64,000 bases of DNA from a bacterium (GCA_965219955.1 OZ244799.1:3008001-3072000), one strand, 5' to 3'; positions 1 to 64,000 are shown, counted from the first letter of the stretch. Translations and numbers: made by a program. The notes: generated from the sequence alone by a model not told the origin.

Positions 1-70
1 TTCAGGCGGACGTTGCCCTTGAGCAGCATCGCCAACCAACGAGAGAGAAGAAAACCACTCCCCCCTTGAG

Positions 71-462
71 GGGGCCGTTGAAAAGGCCCGTCTGCGACTC
101 CCCGCAAACCGCCAACACCTCTTTCCTCACCCTGAGTAGCCGCCGAAGAGCCTGTCCTGAGCTTGTCGAAGGGCGGCGTATCGAAGGGCGCGGAGAGTCG
201 AACGCCTCGCGCCGGGTGAGGGCAAACACTCATTCATCAATCGCGTTTGACCTTCGATACGGCGCTTTCGCGCCTACTCAGGATGAGGAGTGTCGGGGAA
301 CGGCGGAGCCTGTCCCGAGCGAAGTCGAGGGGCCGCTACTCAGGATGAGGCGGAAGGGGGTTTTTCAACAGCCCCGACAAGGGGGGTAGGGGGGGTTGCT
401 TTTATGGGGTCTCGCTTTCAAGGGGGTTGCCATTACCCTCTCACGGGGTTTTTCGATAAATC
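71..462. repeat. Composite non-coding element: IS1182-like ends enclosing REP-like palindromes
   Basis: Left end GGGGCCGTTGAAAAGG at 71, right end TTTTTCAACAGCCCC ending at 375, and a degenerate second right end near 445-462. Internal CTCATCCTGAGTAG/CGTATCGAAGG and TGTCCTGAGCTTGTCGAAGG palindromic modules. 376-462 is a near-identical inverted copy of ~26316-26405. Confidence 0.8.
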
Positions 463-595
463 GACGACAAATTCTGGCAGGAAAATGCGGGGAATTGCGG
501 GGGCGAAATGCGCGCGAACCCCTTGCGGGCGCACGGAGAAACACCCGCCGGCCCAGCCGGACAGAACTTGCAAATACCTGGGAATAAAGGAGTTG

Positions 596-856
596 CTAGA
601 GGGCGCGCTCGCGCTTTTTGATGTCGGCCATCACCCTGGAGATGCCGCGCTTGGCGATGATCTTGAGGCCCTTCGCCGATACGCGCAGCTTCACCCAGCG
701 CTTCTCCTCAGGCAGGTAGAAGCGCTTGAAGTGCAAGTTCGCCTCGAAGCGCCGCCTCGTCTTCTTGTGCGAATGCGAGACGTTGTTGCCGTACATCACG
801 CTCTTGCCGGTGACGGCGCACCGCTTGCGCGCCACGGTGTTCTTGTGGGTTTTCAT
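596..856 (-). CDS. rpmB: 50S ribosomal protein L28
   Basis: RCAVTGKSVMYGNNVSHSHKKTRRRFEANL...VKLRVSAKGLK is the L28 signature. Start is ATG 856 (abuts the rpmG stop) or GTG 835. Confidence 0.95.
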   Translation of the reverse strand: MKTHKNTVARKRCAVTGKSVMYGNNVSHSHKKTRRRFEANLHFKRFYLPEEKRWVKLRVSAKGLKIIAKRGISRVMADIKKRERAL

Positions 857-1006
857 CTATTTGGTCTCCCGAAACGGCTGGTGGCTTCGGCAGAATTTAC
901 AGTACTTCTTGAATTCGAGCCGATCCGGCGTATTGCGCTTGTTCTTGGTGCTGGTGTAGCGCATCTTCTTGCAAGTCGTGCATTCGAGTTGAATGTTCTC
1001 GCGCAT
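857..1006 (-). CDS. rpmG: 50S ribosomal protein L33 (Zn-ribbon type)
   Basis: Absent from the ORF track; translated by hand as [49 protein letters not shown], with two CxxC motifs and a GAGG upstream. Confidence 0.95.
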
Positions 1007-1240
1007 CTCGAAACCTCATGTAAAATCGACGCCTCAGCAGGCGCCCAGCCACCTGTGGCCGGAAATGAAGCGAAACCATAGCCAAGCCCGGGAAAAAAGG
1101 CAAGCGCCGCGAGAGGTATTTTGTTCGTCTCTTATGCGCTAGAATCGCGTGTTCAAAATCACCGGGAAGCGGATGAAGCGCAATGTGTTTTTCGAGGCCC
1201 GCGCGCATCCGAATACTCCAACGTCGAAGGAGAGAGCACA

Positions 1241-2122
1241 GTGCCTAAAATCGTCGCATACCTGGGGCTCGGCACCATGGGCGGAGCCATGACCAACAAT
1301 CTTCTCAAAGCCGGATTCGTGGTTCACGGATACGACCCGTCGCCGGAGGCCCGCGCCCGGGCGGAGGAGGCGGGAGCGAAAACCTTCGACTCCCCGGCGG
1401 AAGCCGCCTCGGAGGCGGAGGTCATCTGCTCATCCGTGCCCGAAACCAGGGACGTCCACGAGACCTATCTCGGCGAAAAAGGCGCGCTCCTGACCTCGAA
1501 GGAGGGCGTCGTCTGTTTTGATTTCTCCACCATCGCCCCCAGCGGCAGCCAGGACATTGCGCAGCAAGCAGCGGAGAAGGGCGCGATTTTCCTCGATACG
1601 CCCGTGAGCGGCAGCGAGCCCAGCGCCATCAGTGCGGAACTCAACGTGATGGTGGGCGGCGACGAAGCGGCGATGAACGCACACCGCGACGTTCTCGAGG
1701 CGGTGTCGGAGTCCATCAACCATTTCGGGCCGAACGGCGCGGGCCTGCACATGAAGCTCGTGGCCAACCAGATCGTCTCGGTGTTCCTCTCGGTCGTGTC
1801 CGAGGGACTCACCCTGGGCGAACGCTCGGGCCTCGACCCCGTCGAGATGATGGATTATCTGAAAAACGCCTCGATTCCGAAGATTCTGGCCATCAAGGGC
1901 TCGCCCCTGGCGAGCCGGGACTACACGCCGTATTTCAGAATCGACCTGATGCGCAAGGACCTGCGCCTCATCTCCGAGATGGCCGAGGCCGCGACAACGC
2001 CGACGCCCTTCGCAGCACTGGCGAGGCAGGTCTTCATCGCCACCTCCGCCATGGGCTTCGGCGATGTGGACCAAAACGCCGTGCGCGAGTTCTTCGATAA
2101 AACCGCCGGTCTCAGCACCTGA
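1241..2122 (+). CDS. NAD(P)-dependent oxidoreductase, 3-hydroxyisobutyrate dehydrogenase/6PGD family
   Basis: YLGLGTMG Rossmann motif, FLDTPVSG and MKLVANQ catalytic Lys. GTG start after the GAAGGAG RBS. Confidence 0.85.
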   Translation: MPKIVAYLGLGTMGGAMTNNLLKAGFVVHGYDPSPEARARAEEAGAKTFDSPAEAASEAEVICSSVPETRDVHETYLGEKGALLTSKEGVVCFDFSTIAPSGSQDIAQQAAEKGAIFLDTPVSGSEPSAISAELNVMVGGDEAAMNAHRDVLEAVSESINHFGPNGAGLHMKLVANQIVSVFLSVVSEGLTLGERSGLDPVEMMDYLKNASIPKILAIKGSPLASRDYTPYFRIDLMRKDLRLISEMAEAATTPTPFAALARQVFIATSAMGFGDVDQNAVREFFDKTAGLST

Positions 2123-2186
2123 TACAACGCGCCTGAAAGGGTTGTTGAAAAAACCCTGAAGAAAAATGAATCACTCCCCCCTTGAG

Positions 2187-3702
2187 GGGGCTGTTGAAAA
2201 ACCCCGTTTTGAAGCGGGCGGTATGGCGTCTCACGCGGCTTGGGAGATCAAGCCCAATCGGCGCGTGAGGCCGCGGGGAACGCGCATTCGGCGACTCGAG
2301 GCGGCGCAGGCCCGCCACAGGGCGAATATTCGCGCAGCAACAGCGGCGGCGAGCCGCTTGAGGTTCACCGCAGTCGCCGTCAGGTAGGCCTGGATCTTCA
2401 TGTTCTCCATACCCCGGCGCACCGCCCGCGCCAGTCCGTGCCAACTCTTCGCCTCCCCGTGGTAGCCCTCCGAGCGCCCCATGTGGCGGCGCCACAGCCG
2501 ACCCTCCTCCTCCCCCCGGCGCGCGTGGCGACGGCGCCCGCGCAACAGCGCCGGATACTCGTGCGGAATCAGCACCGTCCTGCTCGTGCGGGACTTCGAC
2601 AGACAATCGGCCCTAAGCGCGCAGCCCGCGCAATCGCGCGTCCTCGAACCATAGTAGCGCCCCCGCTCCGTCTCCTTCCGGGGACGCAGCGTCTTGCCCC
2701 CCGGACACTTCACCACCTTGTGACGCTCGTCGTAGCGGAACAACTGCAGCGGCACCCGGCTCTGGGAAGGCTCCTTCTTCGCCGGTATCACCGCGGCGAC
2801 CCCCCGACGCTCCAATGCGCCGTACACCTTCGAGTACGCATAGCCACTATCCGCCGTCACCACCGCGGGCGCGCGCCCCGTCAGTTCGCGAACCGCATCC
2901 AACTGCGGCTCCATCATCTCCCGCTCGTTCAAAGTCCCCGCCGTCACCTCTACGTCGAGAACCACCCCCCGCTCATCGTCCACCACCGCGTGGTGCTTGT
3001 AGCTCGGCTCGAAACCCGCCCGAGCGCTCTTGCGCGCAAGACGCGCGTCGGGGTCCGTTCGGCTCACAGGCCCCGAACCCCCGCCGCCGCCCTTCTTCCC
3101 CGTCTCATCCTCCGAATCGTTCTCCCGCACCACCTTCTCCGCGTGGCGCTCCGCCAGACTCTCCCAGCTCACGTCCGCCCGGATCAACGAAGCGTCCATG
3201 TGAACCACCTCTCCCGTCGCCACCTTCGCCTCCACGCAAGCCTGAACCGTGCGGCGCAATATCTCCTTGAACCGCTCCTCCCCCCAGCGCTGACGGATAC
3301 GCGTCAGGCTCGAATGGTCCGGCAACTCCTCGTCCAGCCTGTACCCGATGAACCACCGGATCGCCAGGTGCGCCTGCGCCTCGCGCAACAGACGCCGGTC
3401 GTGGGCGTAGCCCAGCAGCAGGCCCGCCAGCATCAACCGAACCACCACCTCGGGGTCCAGGCCCGGACGGCCATTGTCCGCGCAATAGCACGCCGCCACC
3501 TCCTCGCGAAGCCAGCTCAAATCCAGGACGCGGTCCACCTGCCGCAATATGTGATCTTCAGGAATCAACTTTTCCAGCGGGCCGGCCACGAACAAGTCCA
3601 TCTGCTCGCGCCTCTTGCGGTCCAGCATCGAGGGAACTCCCATCTCGGGCGAGTCGGGACAACTCCATACGATCACAAAACCAGGGCTTTTTCAACAGGC
3701 CC
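2187..3702 (-). mobile_element. IS1182-family insertion sequence
   Basis: Terminal inverted repeats GGGGCTGTTGAAAAACCCC and (reverse complement) GGGCCTGTTGAAAAAGCCC. Direct repeat TTGAG at 2182-2186 and 3703-3707. Contains an intact transposase. Confidence 0.9.
2231..3628 (-). CDS. IS1182-family DDE transposase
   Basis: LIPEDHILR, GRPGLDP, PDHSSLTRIRQRWG, MDASLIRA, TDPDAR, ADSGY and a Cys-rich insert (CAGCALRADC). The ORF extends to 3676; MLDRK start preferred. Confidence 0.9.
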   Translation of the reverse strand: MLDRKRREQMDLFVAGPLEKLIPEDHILRQVDRVLDLSWLREEVAACYCADNGRPGLDPEVVVRLMLAGLLLGYAHDRRLLREAQAHLAIRWFIGYRLDEELPDHSSLTRIRQRWGEERFKEILRRTVQACVEAKVATGEVVHMDASLIRADVSWESLAERHAEKVVRENDSEDETGKKGGGGGSGPVSRTDPDARLARKSARAGFEPSYKHHAVVDDERGVVLDVEVTAGTLNEREMMEPQLDAVRELTGRAPAVVTADSGYAYSKVYGALERRGVAAVIPAKKEPSQSRVPLQLFRYDERHKVVKCPGGKTLRPRKETERGRYYGSRTRDCAGCALRADCLSKSRTSRTVLIPHEYPALLRGRRRHARRGEEEGRLWRRHMGRSEGYHGEAKSWHGLARAVRRGMENMKIQAYLTATAVNLKRLAAAVAARIFALWRACAASSRRMRVPRGLTRRLGLISQAA

Positions 3703-4136
3703 TTGAGGGGGTTGTAGATAAACCCCTCGTCGGGGGACATTGCCTTTAGCGGGAAGGCCGATTTCGCGTGAAGCCGCGACCTACCCCTACAAAACCAACC
3801 CCCCCTACTCCCCCTTGTCGGGGCTGTTGAAAAAGTCCCTCGATGCGGGAACACCACCGTCATTCCGGCCTTGAGCCGGAATCCATTTTTATGATTTTTG
3901 CTTTCGTTTTCGCATTTGATTCCGATTCGCGGGAGAGAGCGTTGCGCCCGAATGCGGAACGGACGAGGCGGACATATACGGCGGCGTCCGTATTTTCCCC
4001 GGCCGGAAGTGAGGATGTCCGGGGGAAAGGCCAAAGACAAAGGCGAAAATGGATTCCGGCTCAAGGCCGGAATGACGAGCAAAGGCGAAGGTCAATCCCG
4101 AGCGAAGCAAGGCTTTTTCAACAACCCCCTGAAGCC

Positions 4137-5126
4137 TCAAGTCGCTCTCTTGAAAAACCCCTCGACGGGCAGTGGCGCGCCCACGCCCTGCGCCTTGGCG
4201 CGCCGGTAGAGTTCCGCGCCCAGGGCCACGTCCTCTATCGCGACGCCCTGGCTCAGGAACAGGTTGATCTCCTCATCGGACGCGCGTCCCGGCATAACGC
4301 CCGTCGCGATCAACCCGACCTCGGAGACCTGGCCCCACTGGATGACGTTCGCCCGTGTGGCGCCGACCAGATCGCCGCTCTCGAATTCGGCGCCTTCCAG
4401 GTTATCCGTTACGATTCTCCCCGCCGCCGCCCGGCGGAAAGTCTCGTCGTCCACCTCGCGGTTCGTGATGCGGTTCGAACCCGCGGCGATGACGGTCGTG
4501 CCCGGCTCCAGGTCGTTACCGTCAAAAACCGGTTCGCGCGCCGTGGTGATGGTGCACACGATCTGCGAACCCTTCACCGCCTCGGTCGCCGATTCCACCG
4601 GCACGAGTTCCGGGTTCACCCTGTCCTGCATCGCGCTGACGAATTTTTCTCTTTTCTCGGGGCGGCGGCTGTGGACCTTCACGGTTTTGAGGTCACGCGC
4701 GCAGCACAGCGCTTCGAGTTGGGACCTCGCCTGCCAGCCCGTGCCGATCAGCCCGGCCACCGAAGCGTCCTCTCTCGCCATGTATTTCGCGGCGACGCCG
4801 CTCGCCGCCCCGGTGCGCATCTGGCCCTGCACGTTGGCCTCCATGAGCGAGAGCATCTCGGAGGTGTTCGCGTCCCACAGCAGGAAGATGAAACGCACGC
4901 CGATGCCCGGAAACGTGGTGTATGCCTTGAGGCCCAGATAGCCCTCGTTTTCATCCACCATGCCGCCGAACATGACGTGCATCGTGCCCTTGGGGAGAAA
5001 AACCCGACGCCTCGGCTGATTCGGCGCGCGCCCCTCCCCCTGGGCCCTGAAGCATTTCTCCACCACGTCCATGACATCGGACATGTTCACCAGACTCTTG
5101 ACGTCGGACTCACTCAAATAAAGCAA
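4137..5126 (-). CDS. Ornithine cyclodeaminase/mu-crystallin family protein
   Basis: MRTGAASGVAAKY, LIGTGWQARSQL and FLSQGVAIEDVA motifs. Confidence 0.88.
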   Translation of the reverse strand: MLYLSESDVKSLVNMSDVMDVVEKCFRAQGEGRAPNQPRRRVFLPKGTMHVMFGGMVDENEGYLGLKAYTTFPGIGVRFIFLLWDANTSEMLSLMEANVQGQMRTGAASGVAAKYMAREDASVAGLIGTGWQARSQLEALCCARDLKTVKVHSRRPEKREKFVSAMQDRVNPELVPVESATEAVKGSQIVCTITTAREPVFDGNDLEPGTTVIAAGSNRITNREVDDETFRRAAAGRIVTDNLEGAEFESGDLVGATRANVIQWGQVSEVGLIATGVMPGRASDEEINLFLSQGVAIEDVALGAELYRRAKAQGVGAPLPVEGFFKRAT

Positions 5127-5173
5127 CGATCCTCTCTCCTCTTTGATTCAGGATTTCCAGAAACCAGGACATT

Positions 5174-6415
5174 TCAAGTCAAAGCAACGCTCGAAAAAGT
5201 GACCGTACCGTTCGGGTCCGGCCATTGCGAATAGCGGAGCACTTCTCCCTCGCAGTCATCCAGAACACGCAGCATGGTGTAGACGGGCGCCAGGCCGCAC
5301 ACGTTTCTGGCATCCCCATCCTCCGCCACGCTCCAGTAGAACGCCTCCGCATCCCCGCGGCACACCGCCTCCAGGGATTTCCCGTCCGCACTCGCGAGTT
5401 CTTCCAACCGCACGTCATCCACGGGATTTTCATCGCCGAACTGGGGACCGACGTGGGCGAAATCCACGCTCGCAATCAGGCAGACCTTTCCCCCGTTCCG
5501 CCGGTGCGCATCTATCGTCTCTCGCAGCCCGGCGATGAAAGCCTCCACCTGCGCATCTCCACGGGGAGATTCCCCCCGGGCAACGAAGGGGTGGAACGAG
5601 CCCACCAGGACGGGGACGAACCGGACCGGCCGAACGCCCGCAAAGAGATACTGGAGAAAAACCGCCTGAAACTCGATGGAGTGCTCGCCGCGATGCGCGA
5701 ATTCATCCTCAAAGGAATTCACCTCCAGCCTGTGCGACAACTCCTCCACGAATCCTGTATCCGCCTCCAAAACCCCGAGCGGCGTCTCGAAAGATTTGTC
5801 CGTGAGAGTATAGATGTACTTCGTCGGGGCATGGACCGTTCCCATGACGACGAACAGATCGGCGTCGGCACGCTCTGCGATGGACTTGTACGCCCATGCG
5901 AAGGTGGCGCCTCCGCGATGAAAATCGATGTGCGGCGCAACCACGCCCTGAAGCGGCCTGGCCGGAGCGGCGGAATTCTTCGCGGGCATCCCCGGGCCGT
6001 CAGCCCCGGTGAAAAAATCATCGATGTGGGAGCGCAGGCGCGCCGGGTCCGCATCGTAGCTTTTGCCCGCCAGAAAATTCGGCCGCACCGGATCGCTCAA
6101 GTAGGCGTCCCTGAGCGATGCGCTCCAGGAGGCGAAGCCGTCTCCTTCGAGGAAATGCGCCTCCTCGAGACTCGATACCATCGCCCGGTAGCTTTCTTCC
6201 GTGACATCCATCCCGTGGCGGGATTTGCACTGCGCCTTGATGTCTTCAAACGTGTGGCGCCCGTCGAGCAGGCTCAGCACGGGAACCAGCGCCATGGGAG
6301 CGAACAAAACCGCCTCGCTGAGACGAAGCGGATCGCTAAGCCTCAGCATCTTCCGGCCCTGATGCTCCGCAGGAATGGCCTCGACGGGCCTCAGCTTCAA
6401 TCGTTTCGACGTCAT
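5174..6415 (-). CDS. MEMO1-family protein (AmmeMemoRadiSam protein B-like) with N-terminal extension
   Basis: APHIDF, EHSIEFQ, IASVDFAHVG and NVCGLAP motifs. Start is 6415 ATG or 6421 TTG. Confidence 0.88.
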   Translation of the reverse strand: MTSKRLKLRPVEAIPAEHQGRKMLRLSDPLRLSEAVLFAPMALVPVLSLLDGRHTFEDIKAQCKSRHGMDVTEESYRAMVSSLEEAHFLEGDGFASWSASLRDAYLSDPVRPNFLAGKSYDADPARLRSHIDDFFTGADGPGMPAKNSAAPARPLQGVVAPHIDFHRGGATFAWAYKSIAERADADLFVVMGTVHAPTKYIYTLTDKSFETPLGVLEADTGFVEELSHRLEVNSFEDEFAHRGEHSIEFQAVFLQYLFAGVRPVRFVPVLVGSFHPFVARGESPRGDAQVEAFIAGLRETIDAHRRNGGKVCLIASVDFAHVGPQFGDENPVDDVRLEELASADGKSLEAVCRGDAEAFYWSVAEDGDARNVCGLAPVYTMLRVLDDCEGEVLRYSQWPDPNGTVTFSSVALT

Positions 6416-6427
6416 ATCCAAAACGCT

Positions 6428-7636
6428 CTATCCCCCGCCTTGATCGGCGCGTCGCCCGAAAAACGGAGCGCAAGAAATCCCGATGATCGACACGACCACC
6501 AGCGTATAGAATCCCGGACCGAACGACCCGGCCCAGTCCCGTATCGCGCCAATTGCCCAGGGCCCGGCGAAGCCTCCCAGATAGCCTACGCCGATGATCA
6601 GCCCGCCCGCCCGGCCCACCTGGCTTTTCTCCACGTATTGCGCGGGATAGGCCAGGCAGAACAAAAACCAGCAATTCGTGGTCAGGCCCAGAACGGCTGT
6701 CCCCATCGCCGCGACCCAAGCGCCTCCCGCCGGCATCACGGCGAGCGCCGCTGCCGTGAACAACCCGCATAAAACCATCATCACTCGCTCGCCGCCTGCG
6801 GCCAGCGCCATTTTGTGCGCTGTCAGGGAAGCAAAAATCCCGAGCAAAGGCAAACTCGAAACGATGAGCGCGGCGCTCGCCTGCGTCCAGCCTTTCGTCA
6901 TCAAAATCGTGGCCAGCCAGCCCAGACTCGTATAAAATACGATGTTGTTGAAGAACAAGGAGGCGGCGACCCCCCATACGCCGGCCAGCCGGTACACCGC
7001 CCCGCTTTCGGCCGGGGCGGACTCTGATTCCAGGTCTACCGCAATCGATGCGGAATTTTTTCGCCAGACGATGAACGCCAGGACCAGAACAAGCGCCCAG
7101 CCCAGATAGCCGCCGCGCCAGACGCCCCCTCCCCACCCGGCGGGCAAAACCGCCGCCGCAGGCGCCATATAGTGCGAAGCCGCGACGCCCAAACCCGCGC
7201 CCGCGATGATGGAAGCCGTGTAAACGGCGGAGCCGAACGCGTTGCGCTCAGGGGGAACTATCGTCCCCACCACCTTCGGCATGACGGGAAACACCAGGCC
7301 CGTGCCCGCGCCCACGAGCGCGATTCCCGCAGCGAGCGACCAGAAATCGCCGCTCGAGAGGCGGACGGCGCCTCCCAGCAAGATGAGGAAAACGCCGCAA
7401 AGGACCATCTTCTTCACGCCCAGCCTGTCGACCAGCCGGCCCCCTGCGATCGCGAAAAACGCTATCAGCGGAAACGGCGCGGACAGCAGGAAACCGCCCG
7501 CGCCGAAGGACAATTCCAGATCATCGCGGATGAAGCCGATGAGTCCGCTCGTCGACACCAGCGAGCCGAAAACGGCGAAGATGATGAAACAGCCCGCCCC
7601 CAATACGGAGCGCCAACCCGGGTTTTCTCCGGTCAT
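6428..7636 (-). CDS. MFS transporter (CynX-like)
   Basis: About 12 hydrophobic segments and GRLVDRLG motif A. ATGA overlap with the upstream gene. Confidence 0.85.
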   Translation of the reverse strand: MTGENPGWRSVLGAGCFIIFAVFGSLVSTSGLIGFIRDDLELSFGAGGFLLSAPFPLIAFFAIAGGRLVDRLGVKKMVLCGVFLILLGGAVRLSSGDFWSLAAGIALVGAGTGLVFPVMPKVVGTIVPPERNAFGSAVYTASIIAGAGLGVAASHYMAPAAAVLPAGWGGGVWRGGYLGWALVLVLAFIVWRKNSASIAVDLESESAPAESGAVYRLAGVWGVAASLFFNNIVFYTSLGWLATILMTKGWTQASAALIVSSLPLLGIFASLTAHKMALAAGGERVMMVLCGLFTAAALAVMPAGGAWVAAMGTAVLGLTTNCWFLFCLAYPAQYVEKSQVGRAGGLIIGVGYLGGFAGPWAIGAIRDWAGSFGPGFYTLVVVSIIGISCAPFFGRRADQGGG

Positions 7637-8586
7637 TCCCCCAGCCCCAGCAAGCGCGCCGCGTTCCCCCCCAGCCACTTGTCCATGACGGCCGGCTTCA
7701 GGGGAAGACTCCGCGCTTCTTCGAGAATTTCGCGCAAGGATATCGGCAGAAGCGGCCAGTCGGTTCCGAACAGAATTTTATCCTGTATCGTGGAATTGCC
7801 GAAATGAAGGAGCATCTCCCAGCCCGAATGCGGCGTCGTGAAATACTTCCACCGGTGGCCCGAGGGGTCGATGTAGAGATTCGGGTGCCGCCAGGCGGCG
7901 GCGACCATCTCCGGCACCCAGGGCCAGCCGCCGTGGCCCGCGATGACCTTGAGGTCCGGCATCTCGCCGCACAGGCGATCGAGAGCCAGGGGCCTGCCGA
8001 GCTCCATGGGGTGAGCGGGCGCCCAGTTCACCGAGGTGTGGATCCATGCGGGAACGTCCAGCTCGACGCACTTTCGGTAGACGGGGCGGTACTCCGGCGC
8101 GTCGGCGGGCAGGCGGTGAAGGAAAGGAACGAGAAACGCCCCGTGCAGGCCGAGTTCGCGCACGCCTTTTTCCAGCGCGGCCGCCGCATCGTCCTTGTTG
8201 GGGTCGACGCCCTGAAACGCCAGAATCCGCTCCGGATACGCATCCACCGCATGGGCGAGAACACTCGGGTCGAGGGGCGTGACGCCGGTGGTGCTCTCCT
8301 GGTCGATGCTGAAGACGACCGCCTTGTCATAGCCTGCTGAATCCAGAAGGGCGATGAACTCATCAACGGGCCGCCCGAGCCTCGCCGATACCTCGTCGAT
8401 GAAGCCGTGGATTTCCGCTCGCGTCGTCCCCACCGCCCGGCGGCGAAACTCCGCTTCGGTCACGCCGCAAAAAGCGCTCAAGCCCTTGGCGAACATCTTC
8501 AGATAGCCGGGGATCGAGGCCCAGCCCGAAAGGCGGGCGCGGTAGCACTCCGCGACGGGCAGGAAGCTGCAGATATCGACGATCAA
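7633..8586 (-). CDS. Amidohydrolase family protein (Amidohydro_2)
   Basis: PAWIHTS, IAGHGGWPW, NLYIDPS, ILFGTDWP and GGNAARLL motifs. Confidence 0.85.
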   Translation of the reverse strand: MIVDICSFLPVAECYRARLSGWASIPGYLKMFAKGLSAFCGVTEAEFRRRAVGTTRAEIHGFIDEVSARLGRPVDEFIALLDSAGYDKAVVFSIDQESTTGVTPLDPSVLAHAVDAYPERILAFQGVDPNKDDAAAALEKGVRELGLHGAFLVPFLHRLPADAPEYRPVYRKCVELDVPAWIHTSVNWAPAHPMELGRPLALDRLCGEMPDLKVIAGHGGWPWVPEMVAAAWRHPNLYIDPSGHRWKYFTTPHSGWEMLLHFGNSTIQDKILFGTDWPLLPISLREILEEARSLPLKPAVMDKWLGGNAARLLGLGE

Positions 8587-9581
8587 CGCGACTGCCCCCG
8601 GGCCTGCCCGGCGGATGCGTCCGGCTGGAAAATGGAGAAATCATTCTGGTTCAAGGTCAATCGCGCCGAATTCACGGACACCGCCAGGATGAAAACGAGA
8701 CAGATGGCGAAAGAAGTGGTCATTCGGGCGTTCCCGCCCCGTCTGAGCGCGCGGAGCAGCAACTCGACCAGGGATACGGCGCATACGGCGCCGATGACGA
8801 GGAACGCAACGAAAGCCGAGCCGCCCGACGCCAGCATGCCGCCCAGGAAACCAGCCCCCCGGAATAAGAGCCAGGCTCCCGCCAATCCCGCCTGGATCAT
8901 CAGAAAGCACAAGGAGAACCTGGCGCCGAGACGAACCCACCGCGCGCCGCTCGATACCGAAGCGGAACTCTCCCACCTGAAAGCCTTCCCCCCCAGGAAC
9001 ATGAGGACGAGGCCCCCGGCCGAAAACGCCGAAAGATAGAAATGCGCCACGGGCCACCAGAAAGAGGAATACGCCCAGAAGCGCCGATCCCACCCCGCTT
9101 CCAAATCAAGCAGGTGTGGATTCATGCAAGAAAGCGCGAATACCCAGGCCACTCCGGCGCATAACGCCATCAGGACGCCCGCCGGAACCATCACCAGGTG
9201 GGCGAACCCGAATTTCAGGCCCCATGTCCAACTCCTCGAATGCGCGGAGGCGAGGACCCAGAAGACGAACAACATAAGCAACGAGGCGCCCAACGGGCGA
9301 ATCAACGCTGACACGGAGGTGAAAAAAACGGCCGGCTGCATCGTGGACGCCAGCAAGGAGAGCGCCGCCCCGATGACAAATACGGGAACGAGAGAAGCCA
9401 GGCACAGGCCCGAGAGGCTGCGTGCGAATTCCACGTCGTCGGCGTTGTTCTCCCGCCGGCCCCAGAACGCGAGATGCGCGGAAAACCACGGAAGCGAAAC
9501 ACTCACGCCCGCGCACAGCCACAAGACGGAACCCAGCAGAACAACGAGCCACTCGCTCGATTCGGGAGTCAATACGCTCAT
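8583..9581 (-). CDS. Polytopic membrane protein of unknown function
   Basis: Multiple hydrophobic helices; translationally coupled to both neighbours by 4-bp overlaps. Confidence 0.7.
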   Translation of the reverse strand: MSVLTPESSEWLVVLLGSVLWLCAGVSVSLPWFSAHLAFWGRRENNADDVEFARSLSGLCLASLVPVFVIGAALSLLASTMQPAVFFTSVSALIRPLGASLLMLFVFWVLASAHSRSWTWGLKFGFAHLVMVPAGVLMALCAGVAWVFALSCMNPHLLDLEAGWDRRFWAYSSFWWPVAHFYLSAFSAGGLVLMFLGGKAFRWESSASVSSGARWVRLGARFSLCFLMIQAGLAGAWLLFRGAGFLGGMLASGGSAFVAFLVIGAVCAVSLVELLLRALRRGGNARMTTSFAICLVFILAVSVNSARLTLNQNDFSIFQPDASAGQARGQSR

Positions 9582-11368
9582 GGCGAATTCTTCTCTTCCG
9601 CTTTTTTCGCGTCTTGCGAGTCGTCCGGCGGAGCCGAAGAAGCGGCGGAAACGCTTTTTCCGTCCGCCGGGCTTCCGGCGCCGGGCGCGGCGCTCAAAGG
9701 AGCGGGAGGCGCAGCGATTCCGCTTTTCTCCCCAAGCGGCGTTCCGGCTTCCGGTGCGCCTTCGGCGTCCTGCCCATCACCCGGCGGACTGGAAGAAACA
9801 GTGGAAAAGCCCGCTGCCTCTCCGGGTTTCCCAGCACCCGGCGCGGCGGCAGGCGAAGCGGGAGAACCGATGGCGCGGACCTCCTTCTCCGGCGCTTTGG
9901 CTTCTTGTGTCCTTTTGGGGGCTTGCGCCGCATCGGGGGACGGGAGAACAGGGACGGCGGCGCCCTTCTCCACCGTTTCCGGCTTGCCCGCTTCCGGGTT
10001 TTCAGGGCGTTTTTCCGCATCCCCGGGAGAGGTTGTCGAGACCATCGCCGAAGGAGCCGCCGGCTTATTCCCGGCGGGCGGTTCGGGGCGTGATGCGAGG
10101 GTTCGGCCCGATTTCGTGATCAGCGTTTCCAGATACGCCGCCAGCGCGCGGCGCTCCTCTGGCGCACCCGCCAAAAGAGGGTACGGGGGGTGTTTGGAAC
10201 GCATCTCCCCGAGAAACCGAAGCGCGTCTCCTTTGAGCCTGAATCGGGGGAGCCGGGCCGGGTCCTGCGGCTTCACCCAATCCGCATGGCAGGCCATACA
10301 CTGCGCGCGGAAGCCGAACGCGCCGAGTTCGGCCTGCGCGGGCACGGGCTCGCCCAGGTTCACGATATTCCACAAGCCCGTTCGATTCGAGTCCACCGCT
10401 TCTTCGATGATCATTCCGTTGCGGTACATATACCGGTGGATCTGGAAATGCCCCTTCGCCTCCACGTAGGCCCACCCGAACGCCGCCATGAGAAGTACAA
10501 CCAGCGCCGAAGCCGCTCCCGCATGCCGGCGGCCATGCGCTTCAGGAGCGCGGACGCCCCACCTGTACCCGATGCCCCCCAGGGCGGCCGTCGCCGCCAC
10601 CGCGGCCGCCACCAACCAGAACACCGGCTTCTGATTCGCGCTTTCCGGCAGGCTGATTCCCCACCATATCCATCCGGGAACGCCTACGGCGGCTCCCCCC
10701 GCCATCCACTTGCCCAGTTCATGCGCCAGGGCGGCGCGCCATGCGCCGTCCTCTCGGGCCGCGGCGTAGAGCAGGCCGAAAGCGCCGAAGGCCGATATCG
10801 AAACCGCCGCCCACGTCAGGAAGGCGGCGGGAAAGGCGGGATTCCAGAGAGCGTTCGAAAGAGCGGGCTCCGCCACCCACGCTCCCGTGTGCACCGAGAA
10901 GGCGCAGATCGAAACCAGAACGACCGCCGCACCCCAAAAGCCGATCGCCGAGATGAACCCCCACGCCGAATGAAGCCGGCTCTCATGGCGGTCTCTCCCC
11001 CATGAGGAAATATATCGGCCCGAACAACAAAGGCCTGCTGCGAAGAGCAACAAACCGAGCAGGGCGGGCGCCAGGAAAATCGAATGGAGTTGCTCCATCA
11101 TGCGGGGACGCTGGGCCATCATGACGACCCAAAGGGCAAGGCCCAGGGGACATGCCGCCCATGCCGCAAGAGCCCGCGTCGTCTTCGCGCACAATAGAGC
11201 GAGGCCGTCCCATCTGGGGTCCATGCTCCCAGAAGCGCGCGACCCGGCGATCAGGGTGAAAACCGAACCGCCGCAGACGCACGCGCCCGCCAGGGCGAAG
11301 AGAAAATAAAGCCCCGCCGCCAGGAGATGGTCGGAGAATGACAGCGCTTCCTGAAATGGAAATGGCAC
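9578..11368 (-). CDS. Polytopic membrane protein with c-type heme motif and Pro/Ala-rich tail
   Basis: About 8-9 TM helices, then YMYRNG, a CMACH (CxxCH) motif and a low-complexity P/A/E C-terminus. Confidence 0.75.
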   Translation of the reverse strand: MPFPFQEALSFSDHLLAAGLYFLFALAGACVCGGSVFTLIAGSRASGSMDPRWDGLALLCAKTTRALAAWAACPLGLALWVVMMAQRPRMMEQLHSIFLAPALLGLLLFAAGLCCSGRYISSWGRDRHESRLHSAWGFISAIGFWGAAVVLVSICAFSVHTGAWVAEPALSNALWNPAFPAAFLTWAAVSISAFGAFGLLYAAAREDGAWRAALAHELGKWMAGGAAVGVPGWIWWGISLPESANQKPVFWLVAAAVAATAALGGIGYRWGVRAPEAHGRRHAGAASALVVLLMAAFGWAYVEAKGHFQIHRYMYRNGMIIEEAVDSNRTGLWNIVNLGEPVPAQAELGAFGFRAQCMACHADWVKPQDPARLPRFRLKGDALRFLGEMRSKHPPYPLLAGAPEERRALAAYLETLITKSGRTLASRPEPPAGNKPAAPSAMVSTTSPGDAEKRPENPEAGKPETVEKGAAVPVLPSPDAAQAPKRTQEAKAPEKEVRAIGSPASPAAAPGAGKPGEAAGFSTVSSSPPGDGQDAEGAPEAGTPLGEKSGIAAPPAPLSAAPGAGSPADGKSVSAASSAPPDDSQDAKKAEEKNSP

Positions 11369-11438
11369 CGGAGTTACCTGCTCGAAATGATGAAAGACGC
11401 CTCGGAACCGAAACCGGAGAAGCCGATTCCGCCGATAC

Positions 11439-12557
11439 TTACACCTTTACCGCTTCGCGCGTCAGATATTTCTCCACCTTGTCCTCATCCAGGGCGACGC
11501 CCAGTCCGGGCGCGTCGGAAATCGCATGCCGACCCGCCCTCATGTCGACCGGAGAATCCACGACGTCGTCGAGCATCTTCTCGGGGCCGACGGACTCTAT
11601 CGCCGCCAGGAAAGCGTTCGAGGTCGCCGCCACGTGAATCTCGCCCAGCGTGTAGGGCGACAACCCGAACCCGTGGCCGATGACCAGCTTCATGCCGGCG
11701 GCCTCCGCCGTGCCGACCATGTCCCTGACGCGCAGGGGGCCGCCCTGCTTCATGATCTTGACCTTGACGATATCGGCGGCTTCGGCCCGGATGATCTCCA
11801 GCAGACTCTCCGGCCCGAACACGCACTCATCCGCCATGACGGGGATGTTGATGGAGCGGCGCACGCGGGCGAGCCCCTCGATGTCGGTTCTCGGAACGGG
11901 CTGCTCGAAGTGATGGATCTCCGCCCCCTCCACCTCGCGCGCGAGGGCGATGGCGTCTTCCACGTTCCCGTAGGACTCGTTCGCGTCGATCCGTATCTCG
12001 AAATCATCCCCCGTCGATTCCCGCACGGCCAGCACCCGCGCCGCGTCGGATTCCACGTCTCCCCCCGTCTTCACCTTGCAGGCCCGCCAGCCGCGCTCGT
12101 AAAAACCCCGCGCCTCGCGCCCCGCCTCATCGGGCGCCTTGATGCCGATCCAGGCGTTGAAGCGCACCTCGCGCTTCACGGCGCCGCCGAGCAGTTCATA
12201 CAGCGGGACGCTTAAGCATTTCGCATGGAGGTCCGCCATGGCGAGCGACAAGGCGCCCTTGCCGCCGTCGAAGCCGTCGCAGGCCTCATCCATCTTCTGC
12301 GTAATCTCGCGCGACGCCCGGGGGTTCGCGCCGATGAGCGCGGGCGCAAGCTTGCGCTCCACCGCGTCCGCAATATCGTCGCGGCTCAAGCCCGAATACC
12401 CCGCCACGGGTTCGACGTCGCCGATACCCGAGAAGCCGTCGTCCGAGGTCACCCGAACGACGACCGAGGGCTGGACGTTGTGGTTGTGGTTCGCGTTCTT
12501 GAAAAAATCCCGCATCGGCATGTCGACGCGGAACACCTCGATGGATTCGACTTTCAC
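11439..12557 (-). CDS. Mandelate racemase/muconate lactonizing enzyme family protein
   Basis: KVK, IDANE, FEQP, MADE, KIMKQGG and PGLG enolase-superfamily motifs. Confidence 0.9.
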   Translation of the reverse strand: MKVESIEVFRVDMPMRDFFKNANHNHNVQPSVVVRVTSDDGFSGIGDVEPVAGYSGLSRDDIADAVERKLAPALIGANPRASREITQKMDEACDGFDGGKGALSLAMADLHAKCLSVPLYELLGGAVKREVRFNAWIGIKAPDEAGREARGFYERGWRACKVKTGGDVESDAARVLAVRESTGDDFEIRIDANESYGNVEDAIALAREVEGAEIHHFEQPVPRTDIEGLARVRRSINIPVMADECVFGPESLLEIIRAEAADIVKVKIMKQGGPLRVRDMVGTAEAAGMKLVIGHGFGLSPYTLGEIHVAATSNAFLAAIESVGPEKMLDDVVDSPVDMRAGRHAISDAPGLGVALDEDKVEKYLTREAVKV

Positions 12558-12669
12558 GGCAATCCCCCTCTATTCATTCAAAACGGCCCGAAACCCGGCG
12601 AAATGGATTGTACGCTTCCGTTGACGACTTCTTTTTCCCGCTCGGGGGTTTCTCGTTCTCCCCTTGAAG

Positions 12670-12835
12670 GGGGTTGTTGAAAAAGCCTCATCAATCGGGC
12701 TCGACACGTAGGGGCGGGCCTCCGTGCCCGCCCGTATAGGGAATGTCTACCCCCGTAGTTTCCTCGGACAGGCACGGAGGCCTGTCCCTACGGCGAACAA
12801 TCTGGAAGGGCGGACAGGGCCTTTTCAACAACCCC
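12670..12835. mobile_element. MITE with IS1182-type ends carrying a pair of GTAG-type REPs
   Basis: GGGGTTGTTGAAAAAGCC...GGCCTTTTCAACAACCCC with flanking direct repeat TTGAA(G). Internal GTAGGGGCGGGCCTCCGTGCCCGCCC and an inverted GGACAGGCACGGAGGCCTGTCCCTAC. Confidence 0.85.
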
Positions 12836-12914
12836 TTGAAGGGAAGTGATCACGTCATTCCCCTCCCCATCCGGAGGCTGAAACCCGCTGTCGAGTCACG
12901 CCCTTACGAAACCC

Positions 12915-15900
12915 CTACCCCGCTTCCGCCACGGCCTCTCTTACGCGCTGTCTTAACACATCATCGACGGGGCGGGAAACGTCCACGCCCGGACGCAGAA
13001 AGGAAAACACGAGTTCACCCGCTTCGAGACCCGTCGCCGCCTCCAGCCCCATGACGTAGGCGGCTCCCTGGTTCTCATAAAACGAGACCCTATCCTCCGC
13101 TTCGCCCGCCGCGACGTTATCCGTCTTGAAGTCCACGACCACGAGCTTGTCCCCTTCTTCGAACACCAGGTCGATGGCCCCCCGGATCACCCTGCCCTCC
13201 GACTCGAACACGAAGGGAAGCTCCCGCCGGCGCTTCGATGCCGCCGCCGCGCGCGCCAGAATCCTCCCCGTCCCCATCGAGTCCCGAATCAACCCCATGG
13301 CGTGCTCCACGTCCTCGGGGTCCAGGCCGAACGTGCGGGCATAAGTGACGCCCTCTCCCCGCAAACTCTCCAGGCGTTCGGTCTCGGGCGGCTCGAGCCG
13401 CGCGAGGATCGCATGCACCAGGTTCCCGAACGCCATGCCTCCCGCGTGAACCTCGATGTCCTCGGGCGCATCCTCATCGTCAAGCGTCCATGAGGCGACA
13501 GGCTCCTCCTCGTCGAATCCTTTCACGAGACCGCTGGGAGCCAGGGGCTTTCTCGTCTCGACCGGCTTCTTCAGCCGCTTCAGTTTCTCGTCGATGGCGG
13601 CGCGCCGGTCGAGGACGCCCGCCGAGCCCCCGTTCACCGGGCGGAACACGTCGTCGCGAAGGCGGAGAATGGGCTCGGGTTCCCCGGGTGCTTGCGGCGA
13701 CACTTCGAGTACCGAAGCGGACGCCGCCTGAACCACCTCGTCCATCACATCATTCGTCTTCCGCTCGATTTCTTCTTTCTTTTTCCTGATCTCCTGCTCG
13801 ATTGCCTTCTCGTCCGGTTCCGCACCTCTCATCTTCTTTCTCATCTCGTCTCTCACCGCATCCTTCACGAACGAGCGAAAACCCGATTCCGGCCAGAGCA
13901 GACAGTCCCGCGCCCGCGTCGCGCCCACGTACCATAGGCGTTTGATTTCCGCCTCCCGAAACCTTTTTTCGCGTTCGAGCGCACTCACATAGCCTGCCGA
14001 ATCCAGTAGTCGGGGTCTGGAACCCAGACGCAACTCGACTGCTTCGTTTCTTCTCTCATGATTCGCGATCCGCGCCTCGGAACCCCCGGCGCCCCGCCCC
14101 TCCATATCGGCGAGGGCGACCACGGGGAATTCCAGCCCCTTGGCCTGGTGGACGCTCATGAACTTCACCGCCTCGGCTCCCCGATCGTCCAGAAACGCCT
14201 CGGGCTCCCCCGCGTCGCGCCCCAGGTCGTATTGCGCCTCCAGATGCGCGGCGAACGCATCCACGCCCCGCCTCCCGTTCCCGGCGAATTCATGCGCCAT
14301 ATCGAGGAGTTTCAGGAGATTGGCGACGCGCTGCTCCCCTTCTGAGGACGCCAGGAACAACTCGAACGCCCCCGTGCGGCGGTATATCTCCTCCAGAAGG
14401 GCGCGCGCGCTCGAATCCCTCTTCATGCCGTGGAGGAGACGGATTTCGCGTACCGCTTCTCGCAACTCCCTGGGCGGTTCTCCCGTTTTCAGGAACCAGC
14501 AGGCCAGTTCTACGTCCGAAAAGCCGTACAGGGGAGAGCGCAGGGCGGCGGCAAGCGCCAGCGGATCGCCGGGCCGCGCGACGGCGGACAATACCGATAC
14601 GACCGCGCCGACCTCGAACTTTTCGTAAAACCCGTTTCCCCCGTCGGTGACGAAAGGGATCCCCGCGCCACGGAACGCTTCCTCGAACCGGGCGTAGCCC
14701 GTGCGCGCGCGGAACAGGACGGCGACGTCCCCGTAACCGACGGGGCGGCGCGCGTTTTCTTCTTTATCGTGAATCTCTACTTTCCTCTCCACCAGTTCGC
14801 GGACCGCGGCGGCGAGGCGGGCGGCCTCGGCCTTGCGCCTCTCCTCCTCGTTCATCCTGCCGCCGTCCCCGGGGTCGTCTCCGTCTTCTTTCCGCTTGAA
14901 CAGGAATACGGCCGGGCCTTCGGATTCGCGGTGCGCCATGAGTTCGACGTATTCGGGCTGAATGTCGGGGTTTTCGGGATCGTCGACGATGACGCGCGAG
15001 AACGCCTCGTTCACGAAATCGACCACGCCCGGCGTGCTGCGGAAGTTTTCCGTGATATGCAGCAGGCGGCCATTCGGGAGAGCCTCAATCATCTCCCTCA
15101 CTTCGTGATAAATGGCGATGTCCGCCCGGCGGAAGCGGTAGATGGACTGCTTGGGATCGCCCACCAGGAAAAGGCCGGCGTCTTCCAACAGCGCCTCGCG
15201 CCAGTCGGCGGCGTCCCCCTCACCCGCGAGCAGGAATATCAACTCCACTTGCAAGGGATCGGTATCCTGAAACTCATCGACCAGATAATGTTTGATGCTC
15301 CCGCGGATTCTCCCGCGCACGGAGGCGTTTTCCCGGACGAGCTTCGCCGCCAGGAAGAGCATGTCCTGATAGGACAACAGCCCCGCTTCGCGCAGATCCC
15401 GCTCGAAGGACTCGACGAAACCCCGGACGAGGGGAACCAGACCGGCGAGCATCTCGTGGGAGACCGTCGCGGCGCTTTTCTCCATGAACCGATCATACCC
15501 GCTGCGGAAGAGCCTGAGGGTCGCTCTCCCCTCATCGGTGGAATCTCCCCAATTTTTCGCCGAACCCACACGCTTGTTCAGCCTGAAGCCGGGATTCCAG
15601 AACTCGCGCAGCAGTTCCGTCTTCGATAACCCCGAGAGGACCTCCAGCCAGCTCTCGGCTTCTCCGAGTTGTTGAAGCGCCTTGTCCTCTTCATCACTGC
15701 AATGACGCTCCCCGAAGTCCGCCCAGGCCTCGAACGCCTCCTGGATGCACGCATGGATTTCATCGGGAGACGCGCCTTTTGCCCGAGGGAAATGTTCCCT
15801 CAGTTCCGGCAGGTCGAGCAGGGCGTCGCGGATTCTCTCCAGATCGGTTGCCGAAAAACCGAGTTCCAGGAAATCGCGCAATCGCGCATCGTCTCCGTCC

Positions 15901-16352
15901 AGCGTTTGCGCCAGCCAGTCGCGCCAGGCCGCGTCGCGCCGCGCCTCGCGTTCGACCTTATCCACCTCGCCCACGTCGGGCCGAAGCCCCGCCTCCACGG
16001 AGAACGCCCGCAGGATATCGAGCGCGAAGCCGTGGATGGTGGAGATGCGCGCGGATTCGAGGTTATCCAGGGCGTCCTGCAGGCGCGCTCTCGCCTCGTC
16101 GTCGTCTTCTTGCTCGACCGCCGAGAGAATTTCACTGCGAATCCTGTCCTTGAGCTCCGCCGTCGCCTTGCGCGTGAAGGTGATGGCGGCCATCTCATCC
16201 AAGCCCACGCCCTCGTTCCGAATCAGATGCAGGATTCTTTCCACGAGCAGGGTGGTCTTGCCCGTGCCCGCGGCCGCCTCGACCAGAACGGGGCCTCGCG
16301 TCCAGGTCGCGGCCTCGCACCTTTGTTCCTGATCACGCGGCTGCGCGCTCAT
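12915..16352 (-). CDS. addA: UvrD-type helicase/nuclease AddA subunit
   Basis: AAAGTGKT, LVDEFQDT, VGDPKQSIYRFR, ENFRS, HQAKGLEF and YVGATRAR motifs, plus C-terminal GAIDL...VDFKT nuclease. ATGA overlap with addB. Confidence 0.88.
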   Translation of the reverse strand: MSAQPRDQEQRCEAATWTRGPVLVEAAAGTGKTTLLVERILHLIRNEGVGLDEMAAITFTRKATAELKDRIRSEILSAVEQEDDDEARARLQDALDNLESARISTIHGFALDILRAFSVEAGLRPDVGEVDKVEREARRDAAWRDWLAQTLDGDDARLRDFLELGFSATDLERIRDALLDLPELREHFPRAKGASPDEIHACIQEAFEAWADFGERHCSDEEDKALQQLGEAESWLEVLSGLSKTELLREFWNPGFRLNKRVGSAKNWGDSTDEGRATLRLFRSGYDRFMEKSAATVSHEMLAGLVPLVRGFVESFERDLREAGLLSYQDMLFLAAKLVRENASVRGRIRGSIKHYLVDEFQDTDPLQVELIFLLAGEGDAADWREALLEDAGLFLVGDPKQSIYRFRRADIAIYHEVREMIEALPNGRLLHITENFRSTPGVVDFVNEAFSRVIVDDPENPDIQPEYVELMAHRESEGPAVFLFKRKEDGDDPGDGGRMNEEERRKAEAARLAAAVRELVERKVEIHDKEENARRPVGYGDVAVLFRARTGYARFEEAFRGAGIPFVTDGGNGFYEKFEVGAVVSVLSAVARPGDPLALAAALRSPLYGFSDVELACWFLKTGEPPRELREAVREIRLLHGMKRDSSARALLEEIYRRTGAFELFLASSEGEQRVANLLKLLDMAHEFAGNGRRGVDAFAAHLEAQYDLGRDAGEPEAFLDDRGAEAVKFMSVHQAKGLEFPVVALADMEGRGAGGSEARIANHERRNEAVELRLGSRPRLLDSAGYVSALEREKRFREAEIKRLWYVGATRARDCLLWPESGFRSFVKDAVRDEMRKKMRGAEPDEKAIEQEIRKKKEEIERKTNDVMDEVVQAASASVLEVSPQAPGEPEPILRLRDDVFRPVNGGSAGVLDRRAAIDEKLKRLKKPVETRKPLAPSGLVKGFDEEEPVASWTLDDEDAPEDIEVHAGGMAFGNLVHAILARLEPPETERLESLRGEGVTYARTFGLDPEDVEHAMGLIRDSMGTGRILARAAAASKRRRELPFVFESEGRVIRGAIDLVFEEGDKLVVVDFKTDNVAAGEAEDRVSFYENQGAAYVMGLEAATGLEAGELVFSFLRPGVDVSRPVDDVLRQRVREAVAEAG

Positions 16353-19300
16353 ACGGCCCTCTCCCGCAACACGCGAAGCTCGCTCATCCGCGAATCTCCC
16401 TCTTTCCGCGACGCGCGCTCGGCCCTGTCGGGCCCGCAGAGGAGCTTGTAGTCGCAGTACTTGCACCCATCAGCAGAGGGCGTCGGGAAAAAGCGCCCCT
16501 CCCCGGCCGAGGCGAGGAAATAGTCCAAAAGCGCATCCACGTCCGCCATGCGCTCCTCGACTTCTTCACAAGACCGCGCGCGCTCTTCCACGCCCTCCTC
16601 CTCGGTGACGTAGACGTATGCGCCGCTCACCCGGGCGTCCTCCGGCAAGGCGCCCGCCCGCGCGCGCAGACCCCGCGCGTAGAGATGAAGCTGGAGGCTC
16701 TCGCCGCCATCGAGAATTTTTCCCTTGGCCGGGATCGAGCTCTTGCTCCCTCTCGTCTTGAAATCGACGACGCGGTATTCCCCCGCCGCGTCTCGATCGA
16801 GCAGGTCCATCCGCCCGCTCAGGAGGAGTTCCCCCGACTCCAGCGCTATCCGCATTGGCTCCGAACCCCGGCCCCCGAACCTCTCCTCGACCATTACCGG
16901 GAGCCGGCCCGATGCGTCCGCGCGCATCAGTTCCAGATAGCCCCGCAAGCGCCGGTAGAGCGCGCCTTCGAGCACCGCCCAGGGCAGCACGGGCAGGGGC
17001 GGCGACTCGGCCTTTTCCGCCTCCTCGGCCATCGCCTTTCGGATCGCATCGCGAAGCGCCTCCTGCGCCGTCGATTCACCCAACGCGTGAAGCGGCCTGT
17101 TCTCATCCCTCAGCCAAAGGTGAAAGCGTTCGAGAATCCGGTGCGTCAATTCTCCCCGGCTCATCCCGTCCAGGGTGAAAGGCGGGAGGGGCTCTTCGCG
17201 CTTCTCCATGCGCGGGTGCAGGCGCTTGTTGATGAAGCGATACGGACACCCGAAGAATACCTCCACCGCAGTGACCCCGAGCGGACGCCCGGAAGAGTGA
17301 ATCCTCGCCCCGATGAACTCCCGCAAATCGCGAGCCGTGAGCATCCCGTCGTGCGCAGTCAACTCATCCTTCCGCCATCGCTCGCTCAGGGCGGCCCGCC
17401 TCCTGAGGAACCCCGGAAAATCGTTCATCCAGGAGAGGCCGCCCGCCTCGGGCCGGCCGATCTGCTCCGCCATCTGCGCCAGGCCGTACTCGCGCAGGTG
17501 AGCGGGATTCCCGGCAACGGTCTCGGCACACAGCGTCGCGGCGGCGGTGCGGCTGCGCGAGCGCGCGAAAAGCCCCCACGCGCCGTCTCTCTCCTCATCC
17601 AGGGCGTCCGCCAGATAACGGCAGAACATGCTCGGGAAAGACGCCGCATTCTCCCTCGGCGCATCGTCCGCGCTCGTCGCCGTGAGGATGAGGCGCTCGC
17701 GCGCCGACTGGAGGATCGTCCACAACTGGAAACGCGCTTCGCTCTCGCGCGATTTCTTGAGCGGAAGCGCGATCTCTTTATCCGGGAAGGCCTCCTGCGC
17801 CGCGCGGTTCAACGCCTCGCGGGCCGAATCGGGCAGGAGCGGGTCTTCGCTCCCTGCGGGCGGGAACAGGCCCTCGCCCAGGCCTGCGAGGGCGACGAAG
17901 CCGAAGGAAAGGCCGCGCGCGCTCTGGATGGAGGAGAGACTCGCCAGGTGGCCTCCTTCCGGTTCGTTCCTGCTCAAAGCGCTCTTCTCGAAAAAGCGTT
18001 CGCAAAGATCGTGGAACCGATCCAGCGTGATTTCCCCGGTAATATCGTCCAAATCCGCCAAGGAGGAGACCGCATCCTTCACCAGATCAAAGTCGCTCAA
18101 GCCGCTCGTCGTCTCCGAGAAAGCCTCAAGAGCGGACTCGACGAAAACCGAGGGCTGCCCTTGTTCCGGAATTTTTTCCATGAGCGCGAAAACGTCCCCC
18201 ATCGACATGGCGAGGGAATGAGCGGCGGGGCGCTCCTCGTCCTGCTCTCTCATTTTCTCCAGTGCGTCATCGAGCGCCGCGAGCCAGGCGTCGTGATCTT
18301 TCAGGTAGGGCAGGTTTCTCGAGAAATACTCCCATCCGGACGCGAGGGCGGGGTCATCGGCAATGTCTTCAAATTCGTATTGCCTCGCCAGTTCCCGGAA
18401 CATCAGCGAAGCCGTGAAGCCTCCCTCATCCAGAAAGCGCATCAACCCGGCGCGCGGGTAGCCTTCCAGCGGCAGGCGGAGCATGAGGAGGAACAAGCGG
18501 GCGGCGGGCGCATCGGACAAGGGAGTTCTTTCTTCCGCCCGGCAGGGAATCTCCAGGGTGTGGAACGTCTCCTCGAGCAGATCCTGATAGCCCTCCCGCG
18601 CGGTCATCAGGACGCATATTTCGTCATCGCCCCCGAAATCCTCCCGCGCCCGCAGAATCTCCCGGCATGCCTCCCACGCCTCGCGGCCCCTCGTGGGAGC
18701 CGCCACGACGCGCAGGGCGTCCGCCGCCACAGGCTCCGCATACGCCTCATCGCGCGAGAAGAGCGCCCCCGCGAGACCCGAGAGCGGCCTCGGCTCGACC
18801 GGCCCGGCTTCTTCGCGCTGAAAATTCATCCCCTCGAACCAGTCGATGAAAGGCTGCGCGTGCGCGCACGCAGGCGCATCCGGCTGCGCGGGCACGAGGG
18901 CCTGTGCTTCCGCCTCGCGGCAGACGGCCGCCGTCAGCCTGCGCTGAAGCGCGTTCATCTCGGCGAAGCCGTAGAAGACGGTAGGTACGCGCGGGGGTTC
19001 GGCTTCCGCCCTCTCGCACGCGGTCAGAAACAGCGAGGAGCGGTCATAATACTCCCGCTCGCGCATCGAGCTCCGGAAACGCTCGGCCAGAAGCGCCAGA
19101 TCGCGGAGGCGCGCCGCATCGGGGCCCGAAATCTTCCCGGAAAGTTCCCTCAAGACTTCGGGCGAGAGGTTCGCCTCGGCGAGGTCGGTGAGCGTCGCGC
19201 AGAGGCTCTCGCCGTATCCTCTCGCAGCGGTCTTGAAAAAGGCGAACTCCCGCTGCGCGCGCTCGAACGTCTTCTCGGCCAGTACCTCGGCCAAGGCCGG

Positions 19301-19576
19301 GTGAGGCTGCGTGAATCCCGCCAGGGCGCGCCCGGGTTCCGCGACTTCGCGCGCCAGGTCGATCATGCTCAGAACCTCCACGCCGGCGAAGCCGCCCGCG
19401 CGCGCGAGCACGCCCTGGACGTGATCGCGCAGCCGGTTCGAGATGACGACGACGCGCCTGTACGCCAGCGGGTCTCCCCCGCCCAGGCCGCGCACGCGCG
19501 GCGCGAGGGATGATTCGAGATGGTGGAAAGGAGCGGTCACCAAGATTTTGGGGGCCTGCGCCATGGGGAGTTCCAT
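16349..19576 (-). CDS. addB: AddB-like inactive helicase/PD-(D/E)XK nuclease subunit
   Basis: GCPYRF, GRMDLLD...VDFKT, LQLHLY and CKYCDYKLLC Fe-S staple cysteines; lies upstream of addA. Confidence 0.85.
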   Translation of the reverse strand: MELPMAQAPKILVTAPFHHLESSLAPRVRGLGGGDPLAYRRVVVISNRLRDHVQGVLARAGGFAGVEVLSMIDLAREVAEPGRALAGFTQPHPALAEVLAEKTFERAQREFAFFKTAARGYGESLCATLTDLAEANLSPEVLRELSGKISGPDAARLRDLALLAERFRSSMREREYYDRSSLFLTACERAEAEPPRVPTVFYGFAEMNALQRRLTAAVCREAEAQALVPAQPDAPACAHAQPFIDWFEGMNFQREEAGPVEPRPLSGLAGALFSRDEAYAEPVAADALRVVAAPTRGREAWEACREILRAREDFGGDDEICVLMTAREGYQDLLEETFHTLEIPCRAEERTPLSDAPAARLFLLMLRLPLEGYPRAGLMRFLDEGGFTASLMFRELARQYEFEDIADDPALASGWEYFSRNLPYLKDHDAWLAALDDALEKMREQDEERPAAHSLAMSMGDVFALMEKIPEQGQPSVFVESALEAFSETTSGLSDFDLVKDAVSSLADLDDITGEITLDRFHDLCERFFEKSALSRNEPEGGHLASLSSIQSARGLSFGFVALAGLGEGLFPPAGSEDPLLPDSAREALNRAAQEAFPDKEIALPLKKSRESEARFQLWTILQSARERLILTATSADDAPRENAASFPSMFCRYLADALDEERDGAWGLFARSRSRTAAATLCAETVAGNPAHLREYGLAQMAEQIGRPEAGGLSWMNDFPGFLRRRAALSERWRKDELTAHDGMLTARDLREFIGARIHSSGRPLGVTAVEVFFGCPYRFINKRLHPRMEKREEPLPPFTLDGMSRGELTHRILERFHLWLRDENRPLHALGESTAQEALRDAIRKAMAEEAEKAESPPLPVLPWAVLEGALYRRLRGYLELMRADASGRLPVMVEERFGGRGSEPMRIALESGELLLSGRMDLLDRDAAGEYRVVDFKTRGSKSSIPAKGKILDGGESLQLHLYARGLRARAGALPEDARVSGAYVYVTEEEGVEERARSCEEVEERMADVDALLDYFLASAGEGRFFPTPSADGCKYCDYKLLCGPDRAERASRKEGDSRMSELRVLRERAV

Positions 19577-19626
19577 ATCAACGGCGGCGGGCGGTTTCGC
19601 CGGATGAAGAAAATCCGAACGTTCGA

Positions 19627-20592
19627 CTAGGTGTCCAGCACGCTCTCGCCGAACAGGTCCGCCACCTCGAGGGGGCCGGGCGTGAGGCCCTGCGCGTGGG
19701 CGTAGGAGAGGAGCTTTTCGAGCGACGCGCGGTTCGCCTCCACCCCGTAGGGCCAGAAATCATCGCCGAAAATCTCGCGCGTCTCGTCCATCACCGAGGG
19801 CAGAAACGGGATCATGGCCGAGAGCGCGCCGTTGTCGCTCAGAAGTTCCATCGTCTTCTCGCGCGCCTCGCACATGGCCTGGTAGATGGAGCCGAGCGCC
19901 CAGGGGTTTTGTTCGTGAACGTCGCGTCTCAGCACGACGCAGTGCATCATGGGGTGAACGCCCGTTCTCCTGTAATACGCCGTCTCGGCGGCCTTGTAGT
20001 CCGGGAAGAGGCGCTTGACGCTTGGTGAGCCCTTGGCGAAGCACTCCGGCACCTGGTGGATCAGCGCGCCGTCCACCTCGCCCGAATCGAGCATGTTCGA
20101 TACCGTCTGGCCGGGCTTCATGTAGCGGATGCGCGCGCCGGGCGGCATCGGAATCGGCACGCGCGGCTCGATGGCCGCCACCCAGTCCACCGAACTTACG
20201 TCGAGGCCGTACTCTTCGGCGAGAATGCCGACGATCCACACGACCGCCGTCATCCCCCATTCGCGGATCGCGACTCGCTTGCCGTTCAGGTCGGCCACCT
20301 CGTCGACGCCCGCATCGGTGTTGGCGTAGACCATCGAGTGCCTGAAGACGCGGCTCGGAAAGGCGGGCATCCCCACGAAGGGGCTGTCTCCCTCACCCAG
20401 CAGGAACATATGCGCGCCCATCGACATTTCGGATAAATCGAACTCCTGGTATCGGCACATGCGGAAGAATATCTCGGTGGGCGGCAAGGAGAGCACCCGG
20501 AGGTTTACACCCTGCGGGCGAACGGCGCCCATCTTGAGAATGTTGGTCCGATCGTAATCCCCGAACGCCGCGGTCAGCTCCAGATCCGGCAT
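19627..20592 (-). CDS. 4,5-dihydroxyphthalate decarboxylase-like / periplasmic-binding-fold protein
   Basis: GDYDRT, FDLSEMS, FPSRVFRHS, YYRRTGVHPMMH and DFWPYGVEANR motifs typical of this family. Confidence 0.78.
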   Translation of the reverse strand: MPDLELTAAFGDYDRTNILKMGAVRPQGVNLRVLSLPPTEIFFRMCRYQEFDLSEMSMGAHMFLLGEGDSPFVGMPAFPSRVFRHSMVYANTDAGVDEVADLNGKRVAIREWGMTAVVWIVGILAEEYGLDVSSVDWVAAIEPRVPIPMPPGARIRYMKPGQTVSNMLDSGEVDGALIHQVPECFAKGSPSVKRLFPDYKAAETAYYRRTGVHPMMHCVVLRRDVHEQNPWALGSIYQAMCEAREKTMELLSDNGALSAMIPFLPSVMDETREIFGDDFWPYGVEANRASLEKLLSYAHAQGLTPGPLEVADLFGESVLDT

Positions 20593-20618
20593 CTCCTCCC
20601 CTTTCGCGTCATCGGTTC

Positions 20619-20735
20619 GTGAAAGCGCATCGCTGCGATGATGGTGGAACGGCTCACAGGTTTCTCATAGTTTTCCCCGCTCGGCAACGAGGCGGGCCTT
20701 TCGGCGCTTGAAAGCCCCCGAGTTGACCGCCCGCC
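20619..20735. repeat. ~117-bp direct repeat, copy 1
   Basis: Near-identical to 21660-21776 (core ATGATGGTGGAACGGCTCACAGGTTTCTCATAGTTTTCCCCGCTCGGCAACGAGGCGGGCCTTTCGGCGC). Confidence 0.92.
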
Positions 20736-20830
20736 GCCCGGTCAAGAAGAGGAAACAAGAGATGAAACGGGTATATGTCAACGCGCTAGAGACAATAGAG
20801 GAGGGCTTGCGTTTCGCAGATGAAGTCCAG

Positions 20831-20857
20831 GCCGGAAAGAACGTGCAACCTAGCCAA
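20831..20857 (-). pseudogene. Truncated hicA-like toxin remnant
   Basis: A TTG overlapping the hicB stop reads MARLHVLSG, resembling HicA N-termini; the resemblance ends there. Confidence 0.45.
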
Positions 20858-21071
20858 CGGCTACCTCGACATGGGTCACATAGACTTCGCTGCGCAGGCG
20901 TCTGTCGATTTCCCCGGCGGAAGCCGTCTCGAAGAACAAGGTGAGCGCTTCGGCCAAGTTGTCGCGAGCCTCGGACACGGTGTTTCCCTGGCTGGCAACA
21001 TCCACTTCCGGGCACAGGGCGACGTATCCATTGCCCTCGCGTTCGACGATAGCGGTCAACCGTCTGTTCAT
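20850..21071 (-). CDS. HicB-family antitoxin (short form)
   Basis: IVEREGNGYVALCPEVDVASQGNTVSEARDNLAEAL is the HicB/UPF0150 pattern; AGGAG RBS. Confidence 0.85.
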   Translation of the reverse strand: MNRRLTAIVEREGNGYVALCPEVDVASQGNTVSEARDNLAEALTLFFETASAGEIDRRLRSEVYVTHVEVAVG

Positions 21072-21271
21072 GTCGTGTCTCCTTGTCTGAATTTCACATG
21101 ATGATCCTTGTGACGGGAGATGTCAGGTGCGTTTCGACGATGGCACTGAAAACCGTATTGTACCCTCATCATCGATGATGGAGCGCATAAGTCGTTATCA
21201 AACAGACGGCCTTAAAACCTTGATGCAATTTCCGTTCAATGTCTGCAGCATCGCAGACAACCCCGCCAAGG

Positions 21272-21603
21272 GGGGCTGTTGAAAAAGCCCCGATTTCGTG
21301 ATTCGGCGTATGAAGCCGGCCGAGGAGGGGGATCCGTAGGGACAGACCCCTGTGCCTGGCCGAGGTTGCTTACGAGGCGGTTCGGTTTTGTTCGTCATTC
21401 CGGCAATCAATACCGACCGAGGAGGGAGGGATTGCCCGGAATCCATTTGTTTTGCCTTTGTTTTTCTTTTCTGATCGATTCGCTCCAATGGCGAGGAGAT
21501 GAAAAGCCGGGGTATCGTCTTTCTGCTTGAAAATGGATTCCGGCTTTCGCCGGAATGACGGCGGTGGTCGCTTCCGAGTGAGGAGGGGTTTTTCAACAGT
21601 CGC
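21272..21603. mobile_element. MITE with IS1182-type ends carrying GTAG-type and CGTCATTCCGG-type palindromes
   Basis: GGGGCTGTTGAAAAAGCCCC...GGGGTTTTTCAACAGTCGC with direct repeat CAAGG at 21267-21271 and 21604-21608. Confidence 0.82.
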
Positions 21604-21659
21604 CAAGGACCAAGACGAAGAAATACTTTTCAGCTCATTTCCCCTTTTGCGTCTCCATT

Positions 21660-21776
21660 GTGAAAGCGCATCTTTGCAATGATGGTGGAACGGCTCACAG
21701 GTTTCTCATAGTTTTCCCCGCTCGGCAACGAGGCGGGCCTTTCGGCGCCTGAAAGCCCCCGAGTTGACCACCCGCC
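21660..21776. repeat. ~117-bp direct repeat, copy 2
   Basis: Near-identical to 20619-20735. Confidence 0.92.
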
Positions 21777-21842
21777 TTCCGGCGTGGCATGAAGGGGCTG
21801 GAAATCCGGGCATTCCGCATCAACAACCGAAAAGGACGGCAC

Positions 21843-22886
21843 TTGGCTACAGAAATAAAAGTGATCGTATGCGGGTTCGGGCGCGTGGGGCGCGAATTCG
21901 CGAGACTCGTCCACGAGAAATCGGAACGCATGCGGGTGGCCTACGGCCTGGAGGCGTCCATCGTCGGCATAGGCGAGTTGAACGGCAGCCTGCACCACGC
22001 CTGCGGACTCGACGCGGCAAAAACGGCGGACGCCTTCGAACGGGAGGGCGGCTTCGCGGGCCACCCCAGCCTTAAGGCGGAGTGGCAGGGCCTCGATCTG
22101 GTTCGTTCCGCACAGGCCGACGTCCTCATCGAGACGACGCCCACCGAGGTCCGCACGGGCGAGCCCGCCATGAGCCACATCCGCGAGGCGCTTGCGAGAG
22201 GCATCCACGTCGTGAGCGCGAACAAGGGGCCTTTCATCCGCGCCTACCGGGAACTGACCGGCCTGGCGCGGGAGAAGAACGCCGCTCTCAAAATCTCGGC
22301 GGCCGCGGCCGCCGCCCTCCCGACCATCGACGTGGCCGAGACTTGTCTCGCCGGCGCAGAGATTCTCGAGGTCGAGGGCGTGCTGAACGGAACGACGAAT
22401 TTCATACTCACGCGCATGCGGACGAACGGCCGGAGCTACGAAGAAGCGCTCGCAGAAGCGCAAACACTCGGAATCGCGGAGACCGACCCCACACTCGACG
22501 TGGAGGGTTTCGACACGGCGAACAAGCTCGCCCTCATCACGAACGTCTGCATGGGTGCTGATCTTAGACCCGAGGACGTGGAGCGGACGGGCATCGCCGG
22601 GATGTCGCTCGCCGAGGTGCAAGGCGCGAGCGCAGCGGGCAAGATCATGCGCCTGGTGGGCGCCGCGAGGCGGGATGAGGCCGGACGCGTCTCGGCCCGG
22701 GTCGCGCCGGAACTTCTCTCTCCCGATCATCCCCTGGCGGGCGTGGAGGGGGCGGAGAAGGGCATCACCTACACGAGCGATACGATGGATCGCGTCACCG
22801 TCGTGGGCGGCAAGAGCGACCCGCGCGGCGCCGCCGCCGCGCTCCTCAAAGACCTCATCAACATTTATCGTCATTCATCATCCTGA
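21843..22886 (+). CDS. hom: Homoserine dehydrogenase (short form, no ACT domain)
   Basis: CGFGRVG, HVVSANKGP, GVLNGTTNFIL and AETDPTLDVEGFDTANK motifs. TTG start after AAGGA. Confidence 0.85.
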   Translation: MATEIKVIVCGFGRVGREFARLVHEKSERMRVAYGLEASIVGIGELNGSLHHACGLDAAKTADAFEREGGFAGHPSLKAEWQGLDLVRSAQADVLIETTPTEVRTGEPAMSHIREALARGIHVVSANKGPFIRAYRELTGLAREKNAALKISAAAAAALPTIDVAETCLAGAEILEVEGVLNGTTNFILTRMRTNGRSYEEALAEAQTLGIAETDPTLDVEGFDTANKLALITNVCMGADLRPEDVERTGIAGMSLAEVQGASAAGKIMRLVGAARRDEAGRVSARVAPELLSPDHPLAGVEGAEKGITYTSDTMDRVTVVGGKSDPRGAAAALLKDLINIYRHSSS

Positions 22887-22901
22887 GACCGGAGACATTC
22901 C

Positions 22902-24503
22902 ATGAACAACGCGGACCTGATCGTCAAAACCATGAAGGAAGCGGGCGTCACGCACTGCTTCGGCATCCCGAGCGGAAACGTCCTGCCCATGCTGGAAGCC
23001 ATGCGCAAGGGGGGGCTCACCTTCGTCCTGACCGCGCACGAGGGCTCCGCGAGCTTCGCCGCCGACGTGATGGGCCGCCTGACGGGCGCGCCCGGTTTCT
23101 GCATCGCCACGCTGGGCCCCGGCGCCACCAACCTCTCGACCGGCGTGGGCAACGCCTATCTGGACCGCTCCCCGCTCATCGCGCTGACCTGCAACCTGCA
23201 CACGCACCAGCTGGGACGCCGCATCCAGATGTACATCGACCACCACACCCTCTACCGGCCCATATCCAAGGCGAGCTATCCGCTCAGAAAAGGCCGCGTC
23301 GCCTCCGTTCTCGAAGAAGCGATGGGCCTCGCGCTCAGTGAGCCGCACGGCCCGGTCCACCTCGATCTGCCCGAAGACGTATCCCTGGCGCCCGCCACCG
23401 AGGATTTGCCCCCCATCTCCCAGGGCAAGCGCCACAGGCCCGCGCCCGAGAACGCATTCGCGAAACTGGAATCCCTCCTCCAAAACGCCAGGCGGCCCGT
23501 CGCCATCCTGGGCTCCACGAGCATGCGGATGGAAAACCCGTCGCTTCTGCGCGAATTCATCGACCGCCACCAGCTTCCCTTCGCCACGACCACCATGGCC
23601 AAGGGAATGATAGACGAGGATCACCCGCTCTCGGTCGGCTGCATCGAGCGCGGAAAGCGGCAGGTGCAGCGCGAGTTCCTGGGAAGCGCGGACTTGATCC
23701 TCGGGATCGGCTACGACGTGGTCGAGGTGGAATACGAGCAGTGGATCAAGGACGTGCCCCTCGCCAGCGTGGACATCGACCCGGTGGACGCGGATTCCTC
23801 GGTCGAGATCGCGCACGAGGTGGTGGGTGATCTGGATGCGTCTTTAAGGCGCATGAACGACTTCGCGCCGGGCAGTTACGAGTGGCCCTCGGACGCCGCC
23901 CTGCGGCACAAGGAGAGATACCAGAAAGCCCTGCGGCCTGCGGTCCCGCACTTCGCGGCGCACGAGGCCATCGACGTGGTGCGCGAGGTGACGCCAAAAG
24001 AGGGTATCCTCTCCTTCGACGTGGGCGCCCACACGCACCAGATCGCCAGCCAGTGGACGGTGCACGAGCCGCGCACGTTCCTGATCACGAACGGGTGGTC
24101 CTCGATGGGCTTCGGCCTGCCCGGGGCCATCGCCGCGAAACTGGCGCACCCCGAAAAACCCGTCGTCGCCCTGATCGGGGACGGCTGTTTTCAGATGACG
24201 TGCGGCGAGGTGGCCGTCGCCAAGCGGATGGGGCTCGCCATCCCCATCGTCGTGCTGGACGACCGCTGGCTCTCGCTCATCCAGGTCAAACAGGACAGGC
24301 GCGACTACGGCCGCTACGGCACCGAACTCCAGGCCGAGGAATACCAGGCCCCGCCCGCCCACTATTTCGGCGTTCCGGCGAAGGGCGCGCGAACACCCGA
24401 GGAACTCAGGCGCGCGCTCACCGAAGCCTTCAAGGCCGATGGGCCGACCGTCATCGAGGCGGTGGTGGACGCCGCGCACTACGACGACACGGTGTTCGAC
24501 TAG
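22902..24503 (+). CDS. Thiamine pyrophosphate-binding enzyme (acetolactate synthase-like)
   Basis: FGIPSG, AHEGSASFAA, TLGPGATN, SMGFGLPGA and GDGCFQM TPP motif. Confidence 0.88.
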   Translation: MNNADLIVKTMKEAGVTHCFGIPSGNVLPMLEAMRKGGLTFVLTAHEGSASFAADVMGRLTGAPGFCIATLGPGATNLSTGVGNAYLDRSPLIALTCNLHTHQLGRRIQMYIDHHTLYRPISKASYPLRKGRVASVLEEAMGLALSEPHGPVHLDLPEDVSLAPATEDLPPISQGKRHRPAPENAFAKLESLLQNARRPVAILGSTSMRMENPSLLREFIDRHQLPFATTTMAKGMIDEDHPLSVGCIERGKRQVQREFLGSADLILGIGYDVVEVEYEQWIKDVPLASVDIDPVDADSSVEIAHEVVGDLDASLRRMNDFAPGSYEWPSDAALRHKERYQKALRPAVPHFAAHEAIDVVREVTPKEGILSFDVGAHTHQIASQWTVHEPRTFLITNGWSSMGFGLPGAIAAKLAHPEKPVVALIGDGCFQMTCGEVAVAKRMGLAIPIVVLDDRWLSLIQVKQDRRDYGRYGTELQAEEYQAPPAHYFGVPAKGARTPEELRRALTEAFKADGPTVIEAVVDAAHYDDTVFD

Positions 24504-24542
24504 GAAGCCCGCCGGGGCGAGCGCCACCGGGCAAATTCAACC

Positions 24543-24589
24543 ATTATCCTAGTAAATTAAAAGTCTAACTTTCAATTTACTAGGATAAT
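24543..24589. promoter_or_regulatory. AT-rich long palindrome (copy 1 of 3)
   Basis: ATTATCCTAGTAAATT-N15-AATTTACTAGGATAAT with 16-bp perfect arms; related copies at 24970-25015 and 25022-25066. Confidence 0.6.
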
Positions 24590-24632
24590 TCGCACTTTCA
24601 CATACGAAACGACACCGAATCCGCTTGAGCAC

Positions 24633-24915
24633 GGGGTTGTTGAAAACCTCTCCTCGTCTTGAAAACCACCCCCCCCTACCCCCCCTTGACAGGGGGGTAA
24701 AAACAAAAAGCCCCCTGAAGCACTGGGGGTACGATGGTTTTGTAGGGACAGGCCTCCGTGCCTGTCCTGGTGAAGGACACCCACGGAGGGCAGGACAGGC
24801 ACGGAGGCCTGTCCCTACGATGAACGATTCGATGATCGGGATCCCCTCCCTCATCGGGGGCATGGCCTTTACCCCATAGGGGGTACTCCTTTGACGAGGG
24901 ATTTTCAACAGCCCC
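24633..24915. mobile_element. MITE-like element with IS1182-type ends and mixed REP cargo
   Basis: GGGGTTGTTGAAAACC...GGATTTTCAACAGCCCC. Contains CCCCCCTACCCCCCTTGACAGGGGGG and an inverted pair of GTAGGGACAGGCCTCCGTGCCTGTCC. No target duplication visible. Confidence 0.75.
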
Positions 24916-24969
24916 TGTTCAGGCGGATTCCGGGCTTCCGCCCGGTGTTATCCGGTGTTGCGTCGTTTC

Positions 24970-25066
24970 ATTATACTAGTAAATTAAATATTATATTTTT
25001 AATATACTAGGATATTATATGATTATCCTTGCAAATTAAAAGCATATATTTTAATATACAAGAATG
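24970..25066. promoter_or_regulatory. Two tandem AT-rich palindromes over the promoter/start of the AAA ATPase
   Basis: ATTATACTAGTAAATTAAA...TTTAATATACTAGGATA and ATTATCCTTGCAAATTAAAA...TTTTAATATACAAGAAT; the second overlaps ATG 25064. Confidence 0.6.
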
Positions 25067-26242
25067 ATTAATCGCCGCTCATATCAAAACGTGCTGAACG
25101 CGCTCGGACGCCAGGCCGCCGTGGTCCTGCTCGGCGCGCGCCAGGTAGGCAAAACGACGCTGGCGCTCGAGATTGCCGAAGGGTTAAACGCCGTTTATCT
25201 CGACCTGGAATCCCGCGCGGACCGGGAGAAGCTCGGCGAGCCTGCGCTCTATCTGCGCGAATACGAAGACAGCCTCGTCATCCTCGATGAGATTCACCGC
25301 GCCCCGGAGTTGTTTCAGGAGTTGCGCGGACTGATCGACCGGGGCCGCAGGCGGGGCAGGCGAACGGGCCGCTTCCTGATACTGGGTTCGGCGTCGCTGG
25401 ACCTGCTCCGCCAGTCGGGGGAGAGCCTCGCCGGGCGAATCGAATACGTCGAACTCGATCCGCTCGACGTGGGAGAGGCCGCGCCGGACGCGCAGGCCGT
25501 CACGAACCTGTGGGTGCGCGGGGGCTTTCCGGACAGCTTTCTCGCCAAAGACGACGCCGACAGCATGACCTTCAGGCAGAATTTCATCCGCTCCTATCTG
25601 GAGCGCGACGTGGCGCAGTTCGGCCGGCGCATCCCGGCGGAGACGCTGGAGCGGTTCTGGACCATGCTGGCGCATGGGCAGAGCGGGCTGCTCAACGCGT
25701 CGAAGCTGGCCGCGGGCCTCGCCGTCAGCGCACCGACGGTGAACGGCTACATCGATCTCCTGGTCGACCTGCTTCTCGTCCGCCGCCTGCGCCCGTTCCA
25801 CGCGAACGTGAAAAAGCGCCTGGTGAAATCGCCCAAAATCTACGTGCGCGACAGCGGCATCGTCCACGCCCTGCTCGGAATCGAGAACCACGACGCGCTC
25901 GCGGGCCACCCGGTCGTCGGGCCGAGTTGGGAGGGTTTCGTCATCGAGAACCTGCTCGCCGTCGCCCCGCCGCGCACCATGGCGAGTTTCTACCGCACGC
26001 TGGCGGGTGCCGAGATCGACTTGCTGCTGGAGATCCCGGGAAGGCGGGGGCCGTGGGCGATCGAGATCAAGCGCGGAATCTCCGGGGGTCTCGGCAAGGG
26101 CTTCCACCATGCGCGCGAGGACGTACGGCCCGAGCGCGCCTTCGTCGTCCACTCCGGCGAGGAGCGCTACCCCGTCACGAAGGACGTGGAGGCGGTCGGC
26201 CTGCGAGAGATGATGACCCTCGTCGAGCGCGGGGAGAAATAG
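25064..26242 (+). CDS. AAA+ ATPase with C-terminal DUF4143 / nuclease-like domain
   Basis: GARQVGKT, ILDEIH, LGSAS, ESLAGR, RGGFP, KSPKIYVRDSG, WEGFV and EIDLL...IEIK motifs. Confidence 0.88.
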   Translation: MINRRSYQNVLNALGRQAAVVLLGARQVGKTTLALEIAEGLNAVYLDLESRADREKLGEPALYLREYEDSLVILDEIHRAPELFQELRGLIDRGRRRGRRTGRFLILGSASLDLLRQSGESLAGRIEYVELDPLDVGEAAPDAQAVTNLWVRGGFPDSFLAKDDADSMTFRQNFIRSYLERDVAQFGRRIPAETLERFWTMLAHGQSGLLNASKLAAGLAVSAPTVNGYIDLLVDLLLVRRLRPFHANVKKRLVKSPKIYVRDSGIVHALLGIENHDALAGHPVVGPSWEGFVIENLLAVAPPRTMASFYRTLAGAEIDLLLEIPGRRGPWAIEIKRGISGGLGKGFHHAREDVRPERAFVVHSGEERYPVTKDVEAVGLREMMTLVERGEK

Positions 26243-26420
26243 GTGGAAAAATCCTTCTCCGCCTCATCCTGAGTAGCGGCGGAGCCGCGTATCGAAGGTC
26301 AAACGCGATTGATGAGGGCTTGTTGAAAAACCCCCTGAGAGGGCAATGGCAACCCCCTTGAAAGCAAAACCCCATAAAAGCAACCCCCCCTACCCCCCCT
26401 TGTCAGGGGGGCAAGAAAAA

Positions 26421-27805
26421 GAGTTACGTTCAAAACTTGTGTATGGGCTGAATTGAAGAAGGCGGCGCATCCTGCTGAAATAGGGTTGTCCAAAGCCCGG
26501 TCATTCAGCACAAGGAGATGCGCCACCATGAGAGAAGATACGACGATTCCCTTGAGGAATCCAGCCTTACGAGACGAGTTGAGCGAACTGTTGCGCGCGG
26601 GCGCGCGACGAATCATCCGCCAGGCGGTGGAAGCGGAGTTGGCGGCTTATCTGGAAGAGCATGCGGGCGACCATGACGCGCAGGGCCGCCGCGCGGTGGT
26701 GCGCAACGGGTATCTGCCTTCTCGGGAGGTATTGACGGGTGTGGGTCCGGTGCGGGTTCAAGTTCCTCGGACGCGGGACAGGTCGGGCGCGGGGCGGCGT
26801 TTCCGTTCGGAGCTTTTGCCGCCGTATCTGCGCAAGACGCGGCGCGTGGAGGCGGTGATACCGTGGCTGTACCTGAAGGGGGTATCGACGAACGACTTCG
26901 GCGAGGCGCTCACGGCGCTGTTCGGCGAGTCGGTGAAGGGCTTGTCCCCGGCGAGCGTCTCGCGTCTCAAGGAGGGCTGGGAGCGCGAGTACTTACAGTG
27001 GCGCGAGCGGGACTGGGGCGGCGAGGAGTTCGCGTACTTGTGGGCGGACGGCATCTACGTGAACGTGCGCAGCGGGGAGCGGCGCTGTCTTCTGGTGGTC
27101 GTGGGCTGCGACGCGCGGGGCCGCAAGCGCTTCCTGGCCCTGGAGGCGGGGTTCCGTGAATCGAAGGAGAGCTGGAAGGCGGTTCTGCTCGGCCTGCGGG
27201 AGCGGGGGGTAAAGGCGGCGAAGCTGGCGGTGGGCGACGGGGGTCTGGGGTTGTGGTCGGCGCTGGCCGAGGTGTATCCCGAGACCCGGGCGCAGCGCTG
27301 CTGGGTGCACAAGACGGCGAACGTTCTCGACAAGCTGCCCAAAAGCGCTCAGCGCGAAGCGCGGCCGATGCTGTACGAGATGTGGAGGGCGGAGACCCGC
27401 GAGCACGCGGAGAAGGCGTTCGAACGCTTTCTCGCCACCTGGGAGGCGAAGTACCCCAAGGCCGCCGCGTGCCTGGCGGGGGACCGCGAGGAGTTGTTCG
27501 CCTTCTACGACTTCCCGGCGGCGCACTGGCGGAGTCTTCGGACGACGAACCCGATCGAGTCGACCTTCGCCACGATCCGGCTGCGAACGGCGAAGACGAG
27601 GAACTGCCTGAGCGAGAAGACGGCGCTGAGCCTGATTCACCAACTCGCCATGAGCGCCGAGAAGCGATGGGGGCGGCTGGGCGGCCTGGGTCATCTGGCC
27701 GACGTGATCACCGACGTGAGGTTCATCAATGGGGTGAATGAAAAAGAAACCGGCAGGGAGGCCGCTGAACTCAAGACGGCCATACACAACATTTGACAGT
27801 AACTC
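26421..27805 (+). mobile_element. IS256-family insertion sequence
   Basis: 26-bp terminal inverted repeats GAGTTACGTTCAAAACTTGTGTATGG and (reverse complement) GAGTTACTGTCAAATGTTGTGTATGG. 9-bp direct repeat CAAGAAAAA at 26412-26420 and 27806-27814. Confidence 0.93.
26528..27796 (+). CDS. IS256-family (Mutator) transposase
   Basis: RNGY, VPRTRDR, LYLKGVST, YLWADG, VGDGGLG, QRCWVHK and RTTNPIES motifs; AAGGAG upstream. Confidence 0.93.
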   Translation: MREDTTIPLRNPALRDELSELLRAGARRIIRQAVEAELAAYLEEHAGDHDAQGRRAVVRNGYLPSREVLTGVGPVRVQVPRTRDRSGAGRRFRSELLPPYLRKTRRVEAVIPWLYLKGVSTNDFGEALTALFGESVKGLSPASVSRLKEGWEREYLQWRERDWGGEEFAYLWADGIYVNVRSGERRCLLVVVGCDARGRKRFLALEAGFRESKESWKAVLLGLRERGVKAAKLAVGDGGLGLWSALAEVYPETRAQRCWVHKTANVLDKLPKSAQREARPMLYEMWRAETREHAEKAFERFLATWEAKYPKAAACLAGDREELFAFYDFPAAHWRSLRTTNPIESTFATIRLRTAKTRNCLSEKTALSLIHQLAMSAEKRWGRLGGLGHLADVITDVRFINGVNEKETGREAAELKTAIHNI

Positions 27806-27943
27806 CAAGAAAAAGCAAAACCCCCTCGGCCCGGCGGGAGCGCATCGCCTTTTTATACCCCCCTGACAAGGGGGGGTAGGGGGGGTTGACGTTATGGGAT
27901 TTCCCTTTCAGGGAGCTTTTTCAGCAACCTCTATGCGCGGGCC

Positions 27944-28306
27944 TCAAAGAAACCGCGCGCCTTCGATGATCGCCTCATCGAAGTTCACGCCCTCGATGTC
28001 GGCGCCGACGAGATCCGCGTCCCGGAAGCTCGCGCCCGCGACGTCGGCATCATTCAAGAGAGCGTCTCGGAGAACAGCGCCCTCCAGATCGGCGTTTCTC
28101 AGATCCGCCTCACGCATGTCCGCACCCGAGAGGTCGGCGCCGCCCAGGTTCGCGCGCACGAGGCTCGCCCCTTTCAGATTGGCGTCCGTGAGGTCGCATC
28201 CGCTCAGGTCCGCCCAGGAGAGGTCTTCCCCCTCCAGCGAGAGCGGCTCGCCCTTCTGCGCGGCTTCTTCAATCAGTTGCTCCAGCTTCTCTCGCAGCAT
28301 GTTCAT
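27944..28306 (-). CDS. Pentapeptide repeat protein
   Basis: Tandem A(D/N)LxG/xADLxx repeats; start codon uncertain (28300-28321). Confidence 0.88.
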   Translation of the reverse strand: MNMLREKLEQLIEEAAQKGEPLSLEGEDLSWADLSGCDLTDANLKGASLVRANLGGADLSGADMREADLRNADLEGAVLRDALLNDADVAGASFRDADLVGADIEGVNFDEAIIEGARFL

Positions 28307-28344
28307 GATAGGGAAAATCATAAATCAGACAGGCAAACTTGCAA

Positions 28345-28744
28345 GGGGCTGTTGAAAAACCTCTCTCCGCCTCATCCTGAGTAGCGGCCCCTCGACTTCG
28401 CTCGGGACAGGCTCCGCCCCCCACTTTCCTCATCCTGAGTAGCCGCCGAAGGCGGCGTATCGAAGGATGCCCTCTCGCACGCCAGGAGCCGCCCCCCATC
28501 CTTCGATACGGCGCTTAAGCGCCTACTCAGGATGAGGGTTCGGGGCACTTGCTCGGGATGAGGGCGTCAAGCGTTCTACGAAGCCCGGTGCCGCGCCATG
28601 GGTCAATCCCGCCCGGCGACCCCTACACATTCCTCTTGAATGGCGACCGTAGGGACAGGTCGCGACCTGTCCCTACCAAAACACAATCGCCCGCTTTTCG
28701 CTCGTGTCAAACCCTTCCTCATCGGAGCTTTTTCAACAACCCCC
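28345..28744. mobile_element. MITE with IS1182-type ends and mixed REP cargo
   Basis: GGGGCTGTTGAAAAACCTC...GAGCTTTTTCAACAACCCCC with flanking direct repeat TGCAA. Three CTCATCCTGAGTAG modules plus GTAGGGACAGGTCGCGACCTGTCCCTAC. Confidence 0.82.
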
Positions 28745-28921
28745 TGCAAGGACGGATTGACAAGATTCCGGCGCGAAGCCTACAAAGAGAGCCGCAAGCA
28801 GCAATTTGAAGATGAGCAACGGCCCTTCTTCTATGGATCATCGAACTGAAAATGCGGTCTGAAACTGCAAAATCCGGGCGGGGAAACGCGCCTCGTCCAT
28901 GAAAATCGAGGGGAGAATTCC

Positions 28922-30703
28922 ATGAAGGTTCAAAAGGTGGGCGTCGTCGGTCTGGGAACGATGGGCTCGAACATCGCCATCGTATGCGCCCGCGGCGGCA
29001 AGGAGACGGTCGTGTTCGAGGCGAACGCGAAGGCCATGGAGGCCGGCATGGGGCGGGTGCGCTCGTTCTTGGACTCCGGCGTCGAGAAGGGCAAGACCAC
29101 CCCCGGGGAGAGAGACGCGATGATGGGCCGGATCACGCAGGCCGGTTCGCTCTCGAAACTCGAGGATTGCGAACTGGTGATCGAGGCCATCACCGAAGAC
29201 CGAGAGGAGAAGAACAAGCTGCTCCGCAGCCTGAACGCCGTTCTGGGCGACAGCGCCATCATCGCGTCCAACACGAGCACGCTCTCCATCTCCCACATGG
29301 GGGCGGCGTCGGGGCGGCCGGCCCGGACTATCGGCACCCACTTCTGCCTGCCGGCCGCGCTCAACAAGCTCGTGGAAGTCGTGCCCGGCCTGCTCACGAG
29401 CGATGAGACCGTGAGTGCGACGAGCGCCTTTCTGGAAGAAGTCGGGCAGACGCCCGTGACGGTCAAGGACTGGCCGGGCTTCGTGCTCAACTACTTCCTC
29501 GTGGCGTTCCAGAACGACTGCATCCGCCTGATCGAGTCGGGCTACACGAACCCGGCGGACCTGGACGCGGGCGTGCGGCTCGGCCTCGGCTACAGGATGG
29601 GCCCCATGCGCCTGCTCGACATCGAGGGGCTCGACATCCACCGCACGGTCTCGCTCTCGATGTACGAACAGTTGAAAGACCCGCGCTACATTCCCCCGCC
29701 GCTGGTGGACCGCATGATAGATGCGGGCCACTTGGGCGCGAAGACGGGCAAGGGGTTTTACACCTATAAATCCGCAGGACTATTCGGCGTCGCGGAACCC
29801 GAAGAAGACTCCGCGAACGCGCGCGACTTATCCCGCGGCCAGCCCATCGCGGACGCGGTGAAGAAAGTGGGCGTCATCGGCCTCGGCGCCATGGGGTCGG
29901 GCATCGCGCAGGTCTGCATCACCGCAGGGCTGGAAGTTACCGGCATAGAAGTAAACCCGGAGGCTCTCGAAGCGGGCCTCACCCGCATCCGCCGGAACCT
30001 GGACGGCGCGGTCAAGCGCGGAAAGATGGACGAAGCGCGGAAAGAGGAAACGCTGGCGCGCCTCGGCGGTTCGACCGACCTGGAGGCGCTTTCCGACTGC
30101 GACCTCATCATCGAGGTGATCGTGGAGAACCTGGGCGCCAAGCTCGAACTCTTCGAAAAGCTGGGAGAGATCGCGAAAGAAGGCGCCGTCATCGCTTCGA
30201 ACACCTCGTGCCTGTCGGTGACCGCCATGGCGGCGAAGACGAAAGCCCCCGAGCGCGTGGTGGGCCTCCACTTCTTCAACCCGCCCTACGCGATGCGGCT
30301 CGTCGAGGTGATCGAGGCCGTCCAGACGGCGCCCGAGATCACCGAGTTCGGAATCGCGTTCTGCAACCGCATCGGCAAGACGCCGATTCCCGTCAAGGAC
30401 AGGCCGGGGTTCCTGGTGAACCGCCTGCTCGTGCCCTATCTCAACCACGCCGCCCATGCGTTCGACGAAGGCCTCGCGGACAGGGAGAGCATGGACAAGG
30501 CCATCAGCATGGGGCTGGGACACCCGATGGGGCCGCTCACGCTCATCGACCTGGTGGGAATCGACGTGCAGACCTTCGTCGCCGATTCGATGGCCGAAGA
30601 GCTGGGCGAGGCGAGGTTCTACGCGCCGCCCATCCTGCGCCGGATGAACTCGGCGGGGTGGCTGGGGAGAAAGACGGGCAAGGGCTTTTATGACTACGAA
30701 TAG
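28922..30703 (+). CDS. 3-hydroxyacyl-CoA dehydrogenase with two complete tandem units
   Basis: Two GxGxMG, two ASNTS, THFCLP and LHFFNP, two PGFV/LxN, two MGP and two G(A/R)KTGKGFY motifs. Confidence 0.9.
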   Translation: MKVQKVGVVGLGTMGSNIAIVCARGGKETVVFEANAKAMEAGMGRVRSFLDSGVEKGKTTPGERDAMMGRITQAGSLSKLEDCELVIEAITEDREEKNKLLRSLNAVLGDSAIIASNTSTLSISHMGAASGRPARTIGTHFCLPAALNKLVEVVPGLLTSDETVSATSAFLEEVGQTPVTVKDWPGFVLNYFLVAFQNDCIRLIESGYTNPADLDAGVRLGLGYRMGPMRLLDIEGLDIHRTVSLSMYEQLKDPRYIPPPLVDRMIDAGHLGAKTGKGFYTYKSAGLFGVAEPEEDSANARDLSRGQPIADAVKKVGVIGLGAMGSGIAQVCITAGLEVTGIEVNPEALEAGLTRIRRNLDGAVKRGKMDEARKEETLARLGGSTDLEALSDCDLIIEVIVENLGAKLELFEKLGEIAKEGAVIASNTSCLSVTAMAAKTKAPERVVGLHFFNPPYAMRLVEVIEAVQTAPEITEFGIAFCNRIGKTPIPVKDRPGFLVNRLLVPYLNHAAHAFDEGLADRESMDKAISMGLGHPMGPLTLIDLVGIDVQTFVADSMAEELGEARFYAPPILRRMNSAGWLGRKTGKGFYDYE

Positions 30704-30776
30704 GCGCGCCCGCTAGCCGCCGCCCGGATTTCACGATGCGCATCGCCGCCGCGCCCATCGAACGGGGAGAGGAGCG

Positions 30777-31751
30777 ATGAGCCGCGCGTTCGCAAAACCC
30801 GTCGTCGTGGTGAGCAAGTGCCTGGAGTTCGAGGCCTGCCGCTACAACGGCGAGCGCATCTCCTCATCCTTCATCGAACGGCTCGAACCGCACGTGCGCT
30901 TCCGGCCCGTCTGCCCCGAGGTGGAGATCGGGCTGGGCACGCCGAGGGACCCGATACGAATCCATTTGCAACGCGAGCGGAAGGTCCTCTACCAGCCGAG
31001 CACGCGCAAACACCTGACTCAGGACATGAACGCCTTCGCCGAGAAATTCCTGGGGAGCCTCGAAGAAGTCGACGGCTTTATTCTCAAGGCGAAATCCCCG
31101 TCGTGTGCGATCGACGACGCGAAGATATTCCCCACAGCTGCTTCCGCGAACCATACCGCCCTGGGGGCGGGCCTGTTCGCAGGGGCCGTGCTCGAAGCGT
31201 TCGGCTCCCGCGCTTTCGCCGACGAGGCCGGCCTGAACGAACTGAGCGTTCGCACAGCTTTCCTCACCAAAATCTTCGCGCTCGCCAGTTTCAGGGAAGC
31301 CAGGGAATCCGGCCGCGCCGCCCGCCTCGTCCGCTACCACGCGGAGAACAAGCTGCTGTTCATGGCCTACGACCAATCGACAATGCGCGAGATGGGCCGA
31401 ATCACAGCGAATCACGAAAAACATGAGTTCAGCGAGGCCGCCGCCCGATACGAGGACGCGCTCTCAAGGCTCCTCGCCCGTCCGCCCGGCCAAGCCTCAT
31501 GGGTGAACGCCCTCACCCACGCGATGGGGCATCTATCTGAGAAAATCAGCAGAGAAGAAAAGAAGCGCTTTCTCGATGCGCTGGAAGAATACCGAGAGGG
31601 GAGAATCCTGCTGGATAGGCCGCTTGATATGCTTCGGAAGTGGAGCGAGTGTTTCGGCTCCGAATATCTGGAGGGGCAGACCATTTTCGAACCCTTTCCG
31701 AGGGTGTTGGGGGTCAATCGCGACCGAGGAGGGAGCGATTGCTCCGATTGA
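30777..31751 (+). CDS. DUF523 (2-thiouracil desulfurase-like) + DUF1722 protein
   Basis: VSKCL...CRYNG, VCPEVEIGLGTPR and KSPSC; C-terminal NALTHAMG and YLEGQT. Confidence 0.85.
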   Translation: MSRAFAKPVVVVSKCLEFEACRYNGERISSSFIERLEPHVRFRPVCPEVEIGLGTPRDPIRIHLQRERKVLYQPSTRKHLTQDMNAFAEKFLGSLEEVDGFILKAKSPSCAIDDAKIFPTAASANHTALGAGLFAGAVLEAFGSRAFADEAGLNELSVRTAFLTKIFALASFREARESGRAARLVRYHAENKLLFMAYDQSTMREMGRITANHEKHEFSEAAARYEDALSRLLARPPGQASWVNALTHAMGHLSEKISREEKKRFLDALEEYREGRILLDRPLDMLRKWSECFGSEYLEGQTIFEPFPRVLGVNRDRGGSDCSD

Positions 31752-31791
31752 AGAAGGGACTGCGGCTCACCCACGAAAAGGGAAAAGCCCT

Positions 31792-31820
31792 CGTAGGGGC
31801 GGCTCGCGAGCCGCCCTTGC
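31792..31820 (+). repeat. GTAG-type REP palindrome
   Basis: CGTAGGGGCGGCTCGCGAGCCGCCCTTGC; exact reverse complement at 34195-34223. Confidence 0.85.
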
Positions 31821-31933
31821 AAAAAACAACGCTTCCGCATTTACTCCATTCACTTCGGGCGTGAACAACTACTGGCGTCTACAGGGTATAATCGTTAGGA
31901 TGCCCGGATAAGTCGATGGAGGAATTACACCCG

Positions 31934-33064
31934 ATGAGCGGAACAACGATTGAGTCCGTGCATATCCGCGGTTTCAGATCTTTAGCGAACGTCGAGGTGA
32001 CCAATATACCCAATGCCGCCGTCTTCATCGGCGCGAACGGCTCGGGAAAATCCAACTTCATCCGCTTTTTCGAAATGTTGAGTTGGATGCTGGGTCCACG
32101 CCGCCTCGCCGAGTTCGTCAAAATACAGGGAGGCGCCGACGACCAACTCTTCGGCGGCAACCGTGTTACCTCATACATAGCAGCCGAAATCAGGATGCGG
32201 ACCGAAAAAGGCAGGAACGATTATCGGCTTAAGCTCTCCTATGGGCGAGACGATAGCTTATTTTTCAAAGAGGAGTGCTTTCGATTCAACGGAAACGACC
32301 ATAAGGGTGAGGCTCCATGGTACCCCTTGGAAAGTACGCACAAAGAAGCCAATATCGTCGAGGCGTCACAAGCCGTCGAACCTCAGGATTTCAACCCTAC
32401 AACCGCACGAGTTATTGTGAATCTGCTCCGAAAGTGTTCCGTCTATCAATTTCATGACACGTCTGACAATTCCAATTTCAACAAAAGTTGGGATGTTACA
32501 GACAATAACTATCTACGCTCTCACGGCGGCAACCTGGCGGCCATTCTTCATCGCCTGGAGCGAGAGGACATAAAGAGATTCGAGCGGATCAACAAGCAGA
32601 TAAGCCGGATTTTGCCCGTATTCGACCGTTTCGATATCGAGGAAAGCTACGGAAAAGTCATGCTGCGGTGGAAAGCCAAGGGTACGGACAAGACCTTCGG
32701 CGCGCACCTCACCTCCGACGGTTCGCTGCGGTTCTTCGCCCTGGCGACGCTGCTCAACCTGCCTTACGGGATGTTGCCCGACGTGCTCTTGTTGGACGAG
32801 CCGGAACTGGGCCTTCACCCGGCGGCCGTCTCCCTTGTAGGCGGCATGATAAAGAGCCTAGCCGTGGACAGGCAGATAATCGTGGCGACGCAATCTCCCT
32901 TGTTCGTCGATTCATTCGACCTTGAAGAGATTTTCGTTCTGGAACTGCAGGATGGACAGACGAAATTCCGTAAACTCAAGCCGGACGATTACCAATCGTG
33001 GCTGGATGACAGCTTCACTCCGGGCGAACTATGGCAGAAAAACCTGCTCGGAGGACGTCCTTGA
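31934..33064 (+). CDS. ABC-type (AAA_21-like) ATPase
   Basis: GFRSL, GANGSGKSN Walker A, SDGSLR signature, LLDEPELGLHP Walker B/D-loop and VATQSP. Confidence 0.9.
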   Translation: MSGTTIESVHIRGFRSLANVEVTNIPNAAVFIGANGSGKSNFIRFFEMLSWMLGPRRLAEFVKIQGGADDQLFGGNRVTSYIAAEIRMRTEKGRNDYRLKLSYGRDDSLFFKEECFRFNGNDHKGEAPWYPLESTHKEANIVEASQAVEPQDFNPTTARVIVNLLRKCSVYQFHDTSDNSNFNKSWDVTDNNYLRSHGGNLAAILHRLEREDIKRFERINKQISRILPVFDRFDIEESYGKVMLRWKAKGTDKTFGAHLTSDGSLRFFALATLLNLPYGMLPDVLLLDEPELGLHPAAVSLVGGMIKSLAVDRQIIVATQSPLFVDSFDLEEIFVLELQDGQTKFRKLKPDDYQSWLDDSFTPGELWQKNLLGGRP

Positions 33065-33723
33065 TCCGACTCGCCATATCCGTCGAGGGACAGACGGAAG
33101 AAGAATTCGTCAAACAGGTTCTCGCGGGACATCTTCGAACAAAGGGAGTGGAGCCGACACCGATTCTGCTTGGCCGCGCCCGAGGCCGCTTCGGCGGAGG
33201 AAATGTTTCCGTGGATCGGCTCGCACCGGAAATGATTCATTTGCTCCATTCCTTCGATGTCGTAACTTCGCTCGTCGACTTGTATGGATTTCGCGGCAGG
33301 GGATCGATGAATCGTGAAGAATTGGAGCAACACATACATGAAGCAGTCGTCAGGAAAATGAATCTTTCCCGGAATCAATCAGGAATATTTCCGTACGTTC
33401 AACAGTATGAATTCGAGGGACTCCTGTTCTCCGAGGTGGAAACTTTTGAAAAAGCGATTACAACAATTGAAATACCGAAAGAATCCATTGAGAAATTACG
33501 GCGTATACGCGAGCAATTTCCGACTCCTGAGGACATCAACGACAACCCCGAGACGGCTCCGAGCAAACGGATTATGCAACTCATACCCCGCTACATAAAA
33601 AGAGTCCATGGCCCTTTGTTAGCCGAGGAAACCGGATTGGAAACCATCCGCGCCGAATGCCCGCTTTTCGATGGGTGGGTGAAGCGCCTCGAATCTCTTG
33701 GTAATCCGACGGAGTCTGGATAA
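33061..33723 (+). CDS. DUF4276-family (TOPRIM-like) protein
   Basis: VEGQTEEEF, VDLYG, YEFEGLLFS, PEDIND...APSKR and CPLFDGW motifs; TTGA overlap with the ATPase stop. Confidence 0.82.
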   Translation: MIRLAISVEGQTEEEFVKQVLAGHLRTKGVEPTPILLGRARGRFGGGNVSVDRLAPEMIHLLHSFDVVTSLVDLYGFRGRGSMNREELEQHIHEAVVRKMNLSRNQSGIFPYVQQYEFEGLLFSEVETFEKAITTIEIPKESIEKLRRIREQFPTPEDINDNPETAPSKRIMQLIPRYIKRVHGPLLAEETGLETIRAECPLFDGWVKRLESLGNPTESG

Positions 33724-34194
33724 GCGAACGGGAGAAGTCTCCTCTCTAAATTCTTTACGCTCGCTCGAAACAATTCGTCGTTATCCAAGTTGCGCCGGAC
33801 GCAAATTGATACCCTGCCTGCGTGTGAATCGTTAAGGAATTACCGACAAAGACTCCGGGGACGTAACAGGAATTTGTTTCAAGTCTATCTTCGATTCACA
33901 AACACCCATTACACCTCAACGACGTGAATTTCACCCGATAGTGTTCCCCAAAAAAGCAAAATGCCTTTCCCCTATCGGGTGCATCCCCGCATTTCTCCGC
34001 ATTTGCCGTTATCGCCTCTCATCGCGATGCGTCAGAATCTCATCCGGGAAAGGCGGACTCCGATGGACACGAACTATAAGAAAAAGCGAAAACGGCGCTT
34101 CGTTCCTCACCGGGGAGCACCGGCTCCTTCGCGCCGGCGGGCGACTCCCCTCTCCGGTGGAAAATGACAGCGGAATGAAGGTGCCCTCAAAAGA

Positions 34195-34223
34195 GCAAGG
34201 GCGGCTCGCGAGCCGCCCCTACG
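34195..34223 (-). repeat. GTAG-type REP palindrome (inverted partner)
   Basis: 29-bp exact reverse complement of 31792-31820. Confidence 0.85.
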
Positions 34224-34335
34224 GAAGAACAAAATCTTGCGAAGGCGCAATCTCTCCTCCCTCTTCGGGAGCGACTAACCTCCGGCAACTACTCGATGGG
34301 CTGGATTATAAGCTACAGGATTAAATGCAGATAAA

Positions 34336-34409
34336 TTGCATTCTTATCCGAAAAAATGTTATATTTTTTCAAATTAACCTTTTTCTTGACATATTAAATA
34401 TCAAGAAAA
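34336..34409 (+). promoter_or_regulatory. Putative sigma70 promoter with two overlapping/adjacent palindromes
   Basis: TTGCAT (34336) and TGnTATATT (-10 at 34360). Palindromes GAAAAAAT-N5-ATTTTTTC (34350-34370) and TTTTCTTGA-N11-TCAAGAAAA (34381-34409) lie next to the AAGGAG RBS. Confidence 0.55.
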
Positions 34410-34422
34410 GGAGATAATTGTC

Positions 34423-35691
34423 ATGTTGCTCCGCTTCGGCGTTTCCAACCATCTCTCGATACGAGATTACCAGGAATTGTCACTTTCGGCGTCTTCGCTG
34501 AAGGAGCGGCAAGAAGAGCTTATTGATTGCGAGGCGGCTCCGAACGGATCGGTTTTGCCGGTGATCGTCATCTACGGCGCAAATGCGTCGGGCAAGAGCA
34601 ACCTCGTCGACGCGATAAGCACCATGCGGGGCATGGTGTTGCTGTCTCAAACCAAGGGGGAGCCGGGCGGCGGCGTGCCCCACCATCCTTTCAGGCTCGA
34701 TGACGACAGCCCTAAGTCGCCGTCTCGTTTCGATATCGATTTTCTCATCGACGGCGTGCGGCACCACTACGGCTTCGAGGTCTCAGACTCTGCGTTCGAA
34801 TCCGAATGGCTGTACGTCTTCCCCAAGTCCCATCGCCAGACGTTGTTCGAGCGCACCGGCGATGAATTCCACTTCGGCCGCGGCTTGAAGGGACAAAACA
34901 GAGTTATCGCCCGCTTGACGAGACCCAACAGCCTCTTCGTTTCCGCGGCGGCCCAGAACGGCCACGAGCAACTTTCACAAGTGTTCTCTTATTTTCGCTC
35001 GATACGCGGGGACCGAAATACCGCCGCCAATGAGGAGGAAGTTTCAGAGCGATTTACCGGCAAAGAACTGGACGGCCGAGTGATCGACTTCCTCGGAAAA
35101 ATTGATACTGGAGTCATTGACTACCGCCTAAGCGAAACCGAACTTTCGGAAAAGCACTTAGGGATTCCGCGGGAATTTTTCACGCAGCTTGCGAAGCAAA
35201 CCGGTGAAGAACCACCCAAGTGGGCCACCATTGAATTAGCCCATCGCGGGCGGGGTGATGCGCCGTTTTATCTCGATATGGAAAGAGAAAGCGCCGGGAC
35301 GCGGCGGCTATTGATCGTGCTTGCTCTCGCATTTCACGCGCTCGATGAAGGCGCGCCTTTGTTCATCGACGAACTCGACGCCAGTCTGCACACGCAGGCC
35401 GCCGAGGCGGTATTAAATCTATTCTGTTCGCGGGAGACGAATCCCAAGGGCGCGCAACTCATCGCAACGACTCACGACACCAATCTGCTGGCCTCGCCCC
35501 TGCTTCGGCGTGATGAAGTCTGGTTCACTCAAAAAGAACCAGACGGCGCGACCCGACTCTATCCCTTGACCGACATCCGAACCCGCAGGGGCGACAACAT
35601 CGAGAAAGGATACCTCCAGGGCCGCTACGGTGGAATTCCCTTCATCGATTCCATCACGGCTACCGGTTCTACTCTTGGCGCGTCGAACTAG
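34423..35691 (+). CDS. RloA/AbiLi-like ABC ATPase
   Basis: YGANASGKSN, ESAGTRR, IDELDASLH, IATTHD, RRDEVWF and YLQGRYGGIP motifs. Confidence 0.88.
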   Translation: MLLRFGVSNHLSIRDYQELSLSASSLKERQEELIDCEAAPNGSVLPVIVIYGANASGKSNLVDAISTMRGMVLLSQTKGEPGGGVPHHPFRLDDDSPKSPSRFDIDFLIDGVRHHYGFEVSDSAFESEWLYVFPKSHRQTLFERTGDEFHFGRGLKGQNRVIARLTRPNSLFVSAAAQNGHEQLSQVFSYFRSIRGDRNTAANEEEVSERFTGKELDGRVIDFLGKIDTGVIDYRLSETELSEKHLGIPREFFTQLAKQTGEEPPKWATIELAHRGRGDAPFYLDMERESAGTRRLLIVLALAFHALDEGAPLFIDELDASLHTQAAEAVLNLFCSRETNPKGAQLIATTHDTNLLASPLLRRDEVWFTQKEPDGATRLYPLTDIRTRRGDNIEKGYLQGRYGGIPFIDSITATGSTLGASN

Positions 35692-36352
35692 GGCCGCCAA
35701 ACGCGCCTCGCCGAACCTGAGGCGTCACCGTCATCGGCGGGAGCCGAAGCGGCGGTTCATTCTGTTTTGCGAGGGAGAGAGGACGGAACCCGCCTATCTT
35801 GGCGCGATCAGCCGCGTCTACAGAGGCGCTCTCATCTCCGTCGAAATAGTCCCCGCCGTGGGCGTTCCTTACACCATCGCGGAAAAAGCCGTCGAGCGCG
35901 CCCGAATTCTGGGACTCGACCGGCGCAGTCGGAGAAAAAGGGATTCGTTCGAGGAAAACGACCAGGTCTGGGCTGTGTTCGATAGAGACGAACATCCTAA
36001 TTTCGACGAAGCGATTGTGCTTTGCGAACGAGGCGGCGTCCACGTCGGCCGCTCCAACCCGTGTTTCGAGCTTTGGCTGATCCTGCACGAGAAGGATTAC
36101 GACCGGGCAGAAAGTCGCCATGAGATGCAGAAGATACTCGCAACCCTACGACGAGAATATGACAGAGACTCCGGGAAAACACCCGACTGCGACGAGATGA
36201 TCGACCGAGTAAAAGATGCCGAAGAGCGGAGTGAAAGGCAACTTCAAAACCGTGAACAGGGGGGTAATCCATACGGGAATCCTTCGACAACCGTGGGCCG
36301 TCTGACCCGCGCGATTCGCGAAGCCGCAAAGCTCGCGGGGGGGTTGACGTGA
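35675..36352 (+). CDS. RloB-family (TOPRIM-like) protein
   Basis: FCEGERTEPAY, VWAVFDRD, SNPCFELWLILH and NPSTTV motifs. Confidence 0.88.
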   Translation: MARRTRAAKRASPNLRRHRHRREPKRRFILFCEGERTEPAYLGAISRVYRGALISVEIVPAVGVPYTIAEKAVERARILGLDRRSRRKRDSFEENDQVWAVFDRDEHPNFDEAIVLCERGGVHVGRSNPCFELWLILHEKDYDRAESRHEMQKILATLRREYDRDSGKTPDCDEMIDRVKDAEERSERQLQNREQGGNPYGNPSTTVGRLTRAIREAAKLAGGLT

Positions 36353-36901
36353 CGATGTCTACTATTTTCACCACCAAAGATAAATCGGCGGAGGCGGACT
36401 CGAAATCATTTTTCTGCGTTTTTTGATTTACCCTTCACTCATTCCAACTCAACAACATCAATTTCTCTCGAAAGCATTCTAAAAGTCGGGTTATGGATTT
36501 TTCTCCAACCAAGCCCTCAGCCCGCATTTCCCCGCAATTGCCGTACTCTCTGAAACAACGGATTCCGGTATCGTGCGCGCGGCGAAGGAAAGCAGTAATC
36601 GCCGCCCACGCGCCGTCATCAAAAAGGGGCGGGAATCTCTTCGAGGAGAGAAATCATGCTCATGGATGCAAGGATAACAGCGATAATGAAAATAATCATA
36701 TTTCCCGTAAATATGTATAAATTCACGGGGTTTTTCGATAAATTCCTGAAAATTATTATCCGTTTAACCGATTTTAATACAATGAGTTATCATCTAAATC
36801 TAAGCGTCTTACACTTAGATTCGGCGGCAAAAAAAGTTATTCGCCTCCCGCGCATTTGCCCGCAACTGCCCGCATTTGGGTGCGGCGCCATCCCTCCCTC
36901 C

Positions 36902-37804
36902 TCAGTCGGGATTGTCAATCCTCGACGGCAGGCCCCCCATCTCGCGCAGCACCTCGTAGAAGGCGACGGTGTCCTCTTCCGCGTAGCCCCGCTCGTAGGC
37001 CATCTGCAGGACCTGCGACCAGATGTTCGTGAACAGCATGGGCGAGCCGTGGAGCTGACCCTGCTCCAGCATGAGGCGCGAATCCTTGAGGGAGGTCTTC
37101 ACCTGGCCCTGTTTCGAGTAATCCGCGTGAATCATCTTGGGGCCCTTGTCTACCATCGTCTTGGAGGAACACGCGCCGTCTTTCAGCACCTCCAGCAGGG
37201 TGTCCATCTCGAGGCCCACCTTCGTGCCGAGCATCAGCCCCTCCGCCAGGGCGAGCCGGTTGCCCGCCAGGATCATGTTGATGACGAGCTTCGTCCGCGC
37301 GCCCGAGCCCACCGGCCCCATGTGGTAGGCCGCCCGGCTGAAGCCCGCGAAAACGGCGCGGCAGGCGTCGAAATCCTCCGTCTCGCCGCCCGCGATGACC
37401 ACCAGATCCTTCGCCACCGCCATCGTGCTCGTCCCGCTCACGGCGGAATCGAGAAAGCGGACCCCCCGCCCGGCCAAGTCCCCGGCGAGGCGAACCGAGT
37501 CCTCGGGACGCGAGGTCGTCGTGTCGAGCAGGTAGAGGCCCTCTTTCGCGCCCTCGGCGATGCCCGCCGCGCCGAAAACGGCCTCCCGCGCGACGTCGCT
37601 GGTGGGCAGGGAGGTGATCACGAAGTTCACGCCGGCGGCGGCTGCCGCGGGCGTCTCGACGGGATGGCCGCCTTGTTCGCTTAAGTCGTCCATGCGCGCG
37701 GGGTCCACGTCGAAGCCCTGCACCTCGAAACCCGTCTCCCGCATGTTCTTGATGAAAGCCTGGCCCATCAGCCCCATGCCCACGATACCCACGCGTTGCG
37801 ACAT
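36902..37804 (-). CDS. NAD(P)-dependent oxidoreductase, 3-hydroxyisobutyrate dehydrogenase family
   Basis: VGMGLMG, FLDSAVSG, TKLVIN and LKDSRL motifs. Confidence 0.85.
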   Translation of the reverse strand: MSQRVGIVGMGLMGQAFIKNMRETGFEVQGFDVDPARMDDLSEQGGHPVETPAAAAAGVNFVITSLPTSDVAREAVFGAAGIAEGAKEGLYLLDTTTSRPEDSVRLAGDLAGRGVRFLDSAVSGTSTMAVAKDLVVIAGGETEDFDACRAVFAGFSRAAYHMGPVGSGARTKLVINMILAGNRLALAEGLMLGTKVGLEMDTLLEVLKDGACSSKTMVDKGPKMIHADYSKQGQVKTSLKDSRLMLEQGQLHGSPMLFTNIWSQVLQMAYERGYAEEDTVAFYEVLREMGGLPSRIDNPD

Positions 37805-37958
37805 CTTTCTCTCTCCTATGATGGCGATGAATTTCGCTCCCTTTTAGGGCTTTCTCATCCCAAGGACAAGCGCCCCGGCGAGCGGTTCGGATCTTGCGGC
37901 GCGCCTTACCCGTTGACGGCGCTTTCAGAACCATCCCAAGCCGTTGTATTCTCTCGTT

Positions 37959-38055
37959 GGGAGCGCATCGGTGCTGGTGTGCCGCCTGGACTTCAAATCC
38001 AGTGGACGGGGCTAATCACTTCGTCGGTGGGTTCGACTCCCACGCGTTCCCGCCA
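37959..38055 (+). tRNA. selC: tRNA-Sec (anticodon TCA)
   Basis: 8-bp acceptor stem GGGAGCGC/GCGTTCCC plus GCCA, anticodon arm CTGGA-CTTCAAA-TCCAG, long variable arm, T arm GTGGG-TTCGACT-CCCAC; 97 nt. Confidence 0.95.
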
Positions 38056-38071
38056 TTTCGCACCCGAAACA

Positions 38072-38815
38072 TCACACGATGGTCAAACCGCCGTCGAGCA
38101 CCAGAACCTGGCCTGTCATGTAGGACGAACGCGGCGTCACCAGATACTCCATCGCGTCGAGCACCTCATCCACCCGGCCAAACCTGCCCATGGGGGATTT
38201 CCGGTAGCGCTCCGCCAAATTGTCGGGGTCGCCGTCTCCCTGGGACTCCCTGAGCTTCGTGAGCACCGGACCCGCCGCGATAGCGTTCACGCGGATGTTC
38301 CAATCCGCCAGTTCGACTGCCAGCGCGCGCGTGAGGCCCTCGACGCCTCCTTTTACGGCGACGTAGACCACGCGCTCCCTGGCCGGCGTGCGCGCGTAAA
38401 AACTCGACATGTTGACGATGGCGCCGCCGCCGCGTTTTTTCATCTCGGCCGCCGCGCGCTTCGCGCACAGGATGTTGCCCTTGAGGCCCACGGCGAGCGC
38501 CAAGTCGACCGTGGCTTCCTCGACCTCCGCCAGAGGGCCGTTCCCCCGGATGACAGCGCAGTTGATCAGAACGTCCACGCCGCCGAATCTCGCCACTACC
38601 GCGTCGAAGGCATCCTCGACACCCTTCTCATTCGAGATGTCCGCCCGCACCCCGAGGATGGCGCCGGCCGCTTCGGTTTCGAGCCTGCGCAGACCGTCTT
38701 CTTCCACGTCCAGGGCCGCCACTTTCGCTCCCATGCCCGAAAACCTGCGCGCCGCGTCCGCCCCGATACCACGGGCCGCACCCGTGATGACGAAAATTTT
38801 TCCACTCAAGTCCAC
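38072..38815 (-). CDS. Short-chain dehydrogenase/reductase
   Basis: TGAARGIG, YVAVKGG (YxxxK), RVNAIAAG and GQVLVLDGG motifs. Confidence 0.88.
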   Translation of the reverse strand: MDLSGKIFVITGAARGIGADAARRFSGMGAKVAALDVEEDGLRRLETEAAGAILGVRADISNEKGVEDAFDAVVARFGGVDVLINCAVIRGNGPLAEVEEATVDLALAVGLKGNILCAKRAAAEMKKRGGGAIVNMSSFYARTPARERVVYVAVKGGVEGLTRALAVELADWNIRVNAIAAGPVLTKLRESQGDGDPDNLAERYRKSPMGRFGRVDEVLDAMEYLVTPRSSYMTGQVLVLDGGLTIV

Positions 38816-38861
38816 GGTGTTCTTCCCGCACTTCGGCCAAATGGAGGGACATGCCGAGTAT

Positions 38862-39872
38862 TCAAAACGAGACGACCCCCTCGCCCCGGAGGATCTCAAT
38901 CTGCGTCCCCAGCTTCCCGGAGAGCGATTCAAGAGTGCCCAGTATTTCAGCCGATTTCGGCTCCTCCCCGCCGAGAATCCGGGGGCTGCCGTCCGCTTCG
39001 ATCAAAACGGGCGATATCGCCGCCCGGCTGAGCGCCCCGCCTCTCAAGGTCAGCTTCAGGCAAATCGACTCGCGCGCCGTGGGCAGGAACATCGGGTGGT
39101 CGTGATCCAGAACGAAGTTGCCGAGCGCGTAGAAAACGGGCCGACCGCGATACACCTCGACCCCCTGCACGATGTGGGGATGGTGGCCGACGACGACGTC
39201 CACCCCCGCCTCGACAGCCGCGTGCGCCGCCGCCTGCTGGGAAAGGGTGAGCGTGCGGCTCTGGCTCGCGCCCCAGTGGAACGAGGCCAGAAGGAAATCG
39301 ACCCGCGGCCGCGTGCGTTCGACGTCGGCGATCATCGCCTCCAAGTCTTCTTCGTTGACATACGGGGGGCCGTAGAGCGCATCCTGCCGGATGGGCGCGA
39401 CGCCGGGCTTTGCCGGACCTGCGCCCCAGCCCAGGGGGAGTTCCAGCACGTAGGATAAAAAACCGTACCGCACGCCGCCTCGCTCGATGACGGCGGGCGT
39501 CCGCGCTTCCTGGATGTTCCGGCCCGCGCCCGAATATATGATTCCGTTTCGCTCGAGCAGCTCCATCGTCTCGACGAACGGCTCGACCCCGTAGTCCATG
39601 CAATGGTTGCTGGCGAACGCCAGGACTTCGAAGCCGCCTTCGAGATAGCCCTGAATCATCACCGGGTCATGGCGCATCACGATCTTCCCGCTCGCGGGCG
39701 CGCCCAGCCGGGACATCGACGCTTCCAGGCCGCCGAAGCGCAGATCGGCCGCTTTCAGATACGAGGCGACCTCCGAGAACGTATTCCGGGGTTCTGCGCG
39801 GTCGATCTCCATATCACCCACGACGACGAGCGTGGATTCCTTATCCGCTGAATCTTGCGCTTCACCCGGCAA
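38862..39872 (-). CDS. CapA-family metallophosphatase-like protein
   Basis: VVGD, ASNHCMDYG, FHWG, VGHHPHIVQ and YALGNF motifs. Confidence 0.87.
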   Translation of the reverse strand: MPGEAQDSADKESTLVVVGDMEIDRAEPRNTFSEVASYLKAADLRFGGLEASMSRLGAPASGKIVMRHDPVMIQGYLEGGFEVLAFASNHCMDYGVEPFVETMELLERNGIIYSGAGRNIQEARTPAVIERGGVRYGFLSYVLELPLGWGAGPAKPGVAPIRQDALYGPPYVNEEDLEAMIADVERTRPRVDFLLASFHWGASQSRTLTLSQQAAAHAAVEAGVDVVVGHHPHIVQGVEVYRGRPVFYALGNFVLDHDHPMFLPTARESICLKLTLRGGALSRAAISPVLIEADGSPRILGGEEPKSAEILGTLESLSGKLGTQIEILRGEGVVSF

Positions 39873-39941
39873 CGTCCACCTCCATTGTTGAAATTGCGCG
39901 CATTCCTTTCCTCATCCATTCCAAAGGACGCAAGAGGCGTC

Positions 39942-40853
39942 CTATTTCTTGTTTTCCCGCTCCAGGTAGGAGAGATACACGGCCGCACTGTCCAGTTCTC
40001 CATTGCCTGCGCGCGCGCCTTCCCTGTACAGCGGCGCGCATGCGTTGCCTACGGGCGTCACGGCGCCGTTTCTCCTGGCCAGTCTGAGACCAAGCCCGAT
40101 GTCCTTCCGGATGACGTTCAGGGTGCTCCGGGGACGGCGATACCGGCCCCGCACCATGATGCCGCCGTGGCCATGGAACCCGCTCGAGTCGCCCGCGCGG
40201 CTTCTCTTGAGCGTGTCGAACAAGAAATCTTTCCCGAATCCGCTGCGCATCCCCAGCCTCAAGCCCTCGGCGATGACGCAGCGCCCCATCGAGGTCATGT
40301 AGTTCACGACCACTTTCATCTTGGCCCCGGAGCCCGACGGCCCGCAGTAAACCTGGTCGGACAGCATCGTCTCCAGAAGCGGCGCCACCTTGTCGTAGGC
40401 TTTCCTGTTCCCGCCCACGAGAAACAAGCCCTCCCGATTCGTCACGTGGTCGCTGTTGCCGCTCACGCTGGCGTCCAGATAGGGAATTCCCCTCTCCCGG
40501 CACAGTCCTGCGTGTTTTTTCGAATCCTCAGGATCCGAAGTCGTCGTGTCGAGCACGACATCGGGCGCGGATTCGGGCGCGCAGGCCAGATAACCGTCTT
40601 TCCCTCGTGCGGTCTGAAGGGATATCTTCGAGTTGGGAACAGAGATGAATACCACTTCAGCGGCTTCGGCCACGGCGCGGGGCGAGTCCAGGACCTCTCC
40701 TCCCAGGCTCCTGAACTTCCGCCTCGCTCCCGCCAGCACGTCGGTTCCCACGAGGCGTTGGCCGTCTGCGATGAGGTTTTTGGAAAACGCCTGTCCCATG
40801 AGGCCCAGGCCGATGAAACCGATGGTTCTTATCGTGTTCTTCTTCTTGGGCAT
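39942..40853 (-). CDS. NAD(P)-dependent oxidoreductase, 3-hydroxyisobutyrate dehydrogenase family
   Basis: IGLGLMG, YLDASVSG and MKVVVN motifs. Confidence 0.85.
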   Translation of the reverse strand: MPKKKNTIRTIGFIGLGLMGQAFSKNLIADGQRLVGTDVLAGARRKFRSLGGEVLDSPRAVAEAAEVVFISVPNSKISLQTARGKDGYLACAPESAPDVVLDTTTSDPEDSKKHAGLCRERGIPYLDASVSGNSDHVTNREGLFLVGGNRKAYDKVAPLLETMLSDQVYCGPSGSGAKMKVVVNYMTSMGRCVIAEGLRLGMRSGFGKDFLFDTLKRSRAGDSSGFHGHGGIMVRGRYRRPRSTLNVIRKDIGLGLRLARRNGAVTPVGNACAPLYREGARAGNGELDSAAVYLSYLERENKK

Positions 40854-40910
40854 CTTGCCCCTCCCATCAAGAGATAATCTGGAAAAACGCGAAGCAGGAG
40901 ACGCGAGGGA

Positions 40911-41672
40911 CTACTCGCTTACGAGTTCCACTCTGTATCGGTGCTGGTCTCCGCGATAATAGATTTGAGAGAATTCGACGGGCTCCCCGCTCTTGCTGTA
41001 GACGAAGGTTTCCACATACAAAACCGGCGCCAGGACGCCGATGGAAAGATGGTCGGCAACGTCACTCTCGGCGATGCGCGCCTCGAACGTCTGCTGAATC
41101 TTGCCCAGCGGGATGTTCAGCCGACTCTTCAGGATGTGGAGCATGCTGCGGGTGCGGATATCTTCTTGCGGGATGTCCTTCCCGAGCTTTCCGGGCAGAT
41201 AGTTCATCACGTAGCAAAGGGGCGTTTTCTCCGCCATCCTCAGGCGCTGGACCCTGGTCAACTTCTCCCCGTCGCCCAAGCCGAAGAATTTCTGAAGCCG
41301 GGCCGAAGCGTCCACCTCCTCTGTCGATATGACCCGCAGATCCTCCCCGCCCGCGCCCTCCTCCCAGACGACGCCGGTGAGTTGAATCATCTTCGATTTC
41401 ACGCCCCCGTGGTTCACGAACGTGCCCTTGCGGCGCTCGCGCGTCAGGAGCCCCTCTTTCTCCAGTATGGCGAGGGCTTGCCGCAGGGTGACCCGGCTGA
41501 CGCCGAAATGTTTGGAAAGGTCCAATTCCTTGGGGAGCTTCATGCCCGCGAACAGTTCTCCGCTTTCGATTTTGCCGCGCAAGAGATTCGCGATCTGGTA
41601 GTAGTAAGGGATGAATTCGTTCGAAAACGGTTTTTCCGCAATCAGTTCCCGCATCCTCTCCTCACTTTCCAC
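40911..41672 (-). CDS. GntR-family (HutC/UTRA) transcriptional regulator
   Basis: PYYYQIA, LPKELDL, GVSRVTLRQAL and KGTFV, with a UTRA C-terminus. Alternative start ATG 41654. Confidence 0.92.
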   Translation of the reverse strand: MESEERMRELIAEKPFSNEFIPYYYQIANLLRGKIESGELFAGMKLPKELDLSKHFGVSRVTLRQALAILEKEGLLTRERRKGTFVNHGGVKSKMIQLTGVVWEEGAGGEDLRVISTEEVDASARLQKFFGLGDGEKLTRVQRLRMAEKTPLCYVMNYLPGKLGKDIPQEDIRTRSMLHILKSRLNIPLGKIQQTFEARIAESDVADHLSIGVLAPVLYVETFVYSKSGEPVEFSQIYYRGDQHRYRVELVSE

Positions 41673-41767
41673 ATCCTCGTAAACCGACGGGCTTCAAGTA
41701 TCAAGCAAGGCGCAAGTTTCACATATCACAACTTCGTTGAAAATGGACATCTTCGCGAAAATAACAC

Positions 41768-41803
41768 TTGCGATCTTTAATGGTATTAAATATAATACCA
41801 TTA
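41768..41803 (+). promoter_or_regulatory. sigma70 promoter overlapped by a palindromic operator
   Basis: TTGCGA-17 bp-TATAAT (41768/41791). Perfect palindrome TAATGGTATTA-AATA-TAATACCATTA (41778-41803) between divergent gntR and the operon. Confidence 0.75.
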
Positions 41804-41907
41804 TTCAAGATTTAATTCACATTTTTCGTTAAGGCTTTGAGGCGAGAATTGCTTTCGCTGGTTGCACTAATTGATGTTTTTTCGTTCACCCTTTGGATGA
41901 GTGCCGC

Positions 41908-42660
41908 ATGAAACTCGAAGGACGCGCTGCGCTCGTTACCGGCGCAACGCGCGGTATTGGCAAAGCCATCGCCCACGCATTGGCGCGCGAAGGCGCTACC
42001 GTCGCCGTGCACTACCACGCAGGTGAGGCGGCGGCGCAGGAAACCGCGAAAGCGATTCAAGAAGGAGGCGGCAGCGCCTTCTGCGTCCAGGCCGACGTGA
42101 GCCGGCATGACGAGGTGGAGCGCATGTTCGGGGAATGCGAAAAACGAATGGGCGGCGTCGAAATTCTCGTCAACAACGCGCGCAGGCTCGTGAAGGGCAG
42201 AGCCTTCATGGAGATGAACTGGGAGGAGGACTACGAGCCCCAGGTTCAGGTGATGCTCAAAGGCGCTTTCCATTGCTGCCAGGCGGCGCTGCCGGGTATG
42301 CAGGAGCGGGGCCGGGGCCGCATCGTCAACGTCCTCTCCACCGTCCTGGGTGAGAAGCGCGCCCGCACGAATTCCTACGGGGCCGTCAAATCCGCCCTGC
42401 TCTATTTCTCGCAAAACCTGGCCGTGGAAATGGGCCCCTACGGCGTCACGGTCAACATGGTCTCACCGGGCCTCACCGAAACGGAGCGGCCCATCCTCCA
42501 TGCGGAGGATTATCAAAGAGAATACATCGACGCCATCCCGATGAAGCGCCTGGGGCGCTCCGAGGACGTCGCCGGCGCCGTGGTGTTTTTCTGCAGCGAT
42601 GAGGCCGCTTACGTGACGGGCGTGAACATGGCCGTCTCGGGCGGTAAAGTGATCTTTTAA
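41908..42660 (+). CDS. Short-chain dehydrogenase/reductase (FabG-like)
   Basis: TGATRGIG, VNNA, YGAVKSA and VNMVSPG motifs. Confidence 0.88.
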   Translation: MKLEGRAALVTGATRGIGKAIAHALAREGATVAVHYHAGEAAAQETAKAIQEGGGSAFCVQADVSRHDEVERMFGECEKRMGGVEILVNNARRLVKGRAFMEMNWEEDYEPQVQVMLKGAFHCCQAALPGMQERGRGRIVNVLSTVLGEKRARTNSYGAVKSALLYFSQNLAVEMGPYGVTVNMVSPGLTETERPILHAEDYQREYIDAIPMKRLGRSEDVAGAVVFFCSDEAAYVTGVNMAVSGGKVIF

Positions 42661-42687
42661 CGGTACGCAATACGAAGGAGAGGAAAG

Positions 42688-43830
42688 TTGGGGTTATCGA
42701 CCAAAGAGCGTGATCGCCGCCACGCGAATCTAAGAGCGGCAATGGAGCGCGAGGATCTGGACGTTCTCGTCGTCTACGGCAACAGCGGCCGCCAGGGGCC
42801 GCGCACGGGGAACCTGGCCTACGTCAGCAATTTCATCTCGTTCTCCGGCCAGCAGGTTCTGGTCTTCCCGCGCGAGGGGGAACCCGTCCTGTTCGTGGGG
42901 GTGGAGAACCAGCGAATCGAATCCCTGCGAAACGGCTGGATTTCCGACACCCGCTGCGAGGCCATGACGCCCGTTCCGAAGCAGGCGTGCAATTATCTGA
43001 ACGAGATAACCTCCTCAAGCTCCAGAATCGGAATCTCCTCTCTCGCCATCATCCCCGTGGCCTGGCACCAGCAGCTTGTGGATCAGGTGAGCGCGAAAGA
43101 ATGGGTGGAAGCGGGAGATCTCGTCTGGAAGCTGCGCCTCGTCCAAAGCGATGAGGAAGTCGAAGTGTCGCGCCACGCGGCCCGGCTGGGTGACAAGGTG
43201 TGGGATCACCTCTGCGGTTTCATAAGTGAAGGAGTAACGGAGCTCGACATGCGCGCCGAGATGGACCGGGTGATCATCCCTGAAGGGGGAGTTGAGAACT
43301 TCAACATGATGGGCCTGGCGAGCATGGCGAACGGCGGCGAAGCGCCCTGGGGCTACGTGATTCCCCAGACGGATCGGCCCATCAAGCAGGGCGACGCCGT
43401 CCTGCTGGAAATCTCCCCGCGCGTTAAGGGATACTGGAACCAGATCGTGCGGGTTCTGGCGCTGGGCGAGGCGGAGAAGTGGCTGGTCGACGCCCACCAA
43501 GTGGTGCGCGAGGCGCGCGACGCCTCGCTGGAGCATCTCGGGCCGGGGAAGCCGATGGTCGGCATGGTCACGGCGATGAACGACGTTTTCGAGAAACACG
43601 GCTACGAGGTGTGGCCCTACGGTCTGGTGCACCTCACGGGCCTGGACCTCACGGATTACATGATCACGCCGGTATCCGAGGGAGACCTTGAACCCGGAAT
43701 GGTGGTGACGACGCATCCCATGTTCAACCTGGGACCCAACCGCCAGATTTTCTGGGGTGAAACCTATCTGGTCACGGATGGTGGTTATGAACCGCTGAAC
43801 ACGAGTACGGATGAATTGGTTTGTCTCTGA
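42688..43830 (+). CDS. M24/creatinase-fold protein with non-canonical metal site
   Basis: Creatinase-like N domain and pita-bread C domain; metal-ligand positions are altered (LLEIS, WNQIVR, TTHP). Confidence 0.75.
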   Translation: MGLSTKERDRRHANLRAAMEREDLDVLVVYGNSGRQGPRTGNLAYVSNFISFSGQQVLVFPREGEPVLFVGVENQRIESLRNGWISDTRCEAMTPVPKQACNYLNEITSSSSRIGISSLAIIPVAWHQQLVDQVSAKEWVEAGDLVWKLRLVQSDEEVEVSRHAARLGDKVWDHLCGFISEGVTELDMRAEMDRVIIPEGGVENFNMMGLASMANGGEAPWGYVIPQTDRPIKQGDAVLLEISPRVKGYWNQIVRVLALGEAEKWLVDAHQVVREARDASLEHLGPGKPMVGMVTAMNDVFEKHGYEVWPYGLVHLTGLDLTDYMITPVSEGDLEPGMVVTTHPMFNLGPNRQIFWGETYLVTDGGYEPLNTSTDELVCL

Positions 43831-43868
43831 CGGCTTGTTTGATTCTTACCTAAGAGGAGGAACAAGAG

Positions 43869-45383
43869 ATGAAAAGGCTTTGGCTCTGGATGGTTGTTCT
43901 GTCGCTGCTTTTGCTCCCCGTGGGAGTGAAGGCGGCGCCCAAGGGGAAGGTGGTGCTGGGCATGGCCGGCGCGCTTACGACGTTCGATCCGCACACCTTC
44001 AGTTCCCTGCCGATTTCGATGCATCACCCGAACGTTTTCGAGACGCTGCTCGCGCGCGCTCCCGACGGCTCCATGACGAACCAGCTCGCCGAGAGCTACG
44101 AGATGGTGAGCCCCAAGGTGTGGGAGTTCAAGCTCAGGAAGGGCGTGAAGTTCAGCAACGGCGACCCCGTGAACGCGGCGGCCGTCAAGTTCAGTTTCGA
44201 GCGGATCCTCGACCCCAAGATGAAATCGAGGCAGTACCGCTACTTCAAGAGCATGTCGAAACTCGAAGTGGTCGACGAGCACACGGTCCGGATTCACACG
44301 AAAAAACCCGACCCCATGCTCCCGCCGTTCCTGGCGATCTACGGCTTCATCGTGCCTCCCGACTACTACAAGAAACACGACAAGAAGCACCTCTCCCGCA
44401 ACCCGGTGGGCAGCGGTCCCTTCGTGATGAAGAAATGGCGCAAGGGCCAGGAAGTCGTCTACGAGGCGAACCCCAACGCCTGGAGAAAACCCAGGGTGAA
44501 GACGGCGGTCGTGAAGTTCATCCCCGAGTCCACCACGCGCGTCTCCGCGCTCATCTCGGGCGACGTGGACGTCATCGACAACCTGCCTCCGGCCCTGAGC
44601 GAGCGCGTCCGGGCGGGCGGCAAAACGGACGTCATCGCCAAGCAGTCGCCGCGCACCAACTACATCCTGATGGTCATTAAGGAAGGCGCGCCCTGGATGG
44701 ACGTGCGGGTCCGCAGGGCCATGAACCTGGCGATCAACCGCGAGGCCATCACCAAGAACGTGATGATGGGCTTCGCCAAATCGGTGGCGATCATTCAGGG
44801 TCCCGCGAGCTTCGGCTTCAACCCCGAACTCAAGCCCTATCCCTACGATCCCGAAAAGGCGAAGAAGCTGCTCGCCGAAGCCGGGTTCGCGAAGGGATTC
44901 TCCTTCGACGTGTACATCCCCCGCGGACGCTTCATGATGGGCAAGGAAGCGCTCGAGGGCATCGCGGGCCAGTGGGGGAAAGTCGGCATCAAGGCGAACG
45001 TCCGCGTGATGGAATGGGGCGCGATGAAGAAGATCATCTTCAGCAAGTACAAGAAGAACGTGAAGCCGTTCCTGTACTACCTCGCGCGGATGAACACGGC
45101 CTTCAGCGCGGAGCACATGTTCGCCGGCGCGATCAGCAGCCGCTCGGCCTACGGCGGATTCCGCGACAAGGCCGTGGACGCGATGATCAACGACGCGCGC
45201 TCGACGCTGGACAACAAGGCGCGGGAGAAGAAATACCAGGAAATCGCCCGCGTATTGCGCCATGAGAAGGTGCCGATCGTTCCGCTGTATCAGACCTTCC
45301 GCATCTTCGGCGCTAACAAGAAGATAGACTGGAAACCGCGCGCCGACGGAAAGCTGATAGCCGCCGAGGTCGGCCTCAAGTAG
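43869..45383 (+). CDS. ABC transporter substrate-binding protein (family 5, peptide/nickel)
   Basis: Signal peptide; FKLRKGVKFSNG, PVGSGPF, VRRAMNLAINR and YDPEKAKKLLAEAG motifs. Confidence 0.92.
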   Translation: MKRLWLWMVVLSLLLLPVGVKAAPKGKVVLGMAGALTTFDPHTFSSLPISMHHPNVFETLLARAPDGSMTNQLAESYEMVSPKVWEFKLRKGVKFSNGDPVNAAAVKFSFERILDPKMKSRQYRYFKSMSKLEVVDEHTVRIHTKKPDPMLPPFLAIYGFIVPPDYYKKHDKKHLSRNPVGSGPFVMKKWRKGQEVVYEANPNAWRKPRVKTAVVKFIPESTTRVSALISGDVDVIDNLPPALSERVRAGGKTDVIAKQSPRTNYILMVIKEGAPWMDVRVRRAMNLAINREAITKNVMMGFAKSVAIIQGPASFGFNPELKPYPYDPEKAKKLLAEAGFAKGFSFDVYIPRGRFMMGKEALEGIAGQWGKVGIKANVRVMEWGAMKKIIFSKYKKNVKPFLYYLARMNTAFSAEHMFAGAISSRSAYGGFRDKAVDAMINDARSTLDNKAREKKYQEIARVLRHEKVPIVPLYQTFRIFGANKKIDWKPRADGKLIAAEVGLK

Positions 45384-45411
45384 GAACGATTTTATCATTC
45401 GAAGCGAAACT

Positions 45412-45446
45412 CCGGCCGGGGCGTGAATCAACCACGCCCTGGCCGG
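45412..45446 (+). terminator. Intercistronic stem-loop (attenuator or mRNA stabiliser)
   Basis: CCGGCCGGGGCGTG-loop-CACGCCCTGGCCGG followed by TGATTTT, right after the substrate-binding protein gene. Confidence 0.6.
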
Positions 45447-45481
45447 TGATTTTGATTTAACGTCTGCCGCTGGGTGGCTCA

Positions 45482-46399
45482 ATGGCCGGATATGTCGTAA
45501 AGCGCTTGATTCAGGCAATCGTCCTCCTCAAGTGCGTCATGATCATCGTGTTTCTCCTGCTTCACATGACGGGCGACCCCGTCCTGGTGATGCTCGATAC
45601 CGATGCGACCCACGAAGACATCGAGCACCTGAGAAAACTCATGGGGTTCGACCAGCCGCTCCACGTGCAGTACGGGCGTTTTTTCAAAAACGCCTTGCAG
45701 GGGAACTTCGGAGAATCCACCGAACACGGCGAATCGGCCATGGGCCTCGTTCTGGAACATTTTCCGGCGACGATTGAGATGGCGGTCGGGGCCTTCGTTT
45801 TCGCCGTCATCATCGGGATTCCCTTCGGCTGCCTGGCGGCCTTCCGGGAAGGCTCGGCTTACGACAAAAGCTGCGTGGGCATCACGGTGCTGATGCAGGC
45901 GGTTCCGGATTTCTGGCTGGCGATCATGTTCATCATGTTCTTCTCCGTGACGCTGGGGCTTCTGCCTTCCTTCGGCCGAGGCGGGTGGGAGCATTTCATC
46001 ATGCCGGCTTTCGCCGCCTCCACGTATCACCTCGCCCGGCTCGCGAGGCTCATGCGCTCCCAGATGCTGGAGGTGCTGCGCCAGGACTACATCACCACGG
46101 CGCGGGCGAAGGGGCTGAGCGAGAAAATCGTGCTCATGGTCCACGCCTTGAAGAATTCCTCGATCCCCATCGTCACCGTCATGGGGCTGGATTTGGGCAT
46201 TCTTCTCGGCGGAACGGTAATCATCGAGGTGGTTTTCGCCTGGCCGGGGGTCGGGCGGCTGGTGGTCGATTCGATCGCGAACCGCGATTTCCCGATCGTC
46301 CAGGCCGCCGTGTTTCTTCTGGCGTCGGGGTTCGTGATCATCAATCTGACGGTGGACTTGGTCTACGCCTATCTCGACCCGCGGATCAGTTACGAATGA
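45482..46399 (+). CDS. ABC transporter permease (DppB/OppB-like)
   Basis: GDP, DYITTARAKGL EAA loop, EVVFAWPGVG and YAYLDPRI motifs. Confidence 0.92.
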   Translation: MAGYVVKRLIQAIVLLKCVMIIVFLLLHMTGDPVLVMLDTDATHEDIEHLRKLMGFDQPLHVQYGRFFKNALQGNFGESTEHGESAMGLVLEHFPATIEMAVGAFVFAVIIGIPFGCLAAFREGSAYDKSCVGITVLMQAVPDFWLAIMFIMFFSVTLGLLPSFGRGGWEHFIMPAFAASTYHLARLARLMRSQMLEVLRQDYITTARAKGLSEKIVLMVHALKNSSIPIVTVMGLDLGILLGGTVIIEVVFAWPGVGRLVVDSIANRDFPIVQAAVFLLASGFVIINLTVDLVYAYLDPRISYE

Positions 46400-47301
46400 G
46401 AGAACAAGCGCTCGCGATTCAGGAAACCATGGAGCTCGAAGCGCTCCCCGAGCGCCCGAGGGTATGGGCGTCCTTGTGGAAGGATAAGTCCGCGCTGCTG
46501 GGCTGCATCATCCTCATAACCGTGGTGGTGATGGCCGTCTTCGCGCCATTGCTCGCGCCCATGGACCCCCAGGCCCAACTCCTGGACAGAAACCTGAAGC
46601 CGCCCATGTGGTCGGACGGCCAACAAATCTATCTGCTCGGCACGGACCACCTGGGGCGGGATTTTCTGAGCAGGCTCATCTACGGCGCGCGCATTTCGCT
46701 GCTGGTGGGCTTTTTCGCCGTTCTGCTCACGGGATGTTTCGGTCTCTGCGTGGGGCTGGTGGCGGGCTATTTCGGCGGAAAAGTGGATTTTCTGCTCATG
46801 CGGCTCGTGGACCTTGTGCTCTCCTTTCCGTTCATCCTGCTGGCGCTGGCGACCATCGCCATCGTGGGGCCGAGCCTCGTCGTGCTCATACTCGTGATGT
46901 CGATGCGCATCTGGGTCATCTACGCCCGCGTCGTGCGCGGCGAGGTGCTCACGCTGCGTGAACAGGAGTTCGTCCAGGCGGCGCGGAGCATCGGCGGGAG
47001 TCATTTCCGCATCATCGTCCGCCACATTCTCCCGAACGTGCTGGCCCCCGTCATCATCATCGCCTCCCTGTATCTCGGAAGGATGATCATCATCGAGGCG
47101 GGCCTGAGCTTTCTGGGTCTCGGCGTTCCGCCGCCCACGCCCACCTGGGGCGGTCTGCTCAGCGACGGCAAGGTGCACCTCTACACCTCCTGGTGGGTCG
47201 TCACCCTGCCCGGTCTGGCGATCACGGTGACGGTCCTGGGGGCGAACCTCGTGGGCGACTGGCTGAGAAACGTGCTGGACCCGCGTTTGAAATCGTTGTG
47301 A
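46396..47301 (+). CDS. ABC transporter permease (DppC/OppC-like)
   Basis: LGTDHLGRD, EFVQAARSIG, RHILPN, LSFLGLG and GDWLRNVLDP motifs; ATGA overlap. Confidence 0.92.
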   Translation: MREQALAIQETMELEALPERPRVWASLWKDKSALLGCIILITVVVMAVFAPLLAPMDPQAQLLDRNLKPPMWSDGQQIYLLGTDHLGRDFLSRLIYGARISLLVGFFAVLLTGCFGLCVGLVAGYFGGKVDFLLMRLVDLVLSFPFILLALATIAIVGPSLVVLILVMSMRIWVIYARVVRGEVLTLREQEFVQAARSIGGSHFRIIVRHILPNVLAPVIIIASLYLGRMIIIEAGLSFLGLGVPPPTPTWGGLLSDGKVHLYTSWWVVTLPGLAITVTVLGANLVGDWLRNVLDPRLKSL

Positions 47302-47330
47302 GTTCGTTACGGAATGAGGAGAGAAACAAG

Positions 47331-48362
47331 ATGAGCGATCCATTGAGGGTGGCCGTGGTCGGGCTGGGCCGCTGGGGCAACACACTGGCGTCCTACATCG
47401 AGAGAACGCCCGGGATGAAGATCACCACGTGCTTCACCAGAACGCCCGAAAAACGAAAGGCGTTCAGCGAAAAATTCTCATGCGGCGAGGAGGCGAGCTA
47501 CGAGGCCGTGGTCCGGCATCCAGAGGTGGACGCCGTGGTCATCGCGGCGCCCAACAACAAGCACGCCGAACTCGCGATGGCGGCGGCCGAGCAAGGAAAG
47601 CACGTGCTCGTCGACAAGCCGATCGCCGCCTCCATCCCGGATGCCAAGAAGATGATCCGCGCCTGTGAGGACGCGGGCGTTACCCTGGGCGTAGGCGCGA
47701 GTTCGAGATGGCTCAAGGGCCATCGCCTCTTCAAGCAACTGCTCGATGAGGGAACCATCGGCACCCTGGCGATGGCCGAGACCAACTACTCGAACGACCG
47801 GGGGCTTCACTACACGCCGGACAACTGGCAATGGTACGCGGAAGGCTCCCCCGGCGGCCCGCTCCTCCAGGTGGCCATCCACCAGGTGGACAACCTCCTG
47901 TATCTCTACGGGCCGATAAAGCGCGCGTCGGCGGCGTTCAGCAAAATAAAGACAAAATCGGAAATTCCCGACGTGAGCGTCGTGTGGTTCGAGTTCGAAT
48001 CCGGCCTGCTCGGCACGCTGGGGACGAGCTTCATCAGCCCACGTACGCCGAACGGGCGCTACACCTATTTCATGAACGCCTACGGGGATGAGGCGAACCT
48101 CTACCACGACAGGTGGGAGGGCATCAAAATCCTGCGACCGGACGGGGAGAAGCGCGAAGAGATCCCGTATGAGGAATACCCGAGACAAGACTACCTGATA
48201 GAAGAATTCAAGGATTTCGCAGGCGCCGTCCGGGATAAACGCCCGCCCGAGGTGGGCGGACCCGAAGGACTCCACGTCCTGGGCGCCGTGTGGGCGGCCA
48301 TGCGCTCATGGGAGCGCGGCGAGCCCGTGGAAGTGGCGGAGGTGCTCGAAGAGGACGAATAG
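47331..48362 (+). CDS. Gfo/Idh/MocA-family oxidoreductase
   Basis: VGLGRWG, GKHVLVDKP and GGPLLQVAIHQVD motifs; GAGGAG RBS. Confidence 0.88.
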   Translation: MSDPLRVAVVGLGRWGNTLASYIERTPGMKITTCFTRTPEKRKAFSEKFSCGEEASYEAVVRHPEVDAVVIAAPNNKHAELAMAAAEQGKHVLVDKPIAASIPDAKKMIRACEDAGVTLGVGASSRWLKGHRLFKQLLDEGTIGTLAMAETNYSNDRGLHYTPDNWQWYAEGSPGGPLLQVAIHQVDNLLYLYGPIKRASAAFSKIKTKSEIPDVSVVWFEFESGLLGTLGTSFISPRTPNGRYTYFMNAYGDEANLYHDRWEGIKILRPDGEKREEIPYEEYPRQDYLIEEFKDFAGAVRDKRPPEVGGPEGLHVLGAVWAAMRSWERGEPVEVAEVLEEDE

Positions 48363-48416
48363 ACGCGAATGGCTCCGGCGGGGTAGACCCGCCCATCACT
48401 GGAAGGAAGGAGACCC

Positions 48417-49694
48417 ATGTACGACTACCGAATGACCGACGAACAAAAAGAGTATCAAAGGATCGCGCATGAATTCGCGCGGGACGAAATCCGGCCCATC
48501 AGCCTGGAACTGGATCACAAAGACGACCCGCTCGATTGCGCCTACATGCCCCATCTTCTCGAAAAACTCGACAAGACGGGCCTCCGAACGATGAGCATCC
48601 CCAAGGAATACGGCGGCGGCGGCGTGGACGACCTGCTCACGCACTGCATCGTGGGTGAAGAGATTTCCTGGGGCGACAGGGGCGCCACGGGGTTCATGCT
48701 CTCCTCCACGAAGATCGCCCACATCCTCGCGAGCGAGCTGCTGGGAGACCCGGAACTGGCGGACTACTGGATGCGCGAGTACGTGAGCGACCCCACGTTC
48801 CTCATCGGAACGGCGACGACAGAGCCACAATCGGGTTCGGAGAACCAGCTCCCCTACAACGGGGCGGACGGCGGGTACCAGACCACCGCCGTGCTCGACG
48901 GGGACAACTACATCGTGAACGGGAAGAAGCACTTCATCTCCAACGTGGGCTGGGCGCGCCTCATGTTCACGTTCGTGCGCACGAACGCAGACGTGGGCGT
49001 CGAGCAGGGGGCTTCCCTCCTCATGGTGCCCACGGACGCGCCCGGCGTGAAGATGGGCAAGGTGCACAACAAGATGGGCTACCGCCTGAACCAGAACGCG
49101 GAGATCATCTTCGAGGACGCGGTCGTCCCCGCCAAGTACCGCCTGGGACCAGAGAACTGCGGCGTCTCCTACATCCGGCGCCACCTGCGCGGCGACGCCC
49201 TCATCAACGCGGCGGGCCAGATCGGCGTGGCGCGCGCGGCGTATGAGAAATCGCTCGAATTCGCGCAAAACCGCAAACAGAGCGGACGACCCATCGCGCA
49301 CCACCAGTCGGTCGGCATCAAGCTCGTCGACATGTACACGAAAATCCAGGCGGCGCGCGCCTACGTGCACTACGCGGCATGGCGTCAGGACATGCGCCAC
49401 GAGATTCCCATCGACCCGCCCATGACGCTCACCGCCAGCGCCTTCGCGCACGAGATATCCTGTGACGTCACGAAGATGGCGATGGAGATTCACGCGGGCG
49501 TGGGCGTTCAGCGCGAGAATTTCCTGGAAAAATGGTTCCGCGACACGCACAACATGCTCTTTTCGAGCGACGGCGGGAACAACATGAAGAAGGTGCGCGC
49601 GATGTACGCCATCACAGGCGAGTGGGGCGCGCGGAGCGAGGAGGAAAACCCCGTACCGGGCGGCGCCTACGTCGCCGTAGGAGACGGTCTCTAG
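48417..49694 (+). CDS. Acyl-CoA dehydrogenase family protein
   Basis: IPKEYGGGG, TEPQSGS, NGKKHFISN, KMGYR, RKQSGRPI and EIHAGVG motifs. Confidence 0.88.
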   Translation: MYDYRMTDEQKEYQRIAHEFARDEIRPISLELDHKDDPLDCAYMPHLLEKLDKTGLRTMSIPKEYGGGGVDDLLTHCIVGEEISWGDRGATGFMLSSTKIAHILASELLGDPELADYWMREYVSDPTFLIGTATTEPQSGSENQLPYNGADGGYQTTAVLDGDNYIVNGKKHFISNVGWARLMFTFVRTNADVGVEQGASLLMVPTDAPGVKMGKVHNKMGYRLNQNAEIIFEDAVVPAKYRLGPENCGVSYIRRHLRGDALINAAGQIGVARAAYEKSLEFAQNRKQSGRPIAHHQSVGIKLVDMYTKIQAARAYVHYAAWRQDMRHEIPIDPPMTLTASAFAHEISCDVTKMAMEIHAGVGVQRENFLEKWFRDTHNMLFSSDGGNNMKKVRAMYAITGEWGARSEEENPVPGGAYVAVGDGL

Positions 49695-49722
49695 GACCAT
49701 CACGAACAAGGGAGGAAAAAGG

Positions 49723-50103
49723 GTGGCATCACGAACCCATCACGTGCACCACGTCGCCAAGGACCCGCAGGCGGCGGCGGATTTCTACATCAACCACTTC
49801 GGCGGCGAGTTGTTCACGCCGGAGATCGAATACCGCGGATCCCCCTACATCAGCGTCATGCTGGGCGAGGTGGAGATACGCATTCGCGGCTTGAGGTCCG
49901 ATGAGGACGATTCGATAGCGAAGGTGGGCCGCGGCCTCCACCATTTCGGAATCCAGGTGGAAGGCATCGACGAAGTGGCCGAACGCCTGGAGAAAGCCGG
50001 CGTCGTCTTCACGAAAAAACCGGGAGACGGCGTTCTGGGTTCGCGGACGGCCTTCATCATCGCGCCCGACAACGTCGTGATCGAACTGGTGGAAGAGCCT
50101 TAA
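49723..50103 (+). CDS. VOC/glyoxalase family protein
   Basis: HHVHH, GLHHFGIQV and APDNVVIELVE motifs. Confidence 0.85.
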   Translation: MASRTHHVHHVAKDPQAAADFYINHFGGELFTPEIEYRGSPYISVMLGEVEIRIRGLRSDEDDSIAKVGRGLHHFGIQVEGIDEVAERLEKAGVVFTKKPGDGVLGSRTAFIIAPDNVVIELVEEP

Positions 50104-50196
50104 GAACGATTCGTTACCTCACAAAAAACTTTCGGGTCGCTGAGCGCGGTGTGCCATTCTCGCCGCGCGGGCGTCCCGCCAGAGGAGAAGAAATAC

Positions 50197-51417
50197 ATGC
50201 CGGGATTCGCGCGGGGCCAATTCAACGTCGACTATGAGGAACGCGTCGACATGGGCGCACTCCGCCGAAAGCGCGTGGAGAAGGCCCAAAAGGCGATGGC
50301 CGAGCAGGATATCGACGCCCTTTTCCTCTGGAAGGTGGAGAACGTGCGCTACCTCACGAGCATGCGCTCTTCATTCCTGGCGCATCGGGAAGGTACGAGA
50401 AACGCCGTCATCCTCCCCCGGGAGGGAAGAGCGCACGTCATGACCAACGGCGGGGAGATTCCCCGCGTCTCGCGCGACATGCCCTGGATAGAGAAATTCC
50501 ATCACCTGGCGAAGATGGAGGAGCAGCCCCTCGTGGACAAGATGATCCGCGAGACGCTGCGCCCCCTCTTCGAGGAGATGGGCCTCATCGGCAAGCGGGT
50601 GGGCCTGGATCTGATGACGTTCATCCAGTTCAGCGCCTACCAGAAGCATCTGGGCGACGTGGAGTTCGTGAACGGCGATTCGTTCATGCACAAGGTTCGC
50701 CGGCACAAGATGCCCGAGGAGGTCTACATGATCCGCGAGGCCTGCGCGATCGCCGACGCCGTCAATGAGGAGGCCATGGACAGCGTGCGGGCGGGAAAGC
50801 GCGAGTGCGACGTGGCGGCGGACGCGATGAAGGTGCTTCACCACTACGGGGGCGAAATGGCGCATCTGGTCTCCCCTTTCGTCGCCTCGGGCGAACACAT
50901 GTCGCCGCCCTACCGCTTCGCGAGCGACAAGATCATCCGCAGCGGCGACCTGGTGTTCATCGACATCGGCGCGCAGTGGAACGGATATTTCGGCGACGTG
51001 GCCCGGACGATGATCTGCGGAAAGCCCTCGAAACGGCAAAAGGAAATCTACACGGCCGTGCATGAATCCCTGGAGTTGGGACTCGAGCGCACCCGCCCCG
51101 GATTCACGAACAAGCAGGTGGCCGAGCGCATCTGGGAGACGGGCGAGAAATACGGCTTGAGGAAGAACTGGTTCTCACTCAGCATCGGCCACGCGGTGGG
51201 CACATCTCCCAACGAACCTCCCTACATCGGCGAGCCCGACCCGGACTCGGAAGAAGTGGACCTCGAGCCGGGCATGGTGTTCGCCATCGAGCCGCTCATC
51301 TGGGTGCCCGACGTGCCCGGAGGCGGCGGCGTGCGCATCGAGGAGACGGTGCTCATCACCGAAGAGGGGCACGAGGTGCTTACGCGCTCGCGCATGGACG
51401 ACCGCCTGCTTCTTTGA
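50197..51417 (+). CDS. M24 Xaa-Pro peptidase family protein (canonical metal site)
   Basis: IDIG, GDVART, GHAVG, AIEP and RIEET motifs; GAGGAG RBS. Confidence 0.88.
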   Translation: MPGFARGQFNVDYEERVDMGALRRKRVEKAQKAMAEQDIDALFLWKVENVRYLTSMRSSFLAHREGTRNAVILPREGRAHVMTNGGEIPRVSRDMPWIEKFHHLAKMEEQPLVDKMIRETLRPLFEEMGLIGKRVGLDLMTFIQFSAYQKHLGDVEFVNGDSFMHKVRRHKMPEEVYMIREACAIADAVNEEAMDSVRAGKRECDVAADAMKVLHHYGGEMAHLVSPFVASGEHMSPPYRFASDKIIRSGDLVFIDIGAQWNGYFGDVARTMICGKPSKRQKEIYTAVHESLELGLERTRPGFTNKQVAERIWETGEKYGLRKNWFSLSIGHAVGTSPNEPPYIGEPDPDSEEVDLEPGMVFAIEPLIWVPDVPGGGGVRIEETVLITEEGHEVLTRSRMDDRLLL

Positions 51418-51572
51418 GGCGCGTCGCCTCGCCCGAACCAATCACCTAAAAACTCCCGAACATTCAAAGCGGCGACTTGCCTGCAGCGACTCGCGATCCC
51501 GATTGAAGGCGAGTCGCACGGGGCGTAGAATGCCGCGCGTTGTTCTTATCCAAGTCATCGAGGAGGCTCGCG

Positions 51573-52673
51573 TTGACGCTTTTCGACAGGAACGAACTCG
51601 GTGTCGCCGTCGTGGGCGCCGGGCGCATCGGAACACACCGCTCGCGCCTCGCGGCGCAGCACCCTGCCGTGCGCTTTCTGGCCATCTCGGACGCCGAGCC
51701 CGAACGCGCCAAAGCGCTCGGCGAACGCGTGGGCGCGCAGGTGGCGTCCGACAGCAACGAGGAGGTCATCTCTCATCCCGACGTCGGCGCCGTCATCGTC
51801 TCGACTTCCGAGTTCGCCCACGTGGAGCCGGTGCTCCAGGCCTTGGAGCTCGGCAAGCCCGTGCTGGTGGAAAAGCCCATCGCCATGACGCTCGAGGACG
51901 CCGACCGCCTGCTCACCACGGCGGAGAAATACGATACCGACCTCCGCGTGGGCTACATCATGCGCTACAAGCGGCGCTATTTCCTGGGGAAAGAACAAAT
52001 CAAGGAGGGCCGACTCGGGAGGCTCATCGGTGCTACGGGCCGCGTATTCAACACCAGGGCGCAGGCGTTCGAGATACTCAAGCGCTCGGCGGACGCCACG
52101 CCCGTACTCGACGTTCTCACCTACTGGGTCGACATGATGTGCTGGTTCATGGAGGGCAACCCGCCCGTCGAAGTGATCTGCCGGGGAGGCGGCTTCGTCT
52201 TCAAGGAGGCGGGCTACCCGAAGGTGGACGACGTGAGCTGGACGATCATGACCTTCGCCGACGGCGCGACCGTGAACCTGGGGATATGCTACGCCCTGCC
52301 CGCGAAGTACCCCACCGCCGGGCAGAGCATCCGTCTGGAAGTCATCGGCACGGACGGCGTGATGCTCTTCGACGAAGACCACAAGGAGAACATCCTCTAC
52401 ACCGAGAAGGGTTATCCGCACGCCTACGTTCCCGACCACAACCTGCCGATGGTCTTTCTCGGCAGCACGTCTTCGGGCGACTGGGCGCTCGATACCATGT
52501 ACGGCCCCATCGGCGATGAGACCAGAAGCTGGCTGGATCACCTCTCCACGGGGCGGCCCTGCCATCTCGCCACGGCGGAGGACGCGCGCCAGACCCTGGA
52601 AGTGACCATCGCCATGGAGGAATCGGCGCGCACCGGTGACGCCGTGAAGCTCCCCCTGGGTGAGGGACACTAG
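51573..52673 (+). CDS. Gfo/Idh/MocA-family oxidoreductase
   Basis: VGAGRIG, VLVEKP and VGYIMRY motifs; GAGGAGG RBS before TTG. Confidence 0.87.
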   Translation: MTLFDRNELGVAVVGAGRIGTHRSRLAAQHPAVRFLAISDAEPERAKALGERVGAQVASDSNEEVISHPDVGAVIVSTSEFAHVEPVLQALELGKPVLVEKPIAMTLEDADRLLTTAEKYDTDLRVGYIMRYKRRYFLGKEQIKEGRLGRLIGATGRVFNTRAQAFEILKRSADATPVLDVLTYWVDMMCWFMEGNPPVEVICRGGGFVFKEAGYPKVDDVSWTIMTFADGATVNLGICYALPAKYPTAGQSIRLEVIGTDGVMLFDEDHKENILYTEKGYPHAYVPDHNLPMVFLGSTSSGDWALDTMYGPIGDETRSWLDHLSTGRPCHLATAEDARQTLEVTIAMEESARTGDAVKLPLGEGH

Positions 52674-52802
52674 GGAATTATGCTTTTATTCTTGAATAAA
52701 CGGCGCGCGCCGTGTCATATCTGTATGCAGGCGGCGAGACCGGCGCCCCCTGGACGAGGTGAAGCGAAGGCGCAAAATTTTCTCCGGTGAACGGGCCTTG
52801 GA

Positions 52803-54329
52803 ATGAACCAGGAAAATCCTTTTCACGCAAGAACAAGCGGCGTCCTGCTGCACCCCACCTCGCTGCCGGGCGATGCCGCCTTCGGTGATCTGGGCGGCAA
52901 AGCGTTCGAGTTCGTCGATCAGCTCGCGTCCTCCGGCCAGAGCTGGTGGCAGATGCTGCCCGTATGCCCCACCGACGAGACGGGCTCCCCTTATGTCTCC
53001 TCATCCACGTTCGCGGGAAACCCCCTGCTGATATCGCTCGAAAGACTCGCCGGAGAAGGCCTCCTCTCTCCGGAAGATTTGGAGAACCATCGCCTGCCCG
53101 ACGATGGAGATATCGAGCCTGCCCAGGCGCTCGAAGTACACGAATCACTGCTCGCAAAAGCGTTCGAGACCTTCTCGAACGACGGCGGGGCGCGCGACGC
53201 GGCGTTTACGGCGTTTTGCGAGGCGCAAGCCGGCTGGCTGGCCGACTACGCGAGGTTCCGGGCGCTAAAACGCGCTTTCGGCGGTGCTCCCTGGTGGGAG
53301 TGGCCCGAGGATGCGAGGCATAAAAACCCCGATGACACCGACTTTGATAAAAACATACGCTATGCGCATTTCGAGCAATTCCTCTTCGACCGCCAGTGGC
53401 GCGCGCTCAAGGACTACGCCGCAGGCATTGGGGTCGGCTTCATCGGCGACGTCCCCATCTACGTCGCCCACGATTCGGCGGACGTATGGGCGAGGACGCA
53501 CCTGTTCGAACTCGACGAATCGCGCCGGCCGAGCGCCTATGCGGGCGCGCCGCCCGATTACTTCAACGAGGATGGCCAGCACTGGGGGAATCCCCTCTAC
53601 GACTGGGCCGCGCACTTTGATGAGAATTTCGCCTGGTGGAAGATGCGCATGGCCGTGAACGTCGCCCGCTTCGACGCCTTGCGCCTCGATCATTTCATCG
53701 GCTTCGCGCGCTTCTGGGCGATCCCGGCAGGTGCTGAATCTCCCAAAGACGGCGCCTGGCGCGAGGGGCCGGGAGAAGCCTTTTTCAGCGCCATGGAGGA
53801 GGAATTGGGCGCGCTGCCGCTCATCGCGGAGGACCTGGGTTCGGTGGGAGACGACGTCCACGCCCTGCGGGATCGCTTCGGCCTGCCCGGCATGCGCGTG
53901 TTGCAGTTCGCCTTCGACGGCAGCCCGGACAACCCCCATCTCCCCCACAACATTCCCGAGAACACGGTCGTTTACACCGGCACGCACGACAACGATACGG
54001 CTCTCGGCTGGTTCCACGGCGCGGACCCGATTCTCCGCAACGAAACGCCCGCCGGTTTCGCCATCTCGCGCGCCACGGCGCTCAGGACCTTCGGGGGAGA
54101 GCCCGAGGACATCAACTGGTCGATGATCCGCGCGGCGATGAAATCACGGGCCGCGCTCGCCGTCATCCCCGCCCAGGACGTGCTCGGTCTCGGCAACGAG
54201 GGCCGAATGAACCGCCCCGGCGTCCCGCAGGGCAACTGGGTCTGGCGGATGCAGGCGGGCGCATGGAACGGGGAAATCCAGGAAAGACTTCTGGGTCTCA
54301 CGCAGCGCAGCGGCCGGGCGCCGGAGTGA
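52803..54329 (+). CDS. malQ: 4-alpha-glucanotransferase (amylomaltase, GH77)
   Basis: GVLLHPTSLP, WQMLP, GDVPIYV, GQHWGNPLY, RLDHFIG, IAEDLG, YTGTHDNDT and RMNRPG motifs. Confidence 0.95.
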   Translation: MNQENPFHARTSGVLLHPTSLPGDAAFGDLGGKAFEFVDQLASSGQSWWQMLPVCPTDETGSPYVSSSTFAGNPLLISLERLAGEGLLSPEDLENHRLPDDGDIEPAQALEVHESLLAKAFETFSNDGGARDAAFTAFCEAQAGWLADYARFRALKRAFGGAPWWEWPEDARHKNPDDTDFDKNIRYAHFEQFLFDRQWRALKDYAAGIGVGFIGDVPIYVAHDSADVWARTHLFELDESRRPSAYAGAPPDYFNEDGQHWGNPLYDWAAHFDENFAWWKMRMAVNVARFDALRLDHFIGFARFWAIPAGAESPKDGAWREGPGEAFFSAMEEELGALPLIAEDLGSVGDDVHALRDRFGLPGMRVLQFAFDGSPDNPHLPHNIPENTVVYTGTHDNDTALGWFHGADPILRNETPAGFAISRATALRTFGGEPEDINWSMIRAAMKSRAALAVIPAQDVLGLGNEGRMNRPGVPQGNWVWRMQAGAWNGEIQERLLGLTQRSGRAPE

Positions 54330-54407
54330 GGACGATCCGGCGCGCTATTTGATTCGAATGGCTGAGAGAAGAAAGTTTTGCGTGGCGCAAAAACGAGCGC
54401 GCATCAT

Positions 54408-54947
54408 TCACGACTCCGACAATGCGCTTCTTAACCGAGCAACGAACGCAACGGCCTCCTGTGCCTCGTCAAAGCTGATATGCGGTTTTCGCTCGACGAT
54501 TTCAGCCGCCATCGCATTGGGGGTTATCTCCTTTTTCTCTTTCGAGACATAATACGCCGTGGCGTATCTCTCCAAGGCTGCTACGCCCATGTCAGCGAAT
54601 TTGTCCGCGCTCGCCTGCACTTCTTTTGCGTATTTTTGTATTGGTTCGGGATAGGCTTTTTTCAAGACTTCCGCGTTTTCGGCGGGCACCAGTTTCGGCC
54701 CATAGGGACGCCGTTGCGGCTGCAATTTGAGAACATCATTCGCCCGCATCCAGGATATCTCGTCGCTCAAATCAAAGGAAAAGGGTCCATGTTTGTAAAG
54801 AATAAAATCGAGATCCAGCGGGACGCCCCATAAATCCTGCAAGAAATAGGTGCTTTTTTGAACGTGCGTCTCCCCGCACCAACTGTGGCCGTCCCGTAGC
54901 TTCTCGATCAAGGACAACAAGACGGCGGCCCTCTCGAATCGCTCCAT
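54408..54947 (-). CDS. YwgA/SocA(Panacea)-like protein
   Basis: VQKSTYFLQ...FILYKHGPFSFDL pattern; 5 bp downstream of the HD gene. Confidence 0.6.
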   Translation of the reverse strand: MERFERAAVLLSLIEKLRDGHSWCGETHVQKSTYFLQDLWGVPLDLDFILYKHGPFSFDLSDEISWMRANDVLKLQPQRRPYGPKLVPAENAEVLKKAYPEPIQKYAKEVQASADKFADMGVAALERYATAYYVSKEKKEITPNAMAAEIVERKPHISFDEAQEAVAFVARLRSALSES

Positions 54948-54952
54948 GTCTC

Positions 54953-56278
54953 CTATCCCCCCTCGGCGGATGAAAGGATTTCCTCTCTATTTTTTCTGAG
55001 CCAGTCACTGGCTCGATTCCTAATTTCGGATGAAACGAAAACATGATCGCAAGAAGCCGGGGGAACCCTCGAAAACGTTTCTTTCTCGCTTGCTGCTTCC
55101 GCGATTCTCCTTCCCTGAACGAGAACCGGAAAATTATTCTCGTCATTCTCCTGATTTGCTTGAACATGCTTTACATGTTTCTCGCCAAATTCCCTAGATG
55201 CAGCTTCATATATTTTCCTGCCCGGTTTCAAGACCGAAAGTTTTCTGTCTTCGGCAGTCGGCCTATAGATACTTTTGAAATGCCGTCGATGAACTATGCG
55301 GTCAGCATGCAAATGGGCGGGATGCGACTCGTCTCCGGCGATAGATAACATGGCGGATATTACTTCATTGTCCGTATGTTTCAAATGCCCGGCGCAATCC
55401 GTTGGGAACATCCCCCCATCCAACCACGATTTCAAGAAATCCGACAAATGCTCATCATAAATGAGGCGTACTGGGTGAAAATATATTTGCGAGAACATGA
55501 AATATCGCGCAAGCAGCAATGCCTCGGCGGATTCCAGGCCGCCTTCTTCGACACCCAGAACCGGTTCCTGAGAACCACCCGTTTCTTGTTTCGGCAAAAT
55601 TCTCATTGTGTCAATCAGGCGGTAATGATCAAATTTCCCGTAAGCAACGCCCGCGTGATACGAATCACGCAGCAGATAATCCATCCTGTCGGCCCCGAAA
55701 ACATCCCCCGTGATAATTTCCGATAAAATGCTCTCCCATTCATCGAGATCAACATTCATATAATCTTTCGATTTTTGGGGTCCAATCGCTAATTTGGCGA
55801 CATTCTGCGGCTGCACATCTATTTCTTTCCAAACATTCTCCATCCCCTCGCTCAAAATCATTTCCATCGTTATGCGCTCATGATCCCAACCCTGCGGCAA
55901 CAATTCTTCCGACGCATGGGAAAACGGCAGATGGCCCAGGTCATGGCATAGCGCTGCGAGCCTCAATGTTCTTCGCCATTTCAGATGATCGAGGTCCCTA
56001 TACTTTGGAATAATATTTCTGACGGAAGCGGATTCCTGATAAACATTTTCCGGCTCCGTCACGACATCATATATTTTGCTCGCGAGTTCCATCACGCCGA
56101 GTGAATGCTCGAACCTCTTGTGAGTTGCGCCCGGGTAGACGAGATAGCTTAAAGCCAGTTGGTGGATATGGCGCAATCGCTGAAAGGGAGGAGAATCAAG
56201 AACTTTCCGCTCATCAGAATCCAGTCTGATAAATACATGGATGGGATCTCGTATTTCGTGTGTTCTTTTTCTCACCAT
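54953..56278 (-). CDS. HD-domain phosphohydrolase (SAMHD1/YwfO-like dNTP triphosphohydrolase family)
   Basis: IRDPIH, FQRLRHIHQL, HKRFEHSLGV, CHDLGHLPFSH, ADRMDYLLRDS and ARYFMFSQIYFH motifs. Confidence 0.9.
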   Translation of the reverse strand: MVRKRTHEIRDPIHVFIRLDSDERKVLDSPPFQRLRHIHQLALSYLVYPGATHKRFEHSLGVMELASKIYDVVTEPENVYQESASVRNIIPKYRDLDHLKWRRTLRLAALCHDLGHLPFSHASEELLPQGWDHERITMEMILSEGMENVWKEIDVQPQNVAKLAIGPQKSKDYMNVDLDEWESILSEIITGDVFGADRMDYLLRDSYHAGVAYGKFDHYRLIDTMRILPKQETGGSQEPVLGVEEGGLESAEALLLARYFMFSQIYFHPVRLIYDEHLSDFLKSWLDGGMFPTDCAGHLKHTDNEVISAMLSIAGDESHPAHLHADRIVHRRHFKSIYRPTAEDRKLSVLKPGRKIYEAASREFGEKHVKHVQANQENDENNFPVLVQGRRIAEAASEKETFSRVPPASCDHVFVSSEIRNRASDWLRKNREEILSSAEGG

Positions 56279-56424
56279 AGAAGAAGTATATCATATTTTC
56301 GTATAATTATCGCCATAAAAATTACGAATATTGAATTTGGTCAGTCGATAAAATGAATACACAAACGACATAGCGCGGGTAGAGCCAGCATAAAATATAT
56401 TCTTGACGGAAAATAAACTCCCCC

Positions 56425-56952
56425 TCACGTAACGGGCGGAATCTCGAAAGCGTTGAGCGTCAGGGAGATGGCCGAGTAAAAGCCCACGAGGGCGGTCAAG
56501 TCGACCACGCCCTTCTCGCCGAGCAGGGAAAACGCCTCCTGATAGGCGGCGTCCGACGCCTTTTTGGTTTCGAGCAATTCGGTGCAGTACCTGTGAACGC
56601 ATAGTTCGAGGTCTGTGCCTTCGGTAGGCGCCTCCCCCGCCATGACGGCGGCCACGAGGGCGGGCGTAAGACCGCTGTCCAGGGCCTGCGCCTCGTGCGC
56701 GGAATAGGCGTAGGTCGCCCCCCAGTGGCGCGTGGTGATGATGATGGCGAGCTCGCGGATGTCCTCGGTGATGACGCTTTCCTCGTAATAAAACTTCATG
56801 AGATTGCGCAGGGCGATGACGAGGCCGGGGCTGCGCACCCAGACGCCGAATGGCCCGCGCACGCCGCCGCGCTGGTTGGCGATGAGTTCCTCATAGGCAT
56901 CACGTTGACGGGGCGGCATGTTCTCGGGTTCAAGCGGTGCGAGTCGGCTCAT
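56425..56952 (-). CDS. Carboxymuconolactone decarboxylase/AhpD-fold protein
   Basis: RGPFGVWVRSP, RELAII, YAYSAH and VDLTALVGFY motifs. Confidence 0.8.
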   Translation of the reverse strand: MSRLAPLEPENMPPRQRDAYEELIANQRGGVRGPFGVWVRSPGLVIALRNLMKFYYEESVITEDIRELAIIITTRHWGATYAYSAHEAQALDSGLTPALVAAVMAGEAPTEGTDLELCVHRYCTELLETKKASDAAYQEAFSLLGEKGVVDLTALVGFYSAISLTLNAFEIPPVT

Positions 56953-57038
56953 CGGCGGTTCTCCTCTCGGGGTCGTTCATCCGGAAATTTGCTACAATGG
57001 CGAAAACATTCTCTTCTCTCATCCTAGCGAGGTATCGC

Positions 57039-57464
57039 ATGAACTTCGAAGATGCAAGGCCGTTTATGGAGAAAAACCACAAGGGGATGGTCACGAGCTT
57101 GAGGCCGGACGGCACGGCGCAATCGAGCATCATCGTCTGCGGGGCGTATGAGGATTGCGCCGCTTTCGTCATCGTGCGCGGCTGGTCGGTGAAACTCAGG
57201 AACCTGCGCAAGAACCCGCAGTGCACGGTGCTCTACGTCACCCCCGACTGGCGCACCTGGGTGAGCGTGGAGGGGGTGGCCAGGCTCTTCGACTACGAGA
57301 ACACCGAAAAAGAGGAAATGCGCGTGATGTTCCGCGAGGTGTTCCGCGCCTGCGGGGATTCGGACCACCCCGACTGGGAGGAATACGACCAGGCGATGGT
57401 GGACCAGGGCGCGGTCGCCGTGCTGGTTAAGCCCGAGCGCGTCTACGGCCGCCTGCCGGCTTAA
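57039..57464 (+). CDS. Pyridoxamine 5'-phosphate oxidase-like (PPOX class) protein
   Basis: SLRPDGTAQSS, KLRNLRKNP, WVSVEG and DHPDWEEYDQAM motifs. Confidence 0.82.
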   Translation: MNFEDARPFMEKNHKGMVTSLRPDGTAQSSIIVCGAYEDCAAFVIVRGWSVKLRNLRKNPQCTVLYVTPDWRTWVSVEGVARLFDYENTEKEEMRVMFREVFRACGDSDHPDWEEYDQAMVDQGAVAVLVKPERVYGRLPA

Positions 57465-57781
57465 GTTTCGAGCGATTCCACAAAGGCGGCGATTCCCTCC
57501 TCGAGCGCGAAGCTGTGCCGCCAGCCTGTTTCTCGCTTAAACGCTCTCGCGTCGAGTTCGGGTTCGGCCAGGCTGTACGTCACGATCGACTGGGCCGCCA
57601 GATGGTGGATGACGTCGGGGCGCGCCTCTTCCACCAGGCGGACTACCTCGAAGACACGGTGGCCTTCGAGGCCGCAGGCCCCATCCGCCTGGATAATTTC
57701 GCGGGCTACCTCCACGAGGATACGCATTTCATCGACCAGCGGTATCTGGCGGAGGACATGGAGCGAGAGCAGGCCGGGTAG
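57461..57781. pseudogene. Mosaic of gene fragments (deletion scar)
   Basis: Minus strand has epimerase-like pieces (EEARPDVIHHLAAQSIV; TGWRHSFALEEGI). Plus strand 57630-57781 reads like a startless C-terminus with normal codon bias. Confidence 0.5.
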
Positions 57782-57789
57782 GGGGTTCC

Positions 57790-58241
57790 GTAGGGAGAGG
57801 CCCCTGTGCCTGTCCGGGGTCGCGACCTGTCCCTACAGCTGAACCCCGGAATGACGATCAAACGTCGCACCCACCGTAGGGGCGGTTCGCGAACCGCCCT
57901 TGGTGGAGGAACGGGCGCTTCACGAAGCGCCCCTACACTCCCTTTGTCAAGGGAATACCCCCCCTACCCCCCTTTGTCAGGGGGGGTAAAAACCCTCGCT
58001 TCGCATGGGATTGACCTTCGCCTTTGTTCGCCATTCCGGCAATCAATGCCGACCGAGGAGGGAGGGATTGCCCGGAATCCAGGGGCTTTGTTTTTGAATT
58101 TGCCTTTTCGCTTTATCGTTTTTCTTGCTCTTCCTGCGATTCGGTATCCCTGTCTGCTCTGGATTCCGGCATGCGCCGGAATGACGGTAGACAATCTCGA
58201 TTGGGGTCAGGAGCCCCTTAGGGGACTTTTTCAACAACCCC
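57790..58241. repeat. REP-module cluster ending in an IS1182-type right end
   Basis: Several GTAG palindromes, CCCCCCTACCCCCCTTTGTCAGGGGGG, a CATTCCGG...CCGGAATGACG pair and ACTTTTTCAACAACCCC; no matching left end found. Confidence 0.78.
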
Positions 58242-58419
58242 CTGGGAGTGAATTTGACCAATCCTGCGAGAGAGGAATCATTTCAAGCGGAAGAATGCTC
58301 GACGGAATACGAGCGTGAAACTCCAAGTCGCCCCGCTCGTTTTGCCGGAACCGCCCGCTCCTGATAGCCTTGGGCGCAAGTTCCAGGGCAAACGAGTTCG
58401 TTGTAAGGAGAAATCCGGT

Positions 58420-59412
58420 TTGGGCAGATACCTCGTCACGGGCGCTGCGGGCTTCATCGGCTCCAGGGTGTGCGAATTCCTGTTGGATGAGAAGCACGCC
58501 GTCGTGGGGGTCGACGACATGAACGACGCCTACGACACGCGGCTGAAAGACTACCGGCTCGCGCGTCTCAAGGCGCGGCCCGGTTTCGTCTTTCATGAAG
58601 CCGACATCACTCGCGCCGACCCCTTGCGCGCGCTGTTCGCGGAAAACGCCGGAGGCGGCGCGCCGCCTTTCGACGCCGCCCTGAACCTGGCCGCGCGCGC
58701 GGGCATAAGGCAGTCCATCGAAGACCCCGGGGCGTATTTCGAGACCAACGTTACCGGCGCGCTGAACCTCCTGGAGCTCTGCAAGGATTTCGGCGTCATG
58801 AAATTCGTACTCGCCTCCACCTCGAGCGCCTACGGGGCGGATGCGCCCGCTCCATTCCGGGAAGACGCCCCGAGCGACAGGCCGCTATCGCCCTACGCGG
58901 CTTCCAAGAAAGCGGCCGAGGCGCTCTGTTACACCTACCACCATCTATACGGGATCGACGTGAGCGTGCTGCGCTATTTCACCGTCTACGGTCCGGCGGG
59001 ACGGCCCGACATGAGCCTTTTCCGCTTCACGCAGTGGATAGCGGAGGGAAAGCCCGTGCTCGTGTATGGAGACGGAACGCAGTCGCGCGATTTCACCTAC
59101 GTGGACGACATCGCCCGCGGCACGATCGCAGCCATCAAGCCGCTCTCTTATGAGATCATCAACCTGGGCTCGGACGAACCCGTCGTCTTAAGCGACGCCA
59201 TCGCCCGCATCGAAGCCCTCACGGAGAAGAAGGCCCGGATACGCCATGAGGAGAGCAACCCCGCCGACGTAAAAGCCACGTGGGCGAACATCGGCAAGGC
59301 GGAGAGACTCCTGGGCTGGCGGCCGCAGGTGAGGCTCGCAGAGGGCCTCGCGCATCTGGTCGAGTGGTACAACGCCAACCGCGATTGGGCGAAAGATATT
59401 CGAACCGACTAG
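58420..59412 (+). CDS. NAD-dependent epimerase (UDP-glucuronate 4-epimerase-like)
   Basis: TGAAGFIG, NLAARAG, ASTSS, YAASKK, LRYFTVYGPAGRPDM and RDFTYVDD motifs; AAGGAG RBS. Confidence 0.9.
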   Translation: MGRYLVTGAAGFIGSRVCEFLLDEKHAVVGVDDMNDAYDTRLKDYRLARLKARPGFVFHEADITRADPLRALFAENAGGGAPPFDAALNLAARAGIRQSIEDPGAYFETNVTGALNLLELCKDFGVMKFVLASTSSAYGADAPAPFREDAPSDRPLSPYAASKKAAEALCYTYHHLYGIDVSVLRYFTVYGPAGRPDMSLFRFTQWIAEGKPVLVYGDGTQSRDFTYVDDIARGTIAAIKPLSYEIINLGSDEPVVLSDAIARIEALTEKKARIRHEESNPADVKATWANIGKAERLLGWRPQVRLAEGLAHLVEWYNANRDWAKDIRTD

Positions 59413-59520
59413 CAAAGCCCGTGCGCTGCGACGATTTCCCCTCCCTGTGCGTTCCCCCACAAGGGCGCGATATACTAAACTGGCCGGAAAACTTTTACTC
59501 CATTTGCGGCGGGAGAAGAC

Positions 59521-60561
59521 ATGAAGGCAATGGTATTGGCGGAACCGGGCGCGCCCTTCGTCCTGGAGGAACGGCCCATCCCCGAAGCGGGGCCGGGCGA
59601 GGCCGTGGCGCGCGTGCTGGCCTGCGGCTCGGGGCTTACGATCGAACACACGCGCGCGGGGCGCATGGGCGGGAATTTCCCGCTCGTGATAGGCCACGAA
59701 ATCACCGCAGAGATCACGCAGGTGGGCGCGGGCGTGGAGGAGCTGCGGGAAGGCGCGCCCGTGACGGCGTATTACTATTTCACCTGCGGACACTGCCGCT
59801 GGTGCCGCATCAACCGCGAGACGCTGTGCGAGAATCTCGCAGGCCAGGTCGGCCGCCAGATGGACGGCGGCTACGCCGAGTACATCAAGCTGCCCGCCCG
59901 GAACTTCATCCCCCTGCCCGAGGAGCTGGACTACAAGGCGCACCCCGCCGAGGTGAGCGTCATCTGCGACGCCCTGGCCACGCCGTACAAGGTGATCGGC
60001 CACGCGGGAATCCGCCCGATGGAGAACGTGGCCGTGGTGGGCGCGGGCGGCGGCGTGGGAATCCACATGGTGATGATGGCCCGCTGGGCGGGCGCGCGCG
60101 TCATCGCCGTCGACATCGCGGCCGACAAGCTGGGCAAATGCCGCGACATGGGCGCGCACGATACGGTGGATGCGTCCCGGGAAAACCTGGGCGAAGCGTT
60201 CCGGGATTTGACCGGTGGCGCGGGCGCCGATGTCGTCGTCGATTTCGTCTGCACCGCCGAGGGGGTCGAGGGCGGACTGCGCGGACTGGGCAAGGGGGGC
60301 CGCTTCCTCGCCATGGGGGCGAACCGGATAGAGCGGTTCCCCTTCTCTCCGCGCGAGTTGCTCCGCGAGGAGCAGCAGATCATGGGCAGCCGCTACGCCA
60401 CCAAGCAGGACGTGGTCGACTCGCTCGAACTCGCGGCGCGCGGCGAGGTCTGGCCATTGGTGAGCGAAACCTACCCGCTCGAAGAAGCCAATCTCGTGCA
60501 TGAGCGCTTGAAAGAAGGCCTGGTTACCGGGCGCGCCGCCCTGGTGATGTCCCAGGAATAG
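59521..60561 (+). CDS. Zinc-binding alcohol dehydrogenase family protein
   Basis: GHE, CGHCRWC...C structural Zn site and GAGGGVG. Confidence 0.9.
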   Translation: MKAMVLAEPGAPFVLEERPIPEAGPGEAVARVLACGSGLTIEHTRAGRMGGNFPLVIGHEITAEITQVGAGVEELREGAPVTAYYYFTCGHCRWCRINRETLCENLAGQVGRQMDGGYAEYIKLPARNFIPLPEELDYKAHPAEVSVICDALATPYKVIGHAGIRPMENVAVVGAGGGVGIHMVMMARWAGARVIAVDIAADKLGKCRDMGAHDTVDASRENLGEAFRDLTGGAGADVVVDFVCTAEGVEGGLRGLGKGGRFLAMGANRIERFPFSPRELLREEQQIMGSRYATKQDVVDSLELAARGEVWPLVSETYPLEEANLVHERLKEGLVTGRAALVMSQE

Positions 60562-60582
60562 AAGACGCTTTCAGGTCCTTCG

Positions 60583-60840
60583 GGGGTTGTTGAAAAACCC
60601 TGTTTCGGGGTCGGCGGCATGGAAGTTCACGCGGCGCAGGCGCGATGGTTTTGCAGCAGGACAGGCACGGGGAGGCCACGGACAGGCGCAGGAGCCTGTC
60701 CGCTACGGGCGAATGCGGTTTTGATCGTCATTCTGCTTGAAAATGGATTCCGGCTTTCGCCGGAATGACGGCTGTGGTCAATTCCGACCGAGGATGCCTT
60801 TTCAATAAGCCTTTGTCAGGCGGGGTTATTCAACAAGCCC
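60583..60840. mobile_element. MITE with IS1182-type ends and mixed REP cargo
   Basis: GGGGTTGTTGAAAAACCC...GGGTTATTCAACAAGCCC with direct repeat CTTCG at 60578-60582 and 60841-60845. Second internal right end near 60797-60812. Confidence 0.8.
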
Positions 60841-60857
60841 CTTCGGCGCGGGGCCGT

Positions 60858-62318
60858 TCAATCTGGATTCAGCGCCTCCCCCCCAAAGCGCTCAATCGTC
60901 TCGAGCGTCTCGCGCACGTCGTCCCAGGTCGTGTTGTGGTTGATGATGCAGAACCTGAGCGCGAACTTCCCCTTGAGAAGCGTCGAGGACACGAACGCCT
61001 TGTCGTCCCAGAAGATGCGGGCGAGAATCGTCCTGTTGATCTCCCCCAGGGCTTCCTCGTCGAGGTCCGCCTCCGCCGGATTCACCCGGAAGCACACGAC
61101 CCCCAGCGAGACGGGCGTCAGCATCTCCAGAACCGGACTCTCGCGAACGTACGCCTCGGCACGCTCGGCCAGCTCCATGCCCCTGGAAACAGCCCGCCTG
61201 AACGCGTCCATCCCGAAGGTCTGGACCGACATCCAGACCTTGAGCGCCCGGAACGAGCGGCTCAACTGCAGGCCGCGGTCAGAGAAGTTGGGGTGGTTCG
61301 CGCCCCATATCGTGTCCTGGAGAATATCGTGCCGAACCGCAAACGCCTTTTCGAGCGTGCTCACATCCTTCACGAGCAGCGCGCCCGCCTCGTAGGGCTG
61401 GAAGAACCATTTGTGCGCGTCCATCCCGATCGAATCGGCGCGCTCCATGCCCTTCAAGAGTTCCTTGCCCCGCTCGGTGACGGCCGCGAAGCCGCCGTAG
61501 GCGGCGTCAACGTGCAGCCAGATGCCTTCCGCCTCACAGAAATCCGCCATCTCCACGAGCGGGTCGATGGCCCCCGTGCTGACTGCTCCTGCGTTGGCGC
61601 ACACCGCGACGGGGTGGAGCCCCGCCGCGCGATCTTCCGCCACGGCGCGCTCGAGTTCTCCTGTTTCCAGGCGAAAGCGCGCGTCACTCGGGAGCAGCCT
61701 GATGCGCTCGGGCCGAATACCGATGATACCCGCCGCACGGACGTGCGCGCTGTGGCTCTGATCGCTCATATAGACAGTGGCGCGATCGGGATGACCCGCT
61801 GCTTCACGCGCCGCGACGAAGGCGTCCAGGCTCGCCGCCGAACCTCCGCTCGTGAACAGACCGCCCGCGCCTTCGGGATAGCCGACCCAGCGCCTGAACC
61901 AGTCGATGACGACCAGTTCAAGCTGGCTCGGGCCGCTCGCGACCAGCCAGGTGCATTGGTTGATGGTGTAGCCTGCGGCCATGAAGTCGGCCAGCACCCC
62001 GGGCCAGGTGGGCGAGGCTGAAACAAACGCGAGGGAACGGGGATGGTCCAGACGCAACGAAAACGGGAGAATATCGCGCGCGGCGCGCTCCAGAACCTCC
62101 GCTGCAGGGCGGCCGGTCTCGGGCGGCGCCTCCATCAGTCGTTTTTCGAGCTCCTGCTGAAAATCCCCGTCCCAGGCGCCCTCACCGGGAAGGGTTTCGA
62201 TTCGCTCCACAAGGAGTTCCGCCGCCTTGTGCGCCAGATCGAGCATCTCTTCGGGCGCCATCCGGAGTCCATCGCCCTCCGCAGCCTGCCCTTCTCTTCT
62301 TCCCTCCGGTTTTTCCAT
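60858..62318 (-). CDS. PLP-dependent (group II, aromatic amino acid-type) decarboxylase, copy 2
   Basis: DHPR, WLHVDAAYGG, MDAHKW (PLP lysine) and SRSFRALKVW motifs. Confidence 0.9.
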   Translation of the reverse strand: MEKPEGRREGQAAEGDGLRMAPEEMLDLAHKAAELLVERIETLPGEGAWDGDFQQELEKRLMEAPPETGRPAAEVLERAARDILPFSLRLDHPRSLAFVSASPTWPGVLADFMAAGYTINQCTWLVASGPSQLELVVIDWFRRWVGYPEGAGGLFTSGGSAASLDAFVAAREAAGHPDRATVYMSDQSHSAHVRAAGIIGIRPERIRLLPSDARFRLETGELERAVAEDRAAGLHPVAVCANAGAVSTGAIDPLVEMADFCEAEGIWLHVDAAYGGFAAVTERGKELLKGMERADSIGMDAHKWFFQPYEAGALLVKDVSTLEKAFAVRHDILQDTIWGANHPNFSDRGLQLSRSFRALKVWMSVQTFGMDAFRRAVSRGMELAERAEAYVRESPVLEMLTPVSLGVVCFRVNPAEADLDEEALGEINRTILARIFWDDKAFVSSTLLKGKFALRFCIINHNTTWDDVRETLETIERFGGEALNPD

Positions 62319-62433
62319 TACGCATCTCCACCGCCTTGCGGCTTCAGAATAGATTATAGAGTAACCCCGAGTAGACTCACGCAGGTCATTCTCCAAACGC
62401 TACAGGAGTCGGGAAACGCAGGGAAGCGACTTC

Positions 62434-63897
62434 CTAACCATTTTCCTTTACCAAAGCCTCCCCCCCAAAGCGCTCAATCGTCTCGAGCGTCTCGCGCACG
62501 TCGTCCCAGGTCGTGTTGTGACTGGTGATGCAGAACCGGAGCGCGAACTTCCCCTTGAGAAGGGTGGAGGACACGAACGCCTTGTCGTCCCAGAAGATGC
62601 GGGCGAGAACCGTCCTGTTGATCTCCTCGATCGCATCCTCGTCGAGGTCCGCCTCCGCCGGATTGACCCGGAAGCACACGACCCCCAGCGATACGGGCGT
62701 CAGCATCTCCAGATGCGGGCTCTCGCGAACGTACGCCTCGGCACGCTCGGCCAGCTCCATGCCCCTGGAAACAGCTTGCCTGAACGCGTCCATCCCGAAG
62801 GTCTGCACCGACATCCAGACCTTGAGCGCCCGGAACGAGCGGCTCAGCTGCAGGCCGCGATCCGAGAAGTTCGGGTGGTTCGCGCCCCATATCGTGTCCT
62901 GGAGGATATCGTGCCGAACCGCAAACGCGCGTTCGAGCGTACTCACGTCTTTCACGAGCAGCGCGCCCGCCTCGTAGGGCTGGAAGAACCATTTGTGCGC
63001 GTCCATCCCGATGGAATCGGCGCGCTCCATGCCGCGCAGGAGCTCCTTGCCCCGCTCGGTGACGACCGCGAATCCGCCGTAGGCGGCGTCGACGTGCAGC
63101 CATACGTCTTCCGCCTCGCAGAAATCCGCCATCTCCCCGAGCGGGTCGATGGCTCCCGTGCTGGACGCGCCGGCGTTGGCGCACACCGCGATGGGGTGGA
63201 GCCCCGCCGCGCGGTCCTCGGCTACGGCGCGCTCGAGCGCCTCCATGTCCAGGCGGAAGCGTTCATCACACGGGAGCAGCCTGATGCGCTCGGGCCGAAT
63301 ACCGATGATCCGCGCCGCGCGGACGTGCGCGCTGTGGCTCTGATCGGCCATGTAGACGCTCGCGCGGTCGGGATCACCCGCCGCTTCGCGCGCCGCGACG
63401 AAGGCGTCCAGGCTCGCCGCCGAACCTCCGCTCTTGAACAGGCCACCTGCGCCCTCGGGATAGCCGATCCATCGCCGGAACCAGTCGATGACGACGAGTT
63501 CGATCTGGCTCGGGCCGCTCGCGACCAGCCAGGTGCATTGGTTGACGTGGAAGCCTGCGGCCATGAAGTCCGCCAGCACCCCGGGCCAGGTGGGCGTGGA
63601 GGGTATGAAGCCGAAGAAGCGGGGATGATCGTTGCGCCCCGTGAGGGGGAGTATCTCGCGCGCGGCGCGCTCCAGAACCTCCACCGCAGGGCTGCCTTCC
63701 TCGGGCGGATCCGCCATCAGTTGCTTTTCGAGCTCCTGCTGGAAATCCCCGTCCCAGGCGCCCTCCCCGGGAAGATTCTCGATTCGCTCCACAAGGAGCT
63801 CCGCCGCCCTGTGCGCCAGATCCAGCATCGCCTCGGGCGTCATACGCAGGCTGTTGATCTCCGAGCCCGACGCCTCTTTTCTCTCGGAACTCGCCAT
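62434..63897 (-). CDS. PLP-dependent (group II, aromatic amino acid-type) decarboxylase, copy 1
   Basis: HPRFFGFIP, WLHVDAAYGG and MDAHKW motifs; GGGAGG RBS. Confidence 0.9.
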   Translation of the reverse strand: MASSERKEASGSEINSLRMTPEAMLDLAHRAAELLVERIENLPGEGAWDGDFQQELEKQLMADPPEEGSPAVEVLERAAREILPLTGRNDHPRFFGFIPSTPTWPGVLADFMAAGFHVNQCTWLVASGPSQIELVVIDWFRRWIGYPEGAGGLFKSGGSAASLDAFVAAREAAGDPDRASVYMADQSHSAHVRAARIIGIRPERIRLLPCDERFRLDMEALERAVAEDRAAGLHPIAVCANAGASSTGAIDPLGEMADFCEAEDVWLHVDAAYGGFAVVTERGKELLRGMERADSIGMDAHKWFFQPYEAGALLVKDVSTLERAFAVRHDILQDTIWGANHPNFSDRGLQLSRSFRALKVWMSVQTFGMDAFRQAVSRGMELAERAEAYVRESPHLEMLTPVSLGVVCFRVNPAEADLDEDAIEEINRTVLARIFWDDKAFVSSTLLKGKFALRFCITSHNTTWDDVRETLETIERFGGEALVKENG

Positions 63898-64000
63898 CTT
63901 GCCTCCCCTGTCGTCCAGAACGACTAAAATACGCCGTGAATCCAAGACGCCGGCGCAAGGCTCCGCCTCGCTCAACTCCCTTCACCAGAAGCCCTGGGTT

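Follow-up and report, generated by a model that had tools for sequence, protein, structure and literature searches.

For IS1272, a staphylococcal member of the IS1182 family, both the targeting of hairpins and stem-loop replacement have been published, and in the sections of these reports drawn on here the element leaves no duplication, partly or wholly deletes the target hairpin and uses targets without a common sequence (PMC5678879; PMC4923244). The model for IS1272 movement, in the part cited, also includes a pathway that duplicates the loop alone (PMC5678879). Bacterial MITEs include Correia/NEMIS, RUP, ERIC and Nezha, as covered in the relevant portion of one account of REP families (PMC3733652). 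This account describes CGTC-1 REPs as having a CGTC tag, an 8-bp stem starting with AT, a 4-nt loop and a CCA tail, and as occurring mostly as dimers, and, in the portion used, states that CGTC repeats lack a dedicated transposase (Di Nocera et al., 2013; PMC3733652). It also places some REP dimers of Anabaena variabilis and Halothiobacillus neapolitanus within longer palindromes, which in the same portion are treated as targets and tied to no transposase (2013; PMC3733652).

The 4.28-Mb genome of a sponge-associated bacterium (G000) contains approximately 500 small mobile DNA cassettes with IS1182-family ends, several of which lie in the 64-kb stretch of DNA that was analyzed (the window). 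Like bacterial MITEs, these cassettes are small, non-coding, intergenic and hairpin-forming, share terminal inverted repeats with an insertion sequence (IS), have target duplications and number in the hundreds. They depart from the MITEs named above in that a single end pair is shared by many unrelated cores, which consist of REP dimers, and in showing both self-targeting by the element and turnover of cassettes at fixed sites. It is probable (roughly 0.8) that these cassettes are an abundant MITE family that shares the ends of an IS1182-family IS, is moved in trans, is targeted to hairpins and carries captured REPs.

Insertion into the loop of a repeated palindrome (REP) is also a property of IS1397 and ISKpn1, which belong to the IS3 family rather than the IS1182 family and which, to our knowledge, have not produced REP-carrying cassettes. 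Tn3-derived TIMEs, reportedly described by Szuplewska in 2014, are said to generate mosaic non-autonomous transposons; in these elements, as in the cassettes, short end pairs mobilise whatever intervenes, but the transposase family is different, and we know of neither hairpin targeting nor REP cores among them. A sequence-only reading of the window had proposed an undescribed system, which overstates the case because MITEs, hairpin targeting by IS1272 (PMC5678879; PMC4923244) and, in the part of the source cited, REP dimers embedded within longer palindromes (PMC3733652) were already known.

Cassette ends and the parent IS

The window contains an autonomous IS1182-family IS of 1516 bp (2187-3702, minus strand) that is inserted in a hairpin loop between a C-run and a G-run and has a copy of TTGAG at either end. 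Its 481-aa transposase (ORF 2231-3676, minus strand) matches NCBIfam NF033551 at 346.7 bits (cut-off 270), the next-best family model being IS5_4 at 98.7 bits, under its cut-off of 140; the protein contains the Pfam domains DUF772 (N-terminal part), DDE_Tnp_1_6 and DDE_Tnp_1. There are four intact copies in G000, with 96.5-100% nucleotide identity. One IS copy has unlike flanks (CTCAA and GACAA).

The cassettes have 15-bp ends that match those of the IS at 2187-3702 exactly or nearly so. When up to two mismatches were allowed, the end motif (GGGGYTGTTGAAAAA) was found 22 times in the window, as compared to a mean of 0.22 in shuffled sequence (0 of 100 shuffles reached 22), and its 519 + 482 matches across G000 give 1001 ends. 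An unpaired match with two mismatches at 45680 looks like chance. Exact 5-bp duplications flank 58 of 370 end pairs (16%) at offset 0 versus 1, 2, 3, 0 and 1 at five control offsets, so they exceed chance, and their length equals that of the duplication made by the parent IS. They were present at 15 of 45 elements having a partner of at least 95% identity, versus 19 of 169 in the oldest class. The low rate (16% of pairs, a third of the youngest) reflects either a second mode without duplication or noisy pairing of ends. The shared ends and the common duplication length suggest that the cassettes are mobilised in trans by the IS transposase, which would generate the duplication of 5 bp.

The paired elements have a median length of 300 bp and non-coding interiors made of palindromes, and those of up to 800 bp (n=322) together occupy 2.1% of the G000 genome. 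Five palindrome types, A to E, had been described from the window and do exist, but a sixth, type F (CTCCCCCC-TTGAG-GGGGAG), had been missed. The proposal that interiors are unlike one another holds within the window but not genome-wide, where the 322 elements fall into 137 clusters (the largest with 40, 35, 21, 20, 11 and 11 members) with 104 singletons, and where cassettes of every core type, including composites, are present in multiple copies with differing duplications. Certain pairs with 99% identity also match in their flanks, having been copied as part of a larger nested unit rather than inserted independently. The possibility that the interiors are deletion derivatives of the IS was contradicted by the arms, only 7 and 5 of 1001 of which are colinear with the IS subterminal regions (4 of each being the IS copies themselves); among non-IS arms, only 3 of 993 resemble the IS past its ends.

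Analysis of sequences flanking the IS points to hairpin loops as its preferred insertion point. Among 38 IS copies with both ends in related MAGs, 30 have a C-run on the left and a G-run on the right, 7 have a run on one side and 1 has neither; C-runs or G-runs spaced by 5 nt lie beside 37 of these 38 and all 4 copies in G000, and a C occupies position -7 at 668 of the 1001 ends in G000. We infer that the IS prefers the 5-nt loop of C-run/G-run hairpins. Landing in such loops makes palindrome types C and F landing pads as well as cores, so the proposal that the palindromes are cargo needs amending for C and F, which are also preferred targets. Like IS1272 and TnSha1 of staphylococci, then, this IS1182-family element uses inverted-repeat or hairpin targets, and the loop-only duplication pathway included in the IS1272 model, as given in the portion cited, matches the pattern in G000 (PMC5678879). 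It differs in usually having a 5-bp loop duplication (exact at 23 of the 38 copies in related MAGs) and in using hairpins from two specific repeat families; in addition, the sections of the IS1272 descriptions drawn on here feature no comparable MITE swarm (PMC5678879; PMC4923244).

The GGGG...CCCC ends of the element recreate the target at each junction, so that copies nest and abut. Junctions in which a right end is followed by a left end after 4 or 5 bp were found for 11 of 331 neighbouring pairs, and none were found at spacings of 0-3 or 6-7 bp. Nesting, abutment and the loss of inner ends may generate the mosaics. Another potential source of mosaics is host recombination between dispersed copies, by ectopic exchange or gene conversion at shared modules and without transposition chemistry. 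This would fit the chimeric arms, which form 137 combinations among the 322 elements and recombine freely (arm class 0 has at least 10 partner classes), the many young elements that bear half-hairpins of different types at their left and right, and the IS copy with unlike flanks. However, different cassette types have only 15-20 bp in common, at their ends, which is short for homologous exchange, and such exchange should leave rearrangements in the chromosome, whereas the window and the related genome G011 are colinear over 64 kb except for local indels, so we consider this origin of the mosaics doubtful.

Occupied and empty sites

Nine loci in the window had been proposed to share these ends. 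Eight have both ends; at the remaining one (57790-58241), where E REPs cluster with a C hairpin and a D dimer, the end-motif scan found a right end at 58227-58241 and no left end. Two of the original boundaries also required correction (the first locus ends at 375, not 462, and the sixth starts at 26316, not 26243); the five duplications CTGAA, TTGAA, CAAGG, TGCAA and CTTCG, as well as the TTGAG of the IS, all read as claimed. The first locus consists of a cassette with an A + B core (71-375; right end at 361-375, left end with two mismatches) that is nested between hairpin halves, has near copies elsewhere in G000 (86-96% identity) and lacks a matching duplication, its flanks being TTGAG on the left and GACAA on the right. 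The adjoining stretch (376-462) is the arm of a C-type element, a hairpin half (GGGGGGTAGGGGGG) that is the reverse complement of the arm at 26316-26400.

The outer composite cassette at 2138-4128 (right end at 4114-4128), with the duplication CTGAA, houses the IS together with an F half-hairpin, a C-type arm, a degenerate left end (3708-3722) and, at 3820-4128, an inner D unit with a CGTC REP dimer. In G024, G026 and G021 the junction has one CTGAA or CTGAG and no cassette, and adjoining matches suggest that the site is also empty in 5 more congeners. Other cassettes occupy the same position in G011 (274 bp), G002 (119 bp) and G012 (411 bp, with an internal right end). The cassettes of these three genomes and G000 share an identical duplication, differ in both end variants and cores, and include none that is a simple deletion product of another. 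In G003 and G022, cassettes lie ~15 bp away from the CTGAA site.

Similar variation was found at the other loci. The 166-bp cassette at 12670-12835 has a GTAG REP dimer core (type E) and the duplication TTGAA within what looks like a CCCC-TTGAA-GGG target; in G011 the same place is taken by a cassette of 279 bp whose core is different. At 21272-21603, a 332-bp cassette with half an E REP, a D (CGTC) REP dimer and the duplication CAAGG lies 27 bp from the stop of a minus-strand ORF (21630-22874). The site is empty, with a single CAAGG, in G002, and it is also empty in two contigs, one from DNA run X5 and one from RNA-library run X20, that skip 337 bases (332+5). The cassette at 24633-24915, a C hairpin plus an E REP dimer, has both ends present and no matching duplication in its flanks. 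A C-type cassette with long inverted arms (26316-27931) is interrupted by a 1385-bp IS256-family IS (26421-27805; 9-bp duplication CAAGAAAAA) that had been overlooked; this IS matches NF033543 at 323.7 bits (cut-off 150) and has 5 identical copies in G000. In G011, one 306-bp cassette replaces the stretch 24600-27915. The ~400-bp cassette at 28345-28743, with A, B, A and E cores and the duplication TGCAA, lies 24 bp from the start of a pentapeptide-repeat ORF (27944-28321, minus strand); its site is unoccupied in G002, G012, G008, G006, G004 and G010, where TGCAA is present once, and holds a different cassette in G011. Finally, the cassette at 60583-60840 (E-type core, D remnant, two tandem right ends, duplication CTTCG) begins 22 bp past a stop at 60561. 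Its site is empty in G028, and in G011 the same duplication flanks a cassette of this family that lacks the D remnant, showing that modules also change independently of the ends.

Outside the window, the element at G000:728269-728427 is absent from all 5 relatives searched and is a recent insertion with an imperfect duplication, and the site of G000:4056218-4056408 contains a different cassette in G011. The enriched duplications, and precise empty sites with a single copy of the duplication in congeners and one metagenome contig, bear out the prediction that IS1182-type ends delimit the cassettes, which move as units.

Sites that are occupied in both G000 and its closest relatives usually contain different cassettes. 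A resident cassette may have been swapped for another at the same site, and by analogy to IS1272, whose stem-loop replacement (in the portions of the reports cited) supplies a mechanism (PMC5678879; PMC4923244), the exchange would likely occur by 'stem-loop replacing' transposition. Each whole cassette can be folded into one hairpin with its two ends at the base. For example, as single-stranded DNA the cassette at 12670-12835 forms one long hairpin with paired ends (z = -6.7), and z = -4.5 for the cassette at 21272-21603. We tentatively suggest that the IS1182-family transposase could act on folded DNA, recognising a cassette as a stem-loop with its ends at the base, inserting into hairpin loops and letting an incoming cassette take the place of the resident one in one step, with the old duplication retained. 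If so, fixed chromosomal sites would be exchangeable slots for palindromic cassettes, and orphan REPs, both CGTC-type and GTAG-type where the RAYT has been lost, would have a DDE-based means of propagation.

It is possible, though less likely, that different cassettes at one site reflect repeated insertions at a hot spot or slow remodelling in place, by nesting and deletion between repeated ends, with no one-step replacement. The strong target preference of the enzyme, the separate insertions ~15 bp from the CTGAA site in G003 and G022, the tandem R-5bp-L junctions and doubled right ends (intermediates expected of insertion then deletion) and the internal right end in G012 are all consistent with this sequence of events. 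Against it, four genomes have the identical CTGAA at a site that lacks a C/G hairpin and is empty in 8 more distant congeners, and their cassettes differ in end variants and cores in ways that simple deletion does not produce. In addition, one 99%-young G000 copy has the same right junction as a different G011 cassette, without a duplication of its own.

The positions of the cassettes relative to genes raise the question of whether the host keeps them because they are useful, for example in terminating transcription or stabilising mRNA at gene ends, with core diversity as the outcome of selection. At 2138/4128, 21603 and 60583, cassettes are separated from stop codons by 9-27 bp, their hairpin folds are very stable, and IS1272 and TnSha1 are reported, in the section cited, in terminator hairpins (PMC4923244). 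However, a hairpin-seeking element would sit near stops anyway, and presence, absence or replacement among close relatives at every examined site argues against site-specific conservation, making a retained host function improbable.

REP cores and their relation to the carrier

Types A and E are identifiable by sequence as GTAG-type REP dimers and type D as a CGTC-1-type REP dimer (CGTC-ATTCCGGC-GAAA-GCCGGAAT-CCA); pattern searches of G000 counted 194 E and 136 D dimers. Type D fits every CGTC-1 feature given in the part of the source used (PMC3733652), the difference from the GTAG/CGTC super-families being that in G000 an identified DDE IS supplies the outer palindrome as its end pair, and that duplications and empty sites accompany it. 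Types E and A resemble REPIN-RAYT systems, in the portion of their description cited, as GTAG-tagged hairpins arranged as inverted dimers (PMC3116915), but in G000 there is no RAYT and the dimers lie within DDE-type end pairs with 5-bp duplications. A search of the one-contig G000 genome for Y1_Tnp/RAYT (PF01797) had 0 matches, while the control search was positive in 6 of 14 named genomes. We know of no 5-bp duplications that result from RAYT/IS200-type movement.

At intervals of 60-600 bp, 294 end pairs are oriented left-to-right and 19 right-to-left, so that ends face each other around palindromes. As had been predicted, palindromes lie inside these convergent pairs rather than between elements: A, D, E2 and F are contained in 92, 75, 99 and 44 of the left-to-right intervals and in 1, 0, 0 and 0 of the right-to-left ones. 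Most REPs are within end pairs, and a minority stand alone (23 A, 59 D and 30 E2 loci), with a degenerate end near 7, 19 and 5 of these, respectively, which is close to the 22% background.

These stand-alone loci bear on the idea that REPs A, D and E spread by their own route, using a lost or undetected RAYT or another enzyme, and build up in or beside MITEs since the two share a preference for the same intergenic spots rich in hairpins, with the DDE element as a bystander for REP propagation. The congener G007, with 86 D-type REPs and dense, BIME-like GTAG REP clusters but 0 end motifs and no IS match, shows that REPs do not depend on the carrier, and in this respect the earlier proposal of a DDE transposase as their carrier goes too far. 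REPs of both G000 and G007 have their own conserved 5' flank, GGTTT[T/C], 11 of 22 congeners have Y1_Tnp matches that are weak or partial, and the D remnant at 60583 was gained or lost inside one cassette between G000 and G011. Nevertheless, a separate route is unlikely to explain the REPs of G000. Y1_Tnp is absent from G011 as well as G000, and the best RAYT-like congener gene (a 168-aa ORF in G006) has 0 GTAGGG motifs in its 3.4-kb locus. REPs occupy left-to-right interiors and not right-to-left gaps, and whole REP-core cassettes are present in multiple copies with different duplications.

The preferred explanation is that the REPs predate the carrier, which captured them, and that most REP copies in the RAYT-less G000 would now be due to the carrier. 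The abundance of E2 is consistent with this: an E2 21-mer has 230 copies in G000, as against 8-61 in 13 other genomes with the end motif and none in the 6 genomes without it, which puts the abundance of E2 in G000 at 4 to 29 times that in any relative, and a related 12-mer probe has 218 of its 256 copies in G000 at most 300 bp from an end.

Cassettes with the ends of an IS1182-family element

The sequence-only reading had proposed that about nine loci between positions 71 and 60840 share the terminal repeat of the IS at 2187-3702, and this observation is real. With up to two mismatches, GGGGYTGTTGAAAAA has 22 matches in the 64 kb, compared with a mean of 0.22 in shuffled sequence and with none of 100 shuffles reaching 22. 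A facing pair of left (L) and right (R) ends was found at eight of the nine loci, the exception being 57790-58241, which has a right end alone, and the bounds of two others needed correction, as the first ends at 375 (not 462) and the sixth begins at 26316 (not 26243). The duplications proposed for five loci (CTGAA, TTGAA, CAAGG, TGCAA and CTTCG) and for the IS itself (TTGAG) were all read as claimed.

The window lies within a genome (G000) that is one contig of 4,283,615 bp with 60.9% G+C, in which a scan at up to two mismatches found 519 forward and 482 reverse ends. Stack pairing of these ends gave 370 pairs, whose median length is 300 bp; 322 are no longer than 800 bp and cover 2.1% of G000, so for genome annotation one element family accounts for ~2% of the sequence. 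In 58 of the 370 pairs, the same five bases flank both ends, versus 1, 2, 3, 0 and 1 pairs at five control offsets, and target duplications are therefore enriched genome-wide. Adjacent ends are also convergent, since intervals of 60-600 bp number 294 in the L→R and 19 in the R→L arrangement. The former contain the palindrome types A (92), D (75), E (99, with the E-variant probe E2) and F (44), where A to E are types named in the sequence-only reading and F is a sixth added later, while the latter hold a single A and no D, E2 or F; these counts place the palindromes inside end pairs and not between elements. A conserved hairpin within the end (bases 1-5 against 16-20) is not claimed: pairing is found in 65-90%, but both sides are near-invariant and positions 5 and 16 show no covariation.

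Comparison with related genomes revealed empty-site alleles. For example, the 28345-28743 cassette is missing in six congeners, where only one TGCAA is present, and the 21272-21603 cassette is missing in G002, where a single CAAGG remains. At the latter locus, one contig from a DNA sequencing run of a sponge metagenome (X5) and one from an RNA-library run (X20) each skip 337 bases, the 332-bp cassette plus 5, with shorter sides of 126 and 35 bases, respectively. The 2138-4128 element is missing in G024, G026 and G021, where a single CTGAA or CTGAG remains, and, from adjoining matches, in G028, G030, G008, G006 and G029; the element at G000:728269-728427, whose own duplication is imperfect, is absent in all five relatives searched. 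Among the 322 short elements, 16 have a full-length partner at ≥98% identity and 45 at ≥95%, and exact duplications are commoner in these young elements (15 of 45 with a partner at ≥95%) than in the oldest class (19 of 169). Some 99% pairs also have flanks in common, indicating that what was copied was a larger nested unit.

Hairpin targets and turnover of cassettes at fixed sites

Against the NCBIfam IS1182 model (cut-off 270), the 481-aa product of the minus-strand ORF at 2231-3676 scores 346.7 bits, and it contains DUF772 and DDE_Tnp_1_6 domains. Four intact copies of the 1516-bp IS are present in G000, at 96.5-100% nucleotide identity, and many more in related MAGs, where both ends are present in 38 of 42 fetched loci. 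Nearly all copies occupy the 5-nt loop of a C-run/G-run hairpin, the landing sites being type F (CTCCCCCC-TTGAG-GGGGAG) and type C (CCCCCCTACCCCCCC-TTGTC-AGGGGGG), so C and F are landing pads as well as cores. In the related MAGs, 30 of 38 copies are flanked by both a left C-run and a right G-run, 7 by one and 1 by neither, and an exact 5-bp duplication surrounds 23 of the 38. The same bias is seen over all ends in G000 (position -7 is C in 668 of 1001), and the most frequent duplications are CTCAA, TTGAG, TTGTC and GACAA. Because the IS starts with GGGG and finishes with CCCC, each insertion remakes a C-run/5-nt/G-run site at both junctions; the spacing of R-L neighbours, exactly 4-5 bp in 11 of 331 pairs and 0-3 or 6-7 bp in none, is consistent with junctions acting as remade targets. 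Preference for a repeat family is seen in another IS as well, the 1385-bp IS256-family element at 26421-27805 (NF033543, 323.7 bits), which has a 9-bp duplication, CAAGAAAAA, and is centred in a C-type element. Four of its five identical copies in G000 are in or beside C-type palindromes, and two share one central site, in opposite orientations.

When the window was aligned to the syntenic contig of its closest relative (G011, 92-96% identity), at least 8 of 11 gaps of ≥50 bp involved cassettes, so this element family explains most large indels relative to close relatives within the window. Among five examined sites that proved to be occupied in both G000 and G011, the cassettes differ at four. 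The 12670 site has a C-core cassette in G011 and an E cassette in G000, and the 28345 site has a C-core cassette in G011 and an A/B/E cassette in G000. The CTGAA site contains cassettes of 1991 bp in G000, 274 bp in G011, 119 bp in G002 and 411 bp in G012, which are unlike in end variants and cores. Outside the window, the young (99%) element at G000:4056218-4056408, which lacks a duplication, has its right junction in common with a different cassette in G011; this site in G012 and G024, and the site at G000:2552337 (locus L124), are too rearranged in relatives for reading. At 60583, both G000 and G011 have a cassette of the same family, and the two copies are distinguished by a D remnant and a doubled right end.

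The remnant at this last site (60583-60840; G011 locus L077) is a 43-bp piece of a D dimer that is cleanly missing in G011, and four paralogous G000 cassettes have full D dimers at its position, showing that modules change within cassettes while the ends are unaffected.

Several other features of the window were noted. Within 24916-26315, a gene at 25064-26242 that encodes an AAA_14 + DUF4143 ATPase lies between AT-rich tactagtaaattaaa-like repeats; G011 has one 306-bp cassette in place of the whole of 24600-27915, so the ATPase gene block looks to have been inserted into a cassette. A 2-kb segment of low G+C content (53%) at 54347-56420, with the gene of an HD-domain protein (minus strand, 54953-56278) and a 179-aa ORF that has no Pfam match, is replaced in G011 by a 290-bp stretch with a cassette. 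At 45446-45482, G011 has ~860 extra bp that lack cassette ends. The adjacent segments at 60874-62267 and 62456-63849 are ~90% identical and represent tandem paralogous genes, of which relatives have two or three copies.

With ends, duplications, hairpin-loop targets, empty sites and nesting all observed directly, it can be proposed that the IS transposase would move the cassettes in trans. By analogy, swaps at a site could use the structure-dependent mode reported for IS1272, a member of the same family that, in the available part of its description, targets and replaces inverted-repeat structures, and for which the authors' model has a pathway that duplicates the loop alone (PMC5678879). Cassettes that themselves form long stem-loops would suit this mode well, both as substrates and as targets. 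The same swaps may also have come from tandem insertion followed by deletion, from independent hits on hot spots, or from host recombination. The data also point to an additional consequence of hairpin-directed chemistry, namely the replacement of cassettes at fixed sites.

Cassette cores and REPs with and without the carrier

The proposal that cassette interiors are unlike one another is true of the window; over the whole genome, the 322 short elements group into 137 clusters, of which 104 are singletons. The six largest comprise one with an F core (40 members), one with A (35), three of E variants (21, 20 and 11) and one of A+B (11), and the composites A+D, D+E and E+D have 4-6 copies each with differing duplications. 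The arms, or 75 bases inside each end, form 68 multi-member classes that pair in 137 combinations. The cassettes did not arise from the IS by deletion, since only three non-IS arms resemble it beyond the ends; an origin of arm classes 6 and 14 from its left subterminal part was dropped when BLAST found only three non-IS arms to be colinear. Types E and A are GTAG-tagged hairpins arranged as inverted dimers, and type D (CGTC-ATTCCGGC-GAAA-GCCGGAAT-CCA) fits the available description of the CGTC-1 family (PMC3733652). Two cassettes were folded as single strands, and each formed one long hairpin with the ends paired at its base (z = -6.7 and -4.5). An Rfam scan of the window gave no match for the cassettes, its single match being a tRNA-Sec gene at 37959-38051 (RF01852, 75.9 bits).

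The REPs are independent of the carrier. In the genus, 17 of 23 genomes carry the exact end motif (0-413 copies per genome over all 23), and D counts track it, with 36-261 in end-positive genomes. G007 departs from this trend, having 86 D REPs but neither the end motif nor any match to the IS. Its REPs form BIME-like clusters that include several types of GTAG REP, and a scan of 30 overlapping 3-kb loci at ≤3 mismatches found only 4 end-like matches. These clusters (loci L093-L122) are dense and combine at least four GTAG REP variants with the CGTC REP, the latter often occurring as pairs ~122 bp apart with tags inward, the opposite of the G000 arrangement. A GGTTTT flank 5' of D and E dimers was considered as a common MITE scaffold slot and rejected, because it is also found 5' of GTAG REPs in G007, which has no terminal repeats, and thus belongs to the REP unit. 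G000 itself has stand-alone REP loci (23 A, 59 D, 30 E2), near which degenerate ends are no more frequent than background. Conversely, the E2 21-mer has 230 copies in G000, 8-61 in 13 other end-positive genomes and none in the six end-less genomes, although all the genomes compared are related and thus not independent. We read these data as the capture of old REP families by cassettes that now bear most REP copies in G000.

Relationship to known systems

Judged on sequence, the cassettes are by every MITE criterion of that kind a MITE family of an IS1182-family IS. REPIN-RAYT systems differ in having a resident RAYT (REP-associated Y1 transposase): a Y1_Tnp/RAYT search found no match in G000, while the control search was positive in 6 of 14 named genomes. 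A link through congeners was discarded, as the best Y1-like genes (in G006 and G008) lack flanking E REPs.

Hairpin targeting is already published for IS1182-family members (PMC5678879; PMC4923244), and the accessible account of TnSha1 and IS1272 places them in hairpins, terminators included (PMC4923244). The literature searched on IS1182 with MITEs or palindromic targets, supplements excluded, describes no IS1182-derived MITE family with REP cores, and the main text of a NAR 2024 MITE census (PMC11602168) has no mention of IS1182 or 'nested'. Three features are new here: a single pair of ends is used for many REP and palindrome cores, the 5-nt loop is duplicated and the targets regenerate themselves, and the cassettes at fixed sites turn over. 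These results also extend IS1272-type hairpin-directed chemistry to a distant, uncultured sponge-associated lineage; of the words sampled from a 9.9-kb stretch, 20-47% are present in contigs of sponge, marine and coral metagenomes (several studies), and in three of these runs contigs cover all 30 depth bins of a 19.9-kb stretch.

The spread of CGTC-type REPs has been an open question since the family was defined. In the part available, a 2013 survey reported no transposase associated with CGTC repeats, and noted REP dimers within longer palindromes, also lacking a transposase (PMC3733652). Here, a CGTC-1-type dimer is found within hundreds of cassettes that have the ends of an identified and intact DDE IS, with duplications and empty sites, so the idea that a DDE enzyme can move REP dimers becomes directly testable with one cloned gene. 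The 41-bp palindrome that is said, in the same part of that survey, to enclose all CGTC-1 dimers of Halothiobacillus neapolitanus (PMC3733652) resembles the end motif (GGG..CTTGAAAAACC), and may mark another IS1182-type carrier.
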